A stretch of 64,000 nucleotides of DNA, taken from NCBI GenBank assembly GCA_038246545.1, contig JBBRVW010000025.1:3864-67863 (forward strand), written 5' to 3'. The position numbers were made by a program, and so were the translations under genes. Source of the stretch: Actinomycetes bacterium. Lineage in GTDB: Bacteria > Actinomycetota > Actinomycetes > JACCUZ01. Positions 1 through 64,000 of this stretch are shown here, piece by piece. The notes under the pieces were generated by a model. The model did not search any database, was not told where the DNA came from, and saw only the letters and a program-made list of their open reading frames with translations. Each line of letters starts with the position of its first letter. Within the stretch, counting starts at the first letter, position 1.

Positions 1-263
1 CTCTGGACGTCGCCGCAGAGCCGACCCTGCCCGCCGGGACGCGGCACCCTGGCCGCGATCGCGAGCCACGCCATACCCACCGCGGCCCCCGACGGGATCA
101 CGCCGAGGAACGGCACGTGTGACGCCTGGTGGGCCCCCCACCAGCGAAGCAGCTCCGCTGCGAAGACCGGCTCGGGACCGGCCGGGTGTTCGGGCTCGTC
201 GAATTGTCCGAGCAGCCCGGCCATGTGCCCCATGTCATCGGCGCCGGCAACCCTGACCTCCAT
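1..263 (-). CDS. GNAT-like N-acetyltransferase, partial (3' end lies outside the window)
   Basis: Absent from the ORF track because the frame runs off the left edge. ATG at 263..261. Reverse translation gives MEVRVAGADDMGHMAGLLGQFDEPEHPAGPEPVFAAELLRWWGAHQASHVPFLGVIPSGAAVGMAWLAIAARVP... with G/C-rich third positions. The GNAT resemblance is judged by eye only. Confidence 0.4.
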   Translation of the reverse strand, partial: MEVRVAGADDMGHMAGLLGQFDEPEHPAGPEPVFAAELLRWWGAHQASHVPFLGVIPSGAAVGMAWLAIAARVPRPGGQGRLCGDVQ

Positions 264-396
264 GAGGAGCAAGCCTGCCTCATGTGCACGGGCTCGACGC
301 GGCGCTGGCACCCGGGCGTAGTCCAGTCGACCGGTCCCTTCGGCAACCCGGCCGGATCCGTTCGACGCCCGGCGTGGTCACGCCTCCTGGCCATGA

Positions 397-1338
397 CTAC
401 CGGCGGCGCTTGGTGCTGCCGCCGCGGTCGCGCTGGACCCGGTGACCAGCGACGGCGGCAAGCGTCGCCTCGAGCGCTGCCCGCGTCTCGGCGGTGGTCT
501 GCTGGGCGACCCCGACGAACATGAAGTCGACCAGGGTCAGCTGCGCGAGACGGCTCGCCATCGCGCCGCTGCGGAACGTGGTCTCGCGCACAGCCGTGGT
601 GAGCACGTGGTCGGCCACCTCGACGATGGGAGAGCGCGGGAAGTTGGTGAGGGCGACGGTGGTCGCTCCGCTACGGCGGGCCTGAGCGAGCGCGTCGATG
701 GTGTCGGACGTGACGCCGGTGTGCGAGATGCCGATCGCCACGTCGCCGGGCTGCAGCAGGGCGGCGCTGGTCAGGGCGATGTGGGTGTCGGACCAGGCGA
801 AGGCGATCTGACCGATGCGGTGGAGCTTCTGCTGGAAGTCCATCGCGACGAACGCGCTGGCCCCCACGCCGTACACATCGATGCGTCGGGCGGCGACGAG
901 CGCGTCGACCACGGCCTGCAACGCCGCGACGTCCAGGTGGGACGCCGTCTCCTCGACCGCCCGGGCGTCGGCGAAGGCGATCTTCTCGACGATCGCCGCG
1001 AGGTCGTCGCCAGGACCGATGTCGCTGCCGACCACGCGCACACCGTTGTCCGCCCGGCCGGACTCGGTGGCCAGGGTCAGGCGGAGCTGCGGGTAGCCGG
1101 ACAGGCCGAGGGTCCGGCAGAACCGGATGACCGTGGTCTCCGAGGTTGCGCACTTCTGCGCCAGCTCGGTGATCGTGCTGGCGGCGACCGCCCGCGGGTC
1201 CTCGAGCACCTCGTGCGCCACCCGCCGCTCGGAGAGCGACAGGGACGGCAGGATGGCGCGCAGCCGCACGGCCAGCGAGGCAGGACCCTGGCCGTCAGGG
1301 GACGACGGGGTGGCATCGGCCTTCGCGGCTCCGGACAT
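397..1338 (-). CDS. MurR/RpiR-family transcriptional regulator (HTH_6 + SIS sensor domain)
   Basis: 313-aa ORF. HTH segment STITELAQKCATSETTVIRFCRTLGLSGYPQLRL is followed by SIS-like VYGVGASAFVAMDFQQKLHRIG...GISHTGVTSDTIDAL. It flanks the amino-sugar genes. Confidence 0.9.
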   Translation of the reverse strand: MSGAAKADATPSSPDGQGPASLAVRLRAILPSLSLSERRVAHEVLEDPRAVAASTITELAQKCATSETTVIRFCRTLGLSGYPQLRLTLATESGRADNGVRVVGSDIGPGDDLAAIVEKIAFADARAVEETASHLDVAALQAVVDALVAARRIDVYGVGASAFVAMDFQQKLHRIGQIAFAWSDTHIALTSAALLQPGDVAIGISHTGVTSDTIDALAQARRSGATTVALTNFPRSPIVEVADHVLTTAVRETTFRSGAMASRLAQLTLVDFMFVGVAQQTTAETRAALEATLAAVAGHRVQRDRGGSTKRRR

Positions 1339-1356
1339 GAAGAAAAGTTACAGCGG

Positions 1357-2727
1357 TCAGGTCGCCGACGGCGAAGAACCCGCGAGGCCGCCGCCGTACG
1401 GGCCGTACAGCAGGTGCTCACGTCGCCTGGAGTCGAACGCGGCCAGCTCGTCCTGCCACGCGGCCACGACCTCGTTGGTCGATGCGCCGGCGTCGACCAT
1501 CGTCCGGAACCTCGTCGAGCCGGTCAGCTTGTCGATCCAGTTGTCCGAACGCCAGGCGAAGTCAGATCCGTAGATCCTCTTGGCCGCCACGATCATGGCG
1601 GTGCCGGTGCGCAGGGCGTCGAAGGTCGACGGGTCGGTCACCTGCAGCTGCACGCCCGCGCAGGACTTGTTGACGTGCTTGGAGAACGTCGGCGTGAAGT
1701 AGGCCTCCCGGATCAGCACTCCCGGATGCTTCTGGTCGCGCAGCTCCTGCGCCCACCGCTCGTCGAGGTACGGCGCGCCGACCAGCTCGAACGGCCGGGT
1801 GGTGCCCCGGCCCTCGGACAGGTTGGTCCCCTCGAACATGCAGGTGCCGGGGTAGACCAGCGCGGTGTCGGGGGTCGGCATGTTGGGCGACGGCAGGACC
1901 CATGGCAGTCCGGTGTCGGCGTACGCCTGCCGGCGGTCCCAGCCACGCATCCGCACCACGTCGACCTTCAGCGGCTGGTCGGTCTCGTCCGGGAGGTACT
2001 CCGCGGCGAAGAGCAGGGCCAGCTCACCGACGGTCATGGCGTGCTGCTGGCAGATCTCACGGCGCCCGACAAACGTCGCGAACGCCCGGTCGAGCACCGG
2101 GCCGCGCGGCGCGCGTCCGGTCGTCGGGTTGGGCCGGTCCAGGACGACGAAACGCTTGCCGGTCACGGCGGCCGCGACCATGCAGTCGTACATCGTCCAG
2201 ATGTAGGTGTAGAACCGCGCACCGGCGTCCTGGATGTCGAACACCATCGTGTCCACGCCGGAGCGACGGACGATGTCGGCCAGCGCGTCGCCGCTCTTCA
2301 GGTAGGTGTCCCAGACGGTCAGCCCGGTGCGCTCGTCGACGTAGCTGCCCTCGGAGCCGCCGGCCTGTGCCGTGCCCCGGAACCCGTGCTCCGGTCCGAA
2401 GACGGCCACCAGATCCACCTGGTTCGAGGCCGCCATCACATCGACCTCGTGGGTCAGGTCCGGCAGCACCCCGGTCGGGTTGGTGACGATGCCCACCTTC
2501 TGACCGCGGAGCACGTCGTAACCGCTGGAGATCAGCTCCTGGGCACCGGTCCGCACCGGCCGGCCGCCGCTCGGCGCGGTGGCCGCCGCGGCCGGGCCGG
2601 CCAGTGTCGGTCCGGCGGCCACTCCTGCGGCCGCGGCACCCAGGGCGCCGAGAAAGCCCCGTCGGCCGAGGCCGGGCGGCCGGGTCTGCGTGTGGGTCGG
2701 GTCGGTCATGGTGTGCTCCTGACTCAT
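1357..2727 (-). CDS. DUF1343 family exo-beta-N-acetylmuramidase-like protein (NamZ/YbbC-like), TAT-secreted
   Basis: 456-aa ORF. Twin-arginine signal GLGRRGFLGALGAAAAG. DUF1343-like core GIVTNPTGV...FGPEHGFRG...VFDIQDAGARFYTYIWTM...VLDRPNP. ATGA start/stop overlap with the upstream GH3 gene. Confidence 0.85.
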   Translation of the reverse strand: MSQEHTMTDPTHTQTRPPGLGRRGFLGALGAAAAGVAAGPTLAGPAAAATAPSGGRPVRTGAQELISSGYDVLRGQKVGIVTNPTGVLPDLTHEVDVMAASNQVDLVAVFGPEHGFRGTAQAGGSEGSYVDERTGLTVWDTYLKSGDALADIVRRSGVDTMVFDIQDAGARFYTYIWTMYDCMVAAAVTGKRFVVLDRPNPTTGRAPRGPVLDRAFATFVGRREICQQHAMTVGELALLFAAEYLPDETDQPLKVDVVRMRGWDRRQAYADTGLPWVLPSPNMPTPDTALVYPGTCMFEGTNLSEGRGTTRPFELVGAPYLDERWAQELRDQKHPGVLIREAYFTPTFSKHVNKSCAGVQLQVTDPSTFDALRTGTAMIVAAKRIYGSDFAWRSDNWIDKLTGSTRFRTMVDAGASTNEVVAAWQDELAAFDSRRREHLLYGPYGGGLAGSSPSAT

Positions 2728-4505
2728 GGCGTGGACGTCAGGCCGTGGCCGAACGGGTAGAGCGTCGTGCCCGGGTCACTGGCTGTGGGGATGGCGACCG
2801 GCAGCAGGCCGGCGGGCTGGACCTCGCCGAAGAGCACCCGGGCCAGGGACTCGATGGAGATCGCGGTGGTGGAGTAGGTCGCGAGGTAGGTCGGCGCGTC
2901 GGTGAAGTACGCGATGTCGTAGGGGTCGCGCACGGCCACCACGACGACAGGTTTGCCGGTGGCCAGCAGCTGCTTGACCAGCTTCTGCTGACCGGCACTC
3001 GTCCAGGCCCTGTTCGTCGCGACCACGACCTGGTCGCTGGTCTGCGCCTGCGCCACGGCAGCGGTGATGGTGGCGTCGCTCGGCGCGGTCCCGGTGTTGT
3101 ACGCCGTCGCGGCCGGTCCGCGGGCGGAGATCCGCTCGGCGAGGCCGGGGGTGACACTGGCGCCGGTGACGAGGACCTTCTGGGCGCCCTTGGCGAGCGG
3201 CAGCGTGTCGGCGTCGTCCTTCACCAGGGTGACGGTGGCGTCGGTGATCTCCTGGGCCCGCTGCTGGTGCGCAGCGGTGCCTACCAGGGAGCTGACCTTG
3301 GACTCGTCGACGAAGACGTTCTTGGGCTTGAAGAGACCGCGAGTCATCTTCAGCTGCAGCACGCGGTGCACCGACTGGTCGATCCGGTCCTCGGTGAGCT
3401 CACCGGAGCGCACGGCGTCGAGCACGGCGTTGTAGGCGATGTCCAGCTTGCCGGGGGCGGGCATGAGCAGCTGGTCGACACCGGCCTTCAGCGCCAGCAC
3501 CGGGATGCGGTCGTCGCCGAAGCCGTCGCGCACGCCCTGCATGGTCAGGGCGTCGGTGATGACCACGCCGTCGTAGCCCATCTCGCCCCGCAGGATGTCG
3601 GTGATGATCGGCTTCGAGAGGGTCGCCGGCACCTCCGACGGGTCGAGCGCGGGGACGACGATGTGGGCCGTCATGATCGCGTCGATTCCGCGGCTGATCG
3701 CGGCCCGGAAGGGCGGGGCGTCGATGCGCTCCCACTCCGCGCGGGTGTGGGTGATGATCGGCACGCCGTAGTGGCTGTCGGTCGCCGTGTCGCCGTGTCC
3801 GGGGAAGTGCTTCGCGGTGGCGGCCACGTTCGCGCTCTGGTAGCCGTCGACGCTCGCCGCCACCAGGTCGGACACCAGCGACGGGTCGGAACCGAACGAC
3901 CGCACACCGATGACCGGGTTCTGCGCGTTCACGTTGACGTCGGACACGGGTGCGAAGTTCTGGTTGATGCCGATGGCCCACAGCTCCTTGCCGCTGATCC
4001 GGGCCGCGTCATAGGCATTGGGCACGCTGCGTCCCGCGCCCAGCGCCATGTTGCCCGGCAGCTGGGTGGCCGGCGGTCCGACCCGGGTGACCACCCCGTG
4101 CTCCTGGTCGGTGGTGATCTGCAAGGGGATGCCGGACCGCTGTGAGGTCGCCACCCGCTGCAGGCCGTTGGACAGGCCGGCGATCTGCTCGGGGTTCGCC
4201 ACGTTGTTCGACCAGGCGAAGTAGATGACTCCGCCGACGTGGTACTTCTCGATCAGCTCCTTGCCGTTCGCGACACCGAGGTCCTGCTCGTTGTGCGCGA
4301 CGTCGGCCGGGTCGGTCGTGTCGGCGGTCTGCCCGTAGGCGTAGGTGACGAAGAGCTGCCCGACCTTCTCCTCCAGCGTCATCCGCTTGATGATCTGGTC
4401 GATCCGGTCGCTGCTGGCCGCCGCCGGTCCACCCACAGAGGTCAGCGCGACCGCACAGGCCACGAGCAGGAGCAGAGGTCGGAGTCGGGCGCGGATCTCG
4501 GGCAC
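2724..4505 (-). CDS. Glycoside hydrolase family 3 beta-N-acetylhexosaminidase (NagZ-like), secreted/lipoprotein
   Basis: 593-aa ORF. Signal peptide with lipobox-like LLLLVACAV. GH3 motifs include KHFPGHGDTATDSHYG and ITDALTMQG. A C-terminal GH3 domain is present. Confidence 0.9.
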   Translation of the reverse strand: MPEIRARLRPLLLLVACAVALTSVGGPAAASSDRIDQIIKRMTLEEKVGQLFVTYAYGQTADTTDPADVAHNEQDLGVANGKELIEKYHVGGVIYFAWSNNVANPEQIAGLSNGLQRVATSQRSGIPLQITTDQEHGVVTRVGPPATQLPGNMALGAGRSVPNAYDAARISGKELWAIGINQNFAPVSDVNVNAQNPVIGVRSFGSDPSLVSDLVAASVDGYQSANVAATAKHFPGHGDTATDSHYGVPIITHTRAEWERIDAPPFRAAISRGIDAIMTAHIVVPALDPSEVPATLSKPIITDILRGEMGYDGVVITDALTMQGVRDGFGDDRIPVLALKAGVDQLLMPAPGKLDIAYNAVLDAVRSGELTEDRIDQSVHRVLQLKMTRGLFKPKNVFVDESKVSSLVGTAAHQQRAQEITDATVTLVKDDADTLPLAKGAQKVLVTGASVTPGLAERISARGPAATAYNTGTAPSDATITAAVAQAQTSDQVVVATNRAWTSAGQQKLVKQLLATGKPVVVVAVRDPYDIAYFTDAPTYLATYSTTAISIESLARVLFGEVQPAGLLPVAIPTASDPGTTLYPFGHGLTSTP

Positions 4506-4679
4506 GGTGCCTCCAGGGGCGGGGGGAGCGCGCCGGGGGCGGCGCGAGTCGGCAGGGGGACGACGACGAGCGGGCTCGTCCGAAACCCAGCAACGTTAGT
4601 TTGCTGATTCGCGTAAGTTACCTACACTACGACCGTGGTCAACGGTCGAACCAGCCAAGAACGGCCCGAACTGACCGCG

Positions 4680-5645
4680 TCAGGCGCAGAGCCGGGCGTG
4701 CGTGTCCGGCGTGGCCAGTGCCGGATCGAGCGCGGCGAGCGCCAGCCAGGCCGCTCCCCCGACACCGGTGCGGGCGGGCAGCGCGACGCCGGCGAAGCGG
4801 GCCGAGAGCAGCCCCCGCAGCACGGCCCCGACCGTGGACTGGTCGCCGGCCAGGCTTCCCGCGAGGACGATCGGGGTGTTCTCGGCCGGGTCCCGGATCA
4901 GACCGAGGGTCGCCACCAGTGCAGCCGCGGCGCATTCGACTATCGACTGCGCCTGCGGGTCCCCGGCACGGGAAGCGGCAGTGACCAACGGGGCGAGCGC
5001 CGAGAGCTGGACACCGGGACGCGAGTTCACCACCTGGATCACCCGGTCGCGCTGACCGTCGCGCCCCGGCCGGGCAGCGCCCAGCTCGCGCAGGACGGAG
5101 TCGACCAGCGGCCCAGGAGGCGTCCCCGCGTCCAACGTGCGCAGGGTGGCGCGGACGGCTTCGCGGCCGAGCCAGAAACCCGAGCCGTCGTCCCCGAGCA
5201 GCCAGCCGTGACCGTCCGCGGTCCGCGTCAGCCGGCGGTCGATCAGCGAGCCTGCCGCCGCACCGGTGCCGGCGACCAGGACCGCGCCGTCGGCCTCTGG
5301 CGTGCCGCTCGCAAAGGCCACCTCGAGGTCAGGAACGTAACCCGGGTCGCAGGTGAGTCCGGCCGCGGCCCACACCCGGCCGAAGTGGGTGGCCACTGCA
5401 GGGGTGCGCAGCGCCGAACCCCCTGCGACGCCCAGCACCGACGCCTGCACCCGGGTGGGGTCCACCCCGGCGAGCGCGGTGCGCAGAGCGTCCGCGAGTG
5501 CGGCCGCGGCACCCGTCGGGTCGGTGGTCGGGTTACCGCCACCGGTGACGCCCCGACCGTGCTCCTGCCCGTCGGCGCCGACCACAAGGATGCGCGTCGA
5601 GGTACCGCCGAGGTCGCCGCCGAGGGCCAGGATCTCCGAACGCAC
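4680..5645 (-). CDS. BadF/BadG/BcrA/BcrD-type ATPase family sugar kinase (GlcNAc or MurNAc kinase-like)
   Basis: 321-aa ORF. N-terminal ASKHA phosphate-1 motif LGGDLGGTSTRILV, and later GTGAAAGS. Lies in an amino-sugar context. Confidence 0.8.
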   Translation of the reverse strand: MRSEILALGGDLGGTSTRILVVGADGQEHGRGVTGGGNPTTDPTGAAAALADALRTALAGVDPTRVQASVLGVAGGSALRTPAVATHFGRVWAAAGLTCDPGYVPDLEVAFASGTPEADGAVLVAGTGAAAGSLIDRRLTRTADGHGWLLGDDGSGFWLGREAVRATLRTLDAGTPPGPLVDSVLRELGAARPGRDGQRDRVIQVVNSRPGVQLSALAPLVTAASRAGDPQAQSIVECAAAALVATLGLIRDPAENTPIVLAGSLAGDQSTVGAVLRGLLSARFAGVALPARTGVGGAAWLALAALDPALATPDTHARLCA

Positions 5646-5751
5646 AAGTACTCCGATTCAGGCGAATGTCGGTTAGTGTCGCACCGATTCGCCACGGCCC
5701 ACGTCCCCCTCGGCGCATCACGCGCTCACGTCACAGGAGGCCACGACTCCG

Positions 5752-6558
5752 ATGGTTGACATGTCCGGTACTGCCGAAGCCGGCGGCGGCGCCAATGCTG
5801 CGGCGACCACGGTCAGCGCCCAGGCCTACCTCGCTGCGCTCACGCCCATCATGACCAAGGTGGCCGAGCAGGCCGACGGCCCGGTGCAGGAGGCAGCCGA
5901 CCTCATCGTGGCGTCGTTGTGCGCCGGCGGCGTCGTCCAGGCATTCGGATCCGGGCACTCCGAGGCGTTGGCGATGGAGATCGCCGGTCGCGCGGGTGGG
6001 CTGGTGCCGACCAACCGGATCGCGTTGCGCGACGTCGTCACCGTCGGCGGCGAGTCGCCCGACGTACTCGGCAACAAGCACCTCGAGCGGGACCCGTCGA
6101 TCGCCCACCGGCTGTACGACCTCGCCAACGTGTCCGAGTCCGACATCTTCGTGGTCGCGTCGAACTCCGGCGTGAACGGCTCGATCGTCGAGCTGGCGCA
6201 ACTGGTGAAGCAGCGCGGGCACCGGCTGATCGCCATCACGTCGTTCACCCAGACCGCGAGGGTCGACTCCCGGCACCCGTCCGGCACGAAGCTGGTGGAC
6301 CACGCCGACGTCGCACTCGACAACGGCGCTCCGTACGGCGATGCCGTGCTGCCGCTGCCCGGCGGCGGGACCGTCTGCGCGGTCTCGTCGATCACCGGTG
6401 CCCTGGTGGCACAGCTGATCGGCGCCGAAGTCGTTCGGCGGCTGACCGAGGCGGGCGAGACACCGCCGGTCTACCTGTCGGCCAACGTCCCCGGCGGGGA
6501 CGAGCACAACAGCAGCCTCGAAGCCCGCTACGCCGGCCGGATTCGCCGTACGGCCTGA
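5752..6558 (+). CDS. SIS domain protein (UPF0309-like sugar-phosphate isomerase/binding fold)
   Basis: 268-aa ORF. SIS pattern VQAFGSGHSEALAMEI...IFVVASNSGVNGSIVELA. Divergent from the BadF-type kinase. Confidence 0.8.
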   Translation: MVDMSGTAEAGGGANAAATTVSAQAYLAALTPIMTKVAEQADGPVQEAADLIVASLCAGGVVQAFGSGHSEALAMEIAGRAGGLVPTNRIALRDVVTVGGESPDVLGNKHLERDPSIAHRLYDLANVSESDIFVVASNSGVNGSIVELAQLVKQRGHRLIAITSFTQTARVDSRHPSGTKLVDHADVALDNGAPYGDAVLPLPGGGTVCAVSSITGALVAQLIGAEVVRRLTEAGETPPVYLSANVPGGDEHNSSLEARYAGRIRRTA

Positions 6559-6646
6559 CTCGGTAGTTCATCACCAAGGAGAGAGCACCCGAACGCTTGC
6601 TCCCGCTGACTGTTCCTCCAACACACCAACCCGGAAGGCAGACACC

Positions 6647-8062
6647 ATGACCACCGAGAAGAAGGCAGTCGACCGCCGCAGCTTCATGAAAGGCGCGCTA
6701 GCGACGGCGGCAGTCTTTCCGTTGAGCTCCGCGCTGGCGGCGTGCGCGGGCAACAGCAACGACTCCGCCAAGGACACGAAGGGAGGCGGCAAGGTCAGCG
6801 AGAGCAATCCGTTCGGCATGGCTGACAAGTCGTCGGTCGACGCGGTGATCTTCGACGGTGGCTACGGCACCGACTACGTCGCGTTCGCCGCCGCGCTGAT
6901 GGAGAAGAACCACGCCGGCTCGTCGGTCAAGGTCTCCCCGACGACCAAGATCGCCCAGGAGCTGCAGCCGCGCTTCGTCGGTGGCAACCCGCCCGACCTG
7001 ATCGACAACTCCGGTGAGAACGCGATCGGGTTCAGCACGATCCTCGACCAGGTCGAAGACCTCAAGGACGTCCTCGACGCGAACACCCTCGAGGGGACGA
7101 CGATCCGGGACACGCTGTTCGGTGGCGTCGAGGAACCGGGCACCTACGACGGCAAGCTGGCCGCGCTCAACTACGTGCTGACGGTCTATGCGGTCTGGTA
7201 CTCCGCGAGCCTGTTCGAGGAGAACAGCTGGACCCCGCCGAAGACGTGGGACGAGGCGATGGCCCTGGGCGCCAAGGCCAAGGCGAAGAACAAGTACCTG
7301 TTCGTGTGGGGCAAGGAGGCGGCGACGTACTACCAGACCCTCGCGATCGGGTCGGCGATCAAGGAAGGCGGCGACGAGGTCCGGCTCGCGCTGGAGAACC
7401 TGGAAGCCGACTGCTGGTCGCACCCTGCAGTCCAGGCCGTCTTCACGGGCATGGGCGAGGTCGTCAAGGCGGGCTACGTCAAGCCCGGCGGAGCGGGCAC
7501 CCAGTTCACTGCCGCTCAGGCCCAGTGGAGCAACAACCAGGACGCCCTGCTGTACCCGTCAGGGTCCTGGATCGAGAACGAGATGAAGGACCAGACCAAG
7601 CCCGACTTCCGGATGACCGGGCTCGCCGAGATGACGGTGACGGCGGACTCCTCGATGCCGTACGCGGCTCTGCACAGCGCCTCCGGTGAGCCGTTCGTGA
7701 TCCCGTCGCAGGGCAAGAACGTGGCTGGGGGCAAGGAGCTGCTCCGGACGATGCTCTCCAAGGAGGCCGCCACGAACTTCGCCAAGACCAAGCTCGCGCC
7801 GACCATCGTCAAGGGCACTGTTCCGGCTGACGGCTTCGGCTCGACGGCACTGGTCTCGCAGAACGATCTGCTCAGCGCCGCCGGGTCCGACGTCTTCACC
7901 TGGAAGTTCGTCGACCTGTACGGCATCAACGCCGACCAGCTCGTCATCTGGAACAGCTTCCTGGCCGGTAAGGCCGACGTCGCGGCGCTGACCTCGGGAC
8001 TGCAGAAGATCAGCGACAAGATCCGTGAGGACGACTCGATCAAGAAGATCAAGGTCACATGA
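6647..8062 (+). CDS. ABC transporter sugar-binding lipoprotein (GlcNAc/chitobiose NgcE-like)
   Basis: 471-aa ORF. Signal DRRSFMKGALATAAVFPLSSALAACAGN with a lipobox Cys. Family-1 solute-binding protein composition. Stop overlaps the start of the next gene (ATGA). Confidence 0.85.
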   Translation: MTTEKKAVDRRSFMKGALATAAVFPLSSALAACAGNSNDSAKDTKGGGKVSESNPFGMADKSSVDAVIFDGGYGTDYVAFAAALMEKNHAGSSVKVSPTTKIAQELQPRFVGGNPPDLIDNSGENAIGFSTILDQVEDLKDVLDANTLEGTTIRDTLFGGVEEPGTYDGKLAALNYVLTVYAVWYSASLFEENSWTPPKTWDEAMALGAKAKAKNKYLFVWGKEAATYYQTLAIGSAIKEGGDEVRLALENLEADCWSHPAVQAVFTGMGEVVKAGYVKPGGAGTQFTAAQAQWSNNQDALLYPSGSWIENEMKDQTKPDFRMTGLAEMTVTADSSMPYAALHSASGEPFVIPSQGKNVAGGKELLRTMLSKEAATNFAKTKLAPTIVKGTVPADGFGSTALVSQNDLLSAAGSDVFTWKFVDLYGINADQLVIWNSFLAGKADVAALTSGLQKISDKIREDDSIKKIKVT

Positions 8063-9057
8063 CCGATTCGGCAGCCGTTCCCACCACGGACGCAGCACCG
8101 GTCCTGCGTCCCATCAAGGCTCGCCGCAGGCTGACGTTCGACAAGGTCAGCTTCTTCGTGGTGTTCCTCGGGCTGCCGCTGTCGATCTTCCTGGTGTTCG
8201 TGGTCTGGCCGTTCGTGCAGGCGTTCTACTACTCCATGACCGACTGGTCGGGCTTCACCCCCGACATGGCCTTCGTCGGTCTGCGGAACTACCGGACGTT
8301 GCTCCACGACGACATCTTCGTGACCGCGTTCTGGAACAACATCCTGCTGGCCGTCGTGGTGCCCCTCGTGACCGTCGTGCTCAGCTTCGTGCTGGCCACG
8401 ATGGTCACGGTCGGGGGCACCACGCACGGGGCCGCACGTGGGATACGGAACTCGAACTTCTATCGGGTCATCTCCTTCTTCCCCTACACGATCCCGGCGA
8501 TCATCATCGGAATCCTGTGGGGTCAGATGTTCGACCCCTCCGCGGGCCTTCTGAACGGCGTCCTCACCAAGGTCGGGCTCGACCAGTTCGCCAGCTTTCC
8601 CTGGCTCGGGGACACCCGCACTGCCATGCCGGCCTCGATGTTCGTGATCATCTGGGGCTTCGTGGGCTTCTACATGGTGCTGTTCGTCGCCGCGATCAAG
8701 GGGATCCCCTCGGACTACTACGACGCGATCCGGCTCGACGGCGCCGGCCGGATCCGGACGGCGTACTCGATCACGATCCCGTTGATCCGCGACAACATCC
8801 AGACCGCCTACATCTATCTAGGCATCCTGGCCCTCGATGCGTTCGTCTACATGCAGGCGCTTAACCCCGGCGGGGGGCCGGACAACTCCACCCTGGTCAT
8901 GCCGCAACGACTGCTCAACACCGCATTCTCGAAGGGCCAGTTCGGCCTCGCCAGCGCAATGGGCGTGGTGCTGGCCCTTGCGACCCTCACCTTCGCCGCG
9001 ATCGTCTTTTCGGTGAACTGGTTGACCGGCGGCCGCGAACAGAAGGTCAAGCGATGA
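8059..9057 (+). CDS. ABC sugar transporter permease (MalF/NgcF-like)
   Basis: 332-aa multi-TM ORF with an EAA-type loop region ...YYDAIRLDGAGRIRTAYSITIPLIR. Confidence 0.9.
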   Translation: MTDSAAVPTTDAAPVLRPIKARRRLTFDKVSFFVVFLGLPLSIFLVFVVWPFVQAFYYSMTDWSGFTPDMAFVGLRNYRTLLHDDIFVTAFWNNILLAVVVPLVTVVLSFVLATMVTVGGTTHGAARGIRNSNFYRVISFFPYTIPAIIIGILWGQMFDPSAGLLNGVLTKVGLDQFASFPWLGDTRTAMPASMFVIIWGFVGFYMVLFVAAIKGIPSDYYDAIRLDGAGRIRTAYSITIPLIRDNIQTAYIYLGILALDAFVYMQALNPGGGPDNSTLVMPQRLLNTAFSKGQFGLASAMGVVLALATLTFAAIVFSVNWLTGGREQKVKR

Positions 9058-9917
9058 CGACCGCGACACAACAACCCGCCTCGGGGACCGCCGGGCAGAA
9101 GACCGTCACCGCCGTCTCCCATGTCGTCCTCAGCGTGTGGACGATCCTGATCATCGTCCCCCTGCTGTGGACCCTGATGTCGTCGTTCAAGACGAGCAAG
9201 GAGATCTTCGCCTCACCTTTCACGCTGCCGGCACAGTGGAACTTCGACAACTACGTCTCCGCGTGGACCACGGCAGGCATCGGCAGGTTCTTCGCCAACA
9301 CCGTCATCGTGGTCGGATTCGCACTGGTCATCGTCATGGTGCTGGGAGCGATGTGCGCCTACGTGCTCGCCCGCTTCTCCTTCTTCGGCAGCAGGCTCAT
9401 CTACTACCTGATGCTCGCCGGCCTGACGTTCCCCGTCTTCCTGGCTGTCGTCCCGCTGTTCTTCGTGCTGAAGGACATCGGTCTGCTGAACACCCTCCCC
9501 GGGCTCATCATCACCTACGTGGCGTTCGCGCTCCCGTTCACGGTGTTCTTCCTGTTCCCGTTCTTCCGAGCGCTTCCCGACGAGATCGCCGAGGCCGCCG
9601 AGATCGACGGGGCGGGCGAGTGGCGCACGTTCTTCCAGGTCATGCTGCCCATGGCCAAGCCGGGAATGGCATCGGTCGCCATCTTCAACTTCCTCGGCCT
9701 GTGGAACCAGTTCCTGCTTCCGGTCGCCCTGAACACCAACCGCGAGAACTACGTCCTGTCCCAGGGCATGGCCTCGTTCGCCTCGCAGGCCGGCTACAAC
9801 GTCGACTTCGGCCGGTTGTTCGCCGCCGTCGTGATCACCGTCGTCCCGGTCCTGATCGTCTACGCCATCTTCCAACGACAGCTCCAGGGCTCGGTCACCG
9901 CGGGAACCATGAAGTAG
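9054..9917 (+). CDS. ABC sugar transporter permease (MalG/NgcG-like)
   Basis: 287-aa multi-TM ORF. EAA loop EIAEAAEIDGAGEWRTFFQVMLPMAKPG. ATGA overlap with the preceding permease. Confidence 0.9.
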   Translation: MTTATQQPASGTAGQKTVTAVSHVVLSVWTILIIVPLLWTLMSSFKTSKEIFASPFTLPAQWNFDNYVSAWTTAGIGRFFANTVIVVGFALVIVMVLGAMCAYVLARFSFFGSRLIYYLMLAGLTFPVFLAVVPLFFVLKDIGLLNTLPGLIITYVAFALPFTVFFLFPFFRALPDEIAEAAEIDGAGEWRTFFQVMLPMAKPGMASVAIFNFLGLWNQFLLPVALNTNRENYVLSQGMASFASQAGYNVDFGRLFAAVVITVVPVLIVYAIFQRQLQGSVTAGTMK

Positions 9918-9936
9918 CTGCCATCCCGATGCGTCG

Positions 9937-11925
9937 ATGAGCGAGCTGCGTCTCGGGACGCTGACCATGCCGACGGCCGAGGTCGGTCCGGTCAACCCGT
10001 TGCCGCCGCTGTTCTCCGCGGCTGACCTGCACACGGTCGTCGACCTCGGCGAGGCCGATGCCGAGATGCGTCGCAACATCGGCTACGGCCGGGTGCGCTC
10101 GGTGCTGCCGTACCTGGACCAGGACGGTTACGGCCGCGACCGCCGGCCGACCGGGCACAGAGTGGCCGTGCTGGAGAACGATGTCCTGCGGGCCACGTTC
10201 CTCCTCGACCTCGGCGGCCGGCTGTGGTCCTTGGTGCACAAGCCCACCGGTCGGGAGCTGCTGCACCGGAACCCGGTCCTCCAGCCGGCGAACCTCGCCC
10301 TGCGGAACGCGTGGTTCGCCGGCGGTGTCGAGTGGAACATCGGGACCATCGGTCACTCCCCCACGACGTGCGAGCCGGTGCACGCCGCCCGGGTGTTGCA
10401 GCCGGACGGCACGCCGGTGCTGCGGATGTACGAGTTCGAGCGGTTGCGCGAGGTCGTGTTCCAGGTCGACGCGTGGCTCCCCGCGGGCTCCCCCGTGCTC
10501 CTGGTCCACGTCCGCGTCGTCAACCCCAACGACGTCGAGACGCCGATGTACTGGTGGACCAACATCGCGGTACCCCAGGCGGACGACGTCCGAGTGCTCG
10601 CTCCTGCCGACGGGGCCTGGCAGTTCGCCTACGACAGCCCCTTGCGACGCGTGCCGATCCCGGTCCTCGACGGACTGGACCGTACGTACACCACTCGCGC
10701 GTCCGCGGCCGCCGACTACTTCTTCGCGATCGCCGACAAGGAGCGGCGCTGGATCGCCGCACTGGACGGCCGCGGCGCGGGACTGGTGCAGACCTCCACC
10801 GACCGGCTCCGCGGCCGCAAGCTGTTCCTGTGGGGGAGGAGCCCCGGCGGCGACCACTGGCAGGAGTGGCTCGCGCAACCCGGCCGGGAGTACCTCGAGA
10901 TCCAGGCCGGCCTGGCTCGTACCCAGCTGGAGCACCTGCCCATGCCGGCACGGGCGTCGTGGTCGTGGGTCGAGGCGTACGGCCTGCTCCAGAGCGACGC
11001 GTCCGCCGTCCACGGCGACCACTGGTCGCGAGCACGAGCGGCCGTGTCGCGTGACCTGGAGGAGCTGATCCCTCGCGCCGAGCTCGACGGGGCGCTGACC
11101 GCCGCGGCTGCCTGGGCCGACGCCGCCCCGGTCGAAGCGCTGAACCGAGGGTCGGGGTGGGGAGCGCTCGAGCACATGGTGCGGGAGCGGGACGGCGACG
11201 ACTCGCTGTCCCTGCCCGGCACGCCGTTCGGCGACGAGACGCTCGCTCCTGCCCAGGAGGCCTGGGTCGAGCTCGTGCGAACCGGCCGGATGCCGTCGCC
11301 ACCGGCCGAGCAGGCACCGTCCTCGTACCAGACGAGCAGCCGGTGGATGCCGCTGCTCGAGGCGGCGGACGGGTGGTTGCCGACGCTGCACCTCGGGGTA
11401 GTCCTCGCCCACGCCGGAGACCTGCAAGGAGCCACCGATGCCTGGGTCCGTTCGCTCTCGGCCGAGCCGACGGCGTGGGCTGGGCGCAACCTGGCGGCCT
11501 TGGCCCGAGCCGACGGTGACCTCGAGCTGGCGCTCCGCCGCTACCGAGCTGCGCTCGTCCTTCACGAAGACGTCGCAGCGCTGAGGCGTGAGCTGGTCGA
11601 CACGTTGCTGGCCGCCGGCGATGGCGCGCAGGCGCTCGCGGTGATTGATGCCGCACCGGGCGAGCAACGCCTCCTGGGCCGCTTCCGGCTCGCCGAGATC
11701 CGCGCAGCGTTGCTGACCGGTGACCTCGACCGTGCCGGCCGGATCCTCCGGGACGGCGTGGTGCTGCCCGACGTGCGCGAGGGTGAGCCGGCGCTGCACG
11801 AGGTGTGGTTCGACTACCAGGCAGCGCTCGCGGCACGCGAGCAGCGTCGCCCGGTCGACGCCGACCTCGAGGCGCAGGTGCGTGCCGCCGTACCCATCCC
11901 GCAGGACCTCGATTTCCGGATGTAG
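9937..11925 (+). CDS. DUF5107-like protein with C-terminal TPR-like repeats
   Basis: 662-aa ORF directly after the permeases. N-terminal part (…NAWFAGGVEWNIGTIGHSPTT…MYWWTNIAV…) resembles DUF5107 by eye. C-terminal Ala/Leu-rich helical repeats. Confidence 0.7.
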   Translation: MSELRLGTLTMPTAEVGPVNPLPPLFSAADLHTVVDLGEADAEMRRNIGYGRVRSVLPYLDQDGYGRDRRPTGHRVAVLENDVLRATFLLDLGGRLWSLVHKPTGRELLHRNPVLQPANLALRNAWFAGGVEWNIGTIGHSPTTCEPVHAARVLQPDGTPVLRMYEFERLREVVFQVDAWLPAGSPVLLVHVRVVNPNDVETPMYWWTNIAVPQADDVRVLAPADGAWQFAYDSPLRRVPIPVLDGLDRTYTTRASAAADYFFAIADKERRWIAALDGRGAGLVQTSTDRLRGRKLFLWGRSPGGDHWQEWLAQPGREYLEIQAGLARTQLEHLPMPARASWSWVEAYGLLQSDASAVHGDHWSRARAAVSRDLEELIPRAELDGALTAAAAWADAAPVEALNRGSGWGALEHMVRERDGDDSLSLPGTPFGDETLAPAQEAWVELVRTGRMPSPPAEQAPSSYQTSSRWMPLLEAADGWLPTLHLGVVLAHAGDLQGATDAWVRSLSAEPTAWAGRNLAALARADGDLELALRRYRAALVLHEDVAALRRELVDTLLAAGDGAQALAVIDAAPGEQRLLGRFRLAEIRAALLTGDLDRAGRILRDGVVLPDVREGEPALHEVWFDYQAALAAREQRRPVDADLEAQVRAAVPIPQDLDFRM

Positions 11926-11960
11926 TGGCTCGGCCACGCACCACTGGTGACCCTGGCGGG

Positions 11961-12797
11961 TCAGCGCATGGCCAGCAGCGCCAGCAACCGTGCCGCCTCG
12001 GCGGCTAGGGCGTCGCGGGCAGTGCCCAGGTACCGCCGGGTGTCGACCACGTCCGGGTCCTCGGCAAGGTGCTGACGCAGGGCGGTGGTGAAGGCGTTGT
12101 TCAGGTGCGTGGCGATGTTCACCTTGGTCATCCCGGCACGGACGGCCGCCACCAGATCGGCGTCCGGGACACCGGAGGCACCGTGCAACACCAGTGGCAC
12201 CGGCACTCGTTCGTGGATCGCTGCGATCAGCTCCATGTCCAGCTGTGCCGTGCGGCTGGTCATCGCGTGCGAGGACCCGACGGCGACCGCCAGCGCATCG
12301 ACCCCGCAGTCCGCCACGAACTGCGCCGCAGCAGCCGGGTCGGTGCGCACGCCGGGGGCGTGCACGCCGTCCTTGCCGCCGATCTCGCCGAGCTCCGCCT
12401 CGACGTCGACGCCCGCGGCATGGCAGCGCTGCACGACCGCGCGGGTGGCGGTGCGGTTGGCCTCGTCACCGAGCCGCGACCCGTCGTACATCACCGAGGT
12501 GAAGCCGAGCGCGACAGCCTCGTCCACCAACGGCTCGCTGACCGCGTGGTCGAGGTGCAGCACGCACGGCACCGAAGCCCGCTCCGCGAGAGTGCGGGTC
12601 GCCAGCGTGACCGGCGCCAGCGAACCGTGGTAGCGCACGGCGTTCTCGCTGATCTGCAGCACGACCGGCAGGCCGGTCTGCTCGGCGGCCGCGACCAGCG
12701 CCTCAGCGTGCTCGAGCTGGATGACGTTGAACGCGCCGACACCACGCCCGGCGGCGGCGGCGACCGCGAGCACCTCGTCGAGCCGGGCGAGGGTCAC
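11961..12797 (-). CDS. Class II fructose/tagatose-bisphosphate aldolase family protein
   Basis: The ORF extends to 12809, but the GTG at 12797 overlaps the ROK gene stop (GTGA). Motifs AFNVIQLEHAEALVAAAE...VLHLDHA...AVAVGSSHAM...LVLHGASG. Confidence 0.85.
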   Translation of the reverse strand: MTLARLDEVLAVAAAAGRGVGAFNVIQLEHAEALVAAAEQTGLPVVLQISENAVRYHGSLAPVTLATRTLAERASVPCVLHLDHAVSEPLVDEAVALGFTSVMYDGSRLGDEANRTATRAVVQRCHAAGVDVEAELGEIGGKDGVHAPGVRTDPAAAAQFVADCGVDALAVAVGSSHAMTSRTAQLDMELIAAIHERVPVPLVLHGASGVPDADLVAAVRAGMTKVNIATHLNNAFTTALRQHLAEDPDVVDTRRYLGTARDALAAEAARLLALLAMR

Positions 12798-13711
12798 AGC
12801 GAGTCCCACGCGAGGCAGGCGGCGCCCAGGCAGCCGGCCCGTTCGCCGAGCCCAGCCTGCTCCAGCCGGGGCGGGCGCTGGAAGGTCAGGCGGCTCGCGA
12901 CGTCCGCGCGCAGCGGGTCCAGGAGAGCGGCGCCGCTCTCGGCGAGGCCGCCACCGATCAGGACGAGGTCGACCCCGGTGATGGTCACGGTGGCGACGAT
13001 CGCCTCCGCCAGTGCGGCGGTGGCCCGGGCCCAGACGGCCGTCGCGTGGGGGTCACCGGCAGACGTGCGGACGGCGATCTCCTCGGCCGATGCAGCTCCA
13101 CCCGTCCGCGCGGCGAACTCCCGTTCTATCGCGGCCGCCGAGGCGATCACCTCGAGGCACCCGGTCGCCCCGCAGCCGCAGGCCGGCCCGGTCGGGTCGA
13201 TGACGAGGTGCCCCAGCTCACCGGCCCGGCCGTCGGCGACGATCACCGCGCCGTCGAGCAGCAGTGCCCCGGCGATGCCGGTACCTACGGGGAGGAACAG
13301 CGCGTGCCGCGCACCGCGGGCAGCACCCAGGCGCGACTCGGCAAGCAGGCCGGCGCGCACGTCGTGGCCGACGACGGTCGGCACACCGAGCAACGACGCG
13401 ACCGAGTCGCGTATCGGCAGGTCCCGCCAGCCGAGGTTCACCGAGTACCGGCCGACACCGCGCACCTCGTCGACCAGGCCCGGGACGACGACGCCGCAGC
13501 CGACCAGCCGGCTGGCGCGGTCGTCCTTCGCCGCCGTGGCCAGCAGGTCGGTCACAGTCGCATGCACGACGGCGCCGAAGTCGGCGGCGATGTCCTTCGG
13601 GGTGGGCGCCGTGACGGCGGCCAGGGTGTCGTAGGCGGCGGTCACCAGGGCAGCCTTGATCCGGGTGCCCCCGACGTCGACGGCCGCCACCACGTCGGAC
13701 ACCTCGGCCAC
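12794..13711 (-). CDS. ROK family sugar kinase (no N-terminal HTH)
   Basis: 305-aa ORF. VDVGGTRIKAAL phosphate-1 motif at the extreme N-terminus. ROK zinc motif GHLVIDPTGPACGCGATGCLE. Confidence 0.9.
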   Translation of the reverse strand: MAEVSDVVAAVDVGGTRIKAALVTAAYDTLAAVTAPTPKDIAADFGAVVHATVTDLLATAAKDDRASRLVGCGVVVPGLVDEVRGVGRYSVNLGWRDLPIRDSVASLLGVPTVVGHDVRAGLLAESRLGAARGARHALFLPVGTGIAGALLLDGAVIVADGRAGELGHLVIDPTGPACGCGATGCLEVIASAAAIEREFAARTGGAASAEEIAVRTSAGDPHATAVWARATAALAEAIVATVTITGVDLVLIGGGLAESGAALLDPLRADVASRLTFQRPPRLEQAGLGERAGCLGAACLAWDSL

Positions 13712-13714
13712 GTC

Positions 13715-14638
13715 CTACTGCTGAGAGGCGGCCGGAGGCAGGACCACCGATCGGGTCAGGTGTCGCGGATGGTCCGGGTCGAGGTCCCCCTGCCGGGCCT
13801 TCGCGAGGCATAGCCGGTGCACCCGCACGAGCTCGGCGAGCGGGTCGATGTCCCTGCTCTCGAAGTGCGCACCGGTGCCGCGCACCTGCTCCGCCAGGCC
13901 CGGCGGCACCTCGCCGAGCGCCCAGGTGACCCGACCCGCGGTGGCGATGCTCACCGGTCCGTGCCGGTACTCCATCGCCGGGTACGACTCGGTCCAGAAC
14001 TGGGCCGACTCGCGCAGCTTGAGGGCCGCCTCCGCGGCCAGACCGATGGTCCAGCCCCGCCCCACGAAGGTCACCTGCTCGGCGTCGGCCACTCCGGCGA
14101 GGCACTGAGCCTCGTCCTCGGCCAGCACGGCGCGGGCGTCGGCGGTCGCGGCCGACAGGTCCTCGCCCAGTGAGGCCCGGAGCAGCGCCACGGTGGAGGT
14201 GGCGAACCGGGTCTGCACGACCGACTTCTCGTCGACCTCGGGCAGCAGGATGGTCCGGTCGGCCAGCTCCGTGACCGGCGTACCGGGCGTGGCGACGATC
14301 GCCGTCGTGACGAGGTCGCGGCCGCGCAGCGACGTCAGGACGTCGATCACCTCGGTGGTGGTACCGGACCGGGTGATGACCAGCACGGCATCGTAGCTGC
14401 GGTCGAGCCGGTGCTCGCTGGCAGCGAACGCGTCGGTCTCGCCGTGACCGGACTGCTCGCGGCGTGCGGCATAGACCTGGGCCATGAAGTACGACGTGCC
14501 GCAGCCGACGACCGCCACCCTCGCGCCGACCGCCGGCAGGGCGTCGGCGAGCTCCGGCAGCCGGGCGACGACGCCGGCCCAGTCGTCAGGCTGTCCGGCG
14601 ACCTCCCGCTGGAGGTCGCTGTCCGGGTTGAACGTCAC
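13715..14638 (-). CDS. SIS-domain aminosugar-phosphate isomerase/deaminase-like protein (GlmS C-terminal / AgaS / FrlB type)
   Basis: 307-aa ORF with two SIS-like halves. VAVVGCGTSYFMAQVYA...VLVITRSGTTTEV. No glutaminase domain. Confidence 0.8.
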   Translation of the reverse strand: MTFNPDSDLQREVAGQPDDWAGVVARLPELADALPAVGARVAVVGCGTSYFMAQVYAARREQSGHGETDAFAASEHRLDRSYDAVLVITRSGTTTEVIDVLTSLRGRDLVTTAIVATPGTPVTELADRTILLPEVDEKSVVQTRFATSTVALLRASLGEDLSAATADARAVLAEDEAQCLAGVADAEQVTFVGRGWTIGLAAEAALKLRESAQFWTESYPAMEYRHGPVSIATAGRVTWALGEVPPGLAEQVRGTGAHFESRDIDPLAELVRVHRLCLAKARQGDLDPDHPRHLTRSVVLPPAASQQ

Positions 14639-14704
14639 GGCGGCTCCCTGGCACTGGGTACGTTCGTCTTTCGACCGGTTTCGACCCTAGCCGAGCAACG
14701 GGAG

Positions 14705-15946
14705 ATGATGGCTCGCGTGACCGTTCCCCAGCCGATGCTCCTGACCGGGCGCCTGGTTACTGGCTCGACCATCATCGACGACGGCGTCCTGGTCGTGGAG
14801 GGTGACGCGATCCGGTACGCCGGGCCGGCGTCCGAGCTGCCGGCTCCCTGGCGGGACGTGCCGGTCTTCGATGCCCAGCCGGGCCGGCAGACCTTGCTGC
14901 CCGGACTGGTCGACGCGCACTGCCACGGCGGCGCGGGCGGCGAGTTCGGCGCGGCTACCGACTCGGCCGCGACCGCGGTCCGCCACCACCACGTGCACGG
15001 CACGACGACCGTGCTCGGCAGCCTGCTCTCGGCCACTGCTGACGAGATGGTGGCGGGGGTGCGTACGTGCGGCGCGCTGGTGGCCGGCGGGGATCTGGCC
15101 GGCATCCACCTGGAGGGCCCCTTCCTGTCCCACGAGCGTCGGGGGGCGCAGGACCCCGCGGCGCTCACCGACGTCGACCCGTCGCTCGTCGAGGCTGTCC
15201 TGCTGGCCGCCGAGTCGGTCGGGGCGCCCGGCGCGGTCGCGCAGATGACCTTCGCACCCGAACGCCGCGGCGCTGACCGGTTGCCCGCACTTCTGGGGGG
15301 TCACGGCATCCTGCCCGCCCTGGGGCACACCGACTGCGACGCCGCGACGGCACGGGCGTCGCTCCGGTCGTCCCTCGATTCCGCGCCGCGTGGCGGGCGA
15401 CCGCTGGTCACGCACGTCTTCAACGGCATGCCTCCGTTGCACCACCGGGATCCCGGCCCGGTAGCCGCCTGCCTGGCGCAGGCCGGCCGGGGCGAAGCAG
15501 TGCTCGAGGTCATCGGCGACGGCGTGCACCTGTCTGCGGAGACCGTGCGGATGCTGTTCGACCTGGTGGGACCGCAGGCGATCTGCCTGGTCACCGACGC
15601 GATGGCGGCCAGCGGCATGCCGGACGGCAGCTACACACTGGGCGGGCGGGACGTCCTTGTCGCCGACCGGACGGTGCGGCTGGCCGAAGGCGGCTCGATC
15701 GCCGGCGGCGTGGCCACTCTGCTCGATGTCGTGCGCTGGTGCGTGGCCGAGGCCGGCATCCCCTTGCTGGACGCCGTCACGGCGGCCTCGGTCACACCCG
15801 CACAGACCCTCGGTCTGACCGGCGTCGGGTCGCTCGCGGCCGGACAGCAGGCCGATGTCGTCCTGGTGGACGACGACCTGCAACTGAGGCGAGTGATGCG
15901 CCGCGGCAGCTGGCTCGCACCCGACGTCCCCGACAGCGACCGGTAA
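14705..15946 (+). CDS. nagA: N-acetylglucosamine-6-phosphate deacetylase
   Basis: Real start is taken at ATG 14705, inside the longer ORF 14411..15946. Motifs [46 protein letters not shown]. Divergent from the SIS/ROK/aldolase genes. Confidence 0.9.
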   Translation: MMARVTVPQPMLLTGRLVTGSTIIDDGVLVVEGDAIRYAGPASELPAPWRDVPVFDAQPGRQTLLPGLVDAHCHGGAGGEFGAATDSAATAVRHHHVHGTTTVLGSLLSATADEMVAGVRTCGALVAGGDLAGIHLEGPFLSHERRGAQDPAALTDVDPSLVEAVLLAAESVGAPGAVAQMTFAPERRGADRLPALLGGHGILPALGHTDCDAATARASLRSSLDSAPRGGRPLVTHVFNGMPPLHHRDPGPVAACLAQAGRGEAVLEVIGDGVHLSAETVRMLFDLVGPQAICLVTDAMAASGMPDGSYTLGGRDVLVADRTVRLAEGGSIAGGVATLLDVVRWCVAEAGIPLLDAVTAASVTPAQTLGLTGVGSLAAGQQADVVLVDDDLQLRRVMRRGSWLAPDVPDSDR

Positions 15947-15962
15947 GGAGGGCCGCAACGCC

Positions 15963-16745
15963 ATGGAGGTCGTCATCGTTCCGGATGCCGCCACGATCGG
16001 CGAGCTCGCCGCCGACGCGGTCGTCGCCCTGCTGGCGCGAAAGCCGACAGCTGTCCTCGGGCTGGCGACCGGGTCCAGCCCGCTGGTGGTGTACGCCGAG
16101 CTGATCCGTCGGTACGACGCAGGCGAGGTGAGCTTCGCGCGCAGTCGCGCGTTCCTGCTGGACGAGTACGTCGGGCTGCCGGCCGAGCACCCGCAGCAGT
16201 ACCGGTCGGTGATCCGTCGCGAGCTGGAGGTGCGGGTCGACTTCCCCCCTGACGCGATCGCCGGTCCGGACGGCCTGGCCGACGACCTGCCTGCGGTGTG
16301 CTCCGACTACGAGCGAGCACTCACCGACGCGGGAGGAGTCGACCTGCAGCTGCTGGGCGTCGGGTCGGACGGTCACGTCGCCTTCAACGAGCCTGGCTCC
16401 TCGCTGAGCTCGCGGACACGGATCAAGACCCTGACTGCTCGCACCCGTGCAGACAACGAGCGGTTCTTCGAGCCGCCGGACGAGGTGCCGCACCACGTGC
16501 TCACCCAGGGGCTGGGCACCATCCTCGACGCGCGGCACCTCGTGCTGATCGCGCGGGGTTCGGGCAAGGCGTCGGCCGTGCATCAGCTGGTCGAGGGCCC
16601 TTTGTCCGCGTTCTGCCCGGCCTCAGTGCTGCAGCTGCACCCGCACGCGACCGTTCTGCTGGACGACGACGCGGCAGGGCAGCTCCGGCTCGCCGACTAC
16701 TACCGGGAGACGTACGCCGACAAGCCCCACTGGCAGGGGCTGTAG
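15963..16745 (+). CDS. nagB: Glucosamine-6-phosphate deaminase
   Basis: 260-aa ORF. LGLATGSSP, FLLDEYVGL, LLGVGSDGHVAFNEPGSS. Confidence 0.95.
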   Translation: MEVVIVPDAATIGELAADAVVALLARKPTAVLGLATGSSPLVVYAELIRRYDAGEVSFARSRAFLLDEYVGLPAEHPQQYRSVIRRELEVRVDFPPDAIAGPDGLADDLPAVCSDYERALTDAGGVDLQLLGVGSDGHVAFNEPGSSLSSRTRIKTLTARTRADNERFFEPPDEVPHHVLTQGLGTILDARHLVLIARGSGKASAVHQLVEGPLSAFCPASVLQLHPHATVLLDDDAAGQLRLADYYRETYADKPHWQGL

Positions 16746-16823
16746 CCGGCCGAAGGAAATGCCGGGACGGCCCCGGGCGCGATGGTCAGGTTATGTGCAG
16801 GTGCGGTCGTGGACCTTGGCCTC

Positions 16824-17615
16824 ATGACTGCTACCAGCACCGTCACCCGTCGCGGCCAGATGCTGAACAAGGTTCCCGAAGTCACGGTGTACTTCTGGAT
16901 CATCAAGGTCCTGTGCACGACCGTCGGAGAGAGCTTCGCCGACTACATCAACGAGACGCTGGGGTTCGGGCTGGCGAAGACGACCATCGTGTTCTCGGCC
17001 GCGTTGGTCGTCGTGCTGGTGGCGCAGTTCCGGGTGCGTCAGTACGTGCCCGGCATCTACTGGCTGGCTGTGGTGCTGATCAGCGTGGTCGGGACGCTGC
17101 TGACCGACAACCTCACCGATGGCCAGGGCGTGCCGCTGTGGCTCAGCAGCACGGTGTTCGCAGTCCTGCTCGCCGCCGTGTTCGGCGTCTGGTACGCCCG
17201 CGAGGGGACGCTGTCGATCCACACGATCGTCACGACCCCACGGGAGGCCTTCTACTGGCTGACCGTCCTGGTGACCTTCGCGCTCGGTACTGCCGCCGGC
17301 GACTGGACCCTCGAGCTGACCGGCTGGTCCGCCGGCGCGGCAGTCCTGCTGCCCCTGGGGCTGATCGTCGCGGTGCTCGTGGCGTGGAAGCTCGGCGCCG
17401 GCCCGGTGCTGTCGTTCTGGCTCGCCTACATCCTGACCCGCCCGCTGGGTGCCAACATCGGCGACTTCCTCGGCTCGCCCCGTTCGGACGGTGGGCTGGG
17501 TCTGGGCACCTTCGGCACGAGCGTTCTCTTCCTCGGCACCATCCTGGCCGTGGTGGTCTTCCTCAGCGTCACGCACAGGGACCGGACCGAGACCGCCCGC
17601 CCCGCCGTCGACTGA
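16824..17615 (+). CDS. Integral membrane protein (COG4705-like, repeated YxWxxxxxTxxGxxxGD-type segments)
   Basis: The ORF opens at 16782. ATG 16824 is chosen and the start is uncertain. About 8 hydrophobic segments. Repeated motif TVGESFADY / ALGTAAGDW / TRPLGANIGDF. Confidence 0.7.
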   Translation: MTATSTVTRRGQMLNKVPEVTVYFWIIKVLCTTVGESFADYINETLGFGLAKTTIVFSAALVVVLVAQFRVRQYVPGIYWLAVVLISVVGTLLTDNLTDGQGVPLWLSSTVFAVLLAAVFGVWYAREGTLSIHTIVTTPREAFYWLTVLVTFALGTAAGDWTLELTGWSAGAAVLLPLGLIVAVLVAWKLGAGPVLSFWLAYILTRPLGANIGDFLGSPRSDGGLGLGTFGTSVLFLGTILAVVVFLSVTHRDRTETARPAVD

Positions 17616-17618
17616 CCC

Positions 17619-18086
17619 ATGCCCGTTCTGCTCGCGAAAGGTCGCCATCCCATGCCAGACACGCGCACGGCCCGGATCCTCGTCGTCACCGACAAGGCCG
17701 CCCCCACCCCGGAGCTGGTCGCCGCGATCGGCGGACGCGCCGCAAGCGGGCCGGCCCAGTTCCGGGTCGTCGTCCTCAACCCCACGCGTGCCGAGCTGCA
17801 CCTGCTCCACCCCGAGCGGCATGACAAGGCGGCCGAGGCCGAGCAGGCCCTGCATGCGGCGCTTCCGGACCTCCAGCTGGCCGCGGGCGGCCCGGTGATC
17901 GGTTCCGTGTCGGTGCGTCACGACCCCATGGACGCGGTCGAGGAGGCGGTCTTCAGCGAGCCGATCGACGAGATCATGCTGGCGGTCCCGGAACACCATC
18001 TCGCCACTCGCCTGCACCAGGATCTCCGGCACCGACTGCATCACCTCGGGCTCCCGGTGACCGTGGTCGCCCCGGTCCCGGTCTAG
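17619..18086 (+). CDS. USP-like (adenine-nucleotide alpha-hydrolase-like fold) small protein, paralog 1
   Basis: 155-aa ORF (alternative ATG at 17652). ARILVVTDKAAPTPELVAAI...LLHPERHDKAAEAEQAL...VSVRHDPMDAVEEAVFSEPIDEIMLAVP. Fold assignment is by eye only. Confidence 0.65.
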   Translation: MPVLLAKGRHPMPDTRTARILVVTDKAAPTPELVAAIGGRAASGPAQFRVVVLNPTRAELHLLHPERHDKAAEAEQALHAALPDLQLAAGGPVIGSVSVRHDPMDAVEEAVFSEPIDEIMLAVPEHHLATRLHQDLRHRLHHLGLPVTVVAPVPV

Positions 18087-18147
18087 CCGCGCCGGGTCGG
18101 TCGGTCGCCGTCAGCCCGTGGGCCGGTGAGAGGCGGCTTCGTGCGCA

Positions 18148-18642
18148 GTGGTGGCGTCGGTGGTGCGGCGCCTCGGTCGCGGTGTCACGATGACCGGGGT
18201 GAACACCGTCGTCATCGAGGGCAGACCGCCCAGAGTCCTGGTCGTGACCGACAAGACCGTGGCCACGTCGCAGCTCATGGCCGCGATCCGGGACCGCGCC
18301 GCCCGCGGACCCGCGCAGTTCCGTCTGCTGGTGCCCAACCCGGCTGCGGCCGAGGTCCACCTCCTCCACCCCGAACGGCACGACAAGGCCGACGAGGCCG
18401 AGCTGGCTCTGCTCGAGGCGCTGCCCGCCATCGAGGCGGCCGCCGGCGGCCACGTCGTCGCCTCGGTGTCGGTACGCCACGACCCGATGGACGCGATCGA
18501 GGCGGTGCTGTTCGACGAGCCGGTCGACGAGATCATCCTGTCGGTGCCGAGCCACAGCGTCACGCGCTGGCTGCATCAGGACCTGGCGCACCGGCTCCGG
18601 CACACCGGGTTGCCGGTCACCGCGGTGGAGGAGCTGCCCTGA
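18148..18642 (+). CDS. USP-like small protein, paralog 2 (tandem duplicate of 17619..18086)
   Basis: 164-aa ORF (alternative ATG at 18190). PRVLVVTDKTVATSQLMAAI...LLHPERHDKADEAELAL...VSVRHDPMDAIEAVLFDEPVDEIILSVP aligns colinearly with paralog 1. Confidence 0.65.
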   Translation: MVASVVRRLGRGVTMTGVNTVVIEGRPPRVLVVTDKTVATSQLMAAIRDRAARGPAQFRLLVPNPAAAEVHLLHPERHDKADEAELALLEALPAIEAAAGGHVVASVSVRHDPMDAIEAVLFDEPVDEIILSVPSHSVTRWLHQDLAHRLRHTGLPVTAVEELP

Positions 18643-18779
18643 TCAGCCAGCGGCCGCCACTGAAGCCGGCACACCCGCCACGGACCGGCCCGCGGACACG
18701 CGCATCTGGCCACCCACCGTCGGGCGACATCGTTCGTCAGCTGACGGTGGCGGAGCACCGATGGGCTCGGGATGTTCGG

Positions 18780-19285
18780 TCAGCGCGGAACTCCGGCGGC
18801 TGGCAGACCGCAGCGGGTGAACAGCAGTGACGTGTCGACGGAGCCACCGACCCGATGCCACGGCTGGGCAAGGAAGTTGCCAGGCGAGATCGTGCCGTCG
18901 ACCGGTGTCAGCGTCAGCGTGTCGCGGTACAGCGACCAGCCGTAGTCGAACAGCTCCCCGGGCTTGTTGGCGGCCCCGGTGGGTGCGATGCCACCACCGT
19001 CGAGATCCGCCACTCCACCTGCCGATCCTGCACGATCCCGGTGCCGTAGCCCAGGTACAGGCCACGCCGTTCTGCTGGGTGAAGGCGAACCGGCCGCGGT
19101 CGACGAGGAACACCCAGTCACCGAAGTTCTCGGGAGCTACGGATCCCTCCGAATCGTCCCCGGCGACGAGCGTCTGCCGGGCGGACGTCGTCATGGCCCA
19201 CGTCCCGTCCAGCGGGCCGTGCTCACCGGCCTTCGGGGCGCCGAGTGCGGCCTCAGGCGCGATGCCGTCGCAGGACGGCCTCCGA
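18780..19285 (-). pseudogene. Lipoprotein-like gene remnant, 5'-truncated and needing two frame changes
   Basis: Protein-like text appears in three minus-strand frames. The segments are ...SCDGIAPEAALGAPKAGEHGPLDGTWAMTTSARQTLVAGDDSEGSVAPENFGDWVFLVDRGRFAFTQQNGVACTW, then YGTGIVQDRQVEW, then ADLDGGGIAPTGAANKPGELFDYGWSLYRDTLTLTPVDGTISPGNFLAQPWHRV. Frame switches are near 19051 and 19010. No hydrophobic signal sequence lies upstream. Confidence 0.6.
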
Positions 19286-20042
19286 CGCGACCCAGCCGGA
19301 CTGGTCGCCCGACGGGCGCACGATCGCCTTCGAGCACGACCTGCCTGACGACGCCGGGGCCGAGATCGCGCTCGTCGGCTCGAACGGCGGGCCGGTGACG
19401 CCGCTGTCGAAGGATGTCTGCGTCAACGGGCAGCCCGCCTTCTCGCCGGACGGCGAGCGACTGGCATACGAGTCCTATGACTGCGGCACGGACGATGCGC
19501 TCTACTCGCGCGACGTGAACGGCAAGGCCATGGATCGCCTCACGCCGGTCGCGTCGCCCGACGGCTACACCGACCCGAACTACTCTCCGGACGGCCGACG
19601 GCTGTCGTACGTCGAGTACAAGAACGGCATCGAGTTCCAGCAGGCGCTCGTGGTGGCCCGCGCCGACGGCAGCCACCCGCGTCGGATGACGCCGTACTCG
19701 TTCGACGTGGGGATCAAGCAGGCCTGGTCGCCCAGCGGCCGGCAGCTTGTGTTCACCAAGAACGCCGACCCGATCAAGGGCGGTCCGCTCGAGGCGGACG
19801 TCGCGGTCATCGGTGCAGACGGCAGCGGCCTGCGGGTTCCTACCCATTACCGCGGTGGGCGGCTCAGCGCCTTCGCCGGCTCGTACTCGCCGAACGGCCG
19901 GTGGATCGTCTACCGGCTGCAGAACAACCAGACCGGCCGGTCGGCGATCTGGCGGATGTGGCCGGACGGCAGCCACCGGCAGATGATCTTCGAGCGGGAG
20001 GGACTGCGGGCCCGCGGCATCGACTGGGGCGCCCCATCCTGA
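19245..20042 (+). CDS. TolB-like beta-propeller (PD40/WD40-like repeat) protein, apparently lacking its N-terminus
   Basis: 265-aa ORF with repeated xSPDGxxxa blades (WSPDGRTIAF, FSPDGERLAY, YSPDGRRLSY, WSPSGRQLVF, YSPNGRWIVY). No signal peptide. Credible sequence begins about 19285. Confidence 0.6.
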   Translation: MRPQARCRRRTASDATQPDWSPDGRTIAFEHDLPDDAGAEIALVGSNGGPVTPLSKDVCVNGQPAFSPDGERLAYESYDCGTDDALYSRDVNGKAMDRLTPVASPDGYTDPNYSPDGRRLSYVEYKNGIEFQQALVVARADGSHPRRMTPYSFDVGIKQAWSPSGRQLVFTKNADPIKGGPLEADVAVIGADGSGLRVPTHYRGGRLSAFAGSYSPNGRWIVYRLQNNQTGRSAIWRMWPDGSHRQMIFEREGLRARGIDWGAPS

Positions 20043-20078
20043 CCCGGCGAGCCGGACGAGCGCGACATCTCGGGACGC

Positions 20079-20134
20079 CGGGGCGCCGGACCGCAGGTGG
20101 ACCTCGTGCGGAAGCCTAGGTATCCGGCGCCCCG
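20079..20134. terminator. Hairpin between convergent genes (12-bp stem CGGGGCGCCGGA / TCCGGCGCCCCG with an inner 5-bp stem)
   Basis: Perfect 12-nt inverted repeat 20079..20090 / 20123..20134. The loop contains CCGCA...TGCGG. It lies between the TolB-like stop (20042) and the regulator stop (20144). No U-tract. Confidence 0.4.
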
Positions 20135-20143
20135 CCTACCGGC

Positions 20144-20404
20144 TCAGGCGAGGGACATGAAGACCTTCTCGAGCTTCTCCCGGTCCACCGCGCCGTCGTC
20201 CCCGGCGCGGATGCACTGCTCCAACCCGGCGGCGATGAGCGCGAACCCCGCCTTGTCCAAGGCTCTCGACACGGCGGCCAGCTGGGTGACGACCTCGGCG
20301 CAGTCGCGCTCCTCCTCCAGCATGCGCAGGACGCCAGCCAGCTGGCCCTGCGCGCGCTTGAGCCGGTTCACCACCGGGCCGACGGTCTCTCGGTCTAGCT
20401 CCAC
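20144..20404 (-). CDS. CsoR/RcnR-family metal/persulfide-sensing repressor, CstR-like x-C-x-C fingerprint
   Basis: 86-aa ORF with a GTG start preceded by GGGAAGG. VVNRLKRAQGQLAGVLRMLEEERDCAEVVTQLAAVSRALDKAGFALIAAGLEQCIRAG. Cys35 and Cys64 are present. Gly60 sits where Cu(I)-CsoR has His. Confidence 0.9.
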   Translation of the reverse strand: MELDRETVGPVVNRLKRAQGQLAGVLRMLEEERDCAEVVTQLAAVSRALDKAGFALIAAGLEQCIRAGDDGAVDREKLEKVFMSLA

Positions 20405-20422
20405 GACGACTACCTTCCCTCG

Positions 20423-20438
20423 ATACGCACCAGGGTAT
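20423..20438 (-). promoter_or_regulatory. CsoR-family operator-like site ATACCCTGGTGCGTAT (minus-strand reading), 18 nt upstream of the regulator start
   Basis: ATAC-N8-GTAT with a C/G-rich core. Related to the two identical sites at 22642 and 22765. Confidence 0.6.
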
Positions 20439-20444
20439 CCATGC

Positions 20445-22616
20445 TCAGTGGCTGAACCGGATCGACGGCAGGACCCGGCGCAGCCACGCGGGGCTCGCCC
20501 ACGCGGCCCGTCCGGTCAGGCGGAGCAGGACCGGCAGCAGCAGCAGGCGGACCAGGGCGGCGTCGAGCAGGACGGCGACACCGAGGACCACGCCCATCTC
20601 CTTGGGCGGCAGTGGCCCGGACAGGGCGAAGGTGAAGAACACGGCCACCATGACACCGGCGGCGGCGAAGATGACCCGGCCCGAATGCGCGAGCCCGCCG
20701 ACCATGGCCTCCCGCGGGTCGTTCGACTTCTCCCAGTGCTCCTTGGCGGACGCGAGCAGGAAGACGGTGTAGTCCATCCCGATGGCGAAGATCATCGCGA
20801 AGAAGAAGACCGGCGCCCAGGCGTCGAGATAGCCCTGCGGCTCGAAGCCGAGCAGGCCGGAGCCGTGACCGTCCTGGAACACCAGCCGGGCGACACCGAA
20901 CGCCGCCCCGGTGGCCAGCAGGTTGGTCAGCGTCCCGAGGGCGGCGACGAGCGGTGCCTGCAGGACGAGCAGCAGCAGCAGGAAGCCGAGCGCGAGGACG
21001 ACGCCGATGACGAGCGGGGTCTTGTCGGCGAGCAGCCGCTCCAGGTCGTGGTTCTCCGCGGACGGGCCGCCGACCAGCGTGCCGACGGGGAGGTCGGTGC
21101 GGAGCCGGTCGATCGTGTCGCCGAGCGCGGCGTCGGACGGGCCTACGGTCGGCACGGCGGAGAGCAGGGCGTGGCGGCCACTGCCCTGCACGGGTGGCAT
21201 CACCGCCGCGATGCCCGGGTCACCGGCGAGCACCGCATTGGCGCGGTCGGCCTGCCCGGCCGGTGCGACGACCTGCAGGGTCCCGGGCGCGCCGGTGCCG
21301 AACGCGTCCTGCACGAGGCCGTAGCCGACCCGACTGGAGTCGGCCTCGGGCACGACCTTGATGGAGGGCATCCCGGTCCGCAGGCCGAGGACGGGCGCGG
21401 CGAGCACGGCGAGGGCGACCGCGGCGAGCAGGCCGTAGCCGACCGGCCGGCGCCAGAGCCGCTGGGCCCACCGCTCGAACCGGGGTGACCGGTGCTCGCC
21501 GGCGTGCACCCCGGGGAGAGCGAGGGCGTCGACGCGGTGCCCGAGCTTGCCCAGGACGGCGGGGAGAAGGGTGAGGGTGGTGGCCAGGACGAAGGTGACG
21601 GCGAGCATGATGCCCAGCGCCATCGAACGGAACGCCGGCGACGGCACGAGCATCACCGCGGACAGTGACACCAGCACGGTCAGGCCGGAGAAGAGCACGG
21701 CCTTGCCCGCGGTGTCCATGGTCTCGGCAACAGCGTCGCGGGACCTCTCGTGCTGCCCGAAGCGAGCGGCGCGGAACCGAACGACGAGGAACAGGGCGTA
21801 GTCGATGCCCAGCGCCAGCGCGAACATCATCGCGAAGTTCATCGCCCAGATGCTGATGTCGCCGATCTGCGAGCCGAGGTAGAGCGACCCGGCCGCCGCG
21901 ACGAGGCCGACGATCGTGAGCATCAGCGGCAGCCCGGCCGCCACCAGCGACCCGAAGGCGAGGACGAGGATGACCATCGTCACCGGCCAGCTGACGACCT
22001 CGCTCTTCATCATCGCCTCGAGGTTCGCTGCGTTGAAGTCGCTCCACAGCGCGGAGGACCCGGTCAGTGCCACCTCGACCCCGGGGCCGCTGAGGTCGCG
22101 CAGCGGGGCCTTGAGGTCGTCGGCGGCGCGCACCATCTCGTTGGTGTTCGCGTCGGCGGCCCCCGCTTGGACGAGTGCCGTCCGGCCGTCCCGGGAGATG
22201 CTGGTGCCCGGTTGCGGCACGACGACCTGCGAAACCCGGTCGTCGGCGCGCAGCAACGCCACGGCCCGGTCCACGGCGGCCTGGCCGCGACCGGCGGTGA
22301 CGGTGCCGGAGTCGACGTGGACGACGACCTGCAGCGCGGCGCTGGACAGCCCGGCGAACTCGCGCTGGACGACATCCCGGGCAGCCACCGACTCCGACCC
22401 GGAGGCCTCCCAGCCGGCGCCGGCGAGGGCGTGCTCCACGCGGGGCGCGAACGCGCCGAGGGCGACGACGACCAGCAGCCAGGTGACGAAGACGGCGCGG
22501 GAGTGGTCGACGGTCCAGCGGCCGAGCCGGCCCAGCGGGCCGACCGCGGCAACAGCCCCGCCGGCGGCCCGGTTCGGGCGGCTGGCGGTGGAGCGAGTGG
22601 GCAGTGCGGTGGTCAC
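20445..22616 (-). CDS. MMPL family (RND superfamily) transporter
   Basis: The long ORF reaches 22685, but GTG 22616 has a GAGGA 7 nt upstream and leaves the operator outside the CDS. There are two 6-TM bundles separated by soluble loops. Typical MMPL text LGIDYALFLVVRFR and GMDYTVFLLASAKEHW. Confidence 0.9.
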   Translation of the reverse strand: MTTALPTRSTASRPNRAAGGAVAAVGPLGRLGRWTVDHSRAVFVTWLLVVVALGAFAPRVEHALAGAGWEASGSESVAARDVVQREFAGLSSAALQVVVHVDSGTVTAGRGQAAVDRAVALLRADDRVSQVVVPQPGTSISRDGRTALVQAGAADANTNEMVRAADDLKAPLRDLSGPGVEVALTGSSALWSDFNAANLEAMMKSEVVSWPVTMVILVLAFGSLVAAGLPLMLTIVGLVAAAGSLYLGSQIGDISIWAMNFAMMFALALGIDYALFLVVRFRAARFGQHERSRDAVAETMDTAGKAVLFSGLTVLVSLSAVMLVPSPAFRSMALGIMLAVTFVLATTLTLLPAVLGKLGHRVDALALPGVHAGEHRSPRFERWAQRLWRRPVGYGLLAAVALAVLAAPVLGLRTGMPSIKVVPEADSSRVGYGLVQDAFGTGAPGTLQVVAPAGQADRANAVLAGDPGIAAVMPPVQGSGRHALLSAVPTVGPSDAALGDTIDRLRTDLPVGTLVGGPSAENHDLERLLADKTPLVIGVVLALGFLLLLLVLQAPLVAALGTLTNLLATGAAFGVARLVFQDGHGSGLLGFEPQGYLDAWAPVFFFAMIFAIGMDYTVFLLASAKEHWEKSNDPREAMVGGLAHSGRVIFAAAGVMVAVFFTFALSGPLPPKEMGVVLGVAVLLDAALVRLLLLPVLLRLTGRAAWASPAWLRRVLPSIRFSH

Positions 22617-22641
22617 GAAAGCGTCCTCACAACAGTCGAAG

Positions 22642-22657
22642 ATACGGGTGGGGGTAT
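22642..22657 (-). promoter_or_regulatory. CsoR-family operator-like site (plus strand ATACGGGTGGGGGTAT = ATACCCCCACCCGTAT on the MMPL strand)
   Basis: Perfect reverse complement of 22765..22780. Lies 25 nt upstream of the MMPL GTG. Confidence 0.7.
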
Positions 22658-22685
22658 ATTGAGCCGTCGGGAAGACGTTCGTCAA

Positions 22686-22701
22686 ATGCCCAGCGGGGTA
22701 T
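22686..22701. promoter_or_regulatory. Degenerate third copy of the operator-like motif (ATGCCCAGCGGGGTAT)
   Basis: Shares the GGGGTAT half and the 16-nt spacing with neighbouring sites. The left half is ATGC instead of ATAC. Confidence 0.35.
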
Positions 22702-22764
22702 TGGCTACCTCACATCGGACCGCGGAATCACCGGTCGCCACGCGAGGTTGGGAACGTGGTCCTG

Positions 22765-22780
22765 ATACCCCCACCCGTAT
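22765..22780 (+). promoter_or_regulatory. CsoR-family operator-like site ATACCCCCACCCGTAT, 17 nt upstream of the rhodanese GTG
   Basis: Identical 16-mer in inverted orientation to 22642..22657. Immediately precedes the SD AGGAGA. Confidence 0.7.
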
Positions 22781-22797
22781 CCACGAGGAGAGCGCAC

Positions 22798-23142
22798 GTG
22801 TTCCAGCGCACCACCATCGCCGAGACCAGCCTGGACGACTTCGCCGCTGCTCACGCCACGGGCGCGGTCACCGTCGACGTCCGCGAGCCCCACGAGTACG
22901 CCGCGGGTCACGTGCCGGGCGCGGTCAACGTCCCGCTTTCCCAGCTCGGCACCCGCGTCGGGTCGCTGGCCCGCGACAGCAAGGGCGCGCCGGTGTTCGT
23001 CATCTGCGCGTCGGGCAACCGCAGCAAGGCAGGCGCTGGGCTGCTCGTGAAGGGTGGCGTGGACGCGCGCCCCGTCGCGGGTGGCACCGCCGCCTGGATC
23101 AGCGCCGGGCCCTCGAACGTCGCCGGCTCGCGCCGCGGCTGA
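22798..23142 (+). CDS. Single-domain rhodanese sulfurtransferase
   Basis: The ORF opens at 22756. GTG 22798 is preceded by AGGAGA. Active-site loop VICASGNRSKAG. HVPGAVNVP rhodanese signature. Confidence 0.85.
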   Translation: MFQRTTIAETSLDDFAAAHATGAVTVDVREPHEYAAGHVPGAVNVPLSQLGTRVGSLARDSKGAPVFVICASGNRSKAGAGLLVKGGVDARPVAGGTAAWISAGPSNVAGSRRG

Positions 23143-23158
23143 GAACGGAGGACACGAG

Positions 23159-24544
23159 ATGACACAGCTCGACCTGCACATCATCGAGACGCCGTCGCTG
23201 GGCGACCGCAGCTACCTGCTCACCGACGGCGACCTCGCCCTCGTGGTCGACCCGCAGCGCGACATCGACCGGGTCCTCGACCTGGCCGGCGAGCTCAGCG
23301 TCCGGATCGTCTCGGTCGCGGAGACGCACGGCCACAACGACTACGTCTCCGGGGGTCTCGAGCTGTCCCGGGCTGCCGGGGCCGAGTACCGGCTGCCGGT
23401 CGCCATGGGCGCCGAGTACCCGCACACGGCCGTCGGCGACGGCGACACCTTCGACGTCGGCGCCCTGCGCGTGACGGTCCTGCACACCCCGGGCCACACC
23501 CACCACCACGTCGCCTACGCCGTCGCCGTCGGTGACGGCCCGGTCGAGGCGGTGCTCACCGGCGGCTCGATGCTGTTCGGCGCCACCGGGCGCACCGACC
23601 TGGTCGGCCCCGAGCACACCGACGAGCTCACCCACGCCCAGTTCCGCTCTGTGCGGCGGCTCGCGAGTGACCTGCCGCCCGAGGCGCAGGTGCTCCCGAC
23701 GCACGGGTTCGGCAGCTTCTGCTCGGCCACCCCCACCTCGGGCGACTCGTCCACCGTCGCCGAGCAGCGCACCAGCAACCCGGCGCTGACCCAGGACGAG
23801 CAGTCCTACGTCGACCAGCTGCTCGCCGGGCTGGACGCGTTCCCGGCGTACTACGCGCAGATGGCGCCGATCAACCAGCGCGGCCCGGCGCCGGTCGACC
23901 TCACCCCGCCGGTCGCCGTCGACCCGGCCGAGCTCCGACGACGGCTGGAGGCCGGCGACTGGGTCGTCGACCTACGGGACCGGACGGCGTTCGCCGCCGG
24001 TCACCTCACCGGCAGTCGCAGCTTCGAGCTGAGCACGAACTTCGTCACCTACCTGGGCTGGCTGCTCCCGTGGGGCGCCCGGTTGACCCTGGTCGGGGAG
24101 AGCGAGGAGCGGGTCGCGGACGCCCGCCGCGAGCTGGTGCGCATCGGGGTCGACGAGCTGGCCGGCGCCGCCGTGGGACCCCTCGACGCGCTGGCGGACG
24201 GTCGCCCGCTCCGGTCCTATGTGGTGTCGGACTTCGCCGGGCTTGCCGCCCGCCTGGCCGACGACGGCGTCGGCCCGGTGCACGTGCTGGACGCCCGACG
24301 CAACGACGAGCACCGCGAGGGTCACGTGGCCGGCTCGCTGCACATCCCAGTGCACGAGCTGGCGGCCCGCCTCGACGAGATCCCCGACGGCGAGGTCTGG
24401 GTGTACTGCGGTTCCGGCTACCGCGCCGCCATCGCAGCCTCCCTGCTGGACACCGACGGTCGGACCGTCGTGCACATCAACGAGGACTACGCTTCGGCCG
24501 CGGAGGCCGGGCTCGAGGACAAGCCGGCCACCGCCTCCGGGTGA
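23159..24544 (+). CDS. MBL-fold hydrolase fused to two rhodanese domains (CstB-like persulfide dioxygenase-sulfurtransferase architecture)
   Basis: ATG 23159 lies inside ORF 23054..24544. Metallo-beta-lactamase motif [11 protein letters not shown], then HTPGHTHHH. The middle rhodanese has no Cys. The C-terminal rhodanese has [12 protein letters not shown]. Confidence 0.85.
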
Positions 24545-25320
24545 GCGTCGTCGCAGGATGTGGGCTGCTCATCGGCGTCCTGCTCGGCCTGCTCGGCGCC
24601 GGCGGCAGCATCCTCGCCGTCCCCGCACTCGTGTACGGCGCCGGCCAGCCGCTGAGCTCCGCGGTGCCGACCTCGCTGCTCGTCGTCGGCGTCTCCGCCG
24701 CGGCCGCCGTCGTGGCGCGGGTGCGGGCCTCGCAGGTGCAGTGGCGCATCGCCGCTGTGGTCGGCGGGTCCGGCATCCCGGCGGCGTTCGCCGGGACCGC
24801 CGTCAACCGGGCACTGAACCCGCGGGTCGTGCTGGTCGGGTTCGCCGTCGTGATGGTCGTCGCGGCGGTCCGGATGCTGCGGGAGCAGCCTGAGGCCGGC
24901 GGCGCCTGCGCGCTCCCGGACGGCGGGGTGAACTGGCGCGGCTGCCTGCCCAAGGCGGTCGGGACCGGTGTTGCGGTCGGTTTCCTGACCGGTCTGTTCG
25001 GTGTCGGGGGCGGGTTTCTCATCGTCCCGGCGCTCGTGCTGCTGCTCGGGCTGCCGATGACGGTCGCGGTCGGCACGTCTCTGCTGGTCGTGGCCGTGAA
25101 CTCCGCGGCCGGCCTCGCCGCGCACGCCGGGTCGGCGGACATCGACTACGGGCTGGCGGCCGTGTTCACCGGCGCGGCGGTGGCCGGGTCACTGCTCGCG
25201 GCGCGGGTCGCGGCCCGCCTCCCCGCTGACCGCCTGCGCCGCTGGTTCGCGTGGCTGGTCCTCGCCGTCGCGGCGTTCGTCGCGGTCCAGGCGCTGGTGA
25301 ACCCCGGCGCCGGTGCCTGA
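24541..25320 (+). CDS. TauE/SafE family sulfite/anion exporter
   Basis: GTG 24541 overlaps the preceding stop (GTGA). 259 aa, about 8 TM segments, duplicated [16 protein letters not shown] / [16 protein letters not shown] motifs. Confidence 0.85.
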
Positions 25321-25356
25321 CCCTCGACGGGCCGACGCGTCGCGCACAACCGCCGG

Positions 25357-25773
25357 TCAGACGGCGTTGGTGAACTCCACCTGCCAGCGCAACTCGGACC
25401 TGTCCTCTGCATGCCACCACTGCGTGAGGACGCCGGTCTCGCCGCCGGGGAGGATGACCAGACGACCGAGGTCGTCGTCATTCGGCCAGCCGTCCTCGAG
25501 GCGCACCTGGTCACCGTCACGGACCAGGTACGTCATTGGGCCGGACGCGCCGCGCTCCAGGCCGGCCCCGGTCGCGACCACGGACCCGTCCTCGTCCCGG
25601 ATGGTGACCTCGAGCTTCGGCGGGGCGGCGTGCACGAGTACGCGGCCACCGGCCGATCCGCTGTCCACCAGGATGCGGGCGAACGACAGCCCGGTGGCGC
25701 CAACTTCGGGTATCCAGAGGTCCCACGTCTCATCCTTGTCTGCTCGGTCCCCAGTGACAGGCGCGTCAACCAC
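25357..25773 (-). CDS. Hypothetical protein (138 aa, soluble, beta-rich composition)
   Basis: Clean protein-like composition (…WDLWIPEVGATGLSFARILVDSGS…LVRDGDQVRLEDGWPNDDDLGRLVILPGGETGVLTQWWH…). No family recognised. Confidence 0.6.
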   Translation of the reverse strand: MVDAPVTGDRADKDETWDLWIPEVGATGLSFARILVDSGSAGGRVLVHAAPPKLEVTIRDEDGSVVATGAGLERGASGPMTYLVRDGDQVRLEDGWPNDDDLGRLVILPGGETGVLTQWWHAEDRSELRWQVEFTNAV

Positions 25774-25824
25774 CCCGATGCGACCGGGGCAGTCACCCGA
25801 CGGCCCTGGTAGCGCGACGAGGCG

Positions 25825-26262
25825 TCACTCCTCCGCGGCGACGACGCGGCCGAGGGCCCTGGTGACCGTGCGGACCTCGGCGTCGGACAGGTGCCGGCTG
25901 AAGTGCTCCTCGATGCCCGCCAGGTAGACGGGCGCGGCCGCGCGCAACCGCGACCGCCCGGCCGGGGTGATCGCGGCGAACCACGAGCGGCCGTCGTCGG
26001 GGTTCGCCTCGCGACCGACCAGGCCGGCCCGCTCCAGCTCGGTGACGACCCGGCTGACCCGCTCGCGGCTGAGCACCGCGCCGGCCCCGAGCTCGGTCAT
26101 CCGCAGCCGGCGGCCGGGCGCCGAGTTCAGCACCAGCAGGACGTCGTACCAGGACAGCGGCATCCCCTGCTCGGCCAGCCGCCGCTCGAGGCGGGGGACG
26201 ACGGCCGCGTGGGCGCGCAGCAGCGCCGCCCAGGCGCCGACCCGGTCCACCTCAAAGGTCAT
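25825..26262 (-). CDS. MarR family transcriptional regulator
   Basis: ATG 26262 (the ORF opens at 26298). Winged-helix text LSWYDVLLVLNSAPGRRLRMTELGAGAVLSRERVSRVVTELERAGLVGRE. Confidence 0.85.
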   Translation of the reverse strand: MTFEVDRVGAWAALLRAHAAVVPRLERRLAEQGMPLSWYDVLLVLNSAPGRRLRMTELGAGAVLSRERVSRVVTELERAGLVGREANPDDGRSWFAAITPAGRSRLRAAAPVYLAGIEEHFSRHLSDAEVRTVTRALGRVVAAEE

Positions 26263-26283
26263 GGCAGGAGGGTAGCGCAGGAA

Positions 26284-26297
26284 TGTGCGGGTGCACA
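26284..26297. promoter_or_regulatory. Inverted repeat TGTGC-GGGT-GCACA upstream of marR
   Basis: 5-bp arms, about 22 nt upstream of the marR ATG. Shares the TGTGCG...GCACA core with the 26329 palindrome. Confidence 0.35.
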
Positions 26298-26301
26298 CAC
26301 C

Positions 26302-26350
26302 TTGACACGCGCCCGTCCGTCAGCTCATTATGTGCGTGCGCACGTACATA
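26302..26350 (+). promoter_or_regulatory. Candidate sigma70-type promoter (TTGACA-18-CATTAT) overlapped by the 22-nt near-palindrome TATGTGCGTGCGCACGTACATA
   Basis: TTGACA at 26302..26307 and CATTAT at 26326..26331. The palindrome at 26329..26350 matches 20 of 22 positions. It lies 17 nt before the azoR ATG. Confidence 0.45.
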
Positions 26351-26367
26351 CCATGAGAGGACCCGTC

Positions 26368-26994
26368 ATGAGCACACTGCTGCACGTCTCCGCATCCCCG
26401 CGGGCCGAGAGGTCCGAGTCGCTCGCCCTCGCCCGGTTGTTCCTGGACACCTACGCCGAGCAGAACCCGGACGTCACCGTCGAGGAGTGGGACCTCTGGG
26501 ACGGCACCCTGCCGGAGTTCGGCCAGGCCGCCGTCGAGGGGAAGATGAACACCTTCGCCGGGATCGCCCTGGAGGGACCGTCGGCTGCCGCCTGGCGGCA
26601 GGTGACGGCGACCTTCGAGAGGTTCGCCGCCGCGGACGCGTACCTGTTCAGCGTCCCGATGTGGAACGCCGGCGTCCCCTACAAGCTCAAGCAGCTCATC
26701 GACGTGGTGAGCCAGCCCGGCCTGGTCTTCGGCTTCGACCCGGGCGCGGGCTACACCGGCCTGCTGACCGGCCGGAAGGCGGCGGTGCTCTACACCTCGG
26801 CCATCTACGGGCCCGGCCGCGGCCCGGCGTTCGGCTCCGACTTCCAGGCGCCGTTCTTCCGTGACTGGCTCGCCTGGGCCGGTGTCGAGGACGTGCGCGA
26901 GGTGTCCTTCGGCCCGAACATCGCGGCGGTGGACGTCGAGGGTGGCCGCCGCTTCGCCCGCGAGGAGACCGCCCGCCTGGCGAAGGAGTTCTGA
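26368..26994 (+). CDS. azoR: FMN-dependent NADH-azoreductase
   Basis: ATG 26368 lies inside ORF 25891..26994. MSTLLHVSASPRAERSESLALA..., FSVPMWNAGVPYKLKQLIDVV, flavodoxin-like fold 2. Confidence 0.85.
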   Translation: MSTLLHVSASPRAERSESLALARLFLDTYAEQNPDVTVEEWDLWDGTLPEFGQAAVEGKMNTFAGIALEGPSAAAWRQVTATFERFAAADAYLFSVPMWNAGVPYKLKQLIDVVSQPGLVFGFDPGAGYTGLLTGRKAAVLYTSAIYGPGRGPAFGSDFQAPFFRDWLAWAGVEDVREVSFGPNIAAVDVEGGRRFAREETARLAKEF

Positions 26995-27097
26995 CGGGTC
27001 GGGACGCACCGGTGTCGGGCAGCGGGTCCCCGGTGGCCCGCGGGAAGGTACACGGGCTTTGTCGTTCGGTCGCGGCTCGACAGGGTACGGGGCCTCC

Positions 27098-27448
27098 ATG
27101 GCCACCTACACGGTCAACGAGGACGCCGTCGCCCGCTGCCGCGCGCTGATCGACAAGCGGCAGTACGTGCTCGACAGCGAGTGGGGCGACGTCCAACCGG
27201 ACGCCGGGGCGCAGAACTCCTACCTCGAGCACCACTCGTGGGACGACTACGCCGCCTGGCACCTGGGGCTCACCTCGGGCGCCACCGACGGGACCAAGGC
27301 GCGGTACGCCTTCGTGTACGGCGACCTGCGCCGGGTGCACCGTACGGCGCTGATCGCCTGCGTCTACCGCGCCGCGGAGTGGCGGCACAAGGACGTCGAG
27401 CTCGCAGCGCACGACCTCCTGCAGCACCTGGACCGCACCAGCGGCTGA
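27098..27448 (+). CDS. Hypothetical conserved-looking protein (116 aa)
   Basis: ATG 27098 lies inside ORF 26861..27448. MATYTVNEDAVARCRALIDKRQYVLDSEWGDVQPDAGAQNSYLEHHSWDDYAAWHLGL... has good composition. No family recognised. Confidence 0.6.
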   Translation: MATYTVNEDAVARCRALIDKRQYVLDSEWGDVQPDAGAQNSYLEHHSWDDYAAWHLGLTSGATDGTKARYAFVYGDLRRVHRTALIACVYRAAEWRHKDVELAAHDLLQHLDRTSG

Positions 27449-27463
27449 GGAGCATCGTCGTAA

Positions 27464-27488
27464 CGGCACCGATGACTCCACGGTGCCG
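27464..27488 (+). terminator. Hairpin CGGCACCG-N9-CGGTGCCG after the 27098..27448 gene
   Basis: Perfect 8-bp stem starting 16 nt after the stop. No U-tract. Confidence 0.4.
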
Positions 27489-27532
27489 GCCGGGTCACCA
27501 CACTGACCGCGCCCGCCCACGAGAGGAACATC

Positions 27533-27928
27533 ATGCTCGCCAGCTCGCCCGCCTTCAGCAGCTTCGCCGTCGACGACACCGAGGCCGCCCGCACGTTCTA
27601 CTCCGGCACGCTCGGCCTCACGGTCGAGGACCTCGGCATGGGTGGCCTCGTCGCGATCCACCTCCAGAGCGGGGCACGGGTGATGGTCTACCCCAAGCCG
27701 GACTTCACCCCGGCCACGTACACGGTCCTGAGCTTCCCGGTCGACGACATCGGCGCGGCCGTCGACACTCTCGTCGCCGACGGCGTGACGATGGAGAAGT
27801 ACGAGGGCTTCGACCAGGACGACAAGGGGATCTCGCGCAACCCGGTGGGGCCGCCCATCGCGTGGTTCCGCGACCCGGCCGGCAACATCCTCGCGGTGCT
27901 CGAGCAGCCCGCCGGGACCGACTTCTGA
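27533..27928 (+). CDS. VOC (glyoxalase/bleomycin-resistance/dioxygenase) family protein
   Basis: 131-aa ORF. FAVDDTEAARTFYSGTLGL...FRDPAGNILAVLE. Confidence 0.8.
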   Translation: MLASSPAFSSFAVDDTEAARTFYSGTLGLTVEDLGMGGLVAIHLQSGARVMVYPKPDFTPATYTVLSFPVDDIGAAVDTLVADGVTMEKYEGFDQDDKGISRNPVGPPIAWFRDPAGNILAVLEQPAGTDF

Positions 27929-28020
27929 CGGTTCAGCGCGGACCAGCCGTCGGTGACCCGCGGCGCAGTACGGCAACGACGATCAAGTGAGCGCCTGGAG
28001 GTGGCGGGAGGATCACGGGC

Positions 28021-28941
28021 ATGACGACCGCTGCGGCCGACACCTTCCACCGCTTCGTGGCCGTGCTCGCCGACGCGATGGACGACCACGACGCGGACGG
28101 CGAGGTGCTCGCGTCGCGCCTGCACCTGTCCCGGTTCCACGCCGACCGGCTGATCCGTGCGGCGAGCGGCGAGTCCCCCGCGGCCCTGCGCCGCCGGGTG
28201 CTGCTCGAGCGGGCGGCGTACCGACTGGCGACCACCGACCACGACGTCCTGCGCGTCGCCGTCGAGGCCGGCTACTCGAGCAACGAGGCATTCACCCGCG
28301 CGTTCGGGCGCGCCTTCGGCTCACCGCCGTCGCGATGGCGGGTGCAGCGCGCCTCGTACCGGCTCGACGCACCCAGCCAGGTGCATTTCGTCCCGCCCGG
28401 GACCCTCCGGGTCCCCGCCCCCAGAAAGGTCACCGGCATGGACCTCATGACCCGCATGGTCGAGCACCACGTCTGGCTGGTCGGCGAGCTCGTCGACCAC
28501 TGCGCCCGCCTCACCCTCGAGCAGCTCGATGCTCCCGTGGACCTCTCCGTCGAGGGCATCGACGACAACCCCACCGTCCGGTCGCTGCTCGCCCGGCTGG
28601 TGGGACAGATGGAGATGTGGGACGCGTCCATGCACGACCGGCCGTACGACATCGACGCCGAACGGACCTGGGAGTTGCCGGAGATCCGGTCCCGGCTCGC
28701 GGCGATCGGCACGGTGTTCATCGGGCAGGTCCGCGAGATCGCGGCCGATGACCGGCTCGACGAGACGTTCGTGGACACGACCTGCGAACCGCCGCGGGTC
28801 TTCACGTACGGCGGGATGGTCGCCCACGTGCTCACGTTCGCCGCGCACCGCCGGGTGCTGGTGTGCGGGGCGCTGCACGCTGCGGGCATTCCCGACCTCG
28901 GCGCCGGCGACCCGATGGACTGGGTCGCCCAGCCCGCGTGA
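28021..28941 (+). CDS. AraC-type HTH regulator fused to a DinB/MDMPI-like four-helix domain
   Basis: 306-aa ORF. AraC signature RLIRAASGESPAALRRRVLLERAAYRL...VAVEAGYSSNEAFTRAFGRAFGSPPSRW. The C-terminal half has DinB-like helices (MVEHHVWLVGELVDHCARLT...GGMVAHVLTFAAHRR). Confidence 0.75.
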   Translation: MTTAAADTFHRFVAVLADAMDDHDADGEVLASRLHLSRFHADRLIRAASGESPAALRRRVLLERAAYRLATTDHDVLRVAVEAGYSSNEAFTRAFGRAFGSPPSRWRVQRASYRLDAPSQVHFVPPGTLRVPAPRKVTGMDLMTRMVEHHVWLVGELVDHCARLTLEQLDAPVDLSVEGIDDNPTVRSLLARLVGQMEMWDASMHDRPYDIDAERTWELPEIRSRLAAIGTVFIGQVREIAADDRLDETFVDTTCEPPRVFTYGGMVAHVLTFAAHRRVLVCGALHAAGIPDLGAGDPMDWVAQPA

Positions 28942-29036
28942 CTGTCCGGCCCGCCCCACGTCCCACACCGACCCCGCCGAGTTGATTCGGGCACCGGGGG
29001 CGGCGGCGGGAGCCGGCGGCGGATAGCGTTCAGCGC

Positions 29037-30437
29037 ATGAGCGAGCACTTCGACGTCGTCGTCCTCGGTGCCGGCCCCGGCGGGTACGTCGCCGCCATCC
29101 GCGCCTCGCAGCTGGGCAAGAAGGTCGCGGTCATCGAGGAGAGGTACTGGGGCGGTGTCTGCCTCAACGTCGGGTGCATCCCGTCGAAGGCGCTGCTGCG
29201 CAACGCCGAGCTGTCGCACATCCTGACCCACGAGAAGGACAAGTTCGGCATCACCGGCGACGCGTCGATGGACTTCGCACCGACGCACGCCCGCAGCCGT
29301 CAGGTGTCGGAGTCCATCGTCAAGGGCGTCCACTTCCTGATGAAGAAGAACAAGATCACCAAGATCGACGGCTGGGGCACGTTCACCGGGCCGAAGTCGA
29401 TCGACGTCACGAGCTCGGACGGCACCGTCACCCAGGTGACCGGCGACAGCGTCATCATCGCCGCGGGCGCCACCACCCGGCTGGTCCCCGGCACCTCGTT
29501 GTCCGACCGGGTGGTGACCTACGAGGAGCAGATCCTCACCGACCAGCTCCCGGGATCGATCGTGATCGCCGGCTCCGGCGCGATCGGCGTCGAGTTCGCC
29601 TACATCATGAAGAACTTCGGCGTCGACGTGACGGTCGTGGAGTTCCTCGACCGGATGGTCCCCACCGAGGACGCCGAGATCTCCAAGGAGCTGCTCAAGC
29701 ACTACAAGAAGCTCGGCGTGAACGTGCTGCTGTCGACCAAGGTCGAGAGCATCGACGACAGCGGCGACCAGGTGAAGGTCACCGTCTCCCCCGCGCAGGG
29801 CGGCGACCAGCAGGTGATCGAGACCGACAAGGTGCTGCAGGCGATCGGATTCGCGCCGCGCCTCGACGGGTACGGCCTCGACCGGACCGGGGTCCAGGTG
29901 AGCGACCGCGGCGCGATCGTCGTCGACGCCCGGGGACGCACCAACGTCGACGGCGTCTACGCGATCGGCGACTGCACCGGCAAGCTGATGCTCGCCCACA
30001 CCGCGGAGGCGATGGGAGTCGTGGCCGCCGAGACCATCGCCGGCGCCGAGACCGTCGAGATCGACTTCGACATGATCCCGCGGGCGACGTACTGCCAGCC
30101 GCAGATCGCGTCGTTCGGGTACACCGAGGAGCAGGCGAAGGAGAAGGGGTACGACGTCAAGGTCGCGAAGTTCCCTTTCACCGCCAACGGCAAGGCGAAG
30201 GGTCTCGGCGACGAGGTCGGTTTCGTCAAGGTCGTCGCCGACGCGACGCACAACGAGATCATCGGCGCGCACCTGATCGGACCCGACGTCACCGAGCTGC
30301 TGCCGGTCCTGACCCTGGCCCAGAAGTGGGACCTCACCGCCGACGAGGTCGCCCGCAACGTGTTCGCGCACCCCACGCTGTCCGAGGCTGTCAAGGAGGC
30401 CGTCGAAGGCATCGCCGGGCACATGATCAACTTCTGA
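29037..30437 (+). CDS. lpdA: Dihydrolipoyl dehydrogenase
   Basis: 466-aa [20 protein letters not shown], redox-active [17 protein letters not shown]-terminal HAHPTLSE. Confidence 0.95.
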
Positions 30438-30486
30438 GCCGCCTGCCCAGGGGGCGCGAGGTGGTCGGCGATCGGCGGCCGTCGGG

Positions 30487-31245
30487 TCAGGGCAGCGTGT
30501 TGTACGGCGCGAGGAACGACCGCGCCCCCGCGGTGTCCAACCGATAGTCGACGTTGGTCGACCGGCACACCGAGTCGCCGGCGATCGTCGTCGCGGCGAC
30601 CACGTTGCTGGTGCCCAGGAAGTTGGGACCGCCGGAGTCGCCGTAGCAGGTGCCGCTGTCGCCCTTGGCCGGGTTCATCGAGATCCGGAGCCAGGGCTTG
30701 TTGATGGAGTTCAACGTGCCGGTGGCCACGCCACGCACGTCGTCGTAGAGGTACTGGTGCCCGCCGGGGCTGTTGGTCACCTCGTAGGCGCCGTAGCCGA
30801 CCGACGTGAACTTCTGGTTCGACGCGAGCCTGCCCAGCGAGCCGGCCGTGGGCAGCTTCGCCGGCGTGATGTCCGAGACAGCCTTGTCGAGGACGACGAC
30901 GGCGATGTCGTGCGGGTCGCTCGTCGGGCGCGGGTAGGCCGGGTCGCCGTGGAAGGTGCCGGGGTAGGTCTTGTCGCCGACCTTGTACGCCGGGGAGAAG
31001 GTGACCCGGACCCGGCCGGTGCCCCCCTCGTCGCAGTGCGCGGCCGTGAGGAAGACCGTCGGGCTGATCAGGGTGCCGGAGCAGTAGATCCAGGTGCCGT
31101 CGGAGTACGCCTGGTAGGCGAGCAGGCCACCCACGTTGGGGTGCGCGGTGCCGTCGGGGCTGCCGAACGTGATGGCGGCGGCCGGTCCGGCGGTGCCGAG
31201 GGCCAGGGCGGCAAGGACGGTGAGGGCGAGGACCAGACGGCGCAT
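30487..31245 (-). CDS. Secreted trypsin-like (S1 family) serine protease
   Basis: ATG 31245 gives the signal peptide MRRLVLALTVLAALALGTAGPAAA. TAAHC His motif and GDSGGP Ser motif. Confidence 0.9.
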   Translation of the reverse strand: MRRLVLALTVLAALALGTAGPAAAITFGSPDGTAHPNVGGLLAYQAYSDGTWIYCSGTLISPTVFLTAAHCDEGGTGRVRVTFSPAYKVGDKTYPGTFHGDPAYPRPTSDPHDIAVVVLDKAVSDITPAKLPTAGSLGRLASNQKFTSVGYGAYEVTNSPGGHQYLYDDVRGVATGTLNSINKPWLRISMNPAKGDSGTCYGDSGGPNFLGTSNVVAATTIAGDSVCRSTNVDYRLDTAGARSFLAPYNTLP

Positions 31246-31404
31246 GGTGGACGGCTCCGGTGATGTCGACGACGAAACGATCACCGTAGGTCCTGCGGCC
31301 GCACCTGTCACCGGCCGCACGTCCTCCGGCCCAGCGTCCTTACCAGGCGTGATCGTCCGGTGACCACCGCGTCCCGCGACGTTCCCCCTCGTCGCTCGCG
31401 CGGG

Positions 31405-32019
31405 TCAGCCGGCGACGACGGCGCCCGCGGCCTCGGCGACGAGGAGCGCCTGGGTGGTGTCTATCCGCGACCCGTTCCAGGCCAGTCCGTCGAGCACCAC
31501 GCCGGTGAGGTCGGCACCGACCAGGTCGGTCTCGTCCAGCCGGGCGCTGCGCAGCGTGGCCCGGGTGAGGTCGCAGTCGCGAAGCACGCTCCGGCGCAAC
31601 AGCGCCTCCGAGAGGTCGGCCTCCACGAGCTTCACGCCCGACAGGTCGAGCTCGGTGAGGTCGGCGCCGCGCAGCGTCACGTACGACCACACTCCGCCCT
31701 CGACGGTCATCGGCCGTAGCCGGGCCTCGACAAAGGTCGAGCCGAGGAGCTTGCAGCCGCGCAGGGTCGCCGCGAAGAACGACGTCCGTCGGAAGGTGCA
31801 CCCCGCGAACGACGTGCCGTCGTGGGTCGAGGCGTTGAGCTGGCCGCCGAGGAAGCGGCACTCCTCGAACCGTGCACCGCGCGTGGTGACCTCAGTGAGG
31901 TCGGCGTCGACGAACTCGCAGCCGACGAAGACCGCGGCGCCGAGGTCCTCGCCGTACCAGTCGACACCGGCGAACCGCTCGTTCTCCGCGGACCGGACCG
32001 GGTCCCCCGTCCCGCTCAT
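31405..32019 (-). CDS. Pentapeptide-repeat protein
   Basis: Only the last 204 aa of the 1026-aa ORF 31405..34485 look real. They carry tandem A(D/N)LxX repeats (ADLTEVTTRGARFEECRFLGGQLNAS...ADLSEALLRRSVLRDCDLTRATLRSARLDETDLVGADLTG). ATG 32019 overlaps the paaK stop (ATGA). Confidence 0.85.
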   Translation of the reverse strand: MSGTGDPVRSAENERFAGVDWYGEDLGAAVFVGCEFVDADLTEVTTRGARFEECRFLGGQLNASTHDGTSFAGCTFRRTSFFAATLRGCKLLGSTFVEARLRPMTVEGGVWSYVTLRGADLTELDLSGVKLVEADLSEALLRRSVLRDCDLTRATLRSARLDETDLVGADLTGVVLDGLAWNGSRIDTTQALLVAEAAGAVVAG

Positions 32020-33320
32020 GGCGACCGCTCGTCGACGATGCGGCGCATCTTGCCGACCGACCGCTCGATGCCGTCCGGCTCCACCACCTCGACCGCGACC
32101 GACACCCCGATCGAGGCCTTCACCAGGCCGACCAGCGCGCGCCCGGCCTCGGCTGCTGCCGCCGGCGCCGCTGCCGGCCGCCGCTCGACCCGGACCGTCA
32201 TCGAGTCGAGCCGGCCGTCGCGCCGCAGGACGCACTGGAAGTGCGGCGACAGCTCGGGGGTCCGCAGGATCAGCTCCTCGACCTGGGTCGAGAACAGGTT
32301 GACGCCCCGCAGGATGATCATGTCGTCCGAGCGGCCGGTGACCTTCTGCATCCGCCGCATCGGCCTGGCCGTGCCGGGCAGCAGCCGGGTGAGGTCGCGG
32401 GTGCGGTAGCGCACCACGGGCATCGCCTGCTTCGTGAGCGACGTGAACACCAGCTCGCCCACCTCGCCGTCCGGCAGCACCGCACCGCTGACCGGGTCGA
32501 CGACCTCCGGGTAGAAGTGGTCCTCCCACACGTGCAGCCCGTCCTTGGTCTCGACGCACTCCTGGGCGACACCCGGACCCATCACCTCGGACAGGCCGTA
32601 GATGTCGACCGCGTGCATGTCGAGCCGCCCCTCGAGCTCGGCGCGCATGTCGTCGGTCCACGGCTCGGCGCCGAAGATGCCCACCTGCAGCGACGTCGAG
32701 CGGGGGTCGATGCCCTGCCGCTCCATCTCGTCGACGACCGCGAGCATGTACGACGGCGTCACCATCACGACATCCGGCTCGAAGTCGCGGATGAGCATGA
32801 CCTGCCGCTCGGTCATCCCGCCGGACACCGGGATCACGGTGCAGCCCAGCGCCTCCGCCCCGTAGTGCGCGCCGAGGCCGCCGGTGAACAGGCCGTACCC
32901 GTAGGCGACGTGCACCCGGTCGCCCGGGCGGCCACCTGCGGCGCGGATGGAGCGCGCCATCACCGACGACCAGGTGCGGATGTCGTCGGCCGTGTAGCCG
33001 ACGACGGTGGGCCGGCCGGTGGTGCCGGACGACGCGTGGATGCGGGTCACCTGCTCGCGCGGCACGGCGAACATCCCGAACGGGTACTGGGCGCGCAGGT
33101 CCTGCTTGGCCGTGAACGGGAACCTGGCCAGGTCGTCGAGCGACCGGCAGTCGTCCGGGTGCACCGCTGCCGCCTCGAAGGCCGCCCGGTAGTGCGGCAC
33201 GTTGTCGTACGCGTGCCGCAGCGACCACCGCAGCCGCTCCAGCTGCAGCCCGCACAGCTCGTCGACGGACGACCGCTCGACCGGGTCGAGGGTGGACGGA
33301 TCGGGTGTGCGGTCCTGCAC
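32016..33320 (-). CDS. paaK: Phenylacetate-CoA ligase family protein
   Basis: GTG 33320 with GAGGAGG upstream (the longer ATG 33398 would overlap the MFS start). Motifs IHASSGTTGRPTVVGYT, YGLSEVMGPGVA, RYRTRDLT, GRSDDMIILRGVN. Confidence 0.9.
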   Translation of the reverse strand: MQDRTPDPSTLDPVERSSVDELCGLQLERLRWSLRHAYDNVPHYRAAFEAAAVHPDDCRSLDDLARFPFTAKQDLRAQYPFGMFAVPREQVTRIHASSGTTGRPTVVGYTADDIRTWSSVMARSIRAAGGRPGDRVHVAYGYGLFTGGLGAHYGAEALGCTVIPVSGGMTERQVMLIRDFEPDVVMVTPSYMLAVVDEMERQGIDPRSTSLQVGIFGAEPWTDDMRAELEGRLDMHAVDIYGLSEVMGPGVAQECVETKDGLHVWEDHFYPEVVDPVSGAVLPDGEVGELVFTSLTKQAMPVVRYRTRDLTRLLPGTARPMRRMQKVTGRSDDMIILRGVNLFSTQVEELILRTPELSPHFQCVLRRDGRLDSMTVRVERRPAAAPAAAAEAGRALVGLVKASIGVSVAVEVVEPDGIERSVGKMRRIVDERSP

Positions 33321-33396
33321 CAACGCCTCCTCGCCGGGCGCCGTGCCCGGAAGTCCCTGGCACGCGCGGCCCCCTGCTGTCACCCTTGCCGTCGCC

Positions 33397-34716
33397 ATGA
33401 GCAGCCATGACGACCTTCCGACACCCCACCACACGTCCTCCGCGCGCGGAGCCCGCAGGTTCCCCCTGCCCGCGGTCCTGCGCGACGAGCCGCAGTACCG
33501 GCTGCTGTTCTTCGGCCAGGTGCTGTCGATCCTGGGTGACCGCGTCACGATGGTGGTGCTGCCGTTCGCCGTGCTCGCCGTGGGCGGCCACGTCGGCGAC
33601 GTCGCCATCGTGTCGGCGGCGCAGTTCCTGCCGTTCGCGGTCCTGGCGCTGCCTGCGGGCGTGTGGGCGGACCGGCTGGACCGGAAGAAGATCCTCGTCG
33701 CCAGCGACGTCACCCGCTTCGCGTGCCAGCTGCTGGCCGGCGTCCTGCTCGTGACCGACCAGGCGCACGTCGTGCACCTCGCCGCGATCGCCGCGGTGTA
33801 CGGCGCCGCCGACGCCTTCTTCGCCCCGGCCTTCACCGGCCTGCTGCCCGGCACCGTCGCACCGGTGAACCTGCAGCCGGCCAACGCCCTGCGTGGCCTG
33901 AGCTACTCCACGGGGTCGATCGTCGGACCGGTGCTCGGCGGCCTGCTCGTCGCTGGCGTCGGCGAGGGCGGCGCGTTCCTGTTCGACGCGGCCACCTTCG
34001 CGATGTCCATCGCCTGCCTGATCCCGCTCCGGGCCCGCGTGGTCGCCGACGTGCTGCGCGACGAGGACCCCCAGGCCAGCACGGACCATTTCCTCACCAG
34101 CCTCAAGCAGGGCTGGTCGGAGGTCCGCAGCCGCTCGTGGGTCACGGCGTTCCTCGGCGGGATGGCGTCGTACCACGTCGTCGTGCTGCCGGCGATCTTC
34201 GTGCTGGGCCCGGTGCTGGCCGCCCGCGAGCTCGACGGCGCCTCGTCGTGGGCGCTGATCACCGCCGGCTTCGGCCTCGGCTCGGTCCTCGGCGACCTGC
34301 TGCTGCTGCGCTGGAAGCCCCGATTCGCCCTGCGGGTGGCGGCCCTCATGCTGATCGGCGCCTCCTGCCAGGCGGCCTTCATCGGCAGCGGCCTCGGCAC
34401 CTGGGCCATCGCCGGCCTCGAGGTGCTGGCCGGCATCTGCGTCACCGGCACGTTCACGCTGTGGGAGACCTCGCTGCAGGAGCACATCCCGGACCGCGCG
34501 CTCTCACGCGTGTCGAGCTACGACTACCTCACCAGCGCCGGTCTCATCCCGCTGGGCAACCTCACCATCGGTTTCGTCACTGCGGCGATCGGGCTGCACC
34601 ACGCGCTGTACGCGATGACGGTGCTCGGGGTGGCGGCCGCTCTCGCCGTCGCCGCTGTCCCTGCCGTCCGCTCCCTCCCGCGCGCCGAGCCGGAGGTGGC
34701 GGCCACGGCATCCTGA
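33397..34716 (+). CDS. MFS transporter (EntS/MFS_3-like)
   Basis: ATG 33397 lies inside ORF 33202..34716. 12 TM-like segments. FFGQVLSILGDRVTMVVLPFAVL, WADRLDRKKIL. The start is uncertain. Confidence 0.85.
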   Translation: MSSHDDLPTPHHTSSARGARRFPLPAVLRDEPQYRLLFFGQVLSILGDRVTMVVLPFAVLAVGGHVGDVAIVSAAQFLPFAVLALPAGVWADRLDRKKILVASDVTRFACQLLAGVLLVTDQAHVVHLAAIAAVYGAADAFFAPAFTGLLPGTVAPVNLQPANALRGLSYSTGSIVGPVLGGLLVAGVGEGGAFLFDAATFAMSIACLIPLRARVVADVLRDEDPQASTDHFLTSLKQGWSEVRSRSWVTAFLGGMASYHVVVLPAIFVLGPVLAARELDGASSWALITAGFGLGSVLGDLLLLRWKPRFALRVAALMLIGASCQAAFIGSGLGTWAIAGLEVLAGICVTGTFTLWETSLQEHIPDRALSRVSSYDYLTSAGLIPLGNLTIGFVTAAIGLHHALYAMTVLGVAAALAVAAVPAVRSLPRAEPEVAATAS

Positions 34717-34720
34717 TCCG

Positions 34721-35248
34721 TCAGGTGCCGGCCAGCCGGTCGAGCAGCCGGTCGAGGAACGCGACCTGGCCCTTGACCACCAGCTCCCGGGCTGTCGCCA
34801 CGTCGACCCAGGCGAACCGTTCCAGCTCGGGGAACTCCGCGGTCCGCCCGGAGCGCGGCGGCCACTCGATCGTGAAGGTGTTGCTGGCGCAGGCCGCGGC
34901 GTCGAGGTCGCCCTCGACCGCCCAGAGCGTCACCACCTTGCCGCCGGACTGCCGGACGCTGCCGAGCTCGAGCAGGTCGCCGGCCGGCACCGGCTGACCG
35001 GTCTCCTCGACGAACTCACGGTGGGCCGCCACCAGCGGCGCCTCGTCCGGCTCGTGCTCGCCCTTCGGGGCCGACCAGGCGTGCTCCTGCTTGCGGGCCC
35101 AGAACGGGCCGCCGAGGTGCCCGAGCAGCACCTCGACAGCAGCCGCGCCGGTAGCGGCCGATGCTTCCGCCCCGGCCGTCCCGCCGACCCCAGCGGCACC
35201 GGTGCGTCGGAAGACCAGGATCCCTGCGCTGCGCACCCCGGTCGCCAT
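34721..35248 (-). CDS. NUDIX hydrolase
   Basis: ATG 35248 lies inside ORF 34721..35536. Nudix box-like PKGEHEPDEAPLVAAHREFVEETG. Confidence 0.8.
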   Translation of the reverse strand: MATGVRSAGILVFRRTGAAGVGGTAGAEASAATGAAAVEVLLGHLGGPFWARKQEHAWSAPKGEHEPDEAPLVAAHREFVEETGQPVPAGDLLELGSVRQSGGKVVTLWAVEGDLDAAACASNTFTIEWPPRSGRTAEFPELERFAWVDVATARELVVKGQVAFLDRLLDRLAGT

Positions 35249-35330
35249 GTCGACATCCTCCCGGAAGCAACGGGCAGCTCCGGGCGTTGTCCCCATGACA
35301 CCCGCTTCCCCGGCTCCCAGGAGAGACAGC

Positions 35331-35747
35331 ATGGCCACCCTCGAGGCGACCACCACCAACTTCGACTCGCTCGTCGACGCGGACGGCATCACACTCGTCG
35401 ACTTCTGGGCCGAGTGGTGCGGCCCGTGCCGGATGTTCGGCCCGGTCTTCGACGCCGCGTCGCAGCAGCACGACGACATCACCTTCGCCAAGGTCGACAC
35501 AGAGGCCGAGCGTGAGCTCGCCGCCCAGGCATCCATCAGCTCGATCCCGACCCTGATGGCGTTCCGCGACGGGATCCTCGTCTATGCCCAGCCCGGCGCG
35601 CTGCCGGCGCCCGCGCTCGAGCAGCTCATCACCGCCGTGCGCGACCTGGACATGGACGACGTGCGCCGGCAGCTCGCCGCCCAGGACGGCGAGCACCAGC
35701 ACGAGGCCCACCAGGGCCACGGTCACGGCTCCGAGGCCACCGCCTGA
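35331..35747 (+). CDS. trxA: Thioredoxin with a His-rich C-terminal extension
   Basis: ATG 35331 is preceded by GGAGAGA. DFWAEWCGPCRMF active site. Tail QDGEHQHEAHQGHGHGSEATA. Confidence 0.85.
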   Translation: MATLEATTTNFDSLVDADGITLVDFWAEWCGPCRMFGPVFDAASQQHDDITFAKVDTEAERELAAQASISSIPTLMAFRDGILVYAQPGALPAPALEQLITAVRDLDMDDVRRQLAAQDGEHQHEAHQGHGHGSEATA

Positions 35748-35776
35748 CCGGTCTCCACCAGCTCCTCGTCAGCGTC

Positions 35777-35798
35777 GGGCTGCGGTATGCAGCAGCCC
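35777..35798 (+). terminator. Hairpin GGGCTGC-N8-GCAGCCC after the thioredoxin gene
   Basis: 7-bp stem starting 30 nt after the stop. No U-tract. Confidence 0.3.
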
Positions 35799-35860
35799 GA
35801 GGCTGACACCTGTGCGGGGGTGACGGAACCTCCGGGCCACCTCGGTCGTCAGACTGAGAC

Positions 35861-37492
35861 GTGCGCCTGCCCCGCCCGCGCACCCGCCTCCTGGTGGGTG
35901 CCGCCCTGCTCGCCGTGATCGGCGTGGTCCTGCTCACGACCCGGCCCGCCGCCCCGCTCGCGCCGCTGCGCCGGGGCCCGACCGCCGGCGCGGCGCGCGC
36001 CGGCATCAGCCGGATCAAGCACGTCGTCGTGGTGATGCAGGAGAACCGGTCCTTCGACTCGTACTTCGGCACCTTCCCCCGAGCCGAGGGCTTCCCCCGC
36101 GCGCCGGACGGCTCGATCGACGTGTGCCTGCCGAGCCCGATCCGCGGCGGCGGCTGCCTGGCGCCGTACCACGACGTCAGGGACGTCAACGGCGGTGGAC
36201 CGCACGGTCACGCCGATGCCGTCGCCGACATCGCCAACGGAGCGATGGACGGCTTCCTGGCGCGGGCCGAGAAGGCCCGCCTGCACGGCGGCTGCTCGGA
36301 CCCGAACGACCCCGAGTGCCTCAGCGCCTCCGAGCGCGACGTCATGGGCTACCACGACGGGCGCGACATCCCGAACTACTGGGCCTACGCGAAGCAGTTC
36401 GTGCTGCAGGACCACATGTTCCAGCCGAACACGTCGTGGAGCCTGCCGGCCCACCTGTTCACGGTCTCGGAGTGGTCGGCGCGCTGCGGCGACGACGGCC
36501 CCGGCTCGTGCACCAACGAGGTGGGACACCCGGGCGACCCGCCGGACTTCAACACCGCCCGGCACCCGAACGCGCAGCCTCCGACGTACGCCTGGACCGA
36601 CCTCACCTACCTGTTGCACCGGGCGCACGTGTCGTGGCGCTACTACGTCGCGAAGGGTGACGAGCCGGACTGCGCGAACGACACGCTGCTCACCTGCCCG
36701 CGGGTGCCGCAGCGCGCGAGCACCCCCGGCATCTGGAACCCGCTGCCGTACTTCACGACCGTACGGGACGACGGGCAGCTGAAGAACATCGTGTCCGTGC
36801 AGCACTTCCTCACCGCCGCGCAGACAGGGCAGCTGCCGTCGGTCAGCTGGGTCGTGCCGTCCGAGGCGGTCAGCGAGCACCCGCGGTCGCCGGTCAGCGC
36901 CGGGCAGTCGTACGTCACCGGGCTGGTCAACGCGGTGATGTCCGGACCCGACTGGGCGTCGACCGCGATCTTCCTCACCTGGGACGACTGGGGCGGCTTC
37001 TACGACCACGTCACGCCGCCGGTCGTCGACGCCAACGGCTACGGGCTGCGGGTGCCCGGCATCGTCATCAGCCCGTACGCACGGCGCGGGTACGTCGACC
37101 ACCAGACCCTGAGCTTCGACGCCTACGTCAAGTTCATCGAGGACCGCTTCCTGCACGGGCAGCGGTTGGACCCCGCGAACGACGGGCGTCCCGACCCGCG
37201 GCCCGACGTGCGGGAGAACGACCCGCAGCTGGGCGACCTGCTCGCGGACTTCGACTTCGGTCAGCCGCCGCAGCCACCGCTGCTGCTGCCGGTGCACCCG
37301 GTGACCGACCTGGTGGCACCGCCGCCGGACGAGGCGGGCGCGGCCACGGCGACAGCCACCGCCACGGCTCAGCCGGCGGCCACGCCGAGCTGCTCGAGCA
37401 GGCCCTCGACCCGGCGGCGCACCTCGTCGCGGATCGGCCGCACGTCCGCGACGCCCCGCCCGGCCGGGTCGGCCAGCACCCAGTCGAGGTAG
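35861..37492 (+). CDS. Phosphoesterase family protein (phospholipase C / acid phosphatase AcpA type), membrane-anchored or secreted
   Basis: 543-aa ORF. N-terminal [40 protein letters not shown] signature and [11 protein letters not shown]. The last ~40 codons overlap the convergent arsC, so the true C-terminus is unclear. Confidence 0.85.
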
Positions 37493-37785
37493 GTCTTGCC
37501 CGGGAAGAACGGGCACTCGTCGCCGCAGCCCATGGTGATGACGTAGTCGCTCTCGCGGACGGCGTCGGTGGTGAGCACCTTCGGGATCTCGGCCGAGAGG
37601 TCGACACCGACCTCGCGCATGGCCTCGACCACGGCCGCGTTCACGGTGTCGGCGGGGGCGGTGCCGGCGGAGCGCACCTCGACGGCGTCACCCGCGAGGT
37701 GGGTGAGGAAGCCGGCCGCCATCTGCGAGCGGCCGGCGTTGTGGACGCAGACGAACAGCACGCTGGGCCTGGGCGAGTTCGTCAT
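37369..37785 (-). CDS. arsC: Arsenate reductase, LMW-PTP type
   Basis: 138 aa from ATG 37785. [18 protein letters not shown] (CX5R-S P-loop). ATGA overlap with the MIP channel gene. Confidence 0.9.
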
Positions 37786-38492
37786 GCGAGGACCTCCGTC
37801 GTGACCGGACCGGGGACGAGCAGGCGGGCCAGGCCGAGACCGACCGCTCCGCCGATCACCTGCGCGACCAGGAAGCCGGGCACCGAGCCCGGGGCGATGC
37901 CCGCGAAGGTGTCGGAGAAGACCCGGCCGGCCGTGACGGCCGGGTTCGCGAACGAGGTGCTGGCGGTGAACCAGTACGCCGCGCCGATGTAGGCGCCGAC
38001 GGCGGGCGCGGCCAGCGCCGCGCGGCCGGTCCGCAGCAGCAGCACGACCAGCAGGACCAGACCGGCGGTGGCCACCATCTCGCTGACGCCGAGCCGCCAG
38101 CCGTCGCGGTCGGTGGTCGCCAGCTCGGTCACGGGCACGGCGTACATCACGTTCGCGAGCACGGCCCCGGCCACCGCTCCGACCGTCTGCACGCCCGCAT
38201 ACGCCACCGCGTCCCGGGCCGCCAGCGCGCCCGGCTGCCCGCGGCTGTCGAGCCACAGCACCACGGTCACCACCGGGTTGAAGTGCGCGCCGGACACCGG
38301 CGCGAGCACCGCGATCAGCACCGCCAGGCCGAGAGCCGTGACGAGGGAGTTCTCCAGCAGCTGCAGCCCCACGTCGTCGGGCGAGAGCCGCTGCGCGGCG
38401 ATGCCGGAACCCACGACCACGGCGACCAGGAGCCCGGTACCGAGGCCCTCGGCCAGCAGCCGGCGGGGCAGCGCCGGGACCGCCGTCAGCAC
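37782..38492 (-). CDS. MIP/aquaglyceroporin family channel (AqpS-like arsenite channel)
   Basis: GTG 38492 (the ORF opens further upstream). NPV and NPA boxes GAHFNPVVT and SFANPAVT. Six TM segments. Confidence 0.85.
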   Translation of the reverse strand: MLTAVPALPRRLLAEGLGTGLLVAVVVGSGIAAQRLSPDDVGLQLLENSLVTALGLAVLIAVLAPVSGAHFNPVVTVVLWLDSRGQPGALAARDAVAYAGVQTVGAVAGAVLANVMYAVPVTELATTDRDGWRLGVSEMVATAGLVLLVVLLLRTGRAALAAPAVGAYIGAAYWFTASTSFANPAVTAGRVFSDTFAGIAPGSVPGFLVAQVIGGAVGLGLARLLVPGPVTTEVLA

Positions 38493-38842
38493 GGTCGTCG
38501 CGGGACGTCGCTGCGGCCGGCGTCGTCGAGGCGGCCGACCAGCTCGCGCAGGTCGTGCAGCGCGCCGGGCCGGAGCCGGTAGTAGACGAAGCGGCCACAC
38601 GGCTCGGTCGCGACCAGGCGGGCCTGTCGCAGCGCGCGCAGGTGGTGGGAGACCAGCGTCTGCTGGAGGTCGAGCTCGTCCTGGAGGTGGCAGACGCAGA
38701 GCGACTCGCGACCGAGCAGCTCGAGGATCCGCAGCCGGACCGGGTCGCTCACCGCCCGCATCGTCTCGGCGTCGGCCGGCGTCGTACCAGCGGCGGTTGG
38801 TGTCACCTCCGCAGGAGACACCAACCGCCGCTGGTGGGTCAA
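38486..38842 (-). CDS. arsR: ArsR/SmtB family metalloregulator
   Basis: DPVRLRILELLGRESLCVCHLQDELDLQQTLVSHHLRAL. The annotated start is a weak TTG at 38842, and a 19-bp hairpin lies inside the first 20 codons. ATG 38761 (MRAVSDPVRL...) is an alternative start. Confidence 0.8.
   Translation of the reverse strand: MTHQRRLVSPAEVTPTAAGTTPADAETMRAVSDPVRLRILELLGRESLCVCHLQDELDLQQTLVSHHLRALRQARLVATEPCGRFVYYRLRPGALHDLRELVGRLDDAGRSDVPRRPC
38786..38835 (-). other. 19-bp perfect inverted repeat with a 12-nt loop (ACCAGCGGCGGTTGGTGTC...GACACCAACCGCCGCTGGT)
   Basis: Arms are 38786..38804 and 38817..38835. It sits between the Cys micro-ORF stop and the arsR ATG 38761. It is either an intrinsic terminator/attenuator without a U-tract or a protein-binding palindrome. 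Confidence 0.6.
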
Positions 38843-38868
38843 ACGAACACCTGGTGAACGCCGGCGCC

Positions 38869-38919
38869 TCAGCAGCAGCCCGGCTCGCAGCAGGTCGTGG
38901 TCTCGCAGCAGTCGTCCAT
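38869..38919 (-). CDS. Micro-ORF encoding the 16-aa Cys-rich peptide MDDCCETTTCCEPGCC
   Basis: ATG 38919 is preceded by GGGGAGGTG with a 6-nt spacer. TGA at 38871..38869. All third positions are G/C. Three vicinal Cys pairs. It is in frame with the ArsI/CadI-like gene, 12 codons after its TGA. Confidence 0.45.
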   Translation of the reverse strand: MDDCCETTTCCEPGCC

Positions 38920-38955
38920 GACGGTCACCTCCCCTCGGGTCCTCGCGTCGCCGCG

Positions 38956-39426
38956 TCAGCAGCGGGCCGACGAGGCGGCAGCCGTGTCCGACGACGAGCA
39001 GCAGGTGCCGTCGGACGCGCCCGGGCCGGGGCCACCGGTCGTGGCCCCCTCGAGGTCGGCGCCCGCGTCGGCCAGCACCGTGTAGACCTCCCAGCGCTCC
39101 GCCCCGGGCCCGGTGACCCAGACCTTGTCCTGCACGGCGTAGCAGCAGGTGGTGCCGTCCTCGACCCGGGTCGCGAGCCCCGCGCCGGCCAGCCGACGGG
39201 TGGCGGCGACGACCTCGCCGGTGCTCGCCACCTCGACCCCGAGGTGGTTCAGCGAACCGCCAGCGCCCGGGTTCTCGACGAGGACGAGCGTGAGCGGGGG
39301 CTCGTCGAGGGCGAAGTTGGCGTAGCCGGGCCGGCGCTTGGCCGGCTCGGCATCGAACAGCCGGGAGTAGAAGACGACGGCTTCGTCGAGATCGTCGACG
39401 TTGAGCGCGAGCTGGACTCGGGACAC
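38956..39426 (-). CDS. ArsI/CadI family VOC-fold metalloenzyme (C-As lyase / cadmium-induced protein type)
   Basis: GTG 39426 is preceded by GGAGGA. VSRVQLALNVDDLDEAVVFYSRLFDAEPAKRRPGYANFAL...HLGVEV...GTTCCYAVQDKVWV (vicinal Cys pair). Cys-rich tail DGTCCSSSDTAAASSARC. Confidence 0.85.
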   Translation of the reverse strand: MSRVQLALNVDDLDEAVVFYSRLFDAEPAKRRPGYANFALDEPPLTLVLVENPGAGGSLNHLGVEVASTGEVVAATRRLAGAGLATRVEDGTTCCYAVQDKVWVTGPGAERWEVYTVLADAGADLEGATTGGPGPGASDGTCCSSSDTAAASSARC

Positions 39427-39439
39427 GGGTCCTCCGGGG

Positions 39440-39640
39440 TCAGGCGCAGCAGACGCTGCGGGACGCGGTGCCGGCCGGCCGGCGCAGGCTGGCGCGCAGG
39501 GCGGCGGCCACGCCAGCCGGCAGGGCGAGGCGGGCGGCGGCGCGGCGCCGAGCTGCCCGGGCCAGCCGGGCCTCGTCGGCCTCGCGCAGCAGCCGGTCGA
39601 TCCGCGGGGCGGCGGTGTCGGACAGGTGGGTGGTGAGCAC
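39440..39640 (-). CDS. Possible small ORF (66 aa, Ala/Arg-rich, ends ...SRSVCCA) immediately upstream of the ArsI/CadI-like gene
   Basis: GTG 39640 is preceded by AGGGG with a 5-nt spacer. 63 of 66 third positions are G/C. The stop lies 13 nt before the arsI-like GTG. No family recognised, and the composition is also typical of spurious high-GC ORFs. Confidence 0.35.
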   Translation of the reverse strand: MLTTHLSDTAAPRIDRLLREADEARLARAARRRAAARLALPAGVAAALRASLRRPAGTASRSVCCA

Positions 39641-39660
39641 GAGAACCCCTTTCGAGATCG

Positions 39661-39678
39661 CATCGACGTTCGTCGATG
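39661..39678. promoter_or_regulatory. 8-2-8 perfect inverted repeat CATCGACG-TT-CGTCGATG in the divergent arsR2 / arsI-like intergenic region
   Basis: Lies between the minus-strand ORF start (39640) and the arsR2 GTG (39734). A second palindrome AGACGTCT follows at about 39700. Confidence 0.45.
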
Positions 39679-39733
39679 GATCGAGGGTGCCGCATACATA
39701 GACGTCTGTCAATACGTTGGGTAGGGTCTCCCC

Positions 39734-40096
39734 GTGCCGATCTCGACCCGTCCGCTGCTGCCGCTGCTCGAGGAGCCGGCCGAGCTGTGTTGTCCGCCGC
39801 TGGCGCAGGCGCCGCTGTCCGAGGCCGACGCCGAGGAGCTGGCCTCGCGCCTCAAGGCGCTCGCCGACCCGGTCCGGCTGAGGCTGCTGTCGCTCGTGCT
39901 CGCCAGCGGCGAGGCGTGCGTCTGCGACCTCACGGCACCGGTCGGGCTGAGCCAGCCGACGGTCAGCCACCACCTCAAGGTGCTCGCTGACGCCGGGCTG
40001 CTGGCCCGCGAGAAGCGGGGCAGGTGGGCCTGGTACCGCCTGGTGCCCGGCTCGCTAGGGGACCTGGCGGCGGTGATCGGCTCCAGCGCGCGGTGA
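39734..40096 (+). CDS. ArsR/SmtB family metalloregulator with N-terminal CC and alpha3 CVC motifs (CadC/CmtR-like)
   Basis: 120-aa ORF. EEPAELCCPPLA, ALADPVRLRLLSLVLASGEACVCDLTAPVGLSQPTVSHHLKVL. Confidence 0.9.
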   Translation: MPISTRPLLPLLEEPAELCCPPLAQAPLSEADAEELASRLKALADPVRLRLLSLVLASGEACVCDLTAPVGLSQPTVSHHLKVLADAGLLAREKRGRWAWYRLVPGSLGDLAAVIGSSAR

Positions 40097-40113
40097 GGCT
40101 GCTGCCGGCCCGG

Positions 40114-40704
40114 TCAGGGTGTGGGTGCGGCCCCGGCGTAGAGCGCCTGGCCCCACTGGGTGACGCCGAAGCTGTTGATGATCGCCTGCGACCCGGGGCT
40201 GTCGAGGTAGTCCGCCAGCTTGCGGGCGCACGCCGTGCGCGCGTCCGGGTGCGCGACGACGATGACGCTGTACGGGTCGGCGAGCCGGTCGCCACCCTGG
40301 GCGATGACGCGCAGCTTGAGCTGCTTCTGCAGCCGCAGGAACGTCGCCCGGTCGGTCAGTGCGTACGCCTCGTCGGTGGACGCCCGCATCAACGTGGGCG
40401 GCATCACGGCGTGGGTCGCGACGTACCAGGGCTTGGTCGGCCGCACCGCGGCCGCTTTCCACAGCGACCGTTCGAGGACCGCGCTGCCGGACCCGTCACC
40501 GCGGCTGCGGAACGCGTCGGTCGTCGTCGCGAGCACGATGTCCGTCGGCCCGCCGGCGCGGGGCGCCGGGTCGCTGTCCCCGCCGCACCCCACCAGCGCC
40601 ACCGGCACCACCAGCGCTGCCAGCGCGACGGCGGCGACGCGGATGGCCACGCGTCCGGCGGCACGTGAGGGGCGGGCGGTGGCTCTCCGGCTGGTGAGGG
40701 GCAC
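40114..40704 (-). CDS. Shortened TupA-like (tungstate/oxyanion PBP) lipoprotein, orphan
   Basis: GTG 40704 gives the signal ...VAAVALAALVVPVALVGCGGD. FRSRGDGSGSAVLERSLWKAA...YALTDRATFL...DPYSVIVV resembles TupA. About 90 aa between the N-terminal LATTTDA and FRSRGD seem to be missing. There are no permease or ATPase genes nearby. Confidence 0.6.
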   Translation of the reverse strand: MPLTSRRATARPSRAAGRVAIRVAAVALAALVVPVALVGCGGDSDPAPRAGGPTDIVLATTTDAFRSRGDGSGSAVLERSLWKAAAVRPTKPWYVATHAVMPPTLMRASTDEAYALTDRATFLRLQKQLKLRVIAQGGDRLADPYSVIVVAHPDARTACARKLADYLDSPGSQAIINSFGVTQWGQALYAGAAPTP

Positions 40705-40819
40705 ACCGGCATTCTCACCGCCGCACCGCGACCGCTGCCGGCGCCCCCGGCGGCTGTGAGGTCGCTGGGAGCCGGGACCGGGGGCGGCGGGCGGCCCACC
40801 GGGCGCGGACACTGGCTCC

Positions 40820-41608
40820 ATGACCTCCACGCTGCCCGCGGAGCGCACCCCGCGCCTGGTGTCGCGCCGGCTGCTGATGGCCGAGGTGGCCATCGTCCTC
40901 GGCCTGTCGTTGGGCCGGTCGGCCGTCTACTCCGCCGTGCACTGGGTGGAGGCGCTGACCGAACCCGGCGCGGTCGCCGACCAGGCCGCTGTCCTCAACG
41001 CGAGCAAGTCGCCCGGCCGGCCGTGGTTCGACCTCACCCTGCAGCTGCTCGGCCTCGGCTTCGGCCTGGTGCCGGTCCTGCTCGTCGGCTACCTGCTCGT
41101 CACGGGTGGCCAGGGCTGGGCCTCGATCGGGCTCGACCGGACCCGCGCCGGCAAGGACCTGGCCGGCGGCGCGGGGCTCGCGGCATCCGTGGGCGGCGCG
41201 GGGCTGGCGCTCTACCTCGTCACGCACGCCATCGGCGTCGACCTGACCGTCGTGGCCTCCGGGCTGCCGGACGTGTGGTGGCGGATCCCGGTGCTGCTGC
41301 TCGCCTCGGTGCAGAACGCGCTGCTGGAGGAGGTCGTCTTCATCGGCTACCTGTTGCTGCGGCTGCGGCAGCTCGGCGTCGGCGACCGCACCGCCGTCGG
41401 CGCGGCCGCTCTGCTGCGCGGGTGCTACCACCTCTACCAGGGGTTGGGCGGCTTCGCGGGCAACCTGGCGATGGGGTTGATCTTCGGGATCGTCTATCGC
41501 CGGTGGGGTCGGCTCGGGCCGCTCGTGGTGGCGCACACCCTGATGGACGCGGTCGCCTTCGTCGGCTTCGCGCTGCTCGCCGGCCGCGTCAGCTGGCTAC
41601 CCACGTGA
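40820..41608 (+). CDS. CPBP family intramembrane glutamic endopeptidase (CAAX protease/Abi)
   Basis: 262-aa ORF. Motif 1 ALLEEVVFIGYLL, motif 2 GCYHLYQ, motif 3 VVAHTLMDAVAF. Confidence 0.85.
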   Translation: MTSTLPAERTPRLVSRRLLMAEVAIVLGLSLGRSAVYSAVHWVEALTEPGAVADQAAVLNASKSPGRPWFDLTLQLLGLGFGLVPVLLVGYLLVTGGQGWASIGLDRTRAGKDLAGGAGLAASVGGAGLALYLVTHAIGVDLTVVASGLPDVWWRIPVLLLASVQNALLEEVVFIGYLLLRLRQLGVGDRTAVGAAALLRGCYHLYQGLGGFAGNLAMGLIFGIVYRRWGRLGPLVVAHTLMDAVAFVGFALLAGRVSWLPT

Positions 41609-42020
41609 TCAGGAGCCGTCCCCGGGTCCGCGCTGGCCCGGGGACACCGCGCAGCCAGGCCTGGTAGCCACCGGCGAGGTCCGTCGCCCGGGACAGGCCC
41701 AGCCGCCGGAGGGTGGCAGCGGCCAGGCTCGAGCTGAACCCCTGGTTGCAGACCACGACGACCCGGCGGTCGGGGTCGGACACCTCGGGAAGGCGATGCG
41801 GGCTGGTGGGATCCAGGCGCCACTCCAGCACGTTGCGATCGATGACCAAGGCCCCGGGCAGCTCGCCGTCCCGCCGGCGCTGCTCCGTCGGTCGGGTGTC
41901 GACGACGACGGCGCCGGCGGCCATCTCGGCCGCCAGCTCGTACGGTGGTACCCGGTCGAGACCGGCGCGCGCCTCGGCGAGCAGCGCGTCGATCCGGGAC
42001 TGGTGCGTGACGTCGGCCAT
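41589..42020 (-). CDS. Rhodanese-like domain protein
   Basis: ATG 42020 (MADVTHQ...). VVVDTRP...LPGALVIDRNVLEWRL...VVVVCNQGFSSSLAAATL active-site loop. Confidence 0.8.
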   Translation of the reverse strand: MADVTHQSRIDALLAEARAGLDRVPPYELAAEMAAGAVVVDTRPTEQRRRDGELPGALVIDRNVLEWRLDPTSPHRLPEVSDPDRRVVVVCNQGFSSSLAAATLRRLGLSRATDLAGGYQAWLRGVPGPARTRGRLLITWVAS

Positions 42021-42033
42021 CTGGCCCTCCGCC

Positions 42034-42052
42034 CGGAAGGTACGCCCTTCCG
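42034..42052 (-). terminator. Hairpin CGGAAGG-N5-CCTTCCG downstream of the methyltransferase gene
   Basis: 7-bp stem between 42079 (stop) and 42020 (next start). Confidence 0.3.
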
Positions 42053-42078
42053 CGCCCGCTGGCAGCAACTCGCGGTCG

Positions 42079-42693
42079 TCAGGTGCGGCGCAGCACCACC
42101 CAGGTGAACGGCTGGATCGCGCCCGCGGGGGTGCGGTGCTCCTCGCGCTCCGCGTGCACGAGCCCGAAGCCCGAGCCGAGCTCCGCCGTGAGCTGGTCGG
42201 CGTCGTACCGGGCAGTGGGCAGTCCGGAGCAGCTGCCAGGCCCGTCGGCGGCGAACGTGCCGAGCACCAGGAGCCCGCCCGGCTCGACGGCGGCAGTAAC
42301 GAGGTCGCGGTAGCGGACCCGGTCGGCGGGCGCCGTCAGGAAGTGGAACACCGCCCGGTCGTGCCAGACGCCGTACCGGCGCGCGGGCCGCCAGGAGAGC
42401 AGGTCCGCGACGATCAGCGTGGCGCTCGGACGGCGGTCTGCCATGCGAGCGCGCACCAGGTCCAGGGCCGCCATCGAGACGTCCAGGACGGTCACGTCGG
42501 TCCAGCCCCGGTCCAGCAGCTCCACGGCCAGCGTCGACGCGCCGCCGCCCACGTCGATCACGGACGGCGATGCTCCGGCCGGCGGGCCGATCAACCGCAC
42601 CGAGGTCTCCGGCTGGTCCTGGAACCAGCTGACATCACGTCCCGCGGTCCGGTCGTAGACCTCGTCCCAGTGCTGCGACGCGCTACCAGCCAT
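42079..42693 (-). CDS. Class I SAM-dependent methyltransferase
   Basis: ATG 42693. Motif I VIDVGGGASTLAVELL. Post-I VLDVS. Confidence 0.85.
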   Translation of the reverse strand: MAGSASQHWDEVYDRTAGRDVSWFQDQPETSVRLIGPPAGASPSVIDVGGGASTLAVELLDRGWTDVTVLDVSMAALDLVRARMADRRPSATLIVADLLSWRPARRYGVWHDRAVFHFLTAPADRVRYRDLVTAAVEPGGLLVLGTFAADGPGSCSGLPTARYDADQLTAELGSGFGLVHAEREEHRTPAGAIQPFTWVVLRRT

Positions 42694-42857
42694 CCCCGCA
42701 CGGTACCCGCGGAGGACCCACGGTCGGTTGGTCACAGCGGTGCAGCCGACGTACCGGGCGAGGGCGAGCATCCCGAGCGGCTCGCGCGCCGGCGGCCGTC
42801 GGCGCCGTCGGATCATCGTGGGAGACTGCGGGTGTGGGGGGCGGGCGAGTCGACACG

Positions 42858-43369
42858 GTGATGCTCGTGGGGATGCGACCGGCCGGTTGGCTGCGACTGG
42901 GCGCGGTGCTCATCGTGCTGGCCGGGTCTTCGCGATGCACGTCCTCGCGACCGGGCACCAGCCCGGGCCGATGCCGTCCGTCGCAGCGAGCGACTCGTCT
43001 CACGACGTAGCCGTCGTCGGCCACCGGCACCCGACCCGGCTTGCAACCGCCACGACTCCCGTCGTCCGGGCCGTCGCGATGCCCGCCGCGATGTCGTCCG
43101 CGGTGGGCGAGCTCGGATGCGGCGGGGTCTGCGCCGACCATGGCGTGAGGCGTGCGCCTGGCTGGCCGCACACCGGTGCGCACCTGCTCGACGTGTGTCT
43201 CGGGATCCTGCTGGCCGGCGCCCTCGCTGGACTTCTGCTGCTCGACGGTCGCCGCCGGCCCGGCGCCGCACGCGCGGTCCACCAGGTTGCCTGCACCCTG
43301 TCGCGGGTCGCCGCGGCCCGGCGACCCCGGCCGCCGTCGTTGGCCCAGCTCTGCGTGCTGCGCACCTGA
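42858..43369 (+). pseudogene. DUF6153-like small membrane protein, needs a 1-nt frame correction
   Basis: The frame starting at GTG 42858 gives VMLVGMRPAGWLRLGAVLIVLAG. The frame then changes at the GGG run 42924..42926 to VFAMHVLATGH...LDVCLGILLAGALAGLLLL...PPSLAQLCVLRT. The MHxL motif and the C-terminal PPSLxxLxxLR are as I recall for DUF6153. Confidence 0.6.
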
Positions 43370-43480
43370 CAGCTCCACCGGACCGTCAGCACCGCTGACC
43401 TCGTCCGGCGTCAGGTCATGCGCGGGCACCCGATCGACGGGTGCCGCGTTCTCGCAGCCCAGACCCGAAGGACCTTCACG

Positions 43481-44158
43481 ATGATGCGCTCCACGCTCCG
43501 TACCCGCACGGCCGCCTTGGGTGGCGGCCTGCTCGTACTCACCCTGGTCCTCGCCGCGTGCGGTGACGACTCCACCGCAGGCCCCGGCTCAGCGGGCACG
43601 AGCCCGACGAGCTCGTCGAGCGGCCCGGCGACCACCCCGTCCCCGACGCCGGCATCAGGGCCGCACAACGATGCTGATGTCGCCTTTGCAACCGGCATGA
43701 TCCCGCACCACGGTCAGGCAATCTTCATGGCGGAGCTCGCCGAGACGCGGGCGCAGGACCCCGCAGTGAAGGAGCTGGCCGCCGCCATCAAGGCCGCACA
43801 GGCCCCGGAGATCGCGCAGATGTCCGGCTGGCTCGTCGGGTGGGGCGCCGAGGTGCCCGACGCGGACTCGATGGCGACGGGCATGGACCACGACATGGGC
43901 AGCATGGGCGGCGACGACTCCACCGGGTTGGGCGGGATGATGAGCGCCGACGACATGACGACGCTCGAGAACGCCGCCGGGACGGGCTTCGACCGGATGT
44001 GGCTGACTGGGATGGTCGCCCACCACGAGGGCGCGGTCGACATGGCGAAGGCGGAGCTGACGAAGGGTGCCAGCCCCGATGCGACGTCGCTCGCTCGGGC
44101 CATCATCTCGGCGCAGCAGGCCGAGATCCGCACCATGACCGAGCTGCTCGCCGGCTGA
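43481..44158 (+). CDS. DUF305 domain lipoprotein (copper-homeostasis associated family)
   Basis: ATG 43481 is preceded by GAAGGA. Lipobox LTLVLAACGD. Duplicated DVAFATGMIPHHGQAI / RMWLTGMVAHHEGAV motifs. Confidence 0.9.
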   Translation: MMRSTLRTRTAALGGGLLVLTLVLAACGDDSTAGPGSAGTSPTSSSSGPATTPSPTPASGPHNDADVAFATGMIPHHGQAIFMAELAETRAQDPAVKELAAAIKAAQAPEIAQMSGWLVGWGAEVPDADSMATGMDHDMGSMGGDDSTGLGGMMSADDMTTLENAAGTGFDRMWLTGMVAHHEGAVDMAKAELTKGASPDATSLARAIISAQQAEIRTMTELLAG

Positions 44159-44177
44159 CAGTGCCCGCCTGACCGGT

Positions 44178-44212
44178 GCCGCGGTCGGCTCGTGCGCCGA
44201 GCCGACCGCGGC
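44178..44212 (+). terminator. Strong hairpin, 15-bp perfect stem (GCCGCGGTCGGCTCG-TGCGC-CGAGCCGACCGCGGC)
   Basis: Starts 20 nt after the DUF305 stop. No U-tract (I-shaped type). Confidence 0.7.
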
Positions 44213-44385
44213 GTCGCCGCCTCGGACCGATGACGTGACGGGTACGCGCCAGCGGGCGCCGCACTCCAAGCGCGCTGCAAGGCGGGCTCCACGACCGTTC
44301 CGGGTGGACCGCAGGTGCGCTGCCCGATGCTCCGTGGCGTCAGCACGACCGCCGGGCCGACGCCCACTCCCCACGGAGGACCACC

Positions 44386-44673
44386 ATGCGTCAGCTCTCC
44401 CGCACCACCCGTCTGCGCGCGGCCGGCGCCGCACTGGCGCTGCTCGGATCGCTGGCCGTCACCGCGGCCACGGCGACCGCCCCGGCCAGTGCTCACGACG
44501 AGACCGAGGGCACGACCGCGAGCCGCGGCACCACCCCGCAGCAGCTGCCGGTCGTCCACCGGGCCACCAAGAAGTGGACGACGACGTCCGCTGCCGAGGT
44601 TGCCGGATTCGCCGCGACCGACGAGTGTGTCGAGCTGCCCGGCTGTCGTCGTGGACCCACGGTCAGCTGCTGA
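44386..44673 (+). CDS. Small secreted protein, probably a truncated gene
   Basis: 95-aa ORF. SD GGAGGA. Signal MRQLSRTTRLRAAGAALALLGSLAVTAATATAPASA. It ends abruptly after ...ATDECVELPG and abuts the convergent gene. Confidence 0.45.
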   Translation: MRQLSRTTRLRAAGAALALLGSLAVTAATATAPASAHDETEGTTASRGTTPQQLPVVHRATKKWTTTSAAEVAGFAATDECVELPGCRRGPTVSC

Positions 44674-44718
44674 CGGAGTGCCGCTGAGCGGCCTGCCGTG
44701 CGGGGCGGACCGAGCCGT

Positions 44719-45405
44719 TCAGCCGCCGAACGCCTGCTGGTAGGCGGCGGTCAGCTGCGGGTCGGCCGGGCCGGAGAACCCGCAGCCGTTGACGGTGCCG
44801 TCGGTCGCGGCCACCAGGTACTGCGTGCCCCGGGTGAACTCGACCCCGTCGAGGGCGACCGACGTATTACCGCCCGGCTGCGCGACGGTCACGACCTCCG
44901 CTCGCTGCTGAGCCGCGCTGCCGTTGTACCAGCGGTCCACGCTCAGGGTGACCTGCTCGTCCGTGACACCGGTGACGGTGCCGGCGAACGCGACCGGCAT
45001 GTCGCGCAGGAACTGCACGTCGAACTGGATGCAGGAGCCGGACACGGGGCCGGCGCCGCCGGGCGCGGTGAGCGCGACGGGCAGGACCGTGGGGGCGGGG
45101 TGGTCTGCTCCGCGTAGCGAGAGCGCGCCGGCGACACCGGCGGCGACGAGAACGAGCGCCGCGGCTGCCGCGAGCCAGCGGCCTGGACCGGACCGGTGCT
45201 CGTCGGGCACGAGCTGGTCGTCGGTGCCGCTGCTGGTGGTGGGGTTCTGGGTGGTGGCCATGATGAGCTCCTCGACGTGGGCCGCTGTCGGGTCCGGCGC
45301 GTGGGCGGGGCCACCCGGTCGGGTCGGGTCGAGGCCGGTGAGGCGGCCCCGCAGCGCGTTGTCGTCGCGCTGCCGGTCGCGGCCGTCCGGCTCGTGCCCG
45401 GTCAC
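44719..45405 (-). CDS. Single-pass membrane protein co-transcribed with the ECF sigma (candidate anti-sigma/partner)
   Basis: GTG 45405 overlaps the sigma stop (GTGA). One TM segment WLAAAAALVLVAAGVAGAL. Extracytoplasmic domain ...CIQFDVQFLRDMPVAFAGTVTGV...LVAATDGTVNGCGF. Confidence 0.7.
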   Translation of the reverse strand: MTGHEPDGRDRQRDDNALRGRLTGLDPTRPGGPAHAPDPTAAHVEELIMATTQNPTTSSGTDDQLVPDEHRSGPGRWLAAAAALVLVAAGVAGALSLRGADHPAPTVLPVALTAPGGAGPVSGSCIQFDVQFLRDMPVAFAGTVTGVTDEQVTLSVDRWYNGSAAQQRAEVVTVAQPGGNTSVALDGVEFTRGTQYLVAATDGTVNGCGFSGPADPQLTAAYQQAFGG

Positions 45406-46019
45406 CGGGGTGCCTCCGTGTCTTCGTGCGGACCGTCCTGTCGAGCGGGTGTGTGTCCGGACGGCCCGGCAGTCTTTCCGGTGCGCTCCGGACCATCCGC
45501 CCCGTGGTCGTCGGTGGCGCCGAGCTGGTCCCGGAGCCGCTTGGTGGCGCGGTGCAGCCGGATGCTGGCGGCGTTCGCGGTGATGCCGAGAACGACTGCC
45601 ATCTCGCGGGGCTCGAGCTGCTCCCACGCCCACAGCCGCAGGACGTCGCGATCGGTGCCGGACAGCGCGGCGAGCGCGGCGGACAGCGCCTGTTCGGGGC
45701 CGGCGTTCCCGCCGGTGGCCCAGACCGGCTCGGGATCGGGATGTGGCTGGGCGGCGAGACGGCGCAGCAGGCCGCGGCGACGTCCCTCGGCGCGACGAGC
45801 GTTCGCCAGGCAGCGGCGGGCGGCGCCGTAGCACCACGGCAGCGCCGCGACGGCGGGGACGTCGTCGAGGCGGCGCCACATCACCAGCAGCGTGTCGGCG
45901 AGGACGTCGTCGACGGCGGTGGGATCGGTGCGGCGCGCCAGGTACCGGCGCAGCGGGGCGTACGTCGCCCGGGCGAGCACGTCGAAGCGTGCCCGCCGCT
46001 CGGCGTCGCCGGAGCTCAC
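45402..46019 (-). CDS. ECF-type RNA polymerase sigma factor
   Basis: GTG 46019. Region 2 VDDVLADTLLVMWRRLDDV...ALPWCYGAARRCLANARR. Region 4 LSGTDRDVLRLWAWEQLEPREMAVVLGITANAASIRLHRATKRLR. Confidence 0.85.
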   Translation of the reverse strand: MSSGDAERRARFDVLARATYAPLRRYLARRTDPTAVDDVLADTLLVMWRRLDDVPAVAALPWCYGAARRCLANARRAEGRRRGLLRRLAAQPHPDPEPVWATGGNAGPEQALSAALAALSGTDRDVLRLWAWEQLEPREMAVVLGITANAASIRLHRATKRLRDQLGATDDHGADGPERTGKTAGPSGHTPARQDGPHEDTEAPR

Positions 46020-46084
46020 ACCCTCAGTGTGTCCGGCCACGGGTCGAGCCTTTCCTCGCCGCGCCCAGCCCGGAGTGGGTGGCG

Positions 46085-46122
46085 GGTGGTGCCCGGCGGC
46101 TGCGCCGCCGCCGGGCACCACC
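46085..46122 (-). terminator. Strong hairpin, 16-bp perfect stem with a 6-nt loop, downstream of the metalloprotease-like gene
   Basis: GGTGGTGCCCGGCGGC-TGCGCC-GCCGCCGGGCACCACC. It sits 18 nt after the stop at 46140 and upstream of the ECF sigma start. Confidence 0.75.
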
Positions 46123-46139
46123 GACCGGTGGGCCGGCCG

Positions 46140-46904
46140 CTACGCCCAGGTGACGAACGTGACGACGGACTGGCCACCGAGGTCCCGCACGTACGTCGAG
46201 TGCCCCGCCGTCCGGGAGCCCTCGACGCGTGTGCCCCAGGTCGACTCGTCGTTGCCGACCTTCGGCTTCCCCGGCTTGGTGGGCGCCGACGCCCCGACCG
46301 TGCTGGTCGAGTCGAGGTGGGAGTAGATGTTCACCAGCTGGTCGTAGTCGTGCTGGTTGGGGTGCTGGTTGGTCGACGGGTCGTTCGTGTAGTCCATGCA
46401 GGTGCCCAGGTTCGGGTTGGTGAAGTTCTCGTCCTGGTGGTCGAGCCCGAACGTGTGCCCGATCTCCTGGCAGGTCACCAGCTGCCGGTAGGCCGGGGTG
46501 TTGTACTGCGCCTGGGCGAAGTAGGTGTCGTTGAGCTTGACCGAGCCCTGGGTGATGTGGGTGCCGCCGGTGACGCTGATGGACGCGATGCCGAGCCAGC
46601 CGGTGTTCCCGTACGCGGCGTTGCACACCTGGACCATGCCGGCGGTCGCCTTGCAGGTGCGGGCGTTCCCGGGGCCGGCGACCACCTTCGTGTCGAGGAC
46701 GGTGGACCTCGCCCAGTCCGTGGACGCCACCCCCAGGTAGGAGTCCCAGGCCGAGGTGACGTTGTCGCCGAGGGCGAGGGTGAACGGGTTCGCGGTGCGG
46801 GCCCAGTGGTAGCCGCCCCACGAGTGGTTGGCCTGAGCGGCAGCGGGGGTGAGCACGGTGGCCAGAGCCGCGGTGGCGGCGACGGCCAGGAGCTTGACAC
46901 GCAT
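46140..46904 (-). CDS. Secreted metzincin-like protein with variant zinc motif QEIGHTFGLDH
   Basis: ATG 46904 gives the signal MRVKLLAVAATAALATVLTPAAAQA. ...YRQLVTCQEIGHTFGLDHQDE...GTCMDYTNDP. Confidence 0.75.
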   Translation of the reverse strand: MRVKLLAVAATAALATVLTPAAAQANHSWGGYHWARTANPFTLALGDNVTSAWDSYLGVASTDWARSTVLDTKVVAGPGNARTCKATAGMVQVCNAAYGNTGWLGIASISVTGGTHITQGSVKLNDTYFAQAQYNTPAYRQLVTCQEIGHTFGLDHQDENFTNPNLGTCMDYTNDPSTNQHPNQHDYDQLVNIYSHLDSTSTVGASAPTKPGKPKVGNDESTWGTRVEGSRTAGHSTYVRDLGGQSVVTFVTWA

Positions 46905-47104
46905 GGGTCTCCTGGGTCGGGGTGTGGACGAAGTGGGGCAAATCTTGGCCGCCGCGCCCGAGGATGAGCAAGAGCTGACGCGTAAAGAGTCAGCCATTCC
47001 CGTGGCCGGTCGGCGCACCCGGAGTGCGACGATGACGCACCTCGTCCGACGGCGGACCAGGGCGGGACCGTGTCCGGCCACGCCCTCCACACCCAAGGAC
47101 ATCC

Positions 47105-47526
47105 GTGCGCTTCCTCGGCAACATCCTCTGGTTGCTCATCGCCGGCCTGTGGCTGTCCCTCGGCTACGTCGTCGCCGGCACATCAACTGCCTGTTCATCA
47201 TCACCATCCCGTTCGGCATCGCGAGCTTCCGGCTCGCCGGCTACGCCCTGTGGCCGTTCGGCCGCACCGTCGTCGCCAAGCCCTCGGCCGGTGTGGCCAG
47301 CGGCATCGGCAACGTCATCTGGTTCGTCGTCTCCGGCGTGTGGCTGGCCATCGGACACGTCATCGCCGGCGTCATCCTGTGCGTGACCGTCATCGGCATC
47401 CCGTTCGGCATCGCGAGCTTCAGGATGGCCGGCCTCGCGCTGTTCCCGCTGGGCAAGGACATCGTGCCGGCCCGCTACGCACACCAGGCCGCACCCGGTA
47501 CGCAGGTCGTAGCCCCGCAGCACTGA
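47105..47526 (+). pseudogene. YccF-domain inner membrane protein, needs a 1-nt frame correction near 47180
   Basis: The GTG 47105 frame gives MRFLGNILWLLIAGLWLSLGYVVAG. The next frame continues INCLFIITIPFGIASFRLAGYALWPFGRTVV...GNVIWFVVSGVWLAIGHVIAGVILCVTVIGIPFGIASFRMAGLALFPLG, i.e. two YccF repeats. Confidence 0.7.
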
Positions 47527-47649
47527 CTCGGCCACCCGCGCGGCCCGCGCAGTAGGCGCCGCCGACCTGGACTGCTGGACACCGACCGGTTCCACCCCGT
47601 CGGCCCGTCGTCGACACTGCCTCGCGTGCCGGTCGGCCGACCCAGGTCG

Positions 47650-47990
47650 TCAGCTCCTGGGCCGTTCCCACTTCGGGTCGTCCATCAAACCAGGATCGAG
47701 GCGGGTCGCGGGACGGTGCGGTGACGTAGGCACGAGCGACCGCCCCTCCCAAGGTGTGGCCGTCGGCAGCAGAGGACACCCGCCCGACCTGCTCGCCGTC
47801 CCGGAAGACGGGCCGGCCCTGCGCAGTGCGGTCAGACCGCGCTGGTCGACCTGTGACGTCAGCGGCTCCGCCGTCCCGCCTGACCTGGTGCTTCGGGGAG
47901 CAGCGCGGGGCTCCGCACGGCCGCCCGGTCGTGCCGCGGACTGCACGACGCAGCAGTCGGACGGCGCGTCGCCGAAGGTCCTTGCCAAAT
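47650..47990 (-). pseudogene. Decayed C-terminal remnant of a GcvT/aminomethyltransferase-family gene
   Basis: Minus-strand text GRPVFRDGEQVGRVSSAADGHTLGGAVARAYV is typical of the GcvT-family C-terminal barrel. Flanking pieces (PLTSQVDQRGLTALR; LDPGLMDDPKWERPRS) lie in other frames. There is no N-terminal part. Confidence 0.4.
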
Positions 47991-48074
47991 GTTACCGGCG
48001 AGTAGCATCATGTTGTTACTGACGGGTAGGAAACCGTCGTCCGGTCACGTCGTACGGAAGGGCGCGCCCCCACC

Positions 48075-49916
48075 ATGGGCCACTACAAGAGCAACCTGCG
48101 CGACATCGAGTTCACCCTCTTCGAGGTCCTGGGGCGCCAGAAGATGCTCGGCACCGGTCCCTACGCCGAGGTCGACGAGGACACCGCGCGCAGCATCCTC
48201 GACGAGGTCGAGCGACTCGCGAGCGGCCCGCTGGCCGCCTCCCTGCTCGCGTCCGACCGCAACCCACCGGTCTACGACCCGGCCACCCGCTCGGTGACGA
48301 TGCCCGAGGAGTTCAGGAAGAGCTACCAGGCCTACATGGACGCCGAGTGGTGGCGGATGGACCTGCCGGAGGAGCTCGGCGGCACCGTCGTCCCGCCCTC
48401 GCTGCGCTGGGCCGTGGCCGAGCTGATCCTCGGCTCCAACCCGGCCGTGCACATGTACGCCTCGGGCATGGCGTTCGCCCACGTGGTCCACCGGCTCGGC
48501 ACCCCGGAGCAGCGCAAGGTCGCCGAGCGGATGGTCGAGGGCCGCTGGGGCGCGACCATGGTGCTGACCGAGCCCGATGCCGGCTCCGACGTCGGTGCCG
48601 GCCGCACGAAGGCGATCGAGCAGGCCGACGGCACCTGGCACATCGAGGGCGTGAAGCGCTTCATCACCTCGGCCGAGCACGACATGTCCGAGAACATCGT
48701 GCACCTGGTGCTGGCCCGCCGCGAGGGCGCCGGACCCGGCACCAAGGGTCTCTCGCTGTTCATCGTGCCGAAGTTCCACTTCGACTGGGACACCGGCGCG
48801 CTGGGCGAGCGCAACGGCGCCTACGTCACCAACGTCGAGCACAAGATGGGCCTCAAGGCCTCCACCACCTGCGAGGTCACCTTCGGCGAGAACGAGCCGG
48901 CCGTCGGCTGGCTCGTGGGCGAGGTGCACGACGGCATCGCGCAGATGTTCAAGATCATCGAGTTCGCGCGGATGATGGTCGGCACCAAGGCGATCGCCAC
49001 GCTGTCCACCGGCTACCTCAACGCCCTCGAGTACGCCAAGACCCGCCAGCAGGGGCCGGACCTCACCCAGATGACCAACAAGGCGGCGCCGCGCGTCACC
49101 ATCACCCACCACCCGGACGTGCGCCGGTCGCTGATGACCCAGAAGGCCTACGCCGAGGGCATGCGCGCCCTGGCGCTCTACACCGCATCGATCCAGGACG
49201 AGGTCGCCCTCGCCGAGCACGCCGGCGACCAGGGCGACGCGTACGACCTGGCCGTACGCCTCAACGACCTGCTGCTCCCGATCGTCAAGGGGTACGGCTC
49301 GGAGAAGTCCTACGAGCTGCTCGGCTCGCAGTCGCTGCAGACCTTCGGCGGGTCCGGCTACCTGCAGGACTACCCGCTCGAGCAGTACATCCGCGACGCC
49401 AAGATCGACACCCTCTACGAGGGCACCACCGCGATCCAGGGGATGGACTTCTTCTTCCGCAAGATCGTGCGGGACAAGGGCCAGGCGCTGACCAAGCTGA
49501 TGACCGACATCCAGGAGTTCGCGAAGGGCGACGAGGGCAACGGCGCCCTCCAGGCCGAGCGCGACCTGCTGGCCAAGGCGCTCGAGGACGTGCAGGCCAT
49601 CGTCGGCACGATGGTCGGCTCGCTGACCGCCTCCGCCGAGGAGGTCACCAACATCTACAAGGTCGGCCAGAACACCACCCGGCTGCTGCTCGCCTGTGGC
49701 GACCTCGTCGTGGCGTGGCTGCTGCTGCGCCAGGCCGCCGTCGCCACCCGCGCGCTGGAGGCGGGCGCCACCGGCAAGGACGCGGCGTTCTACCAGGGGA
49801 AGGTCGCGGCGGCCCGGTTCTTCGCCGCCCAGGTGCTGCCGCTGCTCACCGCGCAGAAGGCGGTCGCCGAGAGCATCGACAACTCCCTCATGGACCTGCC
49901 GGAGGACGCCTTCTAG
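48075..49916 (+). CDS. Large acyl-CoA dehydrogenase (FadE5-like, with C-terminal extension domain)
   Basis: 613-aa [39 protein letters not shown]-type C-terminal region [27 protein letters not shown]. Confidence 0.95.
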
Positions 49917-50108
49917 CGCAGCCCGTCGACCCCGGACGGCAGCGTCGACACGCCAGATCGTCCGCTACGGGGGGTTTTGTCCCGCGTCCGATCGGGTGCA
50001 GCCGGTGTGCGAGCGCCCGTCCCGGGTACCACTGCTCCCAGCGGCCGTCACCCGTCGGTTGCCCGGCTCGTCAGCCGCGCTCCCCGCGCACCACACCTGG
50101 AGGAACCC

Positions 50109-50327
50109 ATGGGCATCGGGGTCAGCATCTTCCTCATCGCCGTCGGCGCCATCCTCGCCTTCGCCGTGAACACGACCGTCTCCGGTCTCGACATCAACGT
50201 GATCGGCTACATCCTCATGATCGTCGGGGTGCTCGGTCTGATCATGACTGCGTTCATCTGGGGCCCGCGCAACCGCGCCCGGGGTGACGTGGTCGAAGAG
50301 CGCCGCGTCTACGACGACCGCGTCTAG
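50109..50327 (+). CDS. Small two-TM membrane protein (DUF6458-like)
   Basis: ATG 50109 is preceded by GGAGGAA. MGIGVSIFLIAVGAILAFAV...VIGYILMIVGVLGLIMTAFIWG. Confidence 0.75.
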   Translation: MGIGVSIFLIAVGAILAFAVNTTVSGLDINVIGYILMIVGVLGLIMTAFIWGPRNRARGDVVEERRVYDDRV

Positions 50328-50347
50328 CCGCACCGCACGGAGCTCGC

Positions 50348-50380
50348 CGGCCGGTGACCCGCACGTCGGGTCACCGGCCG
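50348..50380 (+). terminator. Strong hairpin, 14-bp perfect stem (CGGCCGGTGACCCG-CACGT-CGGGTCACCGGCCG)
   Basis: Starts 21 nt after the stop at 50327. No U-tract. Confidence 0.7.
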
Positions 50381-50412
50381 CAGCACGTCCGGAACTCGGA
50401 AAGGAGCAGCCC

Positions 50413-50760
50413 ATGACACGCCGGCGCGACCGCCGGGGCGGTCCACGGGTCGGCCGAGGGTCGATCAGCACCGCGCTCGTCCTCATGGCCGTGGGCGGCG
50501 TGCTCGCCATCGGAGTCAACCCGCCCACCGTCGTCGAGAAGTACCTCGACCTGCTGGACCTCGGTCTGATCCTGGTCTGGTCCGGCATCCTGCTCGTCGT
50601 GATGGAGGTCGTCATGACCCGACGGCCGCGCTCGGCCCGTCGGCCGCGCCGCTCGGCCTGGGACGACCGCACCGACCAGTGGTACGAGCAGGACGTCCAC
50701 CGGCCGGGCTACGCCGGCTGGACGACGAGGCTGCCCACCGTGCGCGACGAGGGTCGCTGA
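50413..50760 (+). CDS. Small two-TM membrane protein (distant paralog of 50109..50327)
   Basis: ATG 50413 is preceded by AAGGAG. ...ISTALVLMAVGGVLAIGVNPP...LGLILVWSGILLVVMEVVM. Confidence 0.65.
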   Translation: MTRRRDRRGGPRVGRGSISTALVLMAVGGVLAIGVNPPTVVEKYLDLLDLGLILVWSGILLVVMEVVMTRRPRSARRPRRSAWDDRTDQWYEQDVHRPGYAGWTTRLPTVRDEGR

Positions 50761-50865
50761 CCGCCGAGTACGCCGACAGCTGGTACGCCGACGCGACGTA
50801 GAGCGTCGCCTCAGCCGCACCGATGCAGCGCGCCTCGCTCCCGAAGGCACCCGGAGGTCGTTGCT

Positions 50866-52467
50866 GTGGGGGATGGTCGAACGGTTCCGTGTGACCGCAG
50901 GCGCTGGCAGGCTCGGCCCGTTCTGGCGCGCGCGCTGTCATTGAGTGTGTTCGTGGTCCCGGTCGGCGGGTCCTACCTCGTCACGCGCCTCGCGGCACCG
51001 TTCGTCACCGACCTGCCGATGGCCGGTCGGATCATCGCCCTGGGCGTCCTGGCACTCGTCGTGGGCCTCACGGCGGAACGGATCTTCCGCCGGGTCCTCC
51101 CACTCGTCGCGCTCCTGCGGATGACGATGCTGTTCCCGGACCACGCACCTTCGCGGTTCAAGCTGGCGCGGGCGGCCGGTCACACCCGGATCCTCGAGGA
51201 ACGGGCACGCACCCATCCCGGCGAGACGGCCGGTGACGCCGCGACGCGCATCCTCGGACTTCTGACCGCGCTGGGCGCGCACGACCGGCGTACCCGCGGC
51301 CACTCCGAGCGGGTCCGGGTCTTCACCGACGTCGCCGCCGCCGAGCTGCACCTGCCCGCGGGGGCGCGCGACCGGCTGCGCTGGGCGGCGCTGCTCCACG
51401 ACCTCGGCAAGATCGGCGTCCCCGCGGTCGTGCTCAACAAGCCAGCCAGCCTCGATTCCGACGAGTGGGACTCGATCCGCCGCCACCCCGATCAGGGTGC
51501 GGTGCTGGCCGCCCCGTTGATGGCGTGGCTCGGCGAGTGGGGCGCCGCGATCCCCCAGCACCACGAACGGGTCGACGGCAAGGGCTACCCGCTCGGCCTG
51601 GCCGGCCACGAGATCGCGCTGGCAGGACGGATCGTCGCGGTCGCCGACGTCTTCGAGGTCATGACCGCGGCACGCAGCTACAAGCGGCCGATGTCGGTCG
51701 CGGCGGCCCGCCGCGAGCTGGCCGACGCGGCCGGGACGCAGCTGGACTCCGCCGTCGTGCGCGCGTTTCTCGGTGCCAGCCTGCCGCGCGTGCTGTGGGC
51801 GGTGGGACCGCTGGCGCTCCTGATGAACCTCCCGTTCCTGCGCCAGCTCGCCGAGGCCGGCCGGGTCGTCGAGCAGGTCGGCAGCACCGCCGCGGGTCAG
51901 GCCGCCACGGTGGCCGTCGCAGCGACGACCGCGGCGGTCCTTGCCGTGCCGGCGGCAAGCCCGGTCGTGTTCGCCGATCACGACGTCCCCCAGCCGCGCA
52001 ACCAGGGCCACACCTCAGTTCTCGGTGCCTCGGGCGGGGCGGCACCGTCGGCCACCGCGCATCCGGCCAGCCTGAGGTCGCCTCCGGCCGGCCCGGACTC
52101 TCGTCGTAGCCCGCGACCGGGCGATGCGGCCACCGGGCCGACGTCGTTCGCCAGCACGGCCGCAGGCCGGGTCCCTGCCCTGCCCGGTCGCGCGAGCCTT
52201 CCCGAAGCACCCGGGCCGTCGACCGAGCCGGTCGCCGGGACACCGTCCGTGCCGGCAGTGCCCGCGTCGTCGACGGTGCCAGACGTACTGGTCAGGGCGA
52301 GCGAGCGTCAGCGCGTCCCACGCCTGAGCCCTCCACGTCGACAGCGCCGGTACCAGTCCCCGGCATCGCGCCGGTCTCGTTGGGGACCGCCGCCAACTTC
52401 GCGGTGCTCGCCGGGTCGGCGATCACGAACACCGGCCCCACCGCGATCACCGGCTCGATCGGGCTGA
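50866..52467 (+). CDS. Membrane-bound HD-GYP domain protein (cyclic-di-GMP phosphodiesterase family); C-terminal boundary doubtful
   Basis: N-terminal TM segments. HD-GYP core GHSERVRVFT...ALLHDLGKIGVP...HHERVDGKGYPLGL...VADVFEVMTAARSYKRP. After this come more hydrophobic segments and a Pro/Ser/Thr/Ala linker. The last ~55 codons are Arg-rich junk, while another frame continues the linker. Confidence 0.8.
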   Translation: MGDGRTVPCDRRRWQARPVLARALSLSVFVVPVGGSYLVTRLAAPFVTDLPMAGRIIALGVLALVVGLTAERIFRRVLPLVALLRMTMLFPDHAPSRFKLARAAGHTRILEERARTHPGETAGDAATRILGLLTALGAHDRRTRGHSERVRVFTDVAAAELHLPAGARDRLRWAALLHDLGKIGVPAVVLNKPASLDSDEWDSIRRHPDQGAVLAAPLMAWLGEWGAAIPQHHERVDGKGYPLGLAGHEIALAGRIVAVADVFEVMTAARSYKRPMSVAAARRELADAAGTQLDSAVVRAFLGASLPRVLWAVGPLALLMNLPFLRQLAEAGRVVEQVGSTAAGQAATVAVAATTAAVLAVPAASPVVFADHDVPQPRNQGHTSVLGASGGAAPSATAHPASLRSPPAGPDSRRSPRPGDAATGPTSFASTAAGRVPALPGRASLPEAPGPSTEPVAGTPSVPAVPASSTVPDVLVRASERQRVPRLSPPRRQRRYQSPASRRSRWGPPPTSRCSPGRRSRTPAPPRSPARSG

Positions 52468-52988
52468 GCCCGGGCACGTCGGTGACCGGGTTCCCGACCG
52501 CCCCGACCAACGGCACCATCAACCCTGCAGACGGCGTCGCGTCGCAGGCGAAGACCGACCTGGCCGGCGCGTACGACGCCGCCGCGAGCCGGGCGACCAC
52601 CGCCACGATCCCGACCGGGCTCGGCGGTACCACCCGGACGCCGGGGGTGTACGACTCGGCTTCGGGGACGTTCGAGCTCACCGGAACCGTGACCCTGGAC
52701 GCGAAGGGCGACCCGAACGCCGTTTTCATCTTCAAGGCTGCGTCCACACTCGTGACGGCGTCCGCCAGCCGGGTGAACCTGGTCAACGGTGCGCGCGCGG
52801 CCAACGTGTTCTGGCAGGTCGGCAGCTCGGCGACGCCCGGGACCTACTCGGTCCTCCGTGGCAACGTCCTGGCTCTGACGTCGATCACGGTCACGACAGG
52901 GGCGACGGTGGACGGCAGGATGCTGGCCCGCAACGGCGCGGTCACGCTGGACAGCGACATGATCACCCGCACGCCGGGAGGCCAGTAG
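52380..52988 (+). CDS. DUF3494 (ice-binding-like beta-solenoid) domain, without its own signal peptide or credible start
   Basis: LGTAANFAVLAGSAITNTGPTAITGSIGLSPGTSVTGFP...GDPNAVFIFKAAS...ANVFWQVGSSAT...GRMLARNGAVTL. The only start in frame is a TTG at the first conserved residue. The same frame is open upstream and reads ...ASARPTPEPSTSTAPVPVPGIAPVS. Confidence 0.75.
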   Translation: MGTAANFAVLAGSAITNTGPTAITGSIGLSPGTSVTGFPTAPTNGTINPADGVASQAKTDLAGAYDAAASRATTATIPTGLGGTTRTPGVYDSASGTFELTGTVTLDAKGDPNAVFIFKAASTLVTASASRVNLVNGARAANVFWQVGSSATPGTYSVLRGNVLALTSITVTTGATVDGRMLARNGAVTLDSDMITRTPGGQ

Positions 52989-53076
52989 CCCGAGGGGCGG
53001 GCGTCGCCGTCGGCCGCTCGCCTCGCGGATCGGGGGACCACGACGCCTTCGCGTGCCATCCGGCCTGACGAGCGGC

Positions 53077-53742
53077 TCAGCCCAGCGACGCCGGTAGGTC
53101 GACGGCCCGCGACAGGGCGGCAAGCTCGGCGGCCGACTGGTACGGATCGCGGCGGCGCAACACCTCGGCGGCCTCGAGATGCGCCGCGAACGGCGCGCCC
53201 ACCTGCGCGGCGAAGGCCTCCAGCAGGCGCACCAGGGCCGGTCGGAGGTCGTCGGCGATCCCCACGGCCGCGAGCATGCCGTCGGTCACCACCACCTGGG
53301 CGAGGATGACCGCGGTCATGGCCACGTCGAGGGCGGCCGGTCCGGGCCTGGCGTTGGACCAGTCGATGACGACCGGCTCCGGCCCGCGGAGGATCACGTT
53401 GAGCGGGTGCAGGTCGAGGTGCAGCAGCGACTCGCCCGGTGCGGCACCCGGCCAGTCGAGGGCGTGCAGCCGGTCGTGCAGCCCGGGGAGCATCGCCCCG
53501 CCCTCGTCCGGAGCCAGCCCGCCGACCAAGGCCTCGGCCAGCGTCGGGCCGTCGACGCGCTCCATGACGATGTCGGGGCCGGCCGCGTCGTGGACGACCG
53601 GCACGGGGTAGCCGAGGGCGGCGACGGCACGCAGCGTGGCCGCCTCCTCGACGGCGGAGCGGCCGTCGCGGTAGCGCCGCAGCACCAACCCGCCGGTGTA
53701 GGCGAAGACGTCGGAGTCGCGGCCGGACCCGAGCAGGTCCAT
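53077..53742 (-). CDS. Aminoglycoside phosphotransferase (APH) / choline-kinase-like family protein
   Basis: ATG 53742. LLHLDLHPLNVIL (Brenner-like HxDxxxxN) and VVIDWSNA. Confidence 0.8.
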   Translation of the reverse strand: MDLLGSGRDSDVFAYTGGLVLRRYRDGRSAVEEAATLRAVAALGYPVPVVHDAAGPDIVMERVDGPTLAEALVGGLAPDEGGAMLPGLHDRLHALDWPGAAPGESLLHLDLHPLNVILRGPEPVVIDWSNARPGPAALDVAMTAVILAQVVVTDGMLAAVGIADDLRPALVRLLEAFAAQVGAPFAAHLEAAEVLRRRDPYQSAAELAALSRAVDLPASLG

Positions 53743-53744
53743 CC

Positions 53745-55559
53745 TCAGCCGGCCAGGTAGAGCCGCAGCTCCGCGGGGGCGCCCTCGACCAGGCGGACGG
53801 GCACGCCCCAATCCTGCTGGTGCACGTGGCAGGCCGGGAACTCGACGTCGGCAGCGTCGTCGCAGGACGCCGCTATGGCGGCGACGTGCAGCACGCCGTC
53901 GCCGACATGCACGTCGAGGACCAGCCGCCGGCTGAGGCCCTCGCCGCGGCCCTCGCCCGCGCGGAGCAGCCCCGGCGGCGTCGAGGACACGACCAGCCGG
54001 GTGGCGGGCCCGTAGCGCTCGTCGAGCTTCTGCCCGGCCGGCGGCGTGAAGACCACCTCGAGCTCGACGTCGCCCGCCGCGACCTCGGTGACCGGACGGT
54101 GAGAGCGCCGGGCAGTGCCGTCGACGACCCGCGCGTCGTCGGGCAGGCGGACCCGGGTCAGCCGGTGGCCGGCGGACTCGACGACCACCAGGTCGCCGTC
54201 GAGCAGCACGGCGTCGCTCGGCTCGGCCAGTCCGGTGAGCAGCGTCGTCAGCTGCCCGGTCGACGGGTCGTAGCGCCGGACCGCGCCGTTGTAGGTGTCG
54301 CTGACCGCGACCGAGCCGTCAGGGAGGGCGGCGACCCCGAGCGGGTGCTGGAGCAGTGCGGTCGCGGCCGGCCCGTCCACGTGCCCGAAGTCGAACAACC
54401 CGGTGCCGACGTCGGTGGCCACGGCACCGTTCTCGAGGTGACGCAGCGAGGACGTCTCGCTGTCGACCAGCCAGAGCCGCCCGCCTGCGGCGGCCAGGCC
54501 GGACGTCTGGGCGAACCAGGCGTCCGCGTACGGTCCGTCGAGCAGACCCTCGTTCGTGGTGCCGGCGAGCACCGCCACCTCGCCGGTGACCGGGTCGAAC
54601 GACCAGAGCTGGTGGATGCCGGCCATCGCCACCGCGACGCGACCGTCGAACCACGCGAGGTCCCACGGCGAGGACAGGTCCTCGGTGCCGGCGCCCTGCA
54701 TCCACTGCCGGCCGGAGCCGGACACCGTGGTGACACTGCCGTCGGCGAGCCGGACGCCGCGCAGGGCGTGGTTGGCGGTGTCGGCGACCACCACGTCGTA
54801 GCCCACCGCGGCGGCGACCTCGGCCGGCAGGACCACCAGTCCCTGCGGCTCGGCGAACCGGGCGCCGGCCGCGGCACCGTCCAGCAGCCCGCGCCGGCCG
54901 TCGCCGACCCGGCGCAGAACCGTCTCGCCGTCGGCGGCCAGCTCGACCAGCGAGTGGTGCTTGGAGTCGCTGACCAGCAGGGTGCCACCGGGCAGGACCG
55001 CCGCCTTGCCGGGGAAGCGCAGCGCGGTCGTCGCCGGCGGCGGCGGCACGTAGGCACCGTCGCCGCGGTGCAGGGTGCCCTTCGCCTCGTGCTGGGCGAC
55101 GAGGTCGCCGACCAGCGCCTCGAGGGTGTGTGCGTGCCCCTCTCCGGACAGCTGGGCCACGACGTAGCCCTCGGGGTCGACCACGACCAGGGTCGGCCAG
55201 GCGCGCACGGCGTACTGCTGCCAGGTGACCAGCTCGGGGTCGTCGAGCACGGGGTGGTGGACCTCGTAGCGCTCGACCGCGGCGGACAGCGCCGCCGGGT
55301 CGGCCTCGTGCTCGAACTTCGGCGAGTGCACCCCGACGGTGACCAGCACGTCGCCGTAGGCCTGCTCGAGCGGGCGCAGCTCGTCCAGGACGTGCAGGCA
55401 GTTGATGCAGCAGAAGGTCCAGAAGTCGAGCAGCACGATCTTGCCGCGCAGGTCCGCGAGCCGGAGGTCGCTGCCGCCCGTGTTCAGCCAGGAGCGACCC
55501 TGGAGTTCGGGAGCCCGAACGCGCGCGCGGCGGGTCGGGGTCGGGGTCACGAGCGACAT
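53745..55559 (-). CDS. Thioredoxin-like (redoxin) domain fused to an NHL-repeat beta-propeller
   Basis: 604-aa ORF. LLDFWTFCCINCLHV CxxC motif. Repeated NHL-like blades (LVSDSKHHSLVEL, VVADTANHALRGV, LWLVDSETSSLRHL, VAVSDTYNGAVRRY). Confidence 0.9.
   Translation of the reverse strand: MSLVTPTPTRRARVRAPELQGRSWLNTGGSDLRLADLRGKIVLLDFWTFCCINCLHVLDELRPLEQAYGDVLVTVGVHSPKFEHEADPAALSAAVERYEVHHPVLDDPELVTWQQYAVRAWPTLVVVDPEGYVVAQLSGEGHAHTLEALVGDLVAQHEAKGTLHRGDGAYVPPPPATTALRFPGKAAVLPGGTLLVSDSKHHSLVELAADGETVLRRVGDGRRGLLDGAAAGARFAEPQGLVVLPAEVAAAVGYDVVVADTANHALRGVRLADGSVTTVSGSGRQWMQGAGTEDLSSPWDLAWFDGRVAVAMAGIHQLWSFDPVTGEVAVLAGTTNEGLLDGPYADAWFAQTSGLAAAGGRLWLVDSETSSLRHLENGAVATDVGTGLFDFGHVDGPAATALLQHPLGVAALPDGSVAVSDTYNGAVRRYDPSTGQLTTLLTGLAEPSDAVLLDGDLVVVESAGHRLTRVRLPDDARVVDGTARRSHRPVTEVAAGDVELEVVFTPPAGQKLDERYGPATRLVVSSTPPGLLRAGEGRGEGLSRRLVLDVHVGDGVLHVAAIAASCDDAADVEFPACHVHQQDWGVPVRLVEGAPAELRLYLAG
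55429..55461. repeat. 33-nt perfect repeat, copy 1 (inside the thioredoxin-NHL gene); copy 2 is at 55871..55903
   Basis: CCAGAAGTCGAGCAGCACGATCTTGCCGCGCAG is identical at both positions. It encodes LRGKIVLLDFW on the minus strand. Confidence 0.9.
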
Positions 55560-55663
55560 CCTCCTGGATTCGAGACCGGTACGCGGGCAAGGGGCCCGTT
55601 GACAGTGGCAAGAGACGCGACGAGTCTCACAGCGGGTTCACACCACAGCGAGGGAGGCCTCTC

Positions 55664-55822
55664 ATGGGCTCAGTGCTCTGCCTTCTCGGCCGTCACGCGT
55701 GGGAGCACAAGCAGAATCCGGAGGTTGGCGGCGCGGAGGGGTCGTACGAGGAGTGCAGCCGATGCGGCAAGGAGAAGGCGGGATACGGCAAGCCACCCGC
55801 GACAGGCGTCGCACGCGGTTGA
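55664..55822 (+). CDS. Small Cys/His protein (52 aa), zinc-ribbon-like: MGSVLCLLGRHAWEHKQNPEVGGAEGSYEECSRCGKEKAGYGKPPATGVARG
   Basis: Below the ORF-track size cutoff. ATG 55664 is preceded by GGGAGG with a 6-nt spacer. C-x4-H ... C-x2-C arrangement. Confidence 0.45.
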   Translation: MGSVLCLLGRHAWEHKQNPEVGGAEGSYEECSRCGKEKAGYGKPPATGVARG

Positions 55823-55859
55823 CCGCGGCCCGTCGGCAGCACCGTCTCTGCGAGTAGCG

Positions 55860-56061
55860 CTTCACGACGCCCAGAAGTCGAGCAGCACGATCTTGCCGCG
55901 CAGCTCCCGAGACGGACGTCGCGGCCGCGTGTGTGGAGCCAGGCACGCCCGTGCTCCGGGGTGGGACGCGCGCCCGTCGGGGCGGAACAGAAGTCACCGA
56001 CCACCCTCCAGAAGTCGAGATCGGCCTGGCGCCCGCCCAGTAGCCCGCGTCGGCGTCGCAT
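55860..56061 (-). pseudogene. One or two decayed copies of the 5' end of the thioredoxin-NHL gene
   Basis: Minus-strand text RPTPEHGRAWLHTRGRDVRLG / ELRGKIVLLDFWAS* (compare APELQGRSWLNTGGSDLRLADLRGKIVLLDFW in the intact gene), with a frame change between the two pieces. A second fragment reads MRRRRGLLGGRQADLDFWRVVGDFC. Confidence 0.6.
55871..55903. repeat. 33-nt perfect repeat, copy 2
   Basis: Identical to 55429..55461. The flanks are homologous but diverged. Confidence 0.9.
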
Positions 56062-56117
56062 CGAGTCTCACAGCGGACTCGACCAGTGCAGCCGCCGTGG
56101 CAAGGACAAGGCCGGAT

Positions 56118-56422
56118 AGAGGGATCCTGTGCTTCTCCGACGTGATGGCCCACCGGGTCGTCCGCGCCGCGGAGGACCGTGGTGGTCTCGTGGTCCCGGA
56201 CGACCTGTCGGTCGTGGGCTTCGACGACAACCCGCTGGCACGGCGGATGCGGCCGGCACTGACGAAGGTCCGGCAGGACGTCGACGCCAGGGGCCGGGCC
56301 GCTGCCTCGGCCCTGACCGACGCGATCGAGCGGTCCCAGGAGGGCAAGGCGCCGCTCGCGCGGCACATCCTGCTCCGACCGAGCGGGTGGTCCGCGACAG
56401 CACCGCCCCGGTGCGCGCGTAG
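56118..56422 (+). pseudogene. C-terminal fragment of a LacI-family regulator (no HTH, frame change near 56375)
   Basis: GILCFSDVMAHRVVRAAEDRGGLVVPDDLSVVGFDDNPLARRMRPALTKVRQDVDARGRAAASAL... The end then continues in another frame as PTERVVRDSTAPVRA*. Confidence 0.6.
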
Positions 56423-56457
56423 CTCCGCCGGCAGACGGCCGCCCGCGCGCGGTGCTG

Positions 56458-56676
56458 CTAGAGCTTGCTGAGCTTGGTGTACGGCGAGAGGACGCGCAGC
56501 GGCCGGTCGTTGAAGTCGACGACGACCGCGTCGACCTGGACCTCGACCACCCGGCCCATGCCCTGCTTGTCGTGAGTGACCCGGTCGCCGACCTCGAAGG
56601 TGGGGATCACCGGCGGCACCGGGTCCCGAAACGGGCTGCCGGCTGGGCGGGGGCGCGGAGTCTGGGGAGGCGTCAT
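56458..56676 (-). CDS. Small protein with a Tudor/SH3-like C-terminal motif (DUF3553-like)
   Basis: ATG 56676. MTPPQTPRPRPAGSPFRDPVPPVIPTFEVGDRVTHDKQGMGRVVEVQVDAVVVDFNDRPLRVLSPYTKLSKL. Confidence 0.6.
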   Translation of the reverse strand: MTPPQTPRPRPAGSPFRDPVPPVIPTFEVGDRVTHDKQGMGRVVEVQVDAVVVDFNDRPLRVLSPYTKLSKL

Positions 56677-56696
56677 CAACCCCAGTATGCGCGTAT

Positions 56697-57272
56697 TCAG
56701 GCCTCGACGGGAACGGATCCGCGGCGTTCGAGCTCCTGGATGTCCAGCACCCGGGTGGCCGCAGCGGCCAGCGCCGCGCTCAACGCCTTGCCGCCGGGGC
56801 TCAGGACGACGAGCGGTCCGCAGGCCGCGAGCTCGGCGAAGATGCCGTCGTTGCTGACGACGAGGGCCTGGGCGTTGGGGAGATCCAGGGTGTCGACCGC
56901 CTCGAGCAGGGCGACGTCGGCGAGGTCGCTGCCCTGGGGCACGGTCACGGCGTCGGCGACGAACTCGGCCAGGTGCGGCCGGGCCCGGCGGACCGCGCCG
57001 TCCTGGCCGGCGAGCACCACGTGGTCGGCCTGCCGGGCCAGCGCGACGACGGCAGCCATCCGGGCCGCCCAGCGGGCCGGGCCGGCCCGCAGGTTGTCGA
57101 GGTCGACCAGCAGGATGCGCGGGGCGTCGTGCTCGACCCAGATCCCCTCGGCCAGCACCAGCGCAGCCAGTGCCCCGTCGTCGACGACGACCGACGCCCC
57201 GGTGGACCGGCTGCCGCCACTGGGGAACCACTCGAAGTCGTCCCACTCGCCCGGTCCGTCACCCAGTCCCAT
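56697..57272 (-). CDS. NYN/LabA-like domain protein (hypothetical)
   Basis: 191-aa ORF. ILLVDLDNL near the N-terminus of the domain, and LVVSNDGIFAELA later. The assignment is by eye. Confidence 0.5.
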   Translation of the reverse strand: MGLGDGPGEWDDFEWFPSGGSRSTGASVVVDDGALAALVLAEGIWVEHDAPRILLVDLDNLRAGPARWAARMAAVVALARQADHVVLAGQDGAVRRARPHLAEFVADAVTVPQGSDLADVALLEAVDTLDLPNAQALVVSNDGIFAELAACGPLVVLSPGGKALSAALAAAATRVLDIQELERRGSVPVEA

Positions 57273-57317
57273 GACGCCATCGTCGCAGGCCCCGGCCGAC
57301 CTGACGGGACCCAGAGA

Positions 57318-57362
57318 TCCACACCGGATCCGTGTGGTTCCTCCGCAACGATCCGGTGTGGA
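57318..57362 (-). terminator. 13-bp inverted repeat (TCCACACCGGATC ... GATCCGGTGTGGA) downstream of the nitrilase-family gene
   Basis: Arms are 57318..57330 and 57350..57362 with a 19-nt spacer. It lies between the stop at 57385 and the next start at 57272. Confidence 0.45.
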
Positions 57363-57384
57363 GCACCGGGGGCAGGAGTGGGCG

Positions 57385-58146
57385 TCAGAGGCGGCGGTCG
57401 GCGAGCACCGGGAAGCTCGACCGGGTGCGGGCGACCAGCTCGTCGTCGAGGTCGACCACGAGCACCTCTTCGCCGTCGCCCGCCTCGGCGAGCACCTCGC
57501 CCCACGGGTCGACCACCGCCGACCGGCCGCCCATCGGCACGCCGGCGTGGGTTCCGCCGGTGTTGCACGCGACGACGTAGGACTGGTCCTCGATAGCGCG
57601 GGCCCGGGCCAGCAGCCGCCAGTGCTCGACCCGCTTGGCCGGCCAGGCCGCCGGCATCAGCACGACCTCGGAGCCCGCGTCGAGCAGCGCCCGGAACATC
57701 TCGGGGAACCGCAGGTCGTAGCAGGTCGCCAGCCCGAACCGGCCGTGGACGACCGGCCCGTCGCCGGGGGTCATCAGCTTGGGCTCGCCCTCGCCGAAGC
57801 CGAACAGGTGCACCTTGCGGTACGTCGTGAGGACGTCACCGGCCGGGCCGAGCAGCACCGAGGTGTTGAACAGCCGGCCCGCCTCGTCGCGCTCGACGAA
57901 CGAGCCCATGTGCACGGTGGCGCCGAGCCCGCGGGTCGCCGCGCGGAGTGCCGTGACCACCGGCCCGTCCAACGTCTCGGCCGTGCCGTCCCACAGGTCG
58001 TAGCAGAAACCGCCGTTCGGCCACAGCTCGGGAAGCACGACGAGGTCGGCGCCGGACTGGGCGCGCAGCAGGTCGACGACCCTGGCCGTCCGGGCCGGGG
58101 TCGACTCGTCGTCGCCGTACGAGAGCTGGATGACGTGGACGCGCAC
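57385..58146 (-). CDS. Carbon-nitrogen hydrolase (nitrilase superfamily) protein
   Basis: GTG 58146 (ATG 58167 would collide with the divergent gene start). LVVLPELW (Glu), YRKVHLF (Lys), LATCYDLRFPE (Cys) catalytic triad context. Confidence 0.85.
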   Translation of the reverse strand: MRVHVIQLSYGDDESTPARTARVVDLLRAQSGADLVVLPELWPNGGFCYDLWDGTAETLDGPVVTALRAATRGLGATVHMGSFVERDEAGRLFNTSVLLGPAGDVLTTYRKVHLFGFGEGEPKLMTPGDGPVVHGRFGLATCYDLRFPEMFRALLDAGSEVVLMPAAWPAKRVEHWRLLARARAIEDQSYVVACNTGGTHAGVPMGGRSAVVDPWGEVLAEAGDGEEVLVVDLDDELVARTRSSFPVLADRRL

Positions 58147-58165
58147 GAGGCCTAGCCTCGCACGC

Positions 58166-58975
58166 ATGTCCTCCGGGATGCAGACGGTGCTCGATGCCTA
58201 CGACCAGGCGCTGCGCTCCTTCCACGCCGTCGCAGCTGCTGTGCAGGCCGACCAGTGGACGCTCCCGACGGACTGCCCCGGGTGGACCGTCCGCGAGCAG
58301 GTCGCGCACGTCCTGGCGCTGGAGCTGCAGCTCGGCGGCCAGCCCTTGCCGCCGCGGCTCGACTCCTACCCGCCCCACGTGCGCGGCCCGTCCGGCGAGC
58401 ACATGGAGAACGGCATCGCCGCGCTGGGCGACGTCTCGCCGGCCGACCTCGTCCAGCGGCTCGGCGTCGCGGTCGACGAGCACCTCGAACAGCTGCGCGC
58501 CGTGGACCTCGGCCCCGAGGCCACCGTCGAGGGGACGCTCGGGAAGCCGGTGCCGCTGGCGCGCTTCCTGCCGATCCGGGTCTTCGACGTCTGGACCCAC
58601 GAGCAGGACGTCCGCCGCGCCATCGGCGCCCAGCCCGGCCCCGACGGGCCTGCCGCCGAGATGTCGCGCCAGCAGGTTCTCGGCGCGCTGCCGTACCTGG
58701 TCGGGAAGCAGGCGGCTGCGCCGGTCGGGTCGTCGGTCGCGTTCGACGCCCCGGGGCCGCTGGGCGGCCGGGTCACGGTGACCGTCGGCGACGACGGCCG
58801 CGCCACCGCGACCGACGGCGTCGTGGCCGACGCCACCGTGACGCTACGGATGACCGACAGCACGATGATGCGGCTGGCCTGCGGGCGCCTCGCCGTCGAC
58901 GACGCGGACGTCGAGGTCGTCGGTGACGAGGAGCTCGGACGGCGGGTCCTCGGAGCCCTGACGCTGACGCCGTAG
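58166..58975 (+). CDS. Maleylpyruvate isomerase-family mycothiol-dependent enzyme (DinB/MDMPI N-terminal domain)
   Basis: ATG 58166. PTDCPGWTVREQVAHV...VWTHEQDVRRA. Confidence 0.8.
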   Translation: MSSGMQTVLDAYDQALRSFHAVAAAVQADQWTLPTDCPGWTVREQVAHVLALELQLGGQPLPPRLDSYPPHVRGPSGEHMENGIAALGDVSPADLVQRLGVAVDEHLEQLRAVDLGPEATVEGTLGKPVPLARFLPIRVFDVWTHEQDVRRAIGAQPGPDGPAAEMSRQQVLGALPYLVGKQAAAPVGSSVAFDAPGPLGGRVTVTVGDDGRATATDGVVADATVTLRMTDSTMMRLACGRLAVDDADVEVVGDEELGRRVLGALTLTP

Positions 58976-59608
58976 CGAGGCGGCCGGGTCGCGCACGGCG
59001 ACAGCCAGGACCGCGACGGAGACGACCAGCACTGCGGTCCAGCGCAGGTGAGCCGACTCCCAGCCGGGACCAGGCAGTGTCGTGAGCGCAACCGGAGCCG
59101 GCAGCCCGGGCACGCCGAAGACGAAGCCCGCGAGCACCGGCCCGGCGGCCACACCGGGATCCGGCAGCCCGGGCCGGACCGCCAGCGACGCGACGAACGC
59201 GACGACCACGGCGGTGACAGTGGCTGCCTCGAGGGTCAGCGCCAGCGACGGCAGCGCCCCCGCAACCCGGGCGTCCACCCAGGACACCAGCACCGCCCAG
59301 GCGGCGGCTGCGGGGGCGACGACGAGCAGCACCCGCAGGCCGGACCGGAACCGCAGCGGCGCCGGGACCGCTGACAGCGTCGCCCGGGTGTGGTCGTCGA
59401 ACGCACCGGCCACCCCCGCCGCCAACAGCACCCCGACCACGCGCACCTCCCACAGCACCGCCGGCGGGTCCGCCCTCGCCGGGTCCCGCCACCACAGCAG
59501 CAGCACGGCCGCGAGCACCGCCACCGGCAACGGCTGCCACCGCAGGGCTCGCAGGGTGGGCCGGAGCAGCAGCCGCGCCTGACGCGTCCGCGCCGCGGCC
59601 GTACTCAC
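58844..59608 (-). CDS. Polytopic membrane protein (ABC-2-type permease-like), last gene of the sigma/ABC operon
   Basis: GTG 59608 overlaps the upstream stop (GTGA). About 6 hydrophobic segments. The 3' ~130 nt overlap the convergent MDMPI gene, so the C-terminus is uncertain. Confidence 0.6.
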   Translation of the reverse strand: MSTAAARTRQARLLLRPTLRALRWQPLPVAVLAAVLLLWWRDPARADPPAVLWEVRVVGVLLAAGVAGAFDDHTRATLSAVPAPLRFRSGLRVLLVVAPAAAAWAVLVSWVDARVAGALPSLALTLEAATVTAVVVAFVASLAVRPGLPDPGVAAGPVLAGFVFGVPGLPAPVALTTLPGPGWESAHLRWTAVLVVSVAVLAVAVRDPAASLRRQRQGSEDPPSELLVTDDLDVRVVDGEAPAGQPHHRAVGHP

Positions 59609-60342
59609 GGCAGCTGCAGGGAACAGGCCACCAGCACGACGACACCCGCGAGCGCGCCCGCGGCAAACGGCAGCCAGGGGCGCCGCGCCACCGGGAGCAG
59701 AGCCCCGGCTGCCGCGAGGGCGCAGAGCGCCAGCAGGTACCCGAGGTGCCAGCCCGCCGAGCCCGGCTCCCTGGCCGGGATCGCGTCGCCGCCCGTCGAC
59801 CGGACGAAGTCGACGTACGCGCCGAGGTACGGCCAGTGCGCGGAGACCCAGGCGTTCGCCGTGACCACCGCGACGACCGCGACCAGCGGCAGGCCGGGCC
59901 ACGGCAGCAGCCGGGCGACGGCCACCCCCAGCAGTCCGGCGCCGAGGATCGCGGCAGGCGGGCTCGCCACGTGCTGCCACAGCAGCGGCAGACCCGTGTC
60001 ACCACCGTGGAGCGCGAGCCAGCCCAGCGAAGCGACGGCCGCGATGACGGCAGGGGCCGCGGCGGCGAGCAGCATCGCCACGGTCCGGTGCAGGGGCGGC
60101 ATCGGGAGCGCGCCGGTCCACTCGTCGACACCGGAGCGGCGGCCGGACGTCGCGACCAGGTTCACCGCGAAGTAGGCGGGGACCGCCAGGAGGAACACCA
60201 GCATCGCCGTGACCATCGAGTACCGGTCGTACGGCGCCGCCGGGCCGTCGAGGCCGACGCCCAGCACGTACCACAGCAGACCCAGCAGCAGCGCGGGGTG
60301 CCGCGCGACCCGCCAGGCCTGGACCCGGGCGAGCTCGGGCAC
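59605..60342 (-). CDS. Polytopic membrane protein (ABC-2-type permease-like)
   Basis: In-frame GTG at 60342 (VPELARVQAWRVARHPALLLGLLWYVLG...). 6-7 hydrophobic segments. The start is uncertain. Confidence 0.6.
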   Translation of the reverse strand: MPELARVQAWRVARHPALLLGLLWYVLGVGLDGPAAPYDRYSMVTAMLVFLLAVPAYFAVNLVATSGRRSGVDEWTGALPMPPLHRTVAMLLAAAAPAVIAAVASLGWLALHGGDTGLPLLWQHVASPPAAILGAGLLGVAVARLLPWPGLPLVAVVAVVTANAWVSAHWPYLGAYVDFVRSTGGDAIPAREPGSAGWHLGYLLALCALAAAGALLPVARRPWLPFAAGALAGVVVLVACSLQLP

Positions 60343-60418
60343 CAGCGCCCACGGGCCGCCGACCGCCGGCGGGCCGGGGCGGCCTCGGCGCGGCCGGTCG
60401 CGATCATCTCGCGGAGGC

Positions 60419-61279
60419 TCACGCCGCCACCCCCCGGGCCCGGTCCCCCACGAGCAGCAGGTAGGCGTCCTCGAGCGTGGGCAGCACGACCTGGGCTCCG
60501 GGCGGGGCGATGTCGCCGACGTTGCGCACGTCGCCCTCCGCGGTCCTCCACGCGATCCGGGCAGCCGGCGCGCGCTCGGGCGCGAGCCAGACCCGCCCGC
60601 GGGCCATGCTCGTGAGCTGACCCGGCGTCCCGTCGAAGGCCACCCGCCCGCCGTCCACCACCACGACATGGGGGCACAGCGCGGCAACGTCCTCGGTCTG
60701 GTGGGTGGACAGGATCACGCTGCGGCCCTCGCCGATGCGCGACACCAGGTCGCGGAACCGGAGCCGCTGCTCCGGGTCGAGACCGGCCGTCGGCTCGTCC
60801 AGCACGACGAGGTCGGGGTCGCCGAGGACCGCCTGGGCCACCCCGACCCGGCGCTTCATACCGCCGGAGAGAGCCCGGATCCGGCGGTCGGCGACGTCGG
60901 CCAGTCCCACCAGGTCGATCACCCGGCGGACCTCGTCGTGCCGGGCGCGCCGGTCGGTGAGCTCCTTGAGGATCGCGACGTAGTCGACGAACTCGAAGAC
61001 GGTGAAGCCGCGGTGGAACCCGGGCTCCTGCGGGAGGTAACCGAGCCGGCGCCGGATCTCGAGCCGGTCGCCGGTGTCCTGCGGGTCGCGGCCGAGCAGC
61101 CGCAGCGTGCCGCTGTCCGGTGCGAGCACGGTGGCGAGCATCCGCAGCAGCGTGGTCTTGCCGGCGCCGTTCGGGCCGAGCAGGCCGGTCACGCCGGGGC
61201 CGGCGCCGAAGGTGACGCCGGCCAGCGCACAGGTGCGGCCGCAGGACTTGGTCACGTCGACGACGCGCACCCCCGTCAT
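60419..61279 (-). CDS. ABC transporter ATP-binding protein
   Basis: ATG 61279 is preceded by GAGGAGG. Walker A GPNGAGKTT, signature LSGGMKRR, Walker B LVVLDEPTAGLD, H-loop STH. Confidence 0.95.
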   Translation of the reverse strand: MTGVRVVDVTKSCGRTCALAGVTFGAGPGVTGLLGPNGAGKTTLLRMLATVLAPDSGTLRLLGRDPQDTGDRLEIRRRLGYLPQEPGFHRGFTVFEFVDYVAILKELTDRRARHDEVRRVIDLVGLADVADRRIRALSGGMKRRVGVAQAVLGDPDLVVLDEPTAGLDPEQRLRFRDLVSRIGEGRSVILSTHQTEDVAALCPHVVVVDGGRVAFDGTPGQLTSMARGRVWLAPERAPAARIAWRTAEGDVRNVGDIAPPGAQVVLPTLEDAYLLLVGDRARGVAA

Positions 61280-62097
61280 GCGGACCTCCTCGAGTCGTAG
61301 GCGAAGGCCGGTCGCTGGCGGACGACGGCGGCCGCCGCGACGACCAGCACCGCCAGGGCGACGAGCTGGCCGGCGGCGCCGAAGGCCGCGAGGTCGGCGT
61401 CGTCGGCCCGGCGGACGAGAAGGACGAGAGCCACCCAGGTCGTGAGCACCCCGGCCGCCGCCCACACCGGCGTGACCCGGGCGGACAGCGCGAGCGTGGT
61501 GGCGCTGAGGGCGAATGCGGGGAGCAGCCATGCGACCGCGGTCCAGCCGCGGTCGAGCAGGGCCAGCGAGCCGAGCGAGGTGAGGACGACGGTGCTCCCG
61601 ACGACGGCCACGCTACGGATGAGCAGGAGCCGCAGCATGGAGTACGGCGCCGCGACCGCGAGCTCGTAGGCCGGGTCGGCGAACCGGCCGTAGGCGGCGG
61701 CGACCCCGGCGACCGGCAGCATGGGGGCCAGCGTGAGGTAGCCGAGCAGCCCTGCCGGGGATGCGCCCGCGAACACGACGGCGAACACGACGGCACCGGC
61801 GAGCGAGCCCAGCCAGGACGCCTTCAGCGACGGGGTCGCTGCCAGCAGCCGCGCGGGGCCCGCACCGACGCCGCCGCGGGCCAGCATCCGCTCGAGCCAC
61901 GGCCGCCCGGTGAGCTGCACCCGGTCGTCGACCTCACGCCAGACCGCGTCCAGCCGGCGCCGGTTGACCTGCGGGGCGAGGCGGGCCCGGCAGTCGGTGC
62001 AGGTCGTGAGGTGCGCCTCGGCCGAGGCGGCCACGGCCGCGGACGCCTCCCCCGCGACGTAGCGGGCCAGGGTCGGCTCGTCGATGTGCCAGCTCAT
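61276..62097 (-). CDS. Membrane anti-sigma factor (zf-HC2 type N-terminus plus multiple TM segments)
   Basis: ATG 62097 overlaps the sigma stop (ATGA). HLTTCTDCRARL (H-x3-C-x2-C). About 6 hydrophobic segments follow. Confidence 0.8.
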   Translation of the reverse strand: MSWHIDEPTLARYVAGEASAAVAASAEAHLTTCTDCRARLAPQVNRRRLDAVWREVDDRVQLTGRPWLERMLARGGVGAGPARLLAATPSLKASWLGSLAGAVVFAVVFAGASPAGLLGYLTLAPMLPVAGVAAAYGRFADPAYELAVAAPYSMLRLLLIRSVAVVGSTVVLTSLGSLALLDRGWTAVAWLLPAFALSATTLALSARVTPVWAAAGVLTTWVALVLLVRRADDADLAAFGAAGQLVALAVLVVAAAAVVRQRPAFAYDSRRSA

Positions 62098-62580
62098 GCC
62101 AGTGCCTCTCGCAGCTGCGCCTTGGCGCGCATCATCCGGGTCTTCACGGTCCCCGTCGGCAGGCCGAGCAGGAGCCCGGCCTCGCGGGTGGTCAGGCCGT
62201 CCAGGACGGTCGCCTGGACGACGGTACGCAGCTCGGGAGAGAGCCGGCCGAGAGCGCCGGCGAGGTCGCCGTACTCCACGCCGGCGAGCACCCGCTCCTC
62301 CGCCGACGGCTCGGTCCCCGATCCCGATCCCCCAGATCCAGGCGGCGACCTCCCCGTCTCCGGACCACCGTCGCGCTCCCCTCCACACCGCGACGAAGGT
62401 GTCCTGTACCGCCTCGTCGACCAGCTGGGCGTCGTTGCAGCGCCGGGTCAGGCGTAGCAGCAGCCAGGCCGCATGCCGGGCGTACAACGTCTCGAGCGCA
62501 CCGCGGTCGCCAGCGGCCACGGCGCGCACCAGGACGGCGTCGCTCGGCTGGTCGTCGGCGGTGTCGGCCACGGGTGTCAC
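62094..62580 (-). pseudogene. ECF sigma factor disrupted by a frameshift (and probably an internal deletion) between regions 2 and 4
   Basis: The frame from GTG 62580 gives ...LVRAVAAGDRGALETLYARHAAWLLLRLTRRCNDAQLVDEAVQDTFVAVWRGARRW...AAWIWGIGI. Region 4 (EPSAEERVLAGVEYGDLAGALGRLSPELRTVVQATVLDGLTTREAGLLLGLPTGTVKTRMMRAKAQLREALA) is in another frame. The switch is at the CCCC run 62316..62319, next to a GGGATCGGGATC tandem. Confidence 0.7.
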
Positions 62581-62612
62581 TGTGGTCCGGTCGGCCGCTG
62601 TCCGCACTCTGT

Positions 62613-63215
62613 TCAGAACGGCATCGTGACGCGGGCCAGCCGGGCACCGGCGTTGCCGGCCGGCACGGCGCCGCCGGCGCTGGTCGTGTTGAGGTGCAGG
62701 ATCACCGCCCGTGGCCCACCCGTCGCGGTGGGCCGGAACGGCCAGTCGACGACGGTCTGCGCGCGCCCGTTGCCGGCCGCGTTGGTCACCAGGTCCAGCC
62801 AGACCTCGTTGGCCGGGTTGGCGTACGCCGGGTCGGTGGAGGCCACCGTGAGGCTGCCGTTCGCGGCCGGGTCCGGAGCGTTCTGGTAGTGCGCGCCAGC
62901 AGCGGCTCCGGTCGCGCCGCAGGGCAGGTAGTGCGCGTGCGCGCCGTAGGTCTCGTCCGGCAGCAGGCCCCACGCGTGCAGGACGACGGTCCGGCCGCTG
63001 CCGGTGGGGACCGCGCGGACCGCGACCCGGGCGCCGACCGGCACCTGCGACGGGTCATAGGTGAACGCCGCCGTCGCGCCCGCTGGGGCAGCGAACAGGC
63101 CCCCGGCGTCGACCGGGCCGACGGAGGCGCCCGCCGGCGCGGTCGCGGCCGCGACGACGAGTGCCGTACCGAGACCGGCGGCAGCGGCGAGGACGGCGGA
63201 GCGGCGTACGGTCAT
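62613..63215 (-). CDS. Secreted Cu/Zn-superoxide-dismutase-like protein (divergent ligand set)
   Basis: 200-aa ORF. Signal MTVRRSAVLAAAAGLGTALVVAAATAPAGA. VLHAWGL...GAHAHYLPCG...GAHY...AVILHLN. Not all canonical SodC His ligands are visible. Confidence 0.55.
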   Translation of the reverse strand: MTVRRSAVLAAAAGLGTALVVAAATAPAGASVGPVDAGGLFAAPAGATAAFTYDPSQVPVGARVAVRAVPTGSGRTVVLHAWGLLPDETYGAHAHYLPCGATGAAAGAHYQNAPDPAANGSLTVASTDPAYANPANEVWLDLVTNAAGNGRAQTVVDWPFRPTATGGPRAVILHLNTTSAGGAVPAGNAGARLARVTMPF

Positions 63216-63278
63216 GGCGAGCCCCTTCCGGCGACGACGAGTGACACCCTCCCTGTCGGTGCCGGAGCCCCGAACGGT

Positions 63279-63581
63279 TCAGTGCCGGGCAAGCCGGATC
63301 CGCGCGACGCCGCCGTCGAGGTCGACGGTGCTGCGCGGCGGCGCGCCGTCGTCGGCCTCGTCGCGCACCAGCTCCTGCTTCTGCCGCTCGGCCAGCTCGT
63401 CGGCCTTGCCGGGCGACAGGGACGCGTGCAGCAGCTCGAACCCGGTCGAGGAGACCTGGCTGTCCCGCCGCCACCGGACGAGGCCGTGGTCGCGCAGCCG
63501 GAGGAGCAGCTGGTCGACGGCGGCCACCGCGAGCAGCGCAAGGACCAGCCCCGGCAACGTCAGTGCGACGGCGACGCCCAC
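63279..63581 (-). CDS. DUF6191-like small membrane-anchored protein
   Basis: GTG 63581 gives an N-terminal TM GVAVALTLPGLVLALLAVAAV followed by ...FELLHASLSPGKADELAERQKQELVRDEADDGAPPRSTVDLDGGVARI. Confidence 0.65.
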   Translation of the reverse strand: MGVAVALTLPGLVLALLAVAAVDQLLLRLRDHGLVRWRRDSQVSSTGFELLHASLSPGKADELAERQKQELVRDEADDGAPPRSTVDLDGGVARIRLARH

Positions 63582-63724
63582 AACGGCGAGGCTACGCCGC
63601 CGGGGCGACGCCCCCCGTCTCAACGCCCGCCCCACAGGGGGATAAGCGCTGGCTAACGCCCTTGTTCGCAGCCGGGGAGGGCCCGACGGTGAGGAGGAAC
63701 GCACCACCGAACCGAGGAGCCCGC

Positions 63725-64000
63725 ATGAGAAGGTCCCGCCGCATCGCCCTCACCGTGGCCGTGGCCACCGGACTGCTCGGTGGCGCCGGCGCCGCAGTCG
63801 CAGGGATCAACACCGGGGCCGGGAGCACGGCGGCCGCCGGCTCGACCGTCTCCTCGGGGACGACACCCGTCGCCGCGGCCGGTACGACGGCGGAGGACGC
63901 CGAGCTCGTGACGTACGTCGACGAGATGGGCCGCCGGGCCAGCCGCCTCCAGGAGCGACTGGCAGCCGCCCAGGCCCGTCTGGAGCACGCCCGCACCGTG
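63725..64000 (+). CDS. Secreted protein, partial (runs off the right edge)
   Basis: ATG 63725 is preceded by GAGGAG. MRRSRRIALTVAVATGLLGGAGAAVAGINTGAGS... The frame stays open to the end of the window, with coiled-coil-like text ...RLQERLAAAQARLEHART. Confidence 0.55.
   Translation, partial: MRRSRRIALTVAVATGLLGGAGAAVAGINTGAGSTAAAGSTVSSGTTPVAAAGTTAEDAELVTYVDEMGRRASRLQERLAAAQARLEHARTV

Follow-up and report, generated by a model that had tools for sequence, protein, structure and literature searches.

Organization of the locus

Positions 397-16745 of the window (the whole 64,000-nucleotide stretch of actinomycete DNA that was analysed) contain fourteen genes, all of them at the places given in the initial annotation. 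The minus strand carries an RpiR/MurR-type regulator (397-1338), a NamZ-family (GH171) exo-β-N-acetylmuramidase homologue (1357-2727; NamZ_N 241 bits, NamZ_C 190 bits), a NagZ-like GH3 glycosidase with GH3 N and C domains (2724-4505) and a cytoplasmic BadF/BcrAD-family sugar kinase (4680-5645; PF01869) from the family that contains the GlcNAc and MurNAc kinases. Running in the opposite direction are the genes for a UPF0309 single-SIS protein (5752-6558; NF002805, 300.5 bits against a cut-off of 135), an NgcE-type substrate-binding lipoprotein of the GlcNAc/diacetylchitobiose family (6647-8062; TIGR03851), NgcF-like and NgcG-like ABC permeases (8059-9057 and 9054-9917) and a cytoplasmic protein with DUF5107 and TPR domains (9937-11925; PF17128, 127.6 bits). 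Next come, on the minus strand, a class II ketose-bisphosphate aldolase of the FbaA/GatY/KbaY type (11961-12809), a ROK-family sugar kinase (12794-13711) and a GlmS-C/GlmD-like double-SIS protein similar to the isomerase domain of GlmS (13715-14638), followed on the plus strand by a NagA-type N-acetylhexosamine-6-phosphate deacetylase (14735-15946) and the GlcN-6-P deaminase NagB (15963-16745).

The profile scores assign these enzymes with differing precision. NagB lies above its own curated cut-off (NF001684, 400 bits against 326) and NagA slightly below that of TIGR00221 (212.5 bits against 225.65). The aldolase passes the TIGR00167 subfamily cut-off (221.6 bits against 215.6) and misses the FBA, GatY and KbaY equivalog cut-offs. 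The BadF kinase scores 87 bits with NagK_SO3507 and is a weak match to MurK (PDB 8ZO3).

Two non-coding segments may have regulatory roles. The spacer between the kinase and GH3 genes (4506-4679) is AT-richer and contains GGTCAAC-GGTCGAAC repeats, suggesting a possible internal promoter or operator. The kinase and UPF0309 genes diverge, as had been noted, from a control region (5646-5751) that has a clade-conserved block, CGGTTAGTGTCGCACCGATTCGCCACGG, and an AGGAGG ribosome-binding site preceding UPF0309. This divergent arrangement recurs in most of about 100 loci, the exceptions being Micromonospora-type single copies.

The importer and its companions

The NgcE protein has a lipobox, predicting a lipoprotein, and its 620.5 bits exceed the TIGR03851 equivalog cut-off of 399.65. 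Because this model also accepts cassette binding-protein sub-types that are mutually just 32-36% identical, GlcNAc or chitobiose is a putative ligand of NgcE. The importer lacks an ATPase in the locus, in agreement with the earlier reading, and a MalK/MsiK-type ATPase is encoded elsewhere in the genome (contig C11). Streptomyces NgcEFG/MsiK likewise combines two permeases with an ATPase encoded away from the locus, but the importer described here is co-transcribed with UPF0309 and DUF5107.

The DUF5107 gene adjoins the permease genes, as previously recorded, and lies on their strand. Its 662-residue product has an N-terminal mutarotase-like β-domain and, after it, a helical domain of TPR-like type; the Pfam gathering score is exceeded, and PDB 5CD6 is the top match by both sequence and fold, ahead of galactose mutarotases (TMt about 0.6). 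E. coli YphG and BDI_1685 (5CD6) have the same pair of domains and also lie beside a sugar ABC importer, whereas the present protein is shorter than YphG and is tied to an N-acetylhexosamine-type importer. The double-SIS protein is GlmS-C-like and adjoins the ROK kinase and class II aldolase genes, as first described. Its nearest solved structures are archaeal GlmD-type GlcN-6-P deaminases (2CB0, 6e-20; PH0510, 5e-18), and it falls below the curated cut-offs for GlmD (88 against 580) and NagB-II (41.6 against 430).

The genome lacks MurQ

None of the three SIS-containing proteins of the locus is MurQ, in line with the initial annotation: the best score, from the SIS domain of the regulator, is 25 bits against the TIGR00274 cut-off of 302. 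That annotation had also raised the possibility of a MurQ encoded elsewhere, and here the whole-genome searches speak against it. The best profile score in the genome (TIGR00274/NF003915) is 27 bits against the same cut-off, tblastn with six actinobacterial MurQ queries recovers SIS-motif fragments alone, and eleven sister genomes give the same result. No AnmK or MupG was found in the whole genome, no AmiE or EEP orthologue is present in this 98.9%-complete assembly, and the check for AmgK and MurU that had been proposed found no adjacent APH/NTP-transferase pair of that kind.

A murQ gene that is present but was missed, whether through an assembly gap or extreme divergence, is the least probable of the explanations that we consider. 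The assembly is in 67 contigs, which leaves room for a gap; set against this are its completeness, the shared absence in the eleven sister genomes and the intact junctions of the NamZ block, where no murQ remnant is found. The same search also detected MurQ in all six control genomes with a reported match.

NamZ without MurQ is unusual. All 31 of the sampled NamZ-positive genomes outside the family have MurQ (28 of 28 elsewhere in the class and three of three in the rest of the phylum). Within the family, MurQ is missing from 12 of the 16 NamZ-positive genomes, but these belong to one clade with NamZ proteins 93-96% identical, so that the pattern amounts to roughly one evolutionary event. UPF0309 is present in 11 of these 12 genomes, and in 10 of them it lies 3-6 kb from NamZ.

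Conservation of the exported glycosidases and regulator

Both glycosidases are predicted to be secreted, as had been suggested: NamZ has a twin-arginine signal (RRGFLG) and the GH3 protein a Sec-type signal peptide. The NamZ_N and NamZ_C domains, together with the export signal, place the former in a family described solely as exo-muramidases (PMC8054146). The label NagZ-type that the GH3 protein had received holds for its domain architecture but not for the NagZ equivalog NF003740, against which it scores 175.9 bits where 207 are required; we therefore term it NagZ-like. It is orthologous to the GH3 proteins of NamZ-MurQ modules.

The regulator has the HTH_6 plus SIS architecture and scores below two MurR equivalog cut-offs (209.7 against 378 and 128.7 against 408). 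With the RpiR proteins of MurQ modules it shares 59-72% identity, as against 45-51% with those of stand-alone UPF0309 cassettes, and it corresponds in position to the regulator beside murQ in relatives. We regard it, on this identity and position, as the orthologue of the regulator within NamZ-MurQ modules of other actinobacteria. In the murQ-less clade dN/dS is 0.16-0.33 for RpiR, NamZ, GH3 and UPF0309 (0.16-0.19 for NamZ), and these ratios of about 0.2 indicate that NamZ, GH3 and MurR remained under purifying selection after murQ loss.

These comparisons bear on whether the NamZ and GH3 proteins of the clade still act on peptidoglycan. We think it improbable that they have moved away from it, leaving a plain chitin-oligosaccharide/GlcNAc locus in which MurNAc never arises. 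The NgcE equivalog as binding protein, the adjacent NagA and NagB and the lack of AmiE and EEP in the genome would all suit such a locus. However, NamZ matches its counterparts in MurQ-containing modules at 55-69% identity, similar to the values for the adjacent GH3 and RpiR, two sister genomes (G132 and G274) retain AmiE between RpiR and NamZ, and exo-muramidase is the sole activity described for the family.

Probable derivation of the locus from a larger amino-sugar supercluster

Related loci show what the arrangement looked like with murQ in place. In the most complete (L044), the order is GH3-EEP-NamZ-AmiE-RpiR-MurQ, then the BadF kinase gene diverging from UPF0309-NgcE-F-G-SIS-ROK and, further on, the aldolase. 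Four others (L042, L045, L046 and L059) share the core of RpiR-MurQ next to the BadF kinase gene and divergent UPF0309, to the extent of their contigs, with EEP and AmiE variable. Locus L049 has the layout of L042 (GH3 88% and NamZ 81% identical) with 83 bp at the murQ site. We infer from these arrangements that murQ was deleted at least twice, in the clade studied here and independently in one other lineage, the second event coming from a 2.2-Mb MAG of unknown completeness.

The BadF kinase gene divergent from a UPF0309-NgcE/F/G cassette is conserved across many actinobacteria and is common in genomes lacking NamZ; DUF5107 was added in the family. In sister lineages a single operon contains UPF0309, the NgcE-type importer, the double SIS, ROK kinase, NagA and aldolase. 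This MurQ-adjacent layout identifies the SIS proteins, the SIS-ROK-aldolase trio and DUF5107 as old companions of the importer that, as judged from gene order, occur alongside MurQ and did not join the locus as its replacement. Against the suggestion that DUF5107 supplies a missing step is its distribution, which tracks the importer and not NamZ: two genomes with neither NamZ nor MurQ (G210 and G329) have the cassette with DUF5107, and one of them (G329) also has the trio. A new MurNAc route performed by DUF5107 or by the double SIS-ROK-aldolase unit is very improbable. They are the only other enzymes of the locus with an unassigned reaction and are predicted to be cytoplasmic; yet DUF5107 has a mutarotase-like, sugar-binding fold, the trio shares an operon with UPF0309 next to an intact murQ, and the closest relatives of the double SIS are GlcN-6-P deaminases.

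Both the loss of murQ and the ancestral supercluster are new findings. We consider it probable that the locus arose from a conserved actinobacterial supercluster for amino sugars of the cell wall through rearrangement and loss of murQ, and that GlcNAc is the sugar recovered. Outside the cell, NamZ and GH3 would trim glycan chains at ends that bear no peptides, freeing MurNAc and GlcNAc, and NgcEFG, powered by the MsiK-type ATPase from elsewhere, would take up either GlcNAc or a disaccharide of the GlcNAc type. The 6-phosphate would be formed by the BadF kinase and converted to fructose-6-P by NagA and NagB, with UPF0309, the double SIS, ROK kinase and aldolase as parts of an ancestral N-acetylhexosamine-6-phosphate route. 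The canonical etherase step would have been given up, and MurNAc would be either not burned or processed through a pre-existing side activity. NamZ may have been retained because removal of MurNAc exposes the next GlcNAc.

The retained regulator counts against this explanation. The effector of E. coli MurR is MurNAc-6-P, and retention of the MurR-type regulator at 91-95% identity hints that MurNAc-6-P may still be produced in the murQ-less clade.

UPF0309 as a candidate lyase

The initial annotation had proposed that MurNAc, or a different amino sugar, might be processed by an alternative route through an SIS protein. Membership of an amino-sugar route is supported by the importer operon of the sister lineages. 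Takeover of the etherase step is not: UPF0309 stands next to an intact murQ in relatives, and its active-site motifs are identical between murQ-less and murQ-adjacent genomes.

The protein exceeds the NF002805 family cut-off and has an SIS_2 fold; its best structural matches are PDB 3CVJ (1e-33) and 9EOL (1e-29), with a model TM of 0.79-0.80. The latter is the Streptomyces GlcNAc-6-P dehydratase NagS (SCO4393), with which it shares the phosphate-binding serines, the NF002805 family and the fold (TM 0.79), making UPF0309 a distant homologue of NagS by sequence and model. The essential NagS residues H53, R64, E94 and D179 and the important N228 are kept. The important S91 is not: an asparagine aligns there, beside a two-residue insertion that precedes the LER motif, and SNSGVN replaces SLSGRN. 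To count as a NagS orthologue, a protein must share 58.7% identity or more with SCO4393, and its gene must show divergent synteny to dmdR1 (PMC12680351), whereas UPF0309 is about 33% identical and neighbours the BadF kinase and NgcE genes. NagS homologues as distant as this are inactive on GlcNAc-6-P.

In chemical terms, NagS performs the eliminating half-reaction of MurQ, but on a group that leaves less readily. It takes the 3-hydroxyl off GlcNAc-6-P through deprotonation at C2 (PMC12680351). By the chemistry of SIS proteins on C2-acetamido sugars, UPF0309 is most likely a C2 epimerase or a C3 β-eliminase. Outside its own family, the structures nearest to it are those of GmhA and MurQ; MurQ (TIGR00274; PDB 4LZJ and 4S12) shares the SIS fold at TM 0.54-0.58. 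An hhalign comparison with an actinobacterial MurQ profile gives 95.9% probability and pairs the glutamate of LER with that of the E-D motif, but the A-E-L acidic motif of MurQ falls opposite R-A-G-G; we take both MurQ motifs to be active-site positions. In this alignment UPF0309 does not conserve the second acidic motif, and it is also without the GKRP-type C-terminal lid domain of MurQ.

UPF0309 might act as a second lactyl-ether lyase for MurNAc-6-P, independent of MurQ, or have sufficient activity of this kind, a reading to which we give a minority share of our confidence. The equally tentative route would run from MurNAc import through 6-phosphorylation by the BadF kinase to UPF0309 and GlcNAc-6-P. 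Such activity, if real, would make murQ redundant and could explain its repeated loss. The NagS homology, the C2-deprotonation chemistry, the five retained residues, the aligned LER glutamate and the structural proximity of GmhA and MurQ are consistent with it, and the ligands on which distant NagS homologues were tested excluded MurNAc-6-P. Gene order is suggestive too: murQ, the kinase gene and UPF0309 directly adjoin in the ancestral layout, and both murQ losses occurred only in that setting. NamZ lacking a MurQ partner was encountered only in modules bordered by the UPF0309 cassette, which counts against our main explanation in that simple loss and functional compensation by UPF0309 would account for the pattern equally well. 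Against a lyase role are the five loci in which murQ remains intact alongside UPF0309, the persistence of MurQ in eight of eight NamZ-positive genomes of another family (f12) with UPF0309 copies, the frequency of the cassette in NamZ-less genomes, the absence of any motif change after murQ loss and the R-A-G-G opposite the acidic motif. We still favour the murQ-less derivative that recovers GlcNAc. It is conceivable, though we doubt it, that cassette-type UPF0309 proteins (more than 500 related loci) form a second lyase family for 3-O-substituted N-acetylhexosamine-6-phosphates that could open the lactyl ether in MurNAc-6-P with no need for MurQ.

Discussion

The closest described counterpart is the B. 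subtilis murQ-murR-murP-amiE-nagZ-namZ operon for the recycling of peptidoglycan and MurNAc (PMC8054146), which likewise has an exported NamZ, a NagZ-like GH3 and an adjoining MurR/RpiR regulator. Sister actinobacterial loci match it further, with an AmiE-type amidase and MurQ. The present locus differs in being without MurQ, AmiE and the MurP PTS, uptake being assigned to an NgcE-type ABC importer and the BadF kinase, and in adding UPF0309, DUF5107 and the SIS-ROK-aldolase unit.

Descriptions of NamZ-type cell-wall scavenging have hitherto paired it with the MurQ etherase, yet a whole clade retains an exported NamZ under purifying selection without any known MurNAc enzyme in the genome. The UPF0309 family is very widespread and always tied to amino-sugar kinases or importers, and its known reaction is limited to Streptomycetaceae; loci with and without murQ form natural pairs. 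The clade may indicate that bacteria exploit peptidoglycan as a source of GlcNAc only, with MurNAc discarded, or that an uncharacterised enzyme performs the etherase step, for which the NagS-like UPF0309 would be the obvious candidate.

Organization of the salvage locus

The locus lies in DNA of about 70% G+C, in which coding frames were chosen from domain matches and third-position G+C, and is tightly packed, with no gaps of gene size. The minus strand encodes an RpiR/MurR-type regulator (397-1338), the exo-muramidase homologue NamZ (1357-2727), which has a twin-arginine signal, a GH3 glycosidase with a Sec-type signal (2724-4505) and a BadF-family kinase without a signal (4680-5645). Divergent from the kinase gene, 106 bp away on the plus strand, are the genes for a UPF0309 protein (5752-6558, no signal), an NgcE-type binding protein with a lipobox (6647-8062), two permeases (8059-9057 and 9054-9917) and a DUF5107 protein (9937-11925, no signal). 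Convergent with this set are minus-strand genes for a class II aldolase (11961-12809), a ROK kinase (12794-13711) and a double-SIS protein (13715-14638), next to the plus-strand genes for NagA (14735-15946) and, after it, NagB (15963-16745). No ABC ATPase was found within the locus; a MalK/MsiK-type ATPase gene is present on another contig of the same genome. The initial annotation of gene content, export signals and an ATPase-free importer was borne out throughout.

MurQ is missing from the genome

No MurQ, the MurNAc-6-P etherase, had been recognized among the locus proteins, and it had been proposed that the enzyme might be encoded elsewhere. We searched the genome (4.05 Mb, 67 contigs, 98.9% complete) with the MurQ model TIGR00274, and the best score anywhere was at most 27 bits; the same search detected MurQ in six control genomes. 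Searches by tblastn with actinobacterial MurQ matched only parts of the SIS motifs in RpiR and UPF0309 and revealed no pseudogene, and no remnant of murQ was found in the window, the preceding 3.9 kb of the contig or the remaining genome. These searches extend the absence of MurQ from the locus to the whole genome and argue against a copy elsewhere. AnmK and MupG are also absent from the genome, as is any adjacent APH/NTP-transferase pair that would indicate an AmgK/MurU bypass, although this is a weak test because the genes need not adjoin.

NamZ is present in 35 of 301 genomes in a class-wide sample. MurQ accompanies it, often in an adjoining gene, in all NamZ-positive genomes of the class outside the window's family (28/28), and the same holds for 3/3 additional NamZ-positive genomes belonging to other classes of the phylum. 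NamZ without MurQ is exceptional, in agreement with the reported usual co-occurrence of the two proteins (PMC8054146). The window's family comprises 39 genomes, mostly uncultured, of which 16 are NamZ-positive, with MurQ in only four of these. UPF0309 is found in 11 of the 12 NamZ-positive, MurQ-less genomes, and in 10 of them it shares a contig with NamZ at a distance of 3-6 kb. The NamZ proteins of the MurQ-less genomes are 93-96% identical and form a single clade, and therefore point to about one loss. Three genomes are flagged as unpublished (G308 in the family census, G035 and G262 in the class census), and the conclusions are independent of all three.

An ancestral supercluster with murQ

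Relatives of UPF0309 were retrieved from over 500 related loci, with Kribbella, Micromonosporaceae and soil MAGs as the main sources, and the window proteins were mapped onto 100 of them. Across these 100 loci the recurring core is a cassette in which a BadF kinase gene diverges from genes for (optionally RpiR) UPF0309, an NgcE-family binding protein and two permeases. In the MAG loci L042, L044, L045, L046 and L059 this core directly adjoins a complete module resembling that of B. subtilis. The order in L044 is GH3, EEP phosphoesterase, NamZ, AmiE-type β-lactamase-fold amidase, RpiR and MurQ, followed by the cassette, with BadF divergent from UPF0309, NgcE-like protein, two permeases, double SIS, ROK and then aldolase; in L045 a NagA-like gene sits between ROK and aldolase. 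Extra genes in the genomes G087, G081 and G018 were confirmed by Pfam.

The UPF0309 proteins of the murQ-adjacent group are 69-79% identical to that of the window. UPF0309 and the double SIS-ROK-aldolase trio share one operon with the importer and coexist with murQ; they are long-standing partners and not substitutes. The earlier suggestion that an SIS protein or the trio provides an alternative route thus holds as far as an amino-sugar operon with an importer is concerned, but nothing indicates that these proteins took over from murQ. The window RpiR is the orthologue of the regulator in NamZ-MurQ modules, with 59-72% identity to the RpiR proteins of those modules versus 45-51% to those of stand-alone cassettes.

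In one murQ-containing family member, G087, murQ lies beside a GntR/UTRA regulator gene and a mannose-family PTS operon (EIIA, EIID, EIIB; loci L008/L009, G087:C1:3660000-3698000). This operon next to murQ includes genes for a NagA-like protein and for a UPF0309 of a third type, and an AgaS-like 347-aa double-SIS gene lies nearby. In another genome (L010, G056:C80), lactate permease and γ-glutamyltranspeptidase genes at 11183-12790 separate a UPF0309 paralogue from NamZ, a pair that fits use of cell-wall D-lactate and peptide parts in that organism.

A probable second loss and selection on the remaining genes

Locus L049 has the arrangement of L042, to which its GH3, RpiR and NamZ proteins are 88%, 86% and 81% identical, respectively. 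Just 83 bp separate its RpiR and kinase genes, at the place where L042 has murQ, and MurQ was not found elsewhere in this 2.2-Mb MAG (G325, flagged as unpublished and of unstated completeness). Judged from this single genome, L049 probably represents an independent murQ deletion in the same setting.

Comparisons inside the clade without murQ gave dN/dS values of 0.16-0.19 (NamZ), 0.16-0.25 (RpiR), 0.20-0.33 (GH3) and 0.13-0.27 (UPF0309), and the NamZ value therefore indicates that this gene is not decaying. Two sister genomes show NamZ anomalies (G306:C2:427102-427668 and G305:C1:9031-9658): in one, an additional copy of NamZ contains an in-frame TAG, and in the other NamZ is split into two overlapping frames.

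Identity and possible reaction of UPF0309

UPF0309 belongs to family NF002805 (300 bits) and matches BH3325 (PDB 3CVJ) and the Streptomyces protein NagS (SCO4393, PDB 9EOL) in both sequence and fold (model TM ~0.8); the next structural neighbours of the model are GmhA and MurQ. NagS dehydrates GlcNAc-6-P, with H53, R64, E94 and D179 essential and S91 and N228 important; its true orthologues share 58.7% identity or more and adjoin dmdR1, more distant homologues (26-36% identity) show no or negligible GlcNAc-6-P activity, and MurNAc-6-P was not among the compounds tested (PMC12680351). All of these catalytic residues except S91 are kept in the window protein.

A profile-profile alignment of UPF0309 with MurQ has 95.9% probability. 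The glutamate of the UPF0309 L-E-R motif aligns with that of the MurQ E-D motif, whereas the other acidic motif of MurQ, which like E-D we take to be part of the active site, is not conserved. An acetamido group at C2 should block aldose-ketose isomerization, and from SIS chemistry the UPF0309 reaction is plausibly either C2 epimerization (GlcNAc-6-P/ManNAc-6-P, both accepted by NagS) or MurQ-like β-elimination at C3. NanE is absent from the genome, leaving room for UPF0309 to be a ManNAc-6-P/GlcNAc-6-P epimerase.

The main rival to an unreplaced loss of murQ is a pre-existing MurNAc-6-P lyase activity of UPF0309. The chemistry is compatible with that reaction, losses of murQ are confined to loci in which the cassette adjoins the NamZ module, and a MurR-type regulator is still kept. 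However, UPF0309 coexists with murQ, and none of the eight NamZ-positive genomes of another family (f12) that carry UPF0309 copies has given up MurQ. Moreover, the UPF0309 motifs (G-S-G-H-S, G-R-A-G-G-L, L-E-R, S-N-S-G-V-N-G, G-D-A and S-A-N-V-P-G-G) are identical between the murQ-less clade and the murQ-adjacent group and thus show no change after the loss of murQ. We consider lyase activity unlikely, at around one chance in four, and sequence-based tools are unable to decide between it and a loss without replacement.

A second UPF0309 gene in the genome (C12:75506-76228, in locus L007 9492-17250) encodes a protein 35% identical to the first. It is followed, co-directionally, by genes for a GH84 N-acetylglucosaminidase, a ROK-type regulator, a GH4 glycosidase, a second BadF kinase and a Gfo/Idh/MocA oxidoreductase. 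This context and that in G087 therefore tie the family repeatedly to N-acetylhexosamine-6-P routes. A zinc-type dehydrogenase gene is also co-directional in this cluster, and G217 has conserved its UPF0309-GH84-oxidoreductase part, there with NagA alongside. The Micromonospora UPF0309 (L105/L091), which shares about 70% identity with that of the window, is a single-copy gene in a stand-alone position that recalls Streptomyces NagS; its neighbours (α/β hydrolase, DUF6328, acyl-CoA dehydrogenase) are unrelated and uninformative about function.

DUF5107 and the double SIS-ROK-aldolase trio

DUF5107 matches PDB 5CD6, and in its model a galactose-mutarotase-like β-domain precedes a domain of helical repeats. 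Kinship with GH94 disaccharide phosphorylases found no support in a fold comparison, the TM being just 0.2-0.3 with an r.m.s.d. above 20 Å. The gene follows the importer in all cassette-bearing family members, including the NamZ-less G210, and is also close to the cassette of L041 and of L081, the L041 genome lacking both NamZ and MurQ. DUF5107 tracks the importer even without NamZ and therefore belongs with it rather than with NamZ/NagZ. In two sister MAGs the gene is split into two frames (L033 14004-15990 and L037 14166-16146), which could reflect a frameshift or an assembly error.

The double-SIS protein most closely resembles archaeal GlmD-type GlcN-6-P deaminases but scores below every curated cut-off, and the aldolase passes the general ketose-bisphosphate aldolase model only. 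With NagA and two kinases added, these enzymes could make up an Aga-like route that leads from some N-acetylhexosamine to triose phosphates.

Control regions

A block of about 28 bp at 5668-5695 (CGGTTAGTGTCGCACCGATTCGCCACGG), in the divergent region between the kinase and UPF0309 genes, is near-invariant in seven clade members with variable flanks. An imperfect inverted repeat, GGCGAAT...ATTCGCC, flanks this block, which may be an operator for the single RpiR protein of the locus. The control regions of the two clades, when compared, are unrelated, and no DasR-type site was obvious by eye. A tandem TTTCGACC repeat lies at 14669-14686 in the spacer between nagA and the SIS-ROK-aldolase genes, with a look-alike upstream of GH3 on the other strand (4637-4652, GGTCAAC-GGTCGAAC). 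The GGTCGAA repeat was rejected as a shared operator: a 7-mer alone is too short, and its enrichment is not significant, with 15 copies found against 7.9 expected, a number reached in 1 of 100 shuffles.

A murQ-less variant of a conserved supercluster

The locus represents a conserved supercluster for cell-wall amino sugars, in a variant that lacks murQ. A swap of binding-protein type was dropped as evidence for GlcNAc-only use, since a single NgcE model accepts the binding proteins of all cassettes. New here are the genome-wide absence of MurQ, an ancestral supercluster with murQ beside the cassette, what appear to be two independent deletions and evidence of purifying selection. We propose that the etherase step was lost without a newly recruited replacement enzyme. 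The sugar recovered would be GlcNAc, through NgcEFG, the BadF kinase, NagA and NagB, and NamZ would have been retained to unblock glycan ends.

Follow-up and report, generated by a model that had tools for sequence, protein, structure and literature searches.

A predicted CstR-type regulon that links an MMPL-family transporter to a rhodanese, CstB-like and TauE operon in an actinomycete

Introduction

Persulfide and polysulfide signalling and detoxification is an active field, and the MMPL transporters form a large family. The described bacterial regulons (CstR, SqrR/BigR, FisR and ScCsoR) consist, to our knowledge, of enzymes together with TauE- or PmpAB-type anion exporters, and we know of no RND-type pump among them. 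A 64-kb stretch of DNA from an Actinomycetes bacterium, here called the window, raises the question of whether an MMPL transporter can belong to such a regulon, and what it would then export. A preliminary description, made from the sequence alone, had read the locus as an actinobacterial cst-like reactive-sulfur regulon in which an MMPL gene and a divergent sulfur operon carry the same operator. The features of the locus are collected in Table 1.

Table 1. Genes, predicted operators and promoter elements of the locus (positions counted from the first letter of the window)
Feature	Position	Strand	Details
cstR-like regulator (CsoR/RcnR family)	20144..20404	-	86 aa; PF02583 E 2.5e-22
Operator O-reg, ATACCCTGGTGCGTAT	20423..20438	-	Predicted site; in the 40-nt gap between MMPL stop and regulator start
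MMPL-family (RND superfamily) transporter	20445..22616	-	723 aa; PF03176 E 7e-73, two halves
Operator O-mmpL, ATACCCCCACCCGTAT	22642..22657	-	Predicted site; 25 nt 5' of MMPL GTG (22616)
-35-like TTGACG	22680..22685	-	18 nt upstream of CAATAT; read by eye
Degenerate operator O-mid, ATACCCCGCTGGGCAT	22686..22701	-	Predicted site; ATACCCCG half-site conserved
Operator O-rhd, ATACCCCCACCCGTAT	22765..22780	+	Predicted site; 17 nt 5' of rhodanese GTG (22798)
Single-domain rhodanese	22798..23142	+	114 aa; PF00581 E 4.5e-17; active-site loop CASGNRS
CstB-like MBL + pseudo-rhodanese + rhodanese fusion	23159..24544	+	C188, C417; ATG at 23159
TauE/SafE-family anion (sulfite-type) exporter	24541..25320	+	PF01925 E 1.6e-48; GTGA overlap with preceding gene

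Results

Regulator

The regulator belongs to the CsoR/RcnR family (PF02583, 79.5 bits against a Pfam cut-off of 22.8, residues 11-81). Its sole cysteines are C35 and C64, and residue 60, four before C64, is Gly, as the preliminary description had read them. This Gly stands where the C-H-C ligand set of Cu(I)-sensing CsoR has His, and the whole sequence contains no His. The CstR-like call was upheld on alignment to CstR, CsoR and InrS structures: the W-X-Y-Z fingerprint is x-C-x-C, and the column of G60 is occupied by Asn in 7MQ1 (S. pneumoniae CstR) but by His in both 4M1P (G. thermodenitrificans CsoR) and 5FMN (InrS). In the PDB comparison, the closest solved structure was 7MQ1 (E 1e-13), which is SpCstR (PMC8643695).

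Homologues with 63-95% identity were found in the best 80 genomes, and no Streptomyces locus was found among these best 80 regulator relatives. Both cysteines are kept in 113/113 regulators from related loci, and Gly at -4 in 111/113. The surroundings are also of CstR type, with a rhodanese, an MBL-Rhd-Rhd protein and TauE in the divergent unit, likewise in most of the 80 related loci, and with four GC-tract sites with AT-rich ends. Together, these features support a CstR-type (actinomycete 'ScCsoR-like') thiol-based repressor, whose response to persulfide would be transferred by analogy from ScCsoR and the CstRs.

Operators and promoters

The 16-mer ATACCCCCACCCGTAT has exactly two exact copies in the window, in inverted orientation, with an expected count of 0.11 even when three mismatches are allowed and two matches in 0/100 shuffles. 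ATAC-N8-GTAT matched exactly three times in the 64 kb against 0 expected, and ATACCC-N6-GTAT with at most one mismatch matched four times, all at this locus, against 0.22 expected. The perfect inverted duplicate with its two spacings, the regulator's own site (18 nt from its GTG) and the degenerate copy, all claimed in the preliminary description, were thereby recovered at the same positions.

Conservation of the motif in orthologous loci, on which the earlier reading depended, was seen for all four operators, which are phylogenetic footprints in related genomes. Across five genomes, 15/16 columns are invariant in O-mmpL, 11/16 in O-mid and 16/16 in O-rhd; operator columns are invariant in 42/48 cases versus 25/146 for the remaining intergenic DNA, and operators are 88-100% conserved versus 60% for other intergenic DNA. 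For O-reg, an alignment of 8 loci has ATACCCT-N5-GTAT invariant and the flanks variable; this site may be autoregulatory or serve an internal promoter.

The two divergent promoters share a single 181-bp intergenic region. Shine-Dalgarno (SD) sequences precede both start codons (GAGGAC for MMPL, GAGGAG for the rhodanese), and the MMPL start and its SD are conserved in the alignment of related loci. A sigma-70 consensus scan of positions 19900-25600 gave no strong promoter match; the promoter was therefore placed by eye on TTGACG-18-CAATAT, and for the same reason we only infer that O-mmpL abuts or overlaps the -10-like CAATAT (22661-22656). So placed, the MMPL promoter would have one operator on either side. 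TTGACG is conserved only in the window and in two related loci, L001 and L002. A terminator scan of the same region found a sole terminator-like site, at chance level and inside mmpL. The MMPL and regulator genes are presumably co-transcribed.

MMPL transporter

The transporter matched PF03176 in two stretches (245.9 bits) and is thus a member of the MMPL family. Its hydropathy profile has eleven peaks in a 1+5/1+5-like pattern, and the Asp-Tyr proton-relay motifs GIDYALF and GMDYTVF are both present, with the D-Y motifs kept in at least 115/120 sequences. The protein is cysteine-free; orthologues have no Cys in 86/119 cases and one in 31/119. The nearest solved structure was MmpL3 (E 1e-46). 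Scores against the NCBIfam models of three named subfamilies were below the cut-offs (MmpL3 185/1400, HpnN 70/752, actII 196/875), and relatives are named only generically as 'MMPL family / RND drug exporter'. Among MMPLs in general, those with structures or dedicated NCBIfam models are mycobacterial lipid/siderophore exporters and hopanoid/sterol transporters.

Divergent sulfur operon

Pfam matches and motifs agree with the proposed order of rhodanese, MBL-rhodanese fusion and TauE with a GTGA overlap. The single-domain rhodanese resembles GlpE/PspE in profile comparison. The fusion protein, with a Cys-less middle rhodanese and an active C-terminal rhodanese loop (CGSGYRA), matched 3TP9 (E 2.5e-61) and 3R2U (E 2e-43) end to end, and C188 and C417 align with the Cys of these structures, giving the architecture of a type III persulfide dioxygenase (PDO). 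We take these residues to be the equivalents of CstB Cys201 and Cys408 (CstB numbering). The CstB-like assignment stands for the architecture and both cysteines and fails at the metal site, where HxHNDY (HGHNDY) replaces HxHADF and Gly occupies the column of the Fe-ligand Asp (LTGGSML versus SGDFVF/SGDFIF), the Asp of the 'GD' motif being presumably an Fe ligand as in ETHE1, next to the His of the HxHxD and GHT motifs. The same Gly was found in all 37 homologues (47-93% identity). Because this Asp is absent, the activity of the enzyme is less certain, and the pathway may follow a chemistry other than that of the classical cst route. The GC3-filtered ORF list of the window contained no SQR-like ORF, consistent with the earlier reading; its sole flavoprotein disulfide-reductase-like ORF (29037-30437) looks like lipoamide dehydrogenase, by eye from the N-terminal motif.

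Linkage of MMPL across genomes

Comparative loci back the claim that MMPL is part of the regulon and carries its operator. MMPL orthologues (59-95% identity) lie beside C-x-C regulators in 18/80 regulator-anchored loci, and 34/52 MMPL-anchored loci have a C-x-C regulator or cst genes (PDO-Rhod, Rhod, TauE) near MMPL, the 52 being the evaluable ones, whose upstream flank spans at least 1 kb; the sampled genomes are phylogenetically clustered, and these counts are not independent events. A survey of csoR-like and MMPL pairs, as had been proposed, found the linkage conserved in at least six gene orders: mmpL-cstR in tandem; cstR-DUF302(-trx) divergent from mmpL(-CMD); rhd-pdo-tauE-mmpL; pdo-mmpL-tauE; cstR-tauE-pdo divergent from mmpL-DUF302; and mmpL-rhodanese. 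The tauE-to-mmpL gaps are 24-100 nt long with an SD present, and neither an operator nor a hairpin was found in them. At loci where tblastn missed TauE, a gap of fitting size (~0.95 kb) is present.

Operator-like sites occur at 1.8 per kb between -250 and +75 of the MMPL start versus 0.05 per kb elsewhere, and CsoR-type operators lie directly 5' of MMPL also at loci that lack an adjacent sulfur operon. In a second regulator clade (43-52% identity, also C/G/C), paired palindromes TATCCCCCCnGGGGGTTA directly 5' of MMPL flank a TGnTAnnnT -10 element. An ArsR-family regulator is paired with the pump instead in 9/52 MMPL-anchored loci, and a few of the 52 have no recognisable link, so that control of the pump is not confined to CstR. 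These comparisons support MMPL as a genuine, evolutionarily conserved member of the regulon, as judged from sequence.

Two further ideas were rejected. MMPL and TauE are not alternatives to each other, since both are present in rhd-pdo-tauE-mmpL operons, and a link to copper was dropped because a P-type ATPase was present in only 7/163 loci.

Literature search

In the full-text literature search, no paper was found that links MMPL to CstR, CsoR, persulfide, rhodanese or sulfane sulfur, and no link to Rv1766 was found. One paper with all the search words (PMC6305408) treats MMPL and the sulfur module separately. The main text of Fakhoury 2021 mentions neither a transporter nor RND. The claimed novelty of the MMPL link thus holds within this search, and that link is the only new part.

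Discussion

Proposed mechanism

Persulfide sensing and repression are established for this CstR/ScCsoR regulator class (PMC7533328, PMC8643695). We consider it likely that the locus operates as a whole in the following way. The reduced CstR-type repressor would bind four ATACCC-N6-GTAT-type sites, two of them bracketing the MMPL promoter, one overlapping the rhodanese promoter and one preceding the regulator gene, and would silence two divergent units, mmpL-cstR and rhd-(MBL-Rhd-Rhd)-tauE. Once Cys35 and Cys64 had been modified or cross-linked by sulfane sulfur (persulfide or polysulfide), the repressor would leave the DNA and expression of both units would begin. Together, the rhodanese, the CstB-like enzyme and TauE would convert sulfane sulfur and expel the resulting oxyanion. 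MMPL, a regulon member in this model, would act as an exporter driven by the proton motive force and might, with low confidence, remove a thiol-stress product or a sulfur species that TauE cannot handle, for instance because it is membrane-soluble. A narrower version, in which the MMPL subfamily is a dedicated exporter of membrane-soluble zero-valent sulfur, organic polysulfide or low-molecular-weight thiol persulfide, is a tentative suggestion that may well prove wrong.

Alternative explanations

The sensor could instead respond to a broader thiol-reactive stress (oxidants, electrophiles, quinones, disulfide stress), with the pump exporting a toxic electrophile or an envelope lipid that has been oxidised or damaged, rather than a sulfur species. 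Many MMPL-anchored loci consist only of cstR-DUF302(-trx) divergent from mmpL-CMD, a gene content confirmed by Pfam, with PDO, rhodanese and TauE absent nearby, and one locus (L162) has the order ArsR-mmpL-DUF302-OsmC. The genes that co-occur at MMPL loci, namely those for thioredoxin, CMD/AhpD-like proteins, OsmC and DUF302, fit this reading too, as do the MMPLs with solved structures, which move lipids and siderophores, and the reaction of CstRs with simple oxidants and tetrathionate in vitro (Fakhoury 2021). However, DUF302 is recurrently tied to sulfur-oxidation clusters, the MMPL orthologue group lies inside rhd-pdo-tauE operons of many genomes with short SD-containing gaps, the MMPL gene and the rhodanese operon of the window carry an identical 16-mer operator, and ScCsoR, the closest regulator to have been characterised, dissociates in response to polysulfide. 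We regard a general thiol-stress system as unlikely.

It is very improbable that MMPL is a bystander, with the nearby operator serving the divergent rhodanese promoter only and the mmpL-cstR adjacency a neutral accident. Within the shared intergenic region either site could act on either promoter, but the MMPL-proximal operator is kept in L005-L007, L083, L084 and L155, and also in L081, L082 and L147. In L005-L007, L081, L082 and L147 no rhodanese gene was detected just 5' of MMPL, and in L155 the rhodanese/PDO genes 5' of MMPL are co-directional with it and not divergent. Elsewhere, the paired operators of other clades are placed right at the MMPL promoter, in some genomes a sulfur operon ends with MMPL, and the linkage survives the at least six gene orders and spans three regulator sequence clusters. 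The bystander reading appears largely refuted by these comparative data.

A repressor of the CsoR/RcnR type that senses Cu(I) or another metal, with MMPL in metal-related efflux, is hardly credible: the Pfam and NCBIfam family name is metal-sensing, the best NCBIfam match of the regulator is RicR, and a heavy-metal P-type ATPase (HMA domain) adjoins it in L092 and L100, but these two loci are near-identical and the only ones with such adjacency, the RicR match is weak (RicR, RcnR and FrmR models score 29-43 bits versus cut-offs of 133-175), the His ligand is missing as described above, the neighbouring genes encode sulfurtransferases, a PDO-like enzyme and TauE, the filtered ORF list has no large P-type-ATPase-like ORF beside the locus, and the scanned flanking genes are unrelated to metal transport.

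Significance

Membership of MMPL in a sulfane-sulfur regulon, the reading preferred here, would give an MMPL clade a testable physiological context through its regulatory and operonic link to persulfide sensors. From the link it seems possible that cells additionally eliminate sulfur species that are hydrophobic or membrane-associated; if true, this would alter the enzyme-centred view of sulfane-sulfur homeostasis. Under the narrower and more tentative reading of a dedicated exporter, MMPL would form a second, export-based branch of this homeostasis in Actinomycetota, working alongside a variant CstB-like enzyme without the canonical Fe-binding Asp. It would then be the first RND/MMPL pump for the efflux of sulfur species, and a widespread orphan MMPL clade would gain its first function. 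A large subfamily of CstB-like enzymes whose metal site is altered also emerges from the analysis, and it co-occurs with the pump.

Comparison with known systems

The nearest characterised system is S. coelicolor ScCsoR (SCO0620), a persulfide-responsive repressor of PDO-Rhod, TauE and Rhod (Lu et al. 2020, PMC7533328). In its circuit (SCO0618-SCO0621), the PDO-rhodanese gene is co-transcribed with tauE, a separate rhodanese is present and the regulator's own gene is controlled; the operator, validated by EMSA, is a 16-bp ATACC-N6-GGTAT that occurs twice at the pdo promoter, and ScCsoR is released from DNA by polysulfide (PMC7533328). The cst-like regulon proposed in the preliminary description thus finds support, but its central part is no novelty, since this circuit was already characterised in 2020 (PMC7533328). 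Both regulators have two Cys 29 residues apart (C37/C66 in ScCsoR, C35/C64 here), and the operator motif agrees except at one position. The operators of the window differ: they read ATACC-N6-CGTAT, and their core is C-rich, not palindromic and oriented with transcription. MMPL is absent from the S. coelicolor circuit, whereas here the regulator lies downstream of an operator-bearing MMPL gene, and the PDO-like enzyme carries Gly where the Fe-ligand Asp aligns.

In Firmicutes, the cst locus of S. aureus comprises cstR-cstA-cstB-sqr with tauE, and CstA is a Rhod-TusA-DsrE protein; further firmicute CstR systems are those of E. faecalis and of S. pneumoniae/S. mitis (7MQ1). The present locus shares with these systems the x-C-x-C fingerprint, with SpCstR as the best solved match, the CstB-type three-domain architecture, the TauE gene and GC-tract operators with AT-rich ends. 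It differs in that, by the filtered ORF list of the 64-kb window, SQR is absent and a single-domain rhodanese is found instead of the multidomain CstA, in Gly rather than the Asn of SpCstR at -4, and in the presence of MMPL. In the sequence similarity network, firmicute CstRs fall in SSN clusters 4 and 10 and the actinomycete clade in cluster 3 (Fakhoury 2021, PMC8643695).

The 'SUL' modules of Arthrobacter plasmids (CsoR-family regulator, sulfur dioxygenase, two rhodaneses, TauE and DUF302; Romaniuk et al. 2018, PMC6305408) are of the same locus type as most of L008-L080. Their extra transporter, however, is MFS and not MMPL, and the MMPL of that paper belongs to an unrelated TetR-controlled module (PMC6305408). 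The Arthrobacter-type enzymes also differ in keeping the canonical HxHADF/Y and GD metal motifs.

With mycobacterial MmpL proteins (the TMM exporter MmpL3 and the siderophore exporters MmpL4/5), the transporter shares the two-fold PF03176 repeat with ~12 TM helices and the Asp-Tyr proton-relay pairs in two central TM helices. It is distant from them, short, without a C-terminal domain and cysteine-free, no MmpS partner gene was noted beside it, and in contrast to them its clade sits in sulfur-stress operons under the predicted control of a thiol-based CsoR-family sensor.

Gene content and organisation of the locus

Two divergent units, separated by a 181-bp intergenic region, were annotated in the window, and all of their genes exceeded the curated Pfam cut-offs by a wide margin. 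The genes flanking the locus were unrelated and encoded a PD40 beta-propeller protein, a DUF7712 protein, a MarR regulator and a DUF347 membrane protein. Downstream of the latter lies a tandem pair of paralogous genes (155 and 164 aa), which are visibly alike and have no Pfam match. Elsewhere in the 64-kb window, two ArsR-family regulators and a second, unlinked rhodanese-domain protein of 159 aa were found, and ATAC-N8-GTAT was absent from the vicinity of all three. No SQR-like ORF was seen in the filtered ORF list of the window, with Pfam run on part of the ORFs.

Positions of the genes and operators of the locus and of further features in the window
Feature	Position	Strand	Remarks
DUF347 membrane protein	16782-17615
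Tandem paralogue, 155 aa	17619-18086		no Pfam match
Tandem paralogue, 164 aa	18148-18642		no Pfam match
PF02583 regulator gene, 86 aa	20144-20404	-	40 nt downstream of MMPL gene; Pfam
Regulator-proximal operator	20423-20438	-
MMPL gene	20445-22616	-	GTG start preceded by GAGGAC; Pfam
MMPL-proximal operator	22642-22657	-
Middle operator	22686-22701	-
Rhodanese-side operator	22765-22780	+
Single-domain rhodanese	22798-23142	+	Pfam
MBL + Cys-less rhodanese + rhodanese fusion	23159-24544	+	ATG at 23159; Pfam
TauE gene	24541-25320	+	GTGA overlap with fusion gene; Pfam
ArsR-family regulator	38486-38842	-
ArsR-family regulator	39734-40096	+
Second rhodanese-domain protein, 159 aa	41589-42068	-

Sensor class of the regulator

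The protein sequence of the regulator contains only two cysteines, C35 and C64, and no histidine. Its top match among solved structures was 7MQ1 (E 1e-13), named 'CsoR' by the depositors but identified as the S. pneumoniae persulfide sensor SpCstR (PMC8643695). At alignment position -4 relative to the second Cys, the regulator has Gly, SpCstR has Asn, and both the G. thermodenitrificans Cu(I) sensor and InrS have His. The preliminary description had reported both cysteines and the Gly correctly; a His ligand supplied from another position, which it had considered, is impossible in a protein without any His. The regulator scored 29-43 bits with the NCBIfam models of RicR, FrmR and RcnR, whose cut-offs are 133-175. 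These low scores, the ligand set and the gene neighbourhood exclude a sensor of copper or another metal. Among the 163 related loci collected with the regulator or the pump (L001-L163), a heavy-metal P-type ATPase (HMA domain; 2351-4732 in L092) and a SHOCT protein adjoin the cstR-like gene in L092 and L100. These two are near-identical metagenome loci, and a P-type ATPase was present in just 7/163 loci.

Operator sequences

The exact 16-mer ATACCCCCACCCGTAT was found in two copies in inverted orientation, where 0.11 were expected even with three mismatches. ATAC-N8-GTAT was matched three times in 64 kb against an expectation of 0, and ATACCC-N6-GTAT, with at most one mismatch, had four matches in the window, all of them within the locus, against 0.22 expected. 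Operator-to-start-codon distances were 25, 17 and 18 nt, so that motif counts and coordinates uphold the two repeats and the spacings first described.

Intergenic conservation was measured in the window and its four closest relatives. In this set the three intergenic operators had 88-100% per-column identity, with 42/48 columns invariant, and the intergenic DNA outside them had 60% identity, with 25/146 columns invariant; the operators are phylogenetic footprints. Half of the middle site, ATACCCCG, was likewise invariant in this set, although the site had been described as degenerate. In the gap that separates the MMPL stop codon from the start of the regulator gene, ATACCCT-N5-GTAT was invariant in 8 loci, with flanks that varied in sequence and length. 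Read from the MMPL side, TTGACG abuts the middle site and CAATAT, 18 nt further on, overlaps the first bases of the proximal site, an arrangement in which two operators would bracket the MMPL core promoter; this was read by eye, and the consensus scan found no strong promoter at the locus.

Operators in the clade of the window have a non-palindromic core whose coding strand is rich in C (ATACCCC-N-CCCGTAT), and the sites are always oriented with transcription (MMPL-proximal, rhodanese-side and regulator-proximal operators of the window; L001-L007, L083, L084, L155). Palindromic operators, ATACCCC-N2-GGGGTAT or TATCCCCCCnGGGGGTTA, were seen in other clades.

Conservation of the MMPL link

Species-representative genomes were scanned with the regulator, and 80 loci were collected with regulators 63-95% identical to that of the window, the nearest (95%) coming from an uncultured soil Actinomycetota MAG. 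A full-length MMPL orthologue (59-95% identity) was present in 18 of the 80, either in tandem mmpL-cstR order as in the window, with all operators present (L001-L007), or divergent from cstR with an operator between (L011, L018, L026, L029, L051), or last in rhd-pdo-tauE-mmpL (L015, L024, L050 and others). L007 is on OY970120.1, a complete genome with the tandem order, and L011, from Nocardioides sp. LML1-1-1.1, has cstR-DUF302 divergent from mmpL-CMD.

A metagenome scan with the MMPL yielded 80 further loci (63-87% identity), and three long-contig look-ups supplied neighbours annotated with Pfam; evaluation covered the 52 loci in which the upstream sequence was 1 kb or longer. The pump was found near a C-x-C regulator and/or PDO-Rhd, rhodanese or TauE in 34/52, near an ArsR-family gene alone in 9/52, and with no linked gene by tblastn in 9/52, of which four have a CsoR-type operator before the pump (L081, L082, L147, L157) and one has a rhodanese after it (L161). 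Gene orders included cstR-DUF302(-thioredoxin) divergent from mmpL(-CMD/AhpD-like), confirmed with Pfam, cstR-DUF302-trx divergent from rhd-pdo-tauE-mmpL, pdo-mmpL-tauE (L152), cstR-tauE-pdo divergent from mmpL-DUF302 (L163) and ArsR-mmpL-DUF302-OsmC (L162). In the operonic form, tauE and mmpL are separated by 24-100 nt with a Shine-Dalgarno sequence, and these gaps contained neither operator nor hairpin.

The MMPL-linked regulators formed three sequence clusters, all with C-x-C. A second regulator clade, 43-52% identical to the window regulator, keeps the C/G/C fingerprint; its operator differs: directly before the pump gene, two TATCCCCCCnGGGGGTTA palindromes enclose a -10-like TGnTAnnnT element. 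Strictly defined, operator-like sites had a density of 1.8/kb in the interval -250 to +75 of the MMPL start and of 0.05/kb elsewhere in the same loci, a background that takes in the other cst promoters.

The linkage has outlasted many rearrangements and spans several genera and two operator dialects, which is the classical mark of functionally coupled genes. These comparisons contradict a bystander pump, and the persistence of the linkage rules out that the operator beside the pump is there only for the divergent rhodanese promoter. The proposal that the MMPL shares the operator and regulon was thus corroborated by occurrence in both locus sets, operator density and varied gene orders.

An ArsR-family gene with a conserved C-x3-C in the last helix precedes the pump on the same strand in about 11 MMPL-anchored loci (L085, L105, L115, L117, L120, L122, L127, L129, L130, L133, L162), some of which also have a small YgaP-like TM protein (weak Pfam match). 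These loci may represent non-orthologous displacement of the regulator by another thiol-based sensor. Recurrent neighbours of cstR and MMPL (L011, L015, L092, L118, L162, L163 and many others) are DUF302, thioredoxin and either a CMD/AhpD-like CxxC protein or OsmC, typically as a cstR-DUF302(-trx) operon and as mmpL-CMD. Reports of DUF302 also come from sox clusters and from the SUL modules of Arthrobacter (the latter in PMC6305408).

Properties of the pump

The pump is a short MMPL of 723 aa, only distantly related to MmpL3, MmpL4 and MmpL5. It scored below the cut-off of every named NCBIfam subfamily, and its relatives are named only generically. Because both Asp-Tyr proton-relay motifs are conserved, active transport driven by the PMF is expected of it. 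None of its 723 residues is a cysteine; of the orthologues (P0001-P0120), 86/119 have none and 31/119 have one, which in most cases falls in the same C-terminal column (window residue 708). That a Cys-free pump would suit a thiol-reactive environment is only suggestive. As TauE is retained alongside the pump, the substrate is probably not a sulfite-type anion. We favour as substrate, with low confidence, a product of thiol stress or a sulfane-sulfur species that is soluble in the membrane. The serious alternative to export of sulfur is a response of the MMPL-DUF302-thioredoxin-CMD module to thiol or oxidative stress more broadly, in which case a lipid or an electrophile would be the cargo of the pump.

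The CstB-like enzyme

Over its full length, the MBL-Rhd-Rhd fusion can be aligned with 3TP9 and also with 3R2U, the latter of which we take to be the S. aureus CstB-type protein; both functional cysteines are included. SGDF(V/I)F of these structures is replaced by TGGSML in the window enzyme, and the Asp of the 'GD' motif is, going by ETHE1, the iron ligand. HxHNDY and 'GG' are common to all 37 homologues of 47-93% identity; Arthrobacter-type homologues (30-36% identity) have HxHADF/Y and keep 'GD'. By its motifs, the window enzyme is assigned to a subfamily in which Gly takes the place of the Fe-ligand Asp of canonical persulfide dioxygenases. In the loci sampled, the GG type was present in every MMPL-linked operon and the pump in no GD-type locus, a correlation that is only a lead because the two groups are taxonomically separated.

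Comparison with known circuits

In S. coelicolor, ScCsoR (SCO0620; Cys37/Cys66) is the repressor of SCO0618, a PDO-rhodanese gene that shares a transcript with tauE SCO0619, and also of the rhodanese SCO0621 and of its own gene (Lu et al. 2020, PMC7533328). Its 16-bp sites read ATACC-N6-GGTAT, two of them at the pdo promoter, and it is released by polysulfide (PMC7533328). ScCsoR and Mtb Rv1766 are included in SSN cluster 3, a group of 3,175 candidate persulfide sensors of the x-C-x-C type from actinomycetes, with neighbourhoods encoding sulfide/sulfite detoxification (Fakhoury et al. 2021, PMC8643695), and 'SUL' modules of CsoR-PDO-rhodanese-TauE-DUF302 are carried on Arthrobacter plasmids (PMC6305408). 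The sulfur regulon of the window belongs to this already characterised kind of circuit, so the central inference of the preliminary description, an actinobacterial cst-like regulon, was right but not new. Overall, its observation is confirmed and its interpretation supported. Its further claim, that the pairing of MMPL and sensor had not been described, agrees with full-text searches, which gave no description of an MMPL in CstR-type regulons. As far as these searches show, it is undescribed that CstR-type regulons have recruited an MMPL pump and conserved it, and it is here, not in the sulfur regulon, that the novelty lies.

Follow-up and report, generated by a model that had tools for sequence, protein, structure and literature searches.

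The micro-ORF studied here lies in a 64-kb window, by which we mean the whole 64,000-nucleotide stretch of actinobacterial DNA that was analysed (GC content 72%). A repressor gene, arsR1, diverges there from ORF66, arsI/cadI and the micro-ORF, and arsR2, a MIP gene and arsC follow on the strand of the latter (Table 1). The arsI/cadI product reached 194.7 bits against the NCBIfam model NF041414 (cutoff 116) and, compared with the T. curvata ArsI structures 5C4P/5D4F, 152 bits with the TTCCY motif aligned. ArsR1 scored 99.7 bits with the NCBIfam HTH_metalloreg model and 106.8 bits with the Rv2640c-family model, the latter value being under the cutoff of that model; its best match in the PDB was 6J0E, the As(III) repressor of C. 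glutamicum, with the vicinal cysteines aligned. No family match was found for ORF66. The two palindromes in front of arsR1 follow a pattern, ATYGAC-N4-GTCKAT, that is expected by chance 0 times and was seen in 31 loci, only in ArsR1-arsI intergenic regions.

Table 1. Features of the arsenic locus, with positions counted along the window.
Feature	Position	Strand	Description
Micro-ORF MDDCCETTTCCEPGCC*	38869..38919	minus	16 codons + TGA; homologous variants and synonymous-change excess
Shine-Dalgarno (SD) sequence GGGGAGGTG	38926..38934	minus	6-nt spacer to micro-ORF ATG; GGAGGTGA complementary to 16S 3' end
Spacer from arsI stop to micro-ORF start, 36 nt	38920..38955	minus	Outside the SD, 50-52% identity to L104/L107
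arsI/cadI	38956..39426	minus	VOC-fold C-As lyase family; 156 aa, GTG start, catalytic CC, Cys tail
Conserved post-ORF segment GTTCACCAGGTGTTCGTTTGACC	38837..38859	minus	Candidate -35 region or operator of the arsR2-MIP-arsC unit
Perfect 19-20-bp hairpin, 12-nt loop	38785..38836	minus	z = -6.7; overlaps arsR2 start
arsR2	38486..38806	minus	Probable start GTG 38806, where the hairpin loop has its 3' edge
MIP/aquaglyceroporin gene	37782..38492	minus	As(III) channel type; Pfam PF00230; called in L098/L101
arsC	37369..37785	minus	LMW-PTP-type arsenate reductase; Pfam PF01451, TIGR02691/02689 families
ORF66	39440..39640	minus	Conserved 66-aa first cistron, ends ...SVCCA*; called in L099/L101/L104/L107/L111
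Operator-like palindrome ATCGAC-GAAC-GTCGAT	39662..39677		ArsR1 operator candidate; pattern ATYGAC-N4-GTCKAT
Second operator-like palindrome ATTGAC-AGAC-GTCTAT	39698..39713		Contains TTGACA; pattern ATYGAC-N4-GTCKAT
arsR1	39734..40096	plus	ArsR/SmtB repressor, 120 aa, N-terminal CC + CVC motif; divergent; profile match

Re-reading of the DNA reproduced exactly what an earlier note on this stretch had reported: the micro-ORF sequence, its SD with a 6-nt spacer, the 36-nt gap behind arsI and the frame shared with that gene, the arsI TGA (38958..38956, minus strand) being followed by 12 sense codons before the micro-ORF ATG. The upstream protein does have the Cys-rich C-terminus (...DGTCCSSSDTAAASSARC) and the TTCCY motif ascribed to it. 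The micro-ORF is built from ATG GAC GAC, TGC TGC, GAG ACC ACG ACC, TGC TGC, GAG CCG GGC, TGC TGC and TGA, so that G or C ends each of its 16 sense codons. Six of the 16 residues are Cys (37%), arranged in three CC pairs, and the peptide is acidic and free of aromatics. The sequence GGAGGTGA occurs no more than twice across the window. Off-frame Cys-rich stretches are common in this DNA, six-frame translation giving at least 5 Cys in 16 aa at 15 places, but the micro-ORF is alone in the whole window among complete ORFs of up to 30 codons that have at least 4 Cys and an SD-like sequence; 100 Markov-1 random sequences held on average 0.26 such ORFs with at least 4 Cys and 0 with at least 6. The locus is identical in three independent assemblies (L098-L100), which excludes an assembly artefact.

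Searches with the peptide returned little. Scans against Pfam and NCBIfam gave no family, the sole match being a sub-threshold keratin B2 hit (E = 0.19), and none of the metallothionein families was similar by sequence or profile. A protein search with a 66-aa concatenate of four variants retrieved only P0001, an unrelated 83-aa protein (E = 0.8); this search also missed P0032 and P0039, two proteins that carry the peptide as a fusion, and is thus too insensitive to be evidence of absence. No match was obtained by blastn of the region against plasmids, the Rfam scan of 38300-40200 yielded only generic hairpin noise far under gathering scores, and no description, family or annotation of the peptide was found in the literature.

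Homologues of the micro-ORF were found in 14 DNA versions encoding 13 peptide versions, all from about a dozen related soil Actinomycetota, uncultured and represented by MAGs or metagenome contigs. Those in L001, L002, L101, L104, L107 and L111 were reached through ArsI synteny and the others by a DNA pattern scan, in which 9 of 17 metagenome matches were unrelated (8 on low-GC contigs, plus L089, which has a GC content of 0.56 and TGG in the stop position). All versions share the pattern M-D-x-CC-x3-5-CC-E-x-G-CC* with TGA as stop and 15-17 residues, conservation of the C-terminal half being partly due to ascertainment in the eight pattern-derived loci. In the comparison with relatives that the earlier note had called for, SD, start codon, TGA and the CC-CC-CC ORF were kept in every copy. 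More precisely, (G)GAGGTG, the 6-nt spacer and a start codon (ATG/GTG) are present in 14/14 versions, the flanks cannot be aligned, and the distance from the arsI stop varies from 33 to 47 nt. Indels within the micro-ORF are all multiples of 3. We counted at least 13 synonymous against 15 non-synonymous changes where 17% synonymous changes were expected (p = 2e-4), and 10 against 9 when only versions reached by way of ArsI were counted (p = 3.5e-4); the pooled pN/pS was 0.26. Besides the cysteines, D, E7, T8, E13 and G15 are conserved, and a single aromatic residue, a Tyr in L001, occurs among the variants. Nucleotide identity of the window to L101/L104/L107 was 98/92/94% in the micro-ORF, 96/85/85% in the ArsI core, 88/71/69% in the ArsI tail and 81/52/50% in the spacer. 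A conserved RNA structure was not found: the covariation term of the consensus fold (-7.2 kcal/mol) was unfavourable, and individual sequences of the region folded worse than shuffles (z +1.1 to +2.5), so that RNA structure does not account for the conservation. The micro-ORF is dispensable, since it is absent from the close relatives L003, L004, L105, L106, L108 and L110; it was present in 4/8 ArsI-ascertained look-ups and in 2/80 more distant genome loci.

The constant partners of the micro-ORF, ArsI and ArsR1, lie upstream. The ArsIs of carriers form a single clade, and arsI lies directly upstream of the micro-ORF or is fused to it in 21/22 loci, the L082 contig being cut too near the micro-ORF to show its upstream gene. 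In the 22nd locus, L090, the micro-ORF is without arsI and is the sole gene behind two ArsR1 operators, with the same two-palindrome layout directly upstream. The sequence next to the SD is common to L090 and L093, which suggests that L090 arose from an L093-like operon by secondary deletion. The frame of the micro-ORF relative to arsI varies (L001 +2, L002 +1, L107 +2, and in L101 arsI ends within the SD), from which it follows that the ORF is initiated on its own and that the in-frame arrangement in the window is incidental. In frame are the window locus, L104 and L111, that is 3 of about 11 unfused loci, and roughly one third is expected by chance. Genuine in-frame ArsI-peptide fusions exist in two contigs (P0032/L102 and P0039/L103, the latter reading CGA where the stop codon would be), each known from a single metagenome contig and one at 1.8x coverage. 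Both keep the internal SD and start codon, and their existence argues for a functional link between the micro-ORF and ArsI.

These observations bear on the two origins that the earlier note had left open. The variable frame, the conserved SD and ATG and the arsI-less L090 speak against a tail severed by a recent nonsense mutation. Orthologues that read straight through, which would have spoken for such a truncation, are limited to the two rare fusions. The other origin, a free-standing thiol peptide with its own SD, has strong support from the comparative evidence as far as a separately initiated, selected coding gene is concerned. Judged by these comparisons, the micro-ORF is neither a chance ORF nor a recently severed tail.

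The suspicion of kinship with the ArsI tail nevertheless holds in a deeper sense, given the two fusions and the fact that in 112/120 ArsI homologues a CC among the last 4 residues closes the tail, while 119/120 have a CC pair somewhere in it. Tails and micro-ORF peptides are alike in composition (D/E/T/S/G/A plus vicinal CC pairs) and in the way they end, ...CC(x0-2); sister-clade ArsI tails end in ...CCTxxxGCC and every micro-ORF peptide in GCC*. The micro-ORF also sits where the tail ends and serves as the tail in L102 and L103, the only loci in which it is covalently continuous with the VOC domain. In the window, in contrast, a TGA, the SD and the ATG intervene, and here as in most carriers the micro-ORF is its own cistron with its own SD and start in a variable frame. 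The tails evolve fast, by indels and frameshifts, whereas the micro-ORF is far more conserved. Solved ArsI structures comprise chains of 123-126 residues that match over the core only and have no tail; ArsI without its tail is still active. If the micro-ORF made up for CC pairs missing from the ArsI tail, carriers should have fewer of them there; the comparison of loci with and without the micro-ORF (3/12 versus 43/73, p = 0.057) showed no more than a weak trend in this sense, uncorrected for phylogeny.

We consider it reasonably probable that the micro-ORF is a genuine separate gene for an arsenite-regulated, detached ArsI Cys tail ("tail in trans"), a thiol peptide for trivalent arsenicals; that it specifies a real, never-annotated micro-protein handling arsenic (or cadmium) is very probable. 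As part of this reading it would be the last cistron of an arsenite-regulated operon in which arsR1 diverges from ORF66-arsI-micro-ORF. Composition and context are what suggest that the peptide binds metal or metalloid. We propose that ArsR1 would leave its two ATYGAC-N4-GTCKAT operators, allowing transcription of the operon, that ribosomes would initiate at the strong SD/ATG 36 nt past the arsI stop, and that the thiolates of the free peptide, presumably made in vivo, would bind trivalent arsenicals or soft metals such as Cd(II). As(III) needs three sulfurs, so that up to two As(III) could be held per peptide. The peptide would then buffer arsenicals, or hand them to or from the active-site Cys pair of ArsI and on towards the MIP channel.

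Part of this proposal has a parallel in ArsD, which binds As(III) via vicinal cysteines and passes it to a partner protein. The ArsD site consists of Cys12-Cys13-Cys18 (CC-x4-C), and further CC pairs (CC-x5-CC) lie in the C-terminal part; CCETTTC in the micro-ORF peptide resembles this site in its spacing, and other variants have CC-x3-C or CC-x5-C. ArsD, however, has about 120 residues and a thioredoxin-like fold and serves the ArsA ATPase, while the micro-ORF peptide has 16 residues and no homology to it, and arsA was not among the neighbouring genes examined (arsR, arsI, MIP, arsC, phosphoesterase). Phytochelatins, (gamma-Glu-Cys)n-Gly, resemble the peptide in being short, acidic, thiol-bearing chelators of As(III)/Cd(II) with a similar content of acid and Cys, but they are made enzymatically from glutathione, whereas the micro-ORF peptide is gene-encoded and carries adjacent Cys-Cys pairs.

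If made, the peptide would rank with the shortest thiol-rich peptides known to be encoded by a gene, and arsenic resistance operons would gain a new component that annotation has missed. The unexplained, near-universal Cys-rich tail of ArsI/CadI would also become more accessible to study, appearing here as a module open to detachment, loss and re-fusion. On the scale of 16 codons, the ArsI tail and the micro-ORF would amount to a clean natural experiment in how genes split and fuse. Gene callers and family databases overlooked a cistron under strong selection, although loci of this type are well studied. Should it bind as we suppose, the peptide might be developed, for biosensing or bioremediation, into a genetically encodable tag of minimal size that binds As(III)/Cd(II).

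The peptide could instead be a free-standing mini-metallothionein, an ArsR1-controlled general sink for As, Cd and soft metals that is tied to ArsI only through the promoter; we regard this as unlikely. The likeness to smtB-smtA of cyanobacteria, in which the metallothionein gene diverges from that of its ArsR/SmtB repressor, to the BmtA family and to mycobacterial MymT lies in a small, Cys-rich product with few aromatics that a repressor of the ArsR/SmtB family would control from a divergent promoter-operator. It is clearest in L090, where the micro-ORF stands alone behind the putative ArsR1 operators. In the window too, the two ArsR1 operator palindromes point to control of this kind, and M. 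tuberculosis cadI was reportedly named after its induction by cadmium. On the other hand, SmtA, BmtA and MymT proteins have about 50-56 aa; the micro-ORF peptide is far shorter, contains neither His nor a zinc-finger fold and uses CC pairs only. Its partner genes specify an organoarsenical lyase and a sensor of the As(III) type rather than functions in Zn or Cu homeostasis. Such a sink also fits poorly with the presence of arsI upstream or in fusion at all loci except L090, itself apparently a secondary deletion, with confinement to one ArsI clade, and with the ArsI fusions and the resemblance to ArsI tails.

A regulatory leader or uORF, in which Cys codons or an As(III)-bound nascent chain would pause the ribosome, alter the hairpin and control read-through or translation of arsR2-MIP-arsC, so that the act of translation rather than the peptide would matter, strikes us as rather improbable, and a cysteine-sensing leader peptide is unlikely. 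Arsenite and cadmium do deplete thiols, and a strong GC hairpin stands 3' of the micro-ORF stop in every locus. In the window subclade the conserved hairpin holds the start codon of arsR2, which has no SD, at the edge of its loop (an alternative ATG at 38761 is not conserved); the arsI-micro-ORF segment ends with this hairpin, whose arms show compensatory changes in L104/L107. The GTTCACCAGGTGTTCGTTTGACC segment just before it is present in the window locus and in L085, L094, L101, L102, L104, L107 and L111. The gene that follows is not conserved, however: arsR2-MIP in the window and L085, MIP in L094, a YcaQ-like gene in L002, convergent arsC-like genes in L103 and VapBC in L090. The hairpins are non-homologous and self-contained and begin 11-32 nt past the stop; no alternative pairing with the micro-ORF was found, which together with the variable distance rejects a classical attenuator.

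The precedent for such a leader comes from mycobacteria, where the polycysteine short ORFs of the 'Cys ribulon' are leaderless, cysteine-responsive attenuators (Canestrari et al. 2020, 10.1101/834739; PMC9094748). They are first cistrons before cysteine-metabolism genes, their Cys tract pairs with the next RBS, and the peptide sequence is unimportant (10.1101/834739). Like them, the micro-ORF is an unannotated actinobacterial short ORF with consecutive Cys codons (three CC pairs) that gene callers miss. It differs in that it is not leaderless, having a strong SD 6 nt upstream in all versions, and a consensus scan, with a tool that covers actinobacterial signals poorly, found no promoter or terminator match in the 36-nt spacer after arsI. 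It is also the last cistron rather than the first, no Cys-metabolism gene lies downstream, and the region, being less structured than shuffles, offers no pairing of the Cys tract with a following RBS. Selection at the codon level acts on the peptide and keeps its non-Cys residues, and a natural fusion to ArsI would make no sense for a leader.

In a variant that we hold to be very unlikely, the peptide would sense arsenite while still on the ribosome that makes it: cross-linking of the nascent thiols by As(III) or MAs(III) would stall termination at GCC-UGA, and stalling or re-initiation would open the hairpin over the SD-less arsR2 start, coupling the metalloid load to arsR2-MIP-arsC. If true, the micro-ORF would encode an arrest peptide whose ligand is a toxic metalloid.

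That there is no independent product, the micro-ORF acting mainly as a C-terminal extension of ArsI reached by TGA read-through (TGA-C context) or frameshifting, is highly improbable. The three in-frame loci and the fused forms would suit it, but the in-frame share is about that expected by chance, other loci are out of frame or end arsI within the SD, a perfect SD with ATG/GTG is kept everywhere, the fusions included, and L090 has no arsI to be extended. Selenocysteine insertion or programmed read-through at the in-frame TGA was rejected likewise, the in-frame frequency being at chance level and nothing further supporting it. Finally, a non-functional remnant, either what is left of an old ArsI tail in decay or an ORF that arose by chance from CTGCTGC repeats in high-GC DNA, could draw on the frequent off-frame Cys-rich stretches and the many close relatives without the micro-ORF, but is scarcely credible for an ORF whose conservation exceeds that of the ArsI catalytic core next to a spacer at 50-52% identity, with a synonymous excess, in-frame indels, a conserved SD and no counterpart in the window or in random sequences.

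The palindromes upstream of ORF66 define a candidate operator, and with it a candidate regulon, for an Rv2640c-like ArsR.

The micro-ORF (ATG GAC GAC TGC TGC GAG ACC ACG ACC TGC TGC GAG CCG GGC TGC TGC TGA) has G or C at the third position of all its sense codons. The ORF, its Shine-Dalgarno sequence (SD), the spacer and the in-frame position after arsI/cadI were exactly as the earlier note had described them. Off-frame Cys-rich stretches are common in the window (72% GC; 15 places with at least 5 Cys per 16 residues), and the micro-ORF is the sole complete ORF of at most 30 codons in the whole window that combines an SD-like sequence with at least 4 Cys. In random sequences matched for first-order composition, such ORFs with at least 4 Cys numbered 0.26 on average, and none had 6 or more. 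The micro-ORF was unchanged in three independent assemblies of the same species, and gene callers had called it in none of the contigs examined.

Features of the arsI/micro-ORF locus in the window
Feature	Position	Strand	Remarks
arsR1	39734-40096	divergent from arsI	ArsR/SmtB repressor
Palindromes ATYGAC-N4-GTCKAT	39662-39677 and 39698-39713		between arsR1 and arsI
ORF66	39440-39640	-	66 codons, between palindromes and arsI; conserved; ends ...VCCA
arsI/cadI	39426..38956	-	C-terminal end ...DGTCCSSSDTAAASSARC-TGA
SD of micro-ORF	38934..38926	-	GGGGAGGTG, 6-nt spacer to ATG
Micro-ORF	38919..38869	-	encodes MDDCCETTTCCEPGCC; starts 36 nt past arsI/cadI stop, same frame
GTTCACC-N3-TGTTCGTTTGACC, then 19-20-bp hairpin	38785-38859	-	conserved segment; also in L101, L102, L104, L107, L111

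Homologues were sought by three routes. Among 80 ArsI loci from species-representative genomes, a homologous ORF lay directly after arsI only in the two closest, L001 and L002 (VDACCDETTDCYETGCC and MDDCCDETTDCCEPGCC, each followed by a stop; their frames with respect to arsI are +2 and +1). A degenerate DNA pattern representing the C-terminal half of the micro-ORF retrieved eight more copies, all from soil metagenome contigs of high GC. When eight close ArsI proteins were looked up irrespective of the micro-ORF, four had it (L101, L104, L107, L111) and four did not (L105, L106, L108/109, L110). The total of 14 DNA and 13 peptide versions all fit M-D-x-C-C-x(3-5)-C-C-E-x-G-C-C-TGA. The carriers, all uncultured, represent some twelve lineages within a single ArsI clade; in a neighbour-joining ArsI tree they group together, with the non-carriers L003 and L004 nested among them, suggesting that the micro-ORF arose once and was subsequently lost in some. 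L103 and L108/L109, whose flanking genes are alike (arsI, then convergent LMWPc/ArsR-LMWPc), respectively possess and lack the micro-ORF, a presence/absence polymorphism between close relatives. The pattern also matched low-GC contigs of unrelated context (L091/L092, GC 37%; L084, L087, L096, L097) in longer ORFs ending ...VRCCESGCC or ...WCCDCGCC, which could be either chance matches or different proteins that end in Cys pairs. A concatenated-peptide search gave a sole, insignificant match (E = 0.8) to P0001, an 83-aa protein from a Logan assembly with a repeated CCEPGCCEPG...CCEPGCC segment. The peptide matched no described family in Pfam and NCBIfam scans and had no description in the literature searched.

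Every version keeps the (G)GAGGTG SD, the start codon and the 6 nt between them, the flanks on both sides are unalignable, and indels comprise whole codons only. The variants require at least 13 synonymous versus 15 non-synonymous changes, where 17% synonymous would be expected (binomial p = 2e-4). Since the pattern scan constrains part of the C-terminal half, so that part of its conservation in pattern-derived loci is ascertainment, the test was rerun on the eight versions found via ArsI alone, with the same outcome (10 synonymous versus 9 non-synonymous, p = 3.5e-4). Pooled pairwise pN/pS was 0.26. DNA identity between the window and three relatives was 98, 92 and 94% in the micro-ORF, 96, 85 and 85% in the ArsI core, 88, 71 and 69% in the ArsI tail, and 81, 52 and 50% in the spacer before the micro-ORF SD. 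RNA structure does not account for this conservation: the consensus fold of the region is negligible and its covariation term unfavourable, and shuffled versions of the SD-plus-ORF segment fold more stably than the segment itself, as expected of an open initiation region. The earlier note had proposed looking for conservation in related genomes, and SD, start and CC-CC-CC ORF are indeed kept in the 14 versions; its free-standing ORF is strongly supported as a separately initiated, selected coding gene by the conserved SD and start, the synonymous excess and the variable frame.

The alternative offered there, that a nonsense mutation had severed the end of the ArsI tail, fails. The micro-ORF is in frame with arsI in the window, L104 and L111 and in other frames elsewhere, so its in-frame position in the window is incidental; owing to a 7-nt indel, arsI of L101 stops at a TGA within the micro-ORF SD, and the peptide is that of the window, encoded with one synonymous change. 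ArsI of L101 is 92% identical to that of the window, yet in the tail (L101 2940-2995 versus window 38956-39010) this indel shifts the frame and removes the terminal Cys; ArsI tails evolve by frameshifts and the micro-ORF stays constant. Two database proteins are true in-frame ArsI-peptide fusions, confirmed in DNA, each known from one metagenome contig (one at low coverage): P0032 on L102 lacks the ArsI tail and stop through a deletion, and P0039 on L103 has CGA at the position of its relatives' TGA. The SD and start codon persist inside both fusions. In a set of 120 close ArsI homologues, all but one (119) carry a CC pair in their C-terminal tail, and 112 end in CC within the last four residues; sister-clade tails end ...DGTCCTxxxGCC. 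With ArsI tails near-universally CC-ended and fusions at hand, the micro-ORF looks like a compact, detachable ArsI tail, and the sequences indicate that the change has gone both ways, by fission and by fusion. Solved ArsI structures are chains of 123-126 residues matching the core only, with the tail absent. Tail-less ArsI is catalytically active, so the role of the tail would be accessory. A trend towards fewer CC pairs in ArsI tails where the micro-ORF is present was not significant.

The upstream gene belongs to the ArsI/CadI family (NCBIfam NF041414, 194.7 bits against a cutoff of 116; 152 bits to the Thermomonospora curvata ArsI C-As lyase structures). The nearest solved structure to the arsR1 product is the As(III)-responsive Corynebacterium glutamicum ArsR (6J0E), with which its N-terminal vicinal cysteines align. 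The palindrome, for which 0 chance matches are expected, occurs in 31 related loci, often as two copies, and among 100 fetched loci is confined to ArsR1-arsI intergenic regions; it is probably the operator of an Rv2640c-like ArsR subfamily. One copy includes TTGACA, a -35-like hexamer. ORF66, the first cistron between these operators and arsI, has no Pfam or NCBIfam family and just 3 matches in a representative library of 1.84 billion proteins. Its N-terminal part is helical and R/A-rich (..LLREADEARLARAAR..ALRxSL..), and its homologues (L001, L081, L083, L093, L094, L101, L104, L107, L108, L110, L111) all end in a Cys motif (VCCA, VCCT, ACCV, CPTC or CVTC), so three products of the operon have cysteine ends. 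In L090, SD and micro-ORF come about 20 nt after the two ArsR1 operators; ORF66 and arsI are absent, and the genes downstream are an unrelated VapBC-like pair. Because its SD-proximal sequence is shared with L093, L090 is probably a deletion derivative, in which the micro-ORF appears to be maintained as the only gene under an ArsR1-controlled promoter. The gene after the micro-ORF varies by locus (arsR2-MIP, MIP, YcaQ-like, convergent arsC-like or VapBC): its constant partner is upstream, its variable one downstream.

The best-supported reading is a separately translated, ArsR1-controlled thiol peptide acting as an ArsI tail in trans. Arsenite would derepress ArsR1, the ORF66-arsI-micro-ORF operon would be transcribed, and the micro-ORF's own strong SD would drive its translation. 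The acidic six-thiol peptide could then bind trivalent arsenicals or soft metals (up to two As(III) per peptide at three sulfurs each) and do for ArsI in trans what the tail does in cis, either as a buffer for substrate or product or by passing these on towards the MIP channel. We infer a gene-encoded metal(loid)-binding peptide that would work as a thiol ligand like metallothioneins, phytochelatins and ArsD; smtA shares regulation by an ArsR/SmtB repressor, as judged from operator anatomy, but known bacterial metallothioneins are several-fold longer.

The main rival, a cysteine- or arsenite-sensing leader peptide, is improbable. Mycobacterial polycysteine sORFs, which are cysteine-responsive attenuators (10.1101/834739; PMC9094748), offer a precedent, and the window's subclade has a conserved hairpin with an SD-less arsR2 start at the loop edge. 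However, the micro-ORF departs from those sORFs in their defining features: it is not leaderless, it is not the first cistron, it has no Cys-metabolism targets, and its Cys tract does not pair with the RBS of the next gene. In addition, the downstream gene varies, selection acts on non-Cys residues, and it would make no sense for a leader to be fused to ArsI. A generic mini-metallothionein with a role independent of ArsI is conceivable, as L090 carries the micro-ORF without arsI, but is harder to square with the tight ArsI linkage. That the micro-ORF is expressed mainly by read-through from arsI, or is a decayed remnant, is unlikely.

A GC-rich hairpin of 12-19 bp lies 11-32 nt past the micro-ORF stop in every locus, with unrelated sequences. 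In the window, the micro-ORF is followed by a conserved 23-nt segment, a perfect 19-20-bp hairpin, arsR2, a MIP channel gene and an LMW-PTP arsC. The arms of this hairpin differ between loci by compensatory substitutions. A conserved arsR2 start, (A/G)TG ACA without SD (GTG 38806 in the window), sits at the loop's 3' edge, which would leave the first seven codons paired with the 5' arm. In its spacing, TTGACC-N18-T(C/G)TNCT-N6-start is similar to a promoter from which a leaderless arsR2 mRNA would begin; another option is that the hairpin blocks arsR2 translation in read-through transcripts. Gene callers place the arsR2 start at the ATG at 38759-38761 (minus strand), which gives a 91-aa product in L098. 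This codon is CTG in both L101 and L107; annotations of this species therefore probably begin arsR2 at the wrong codon.
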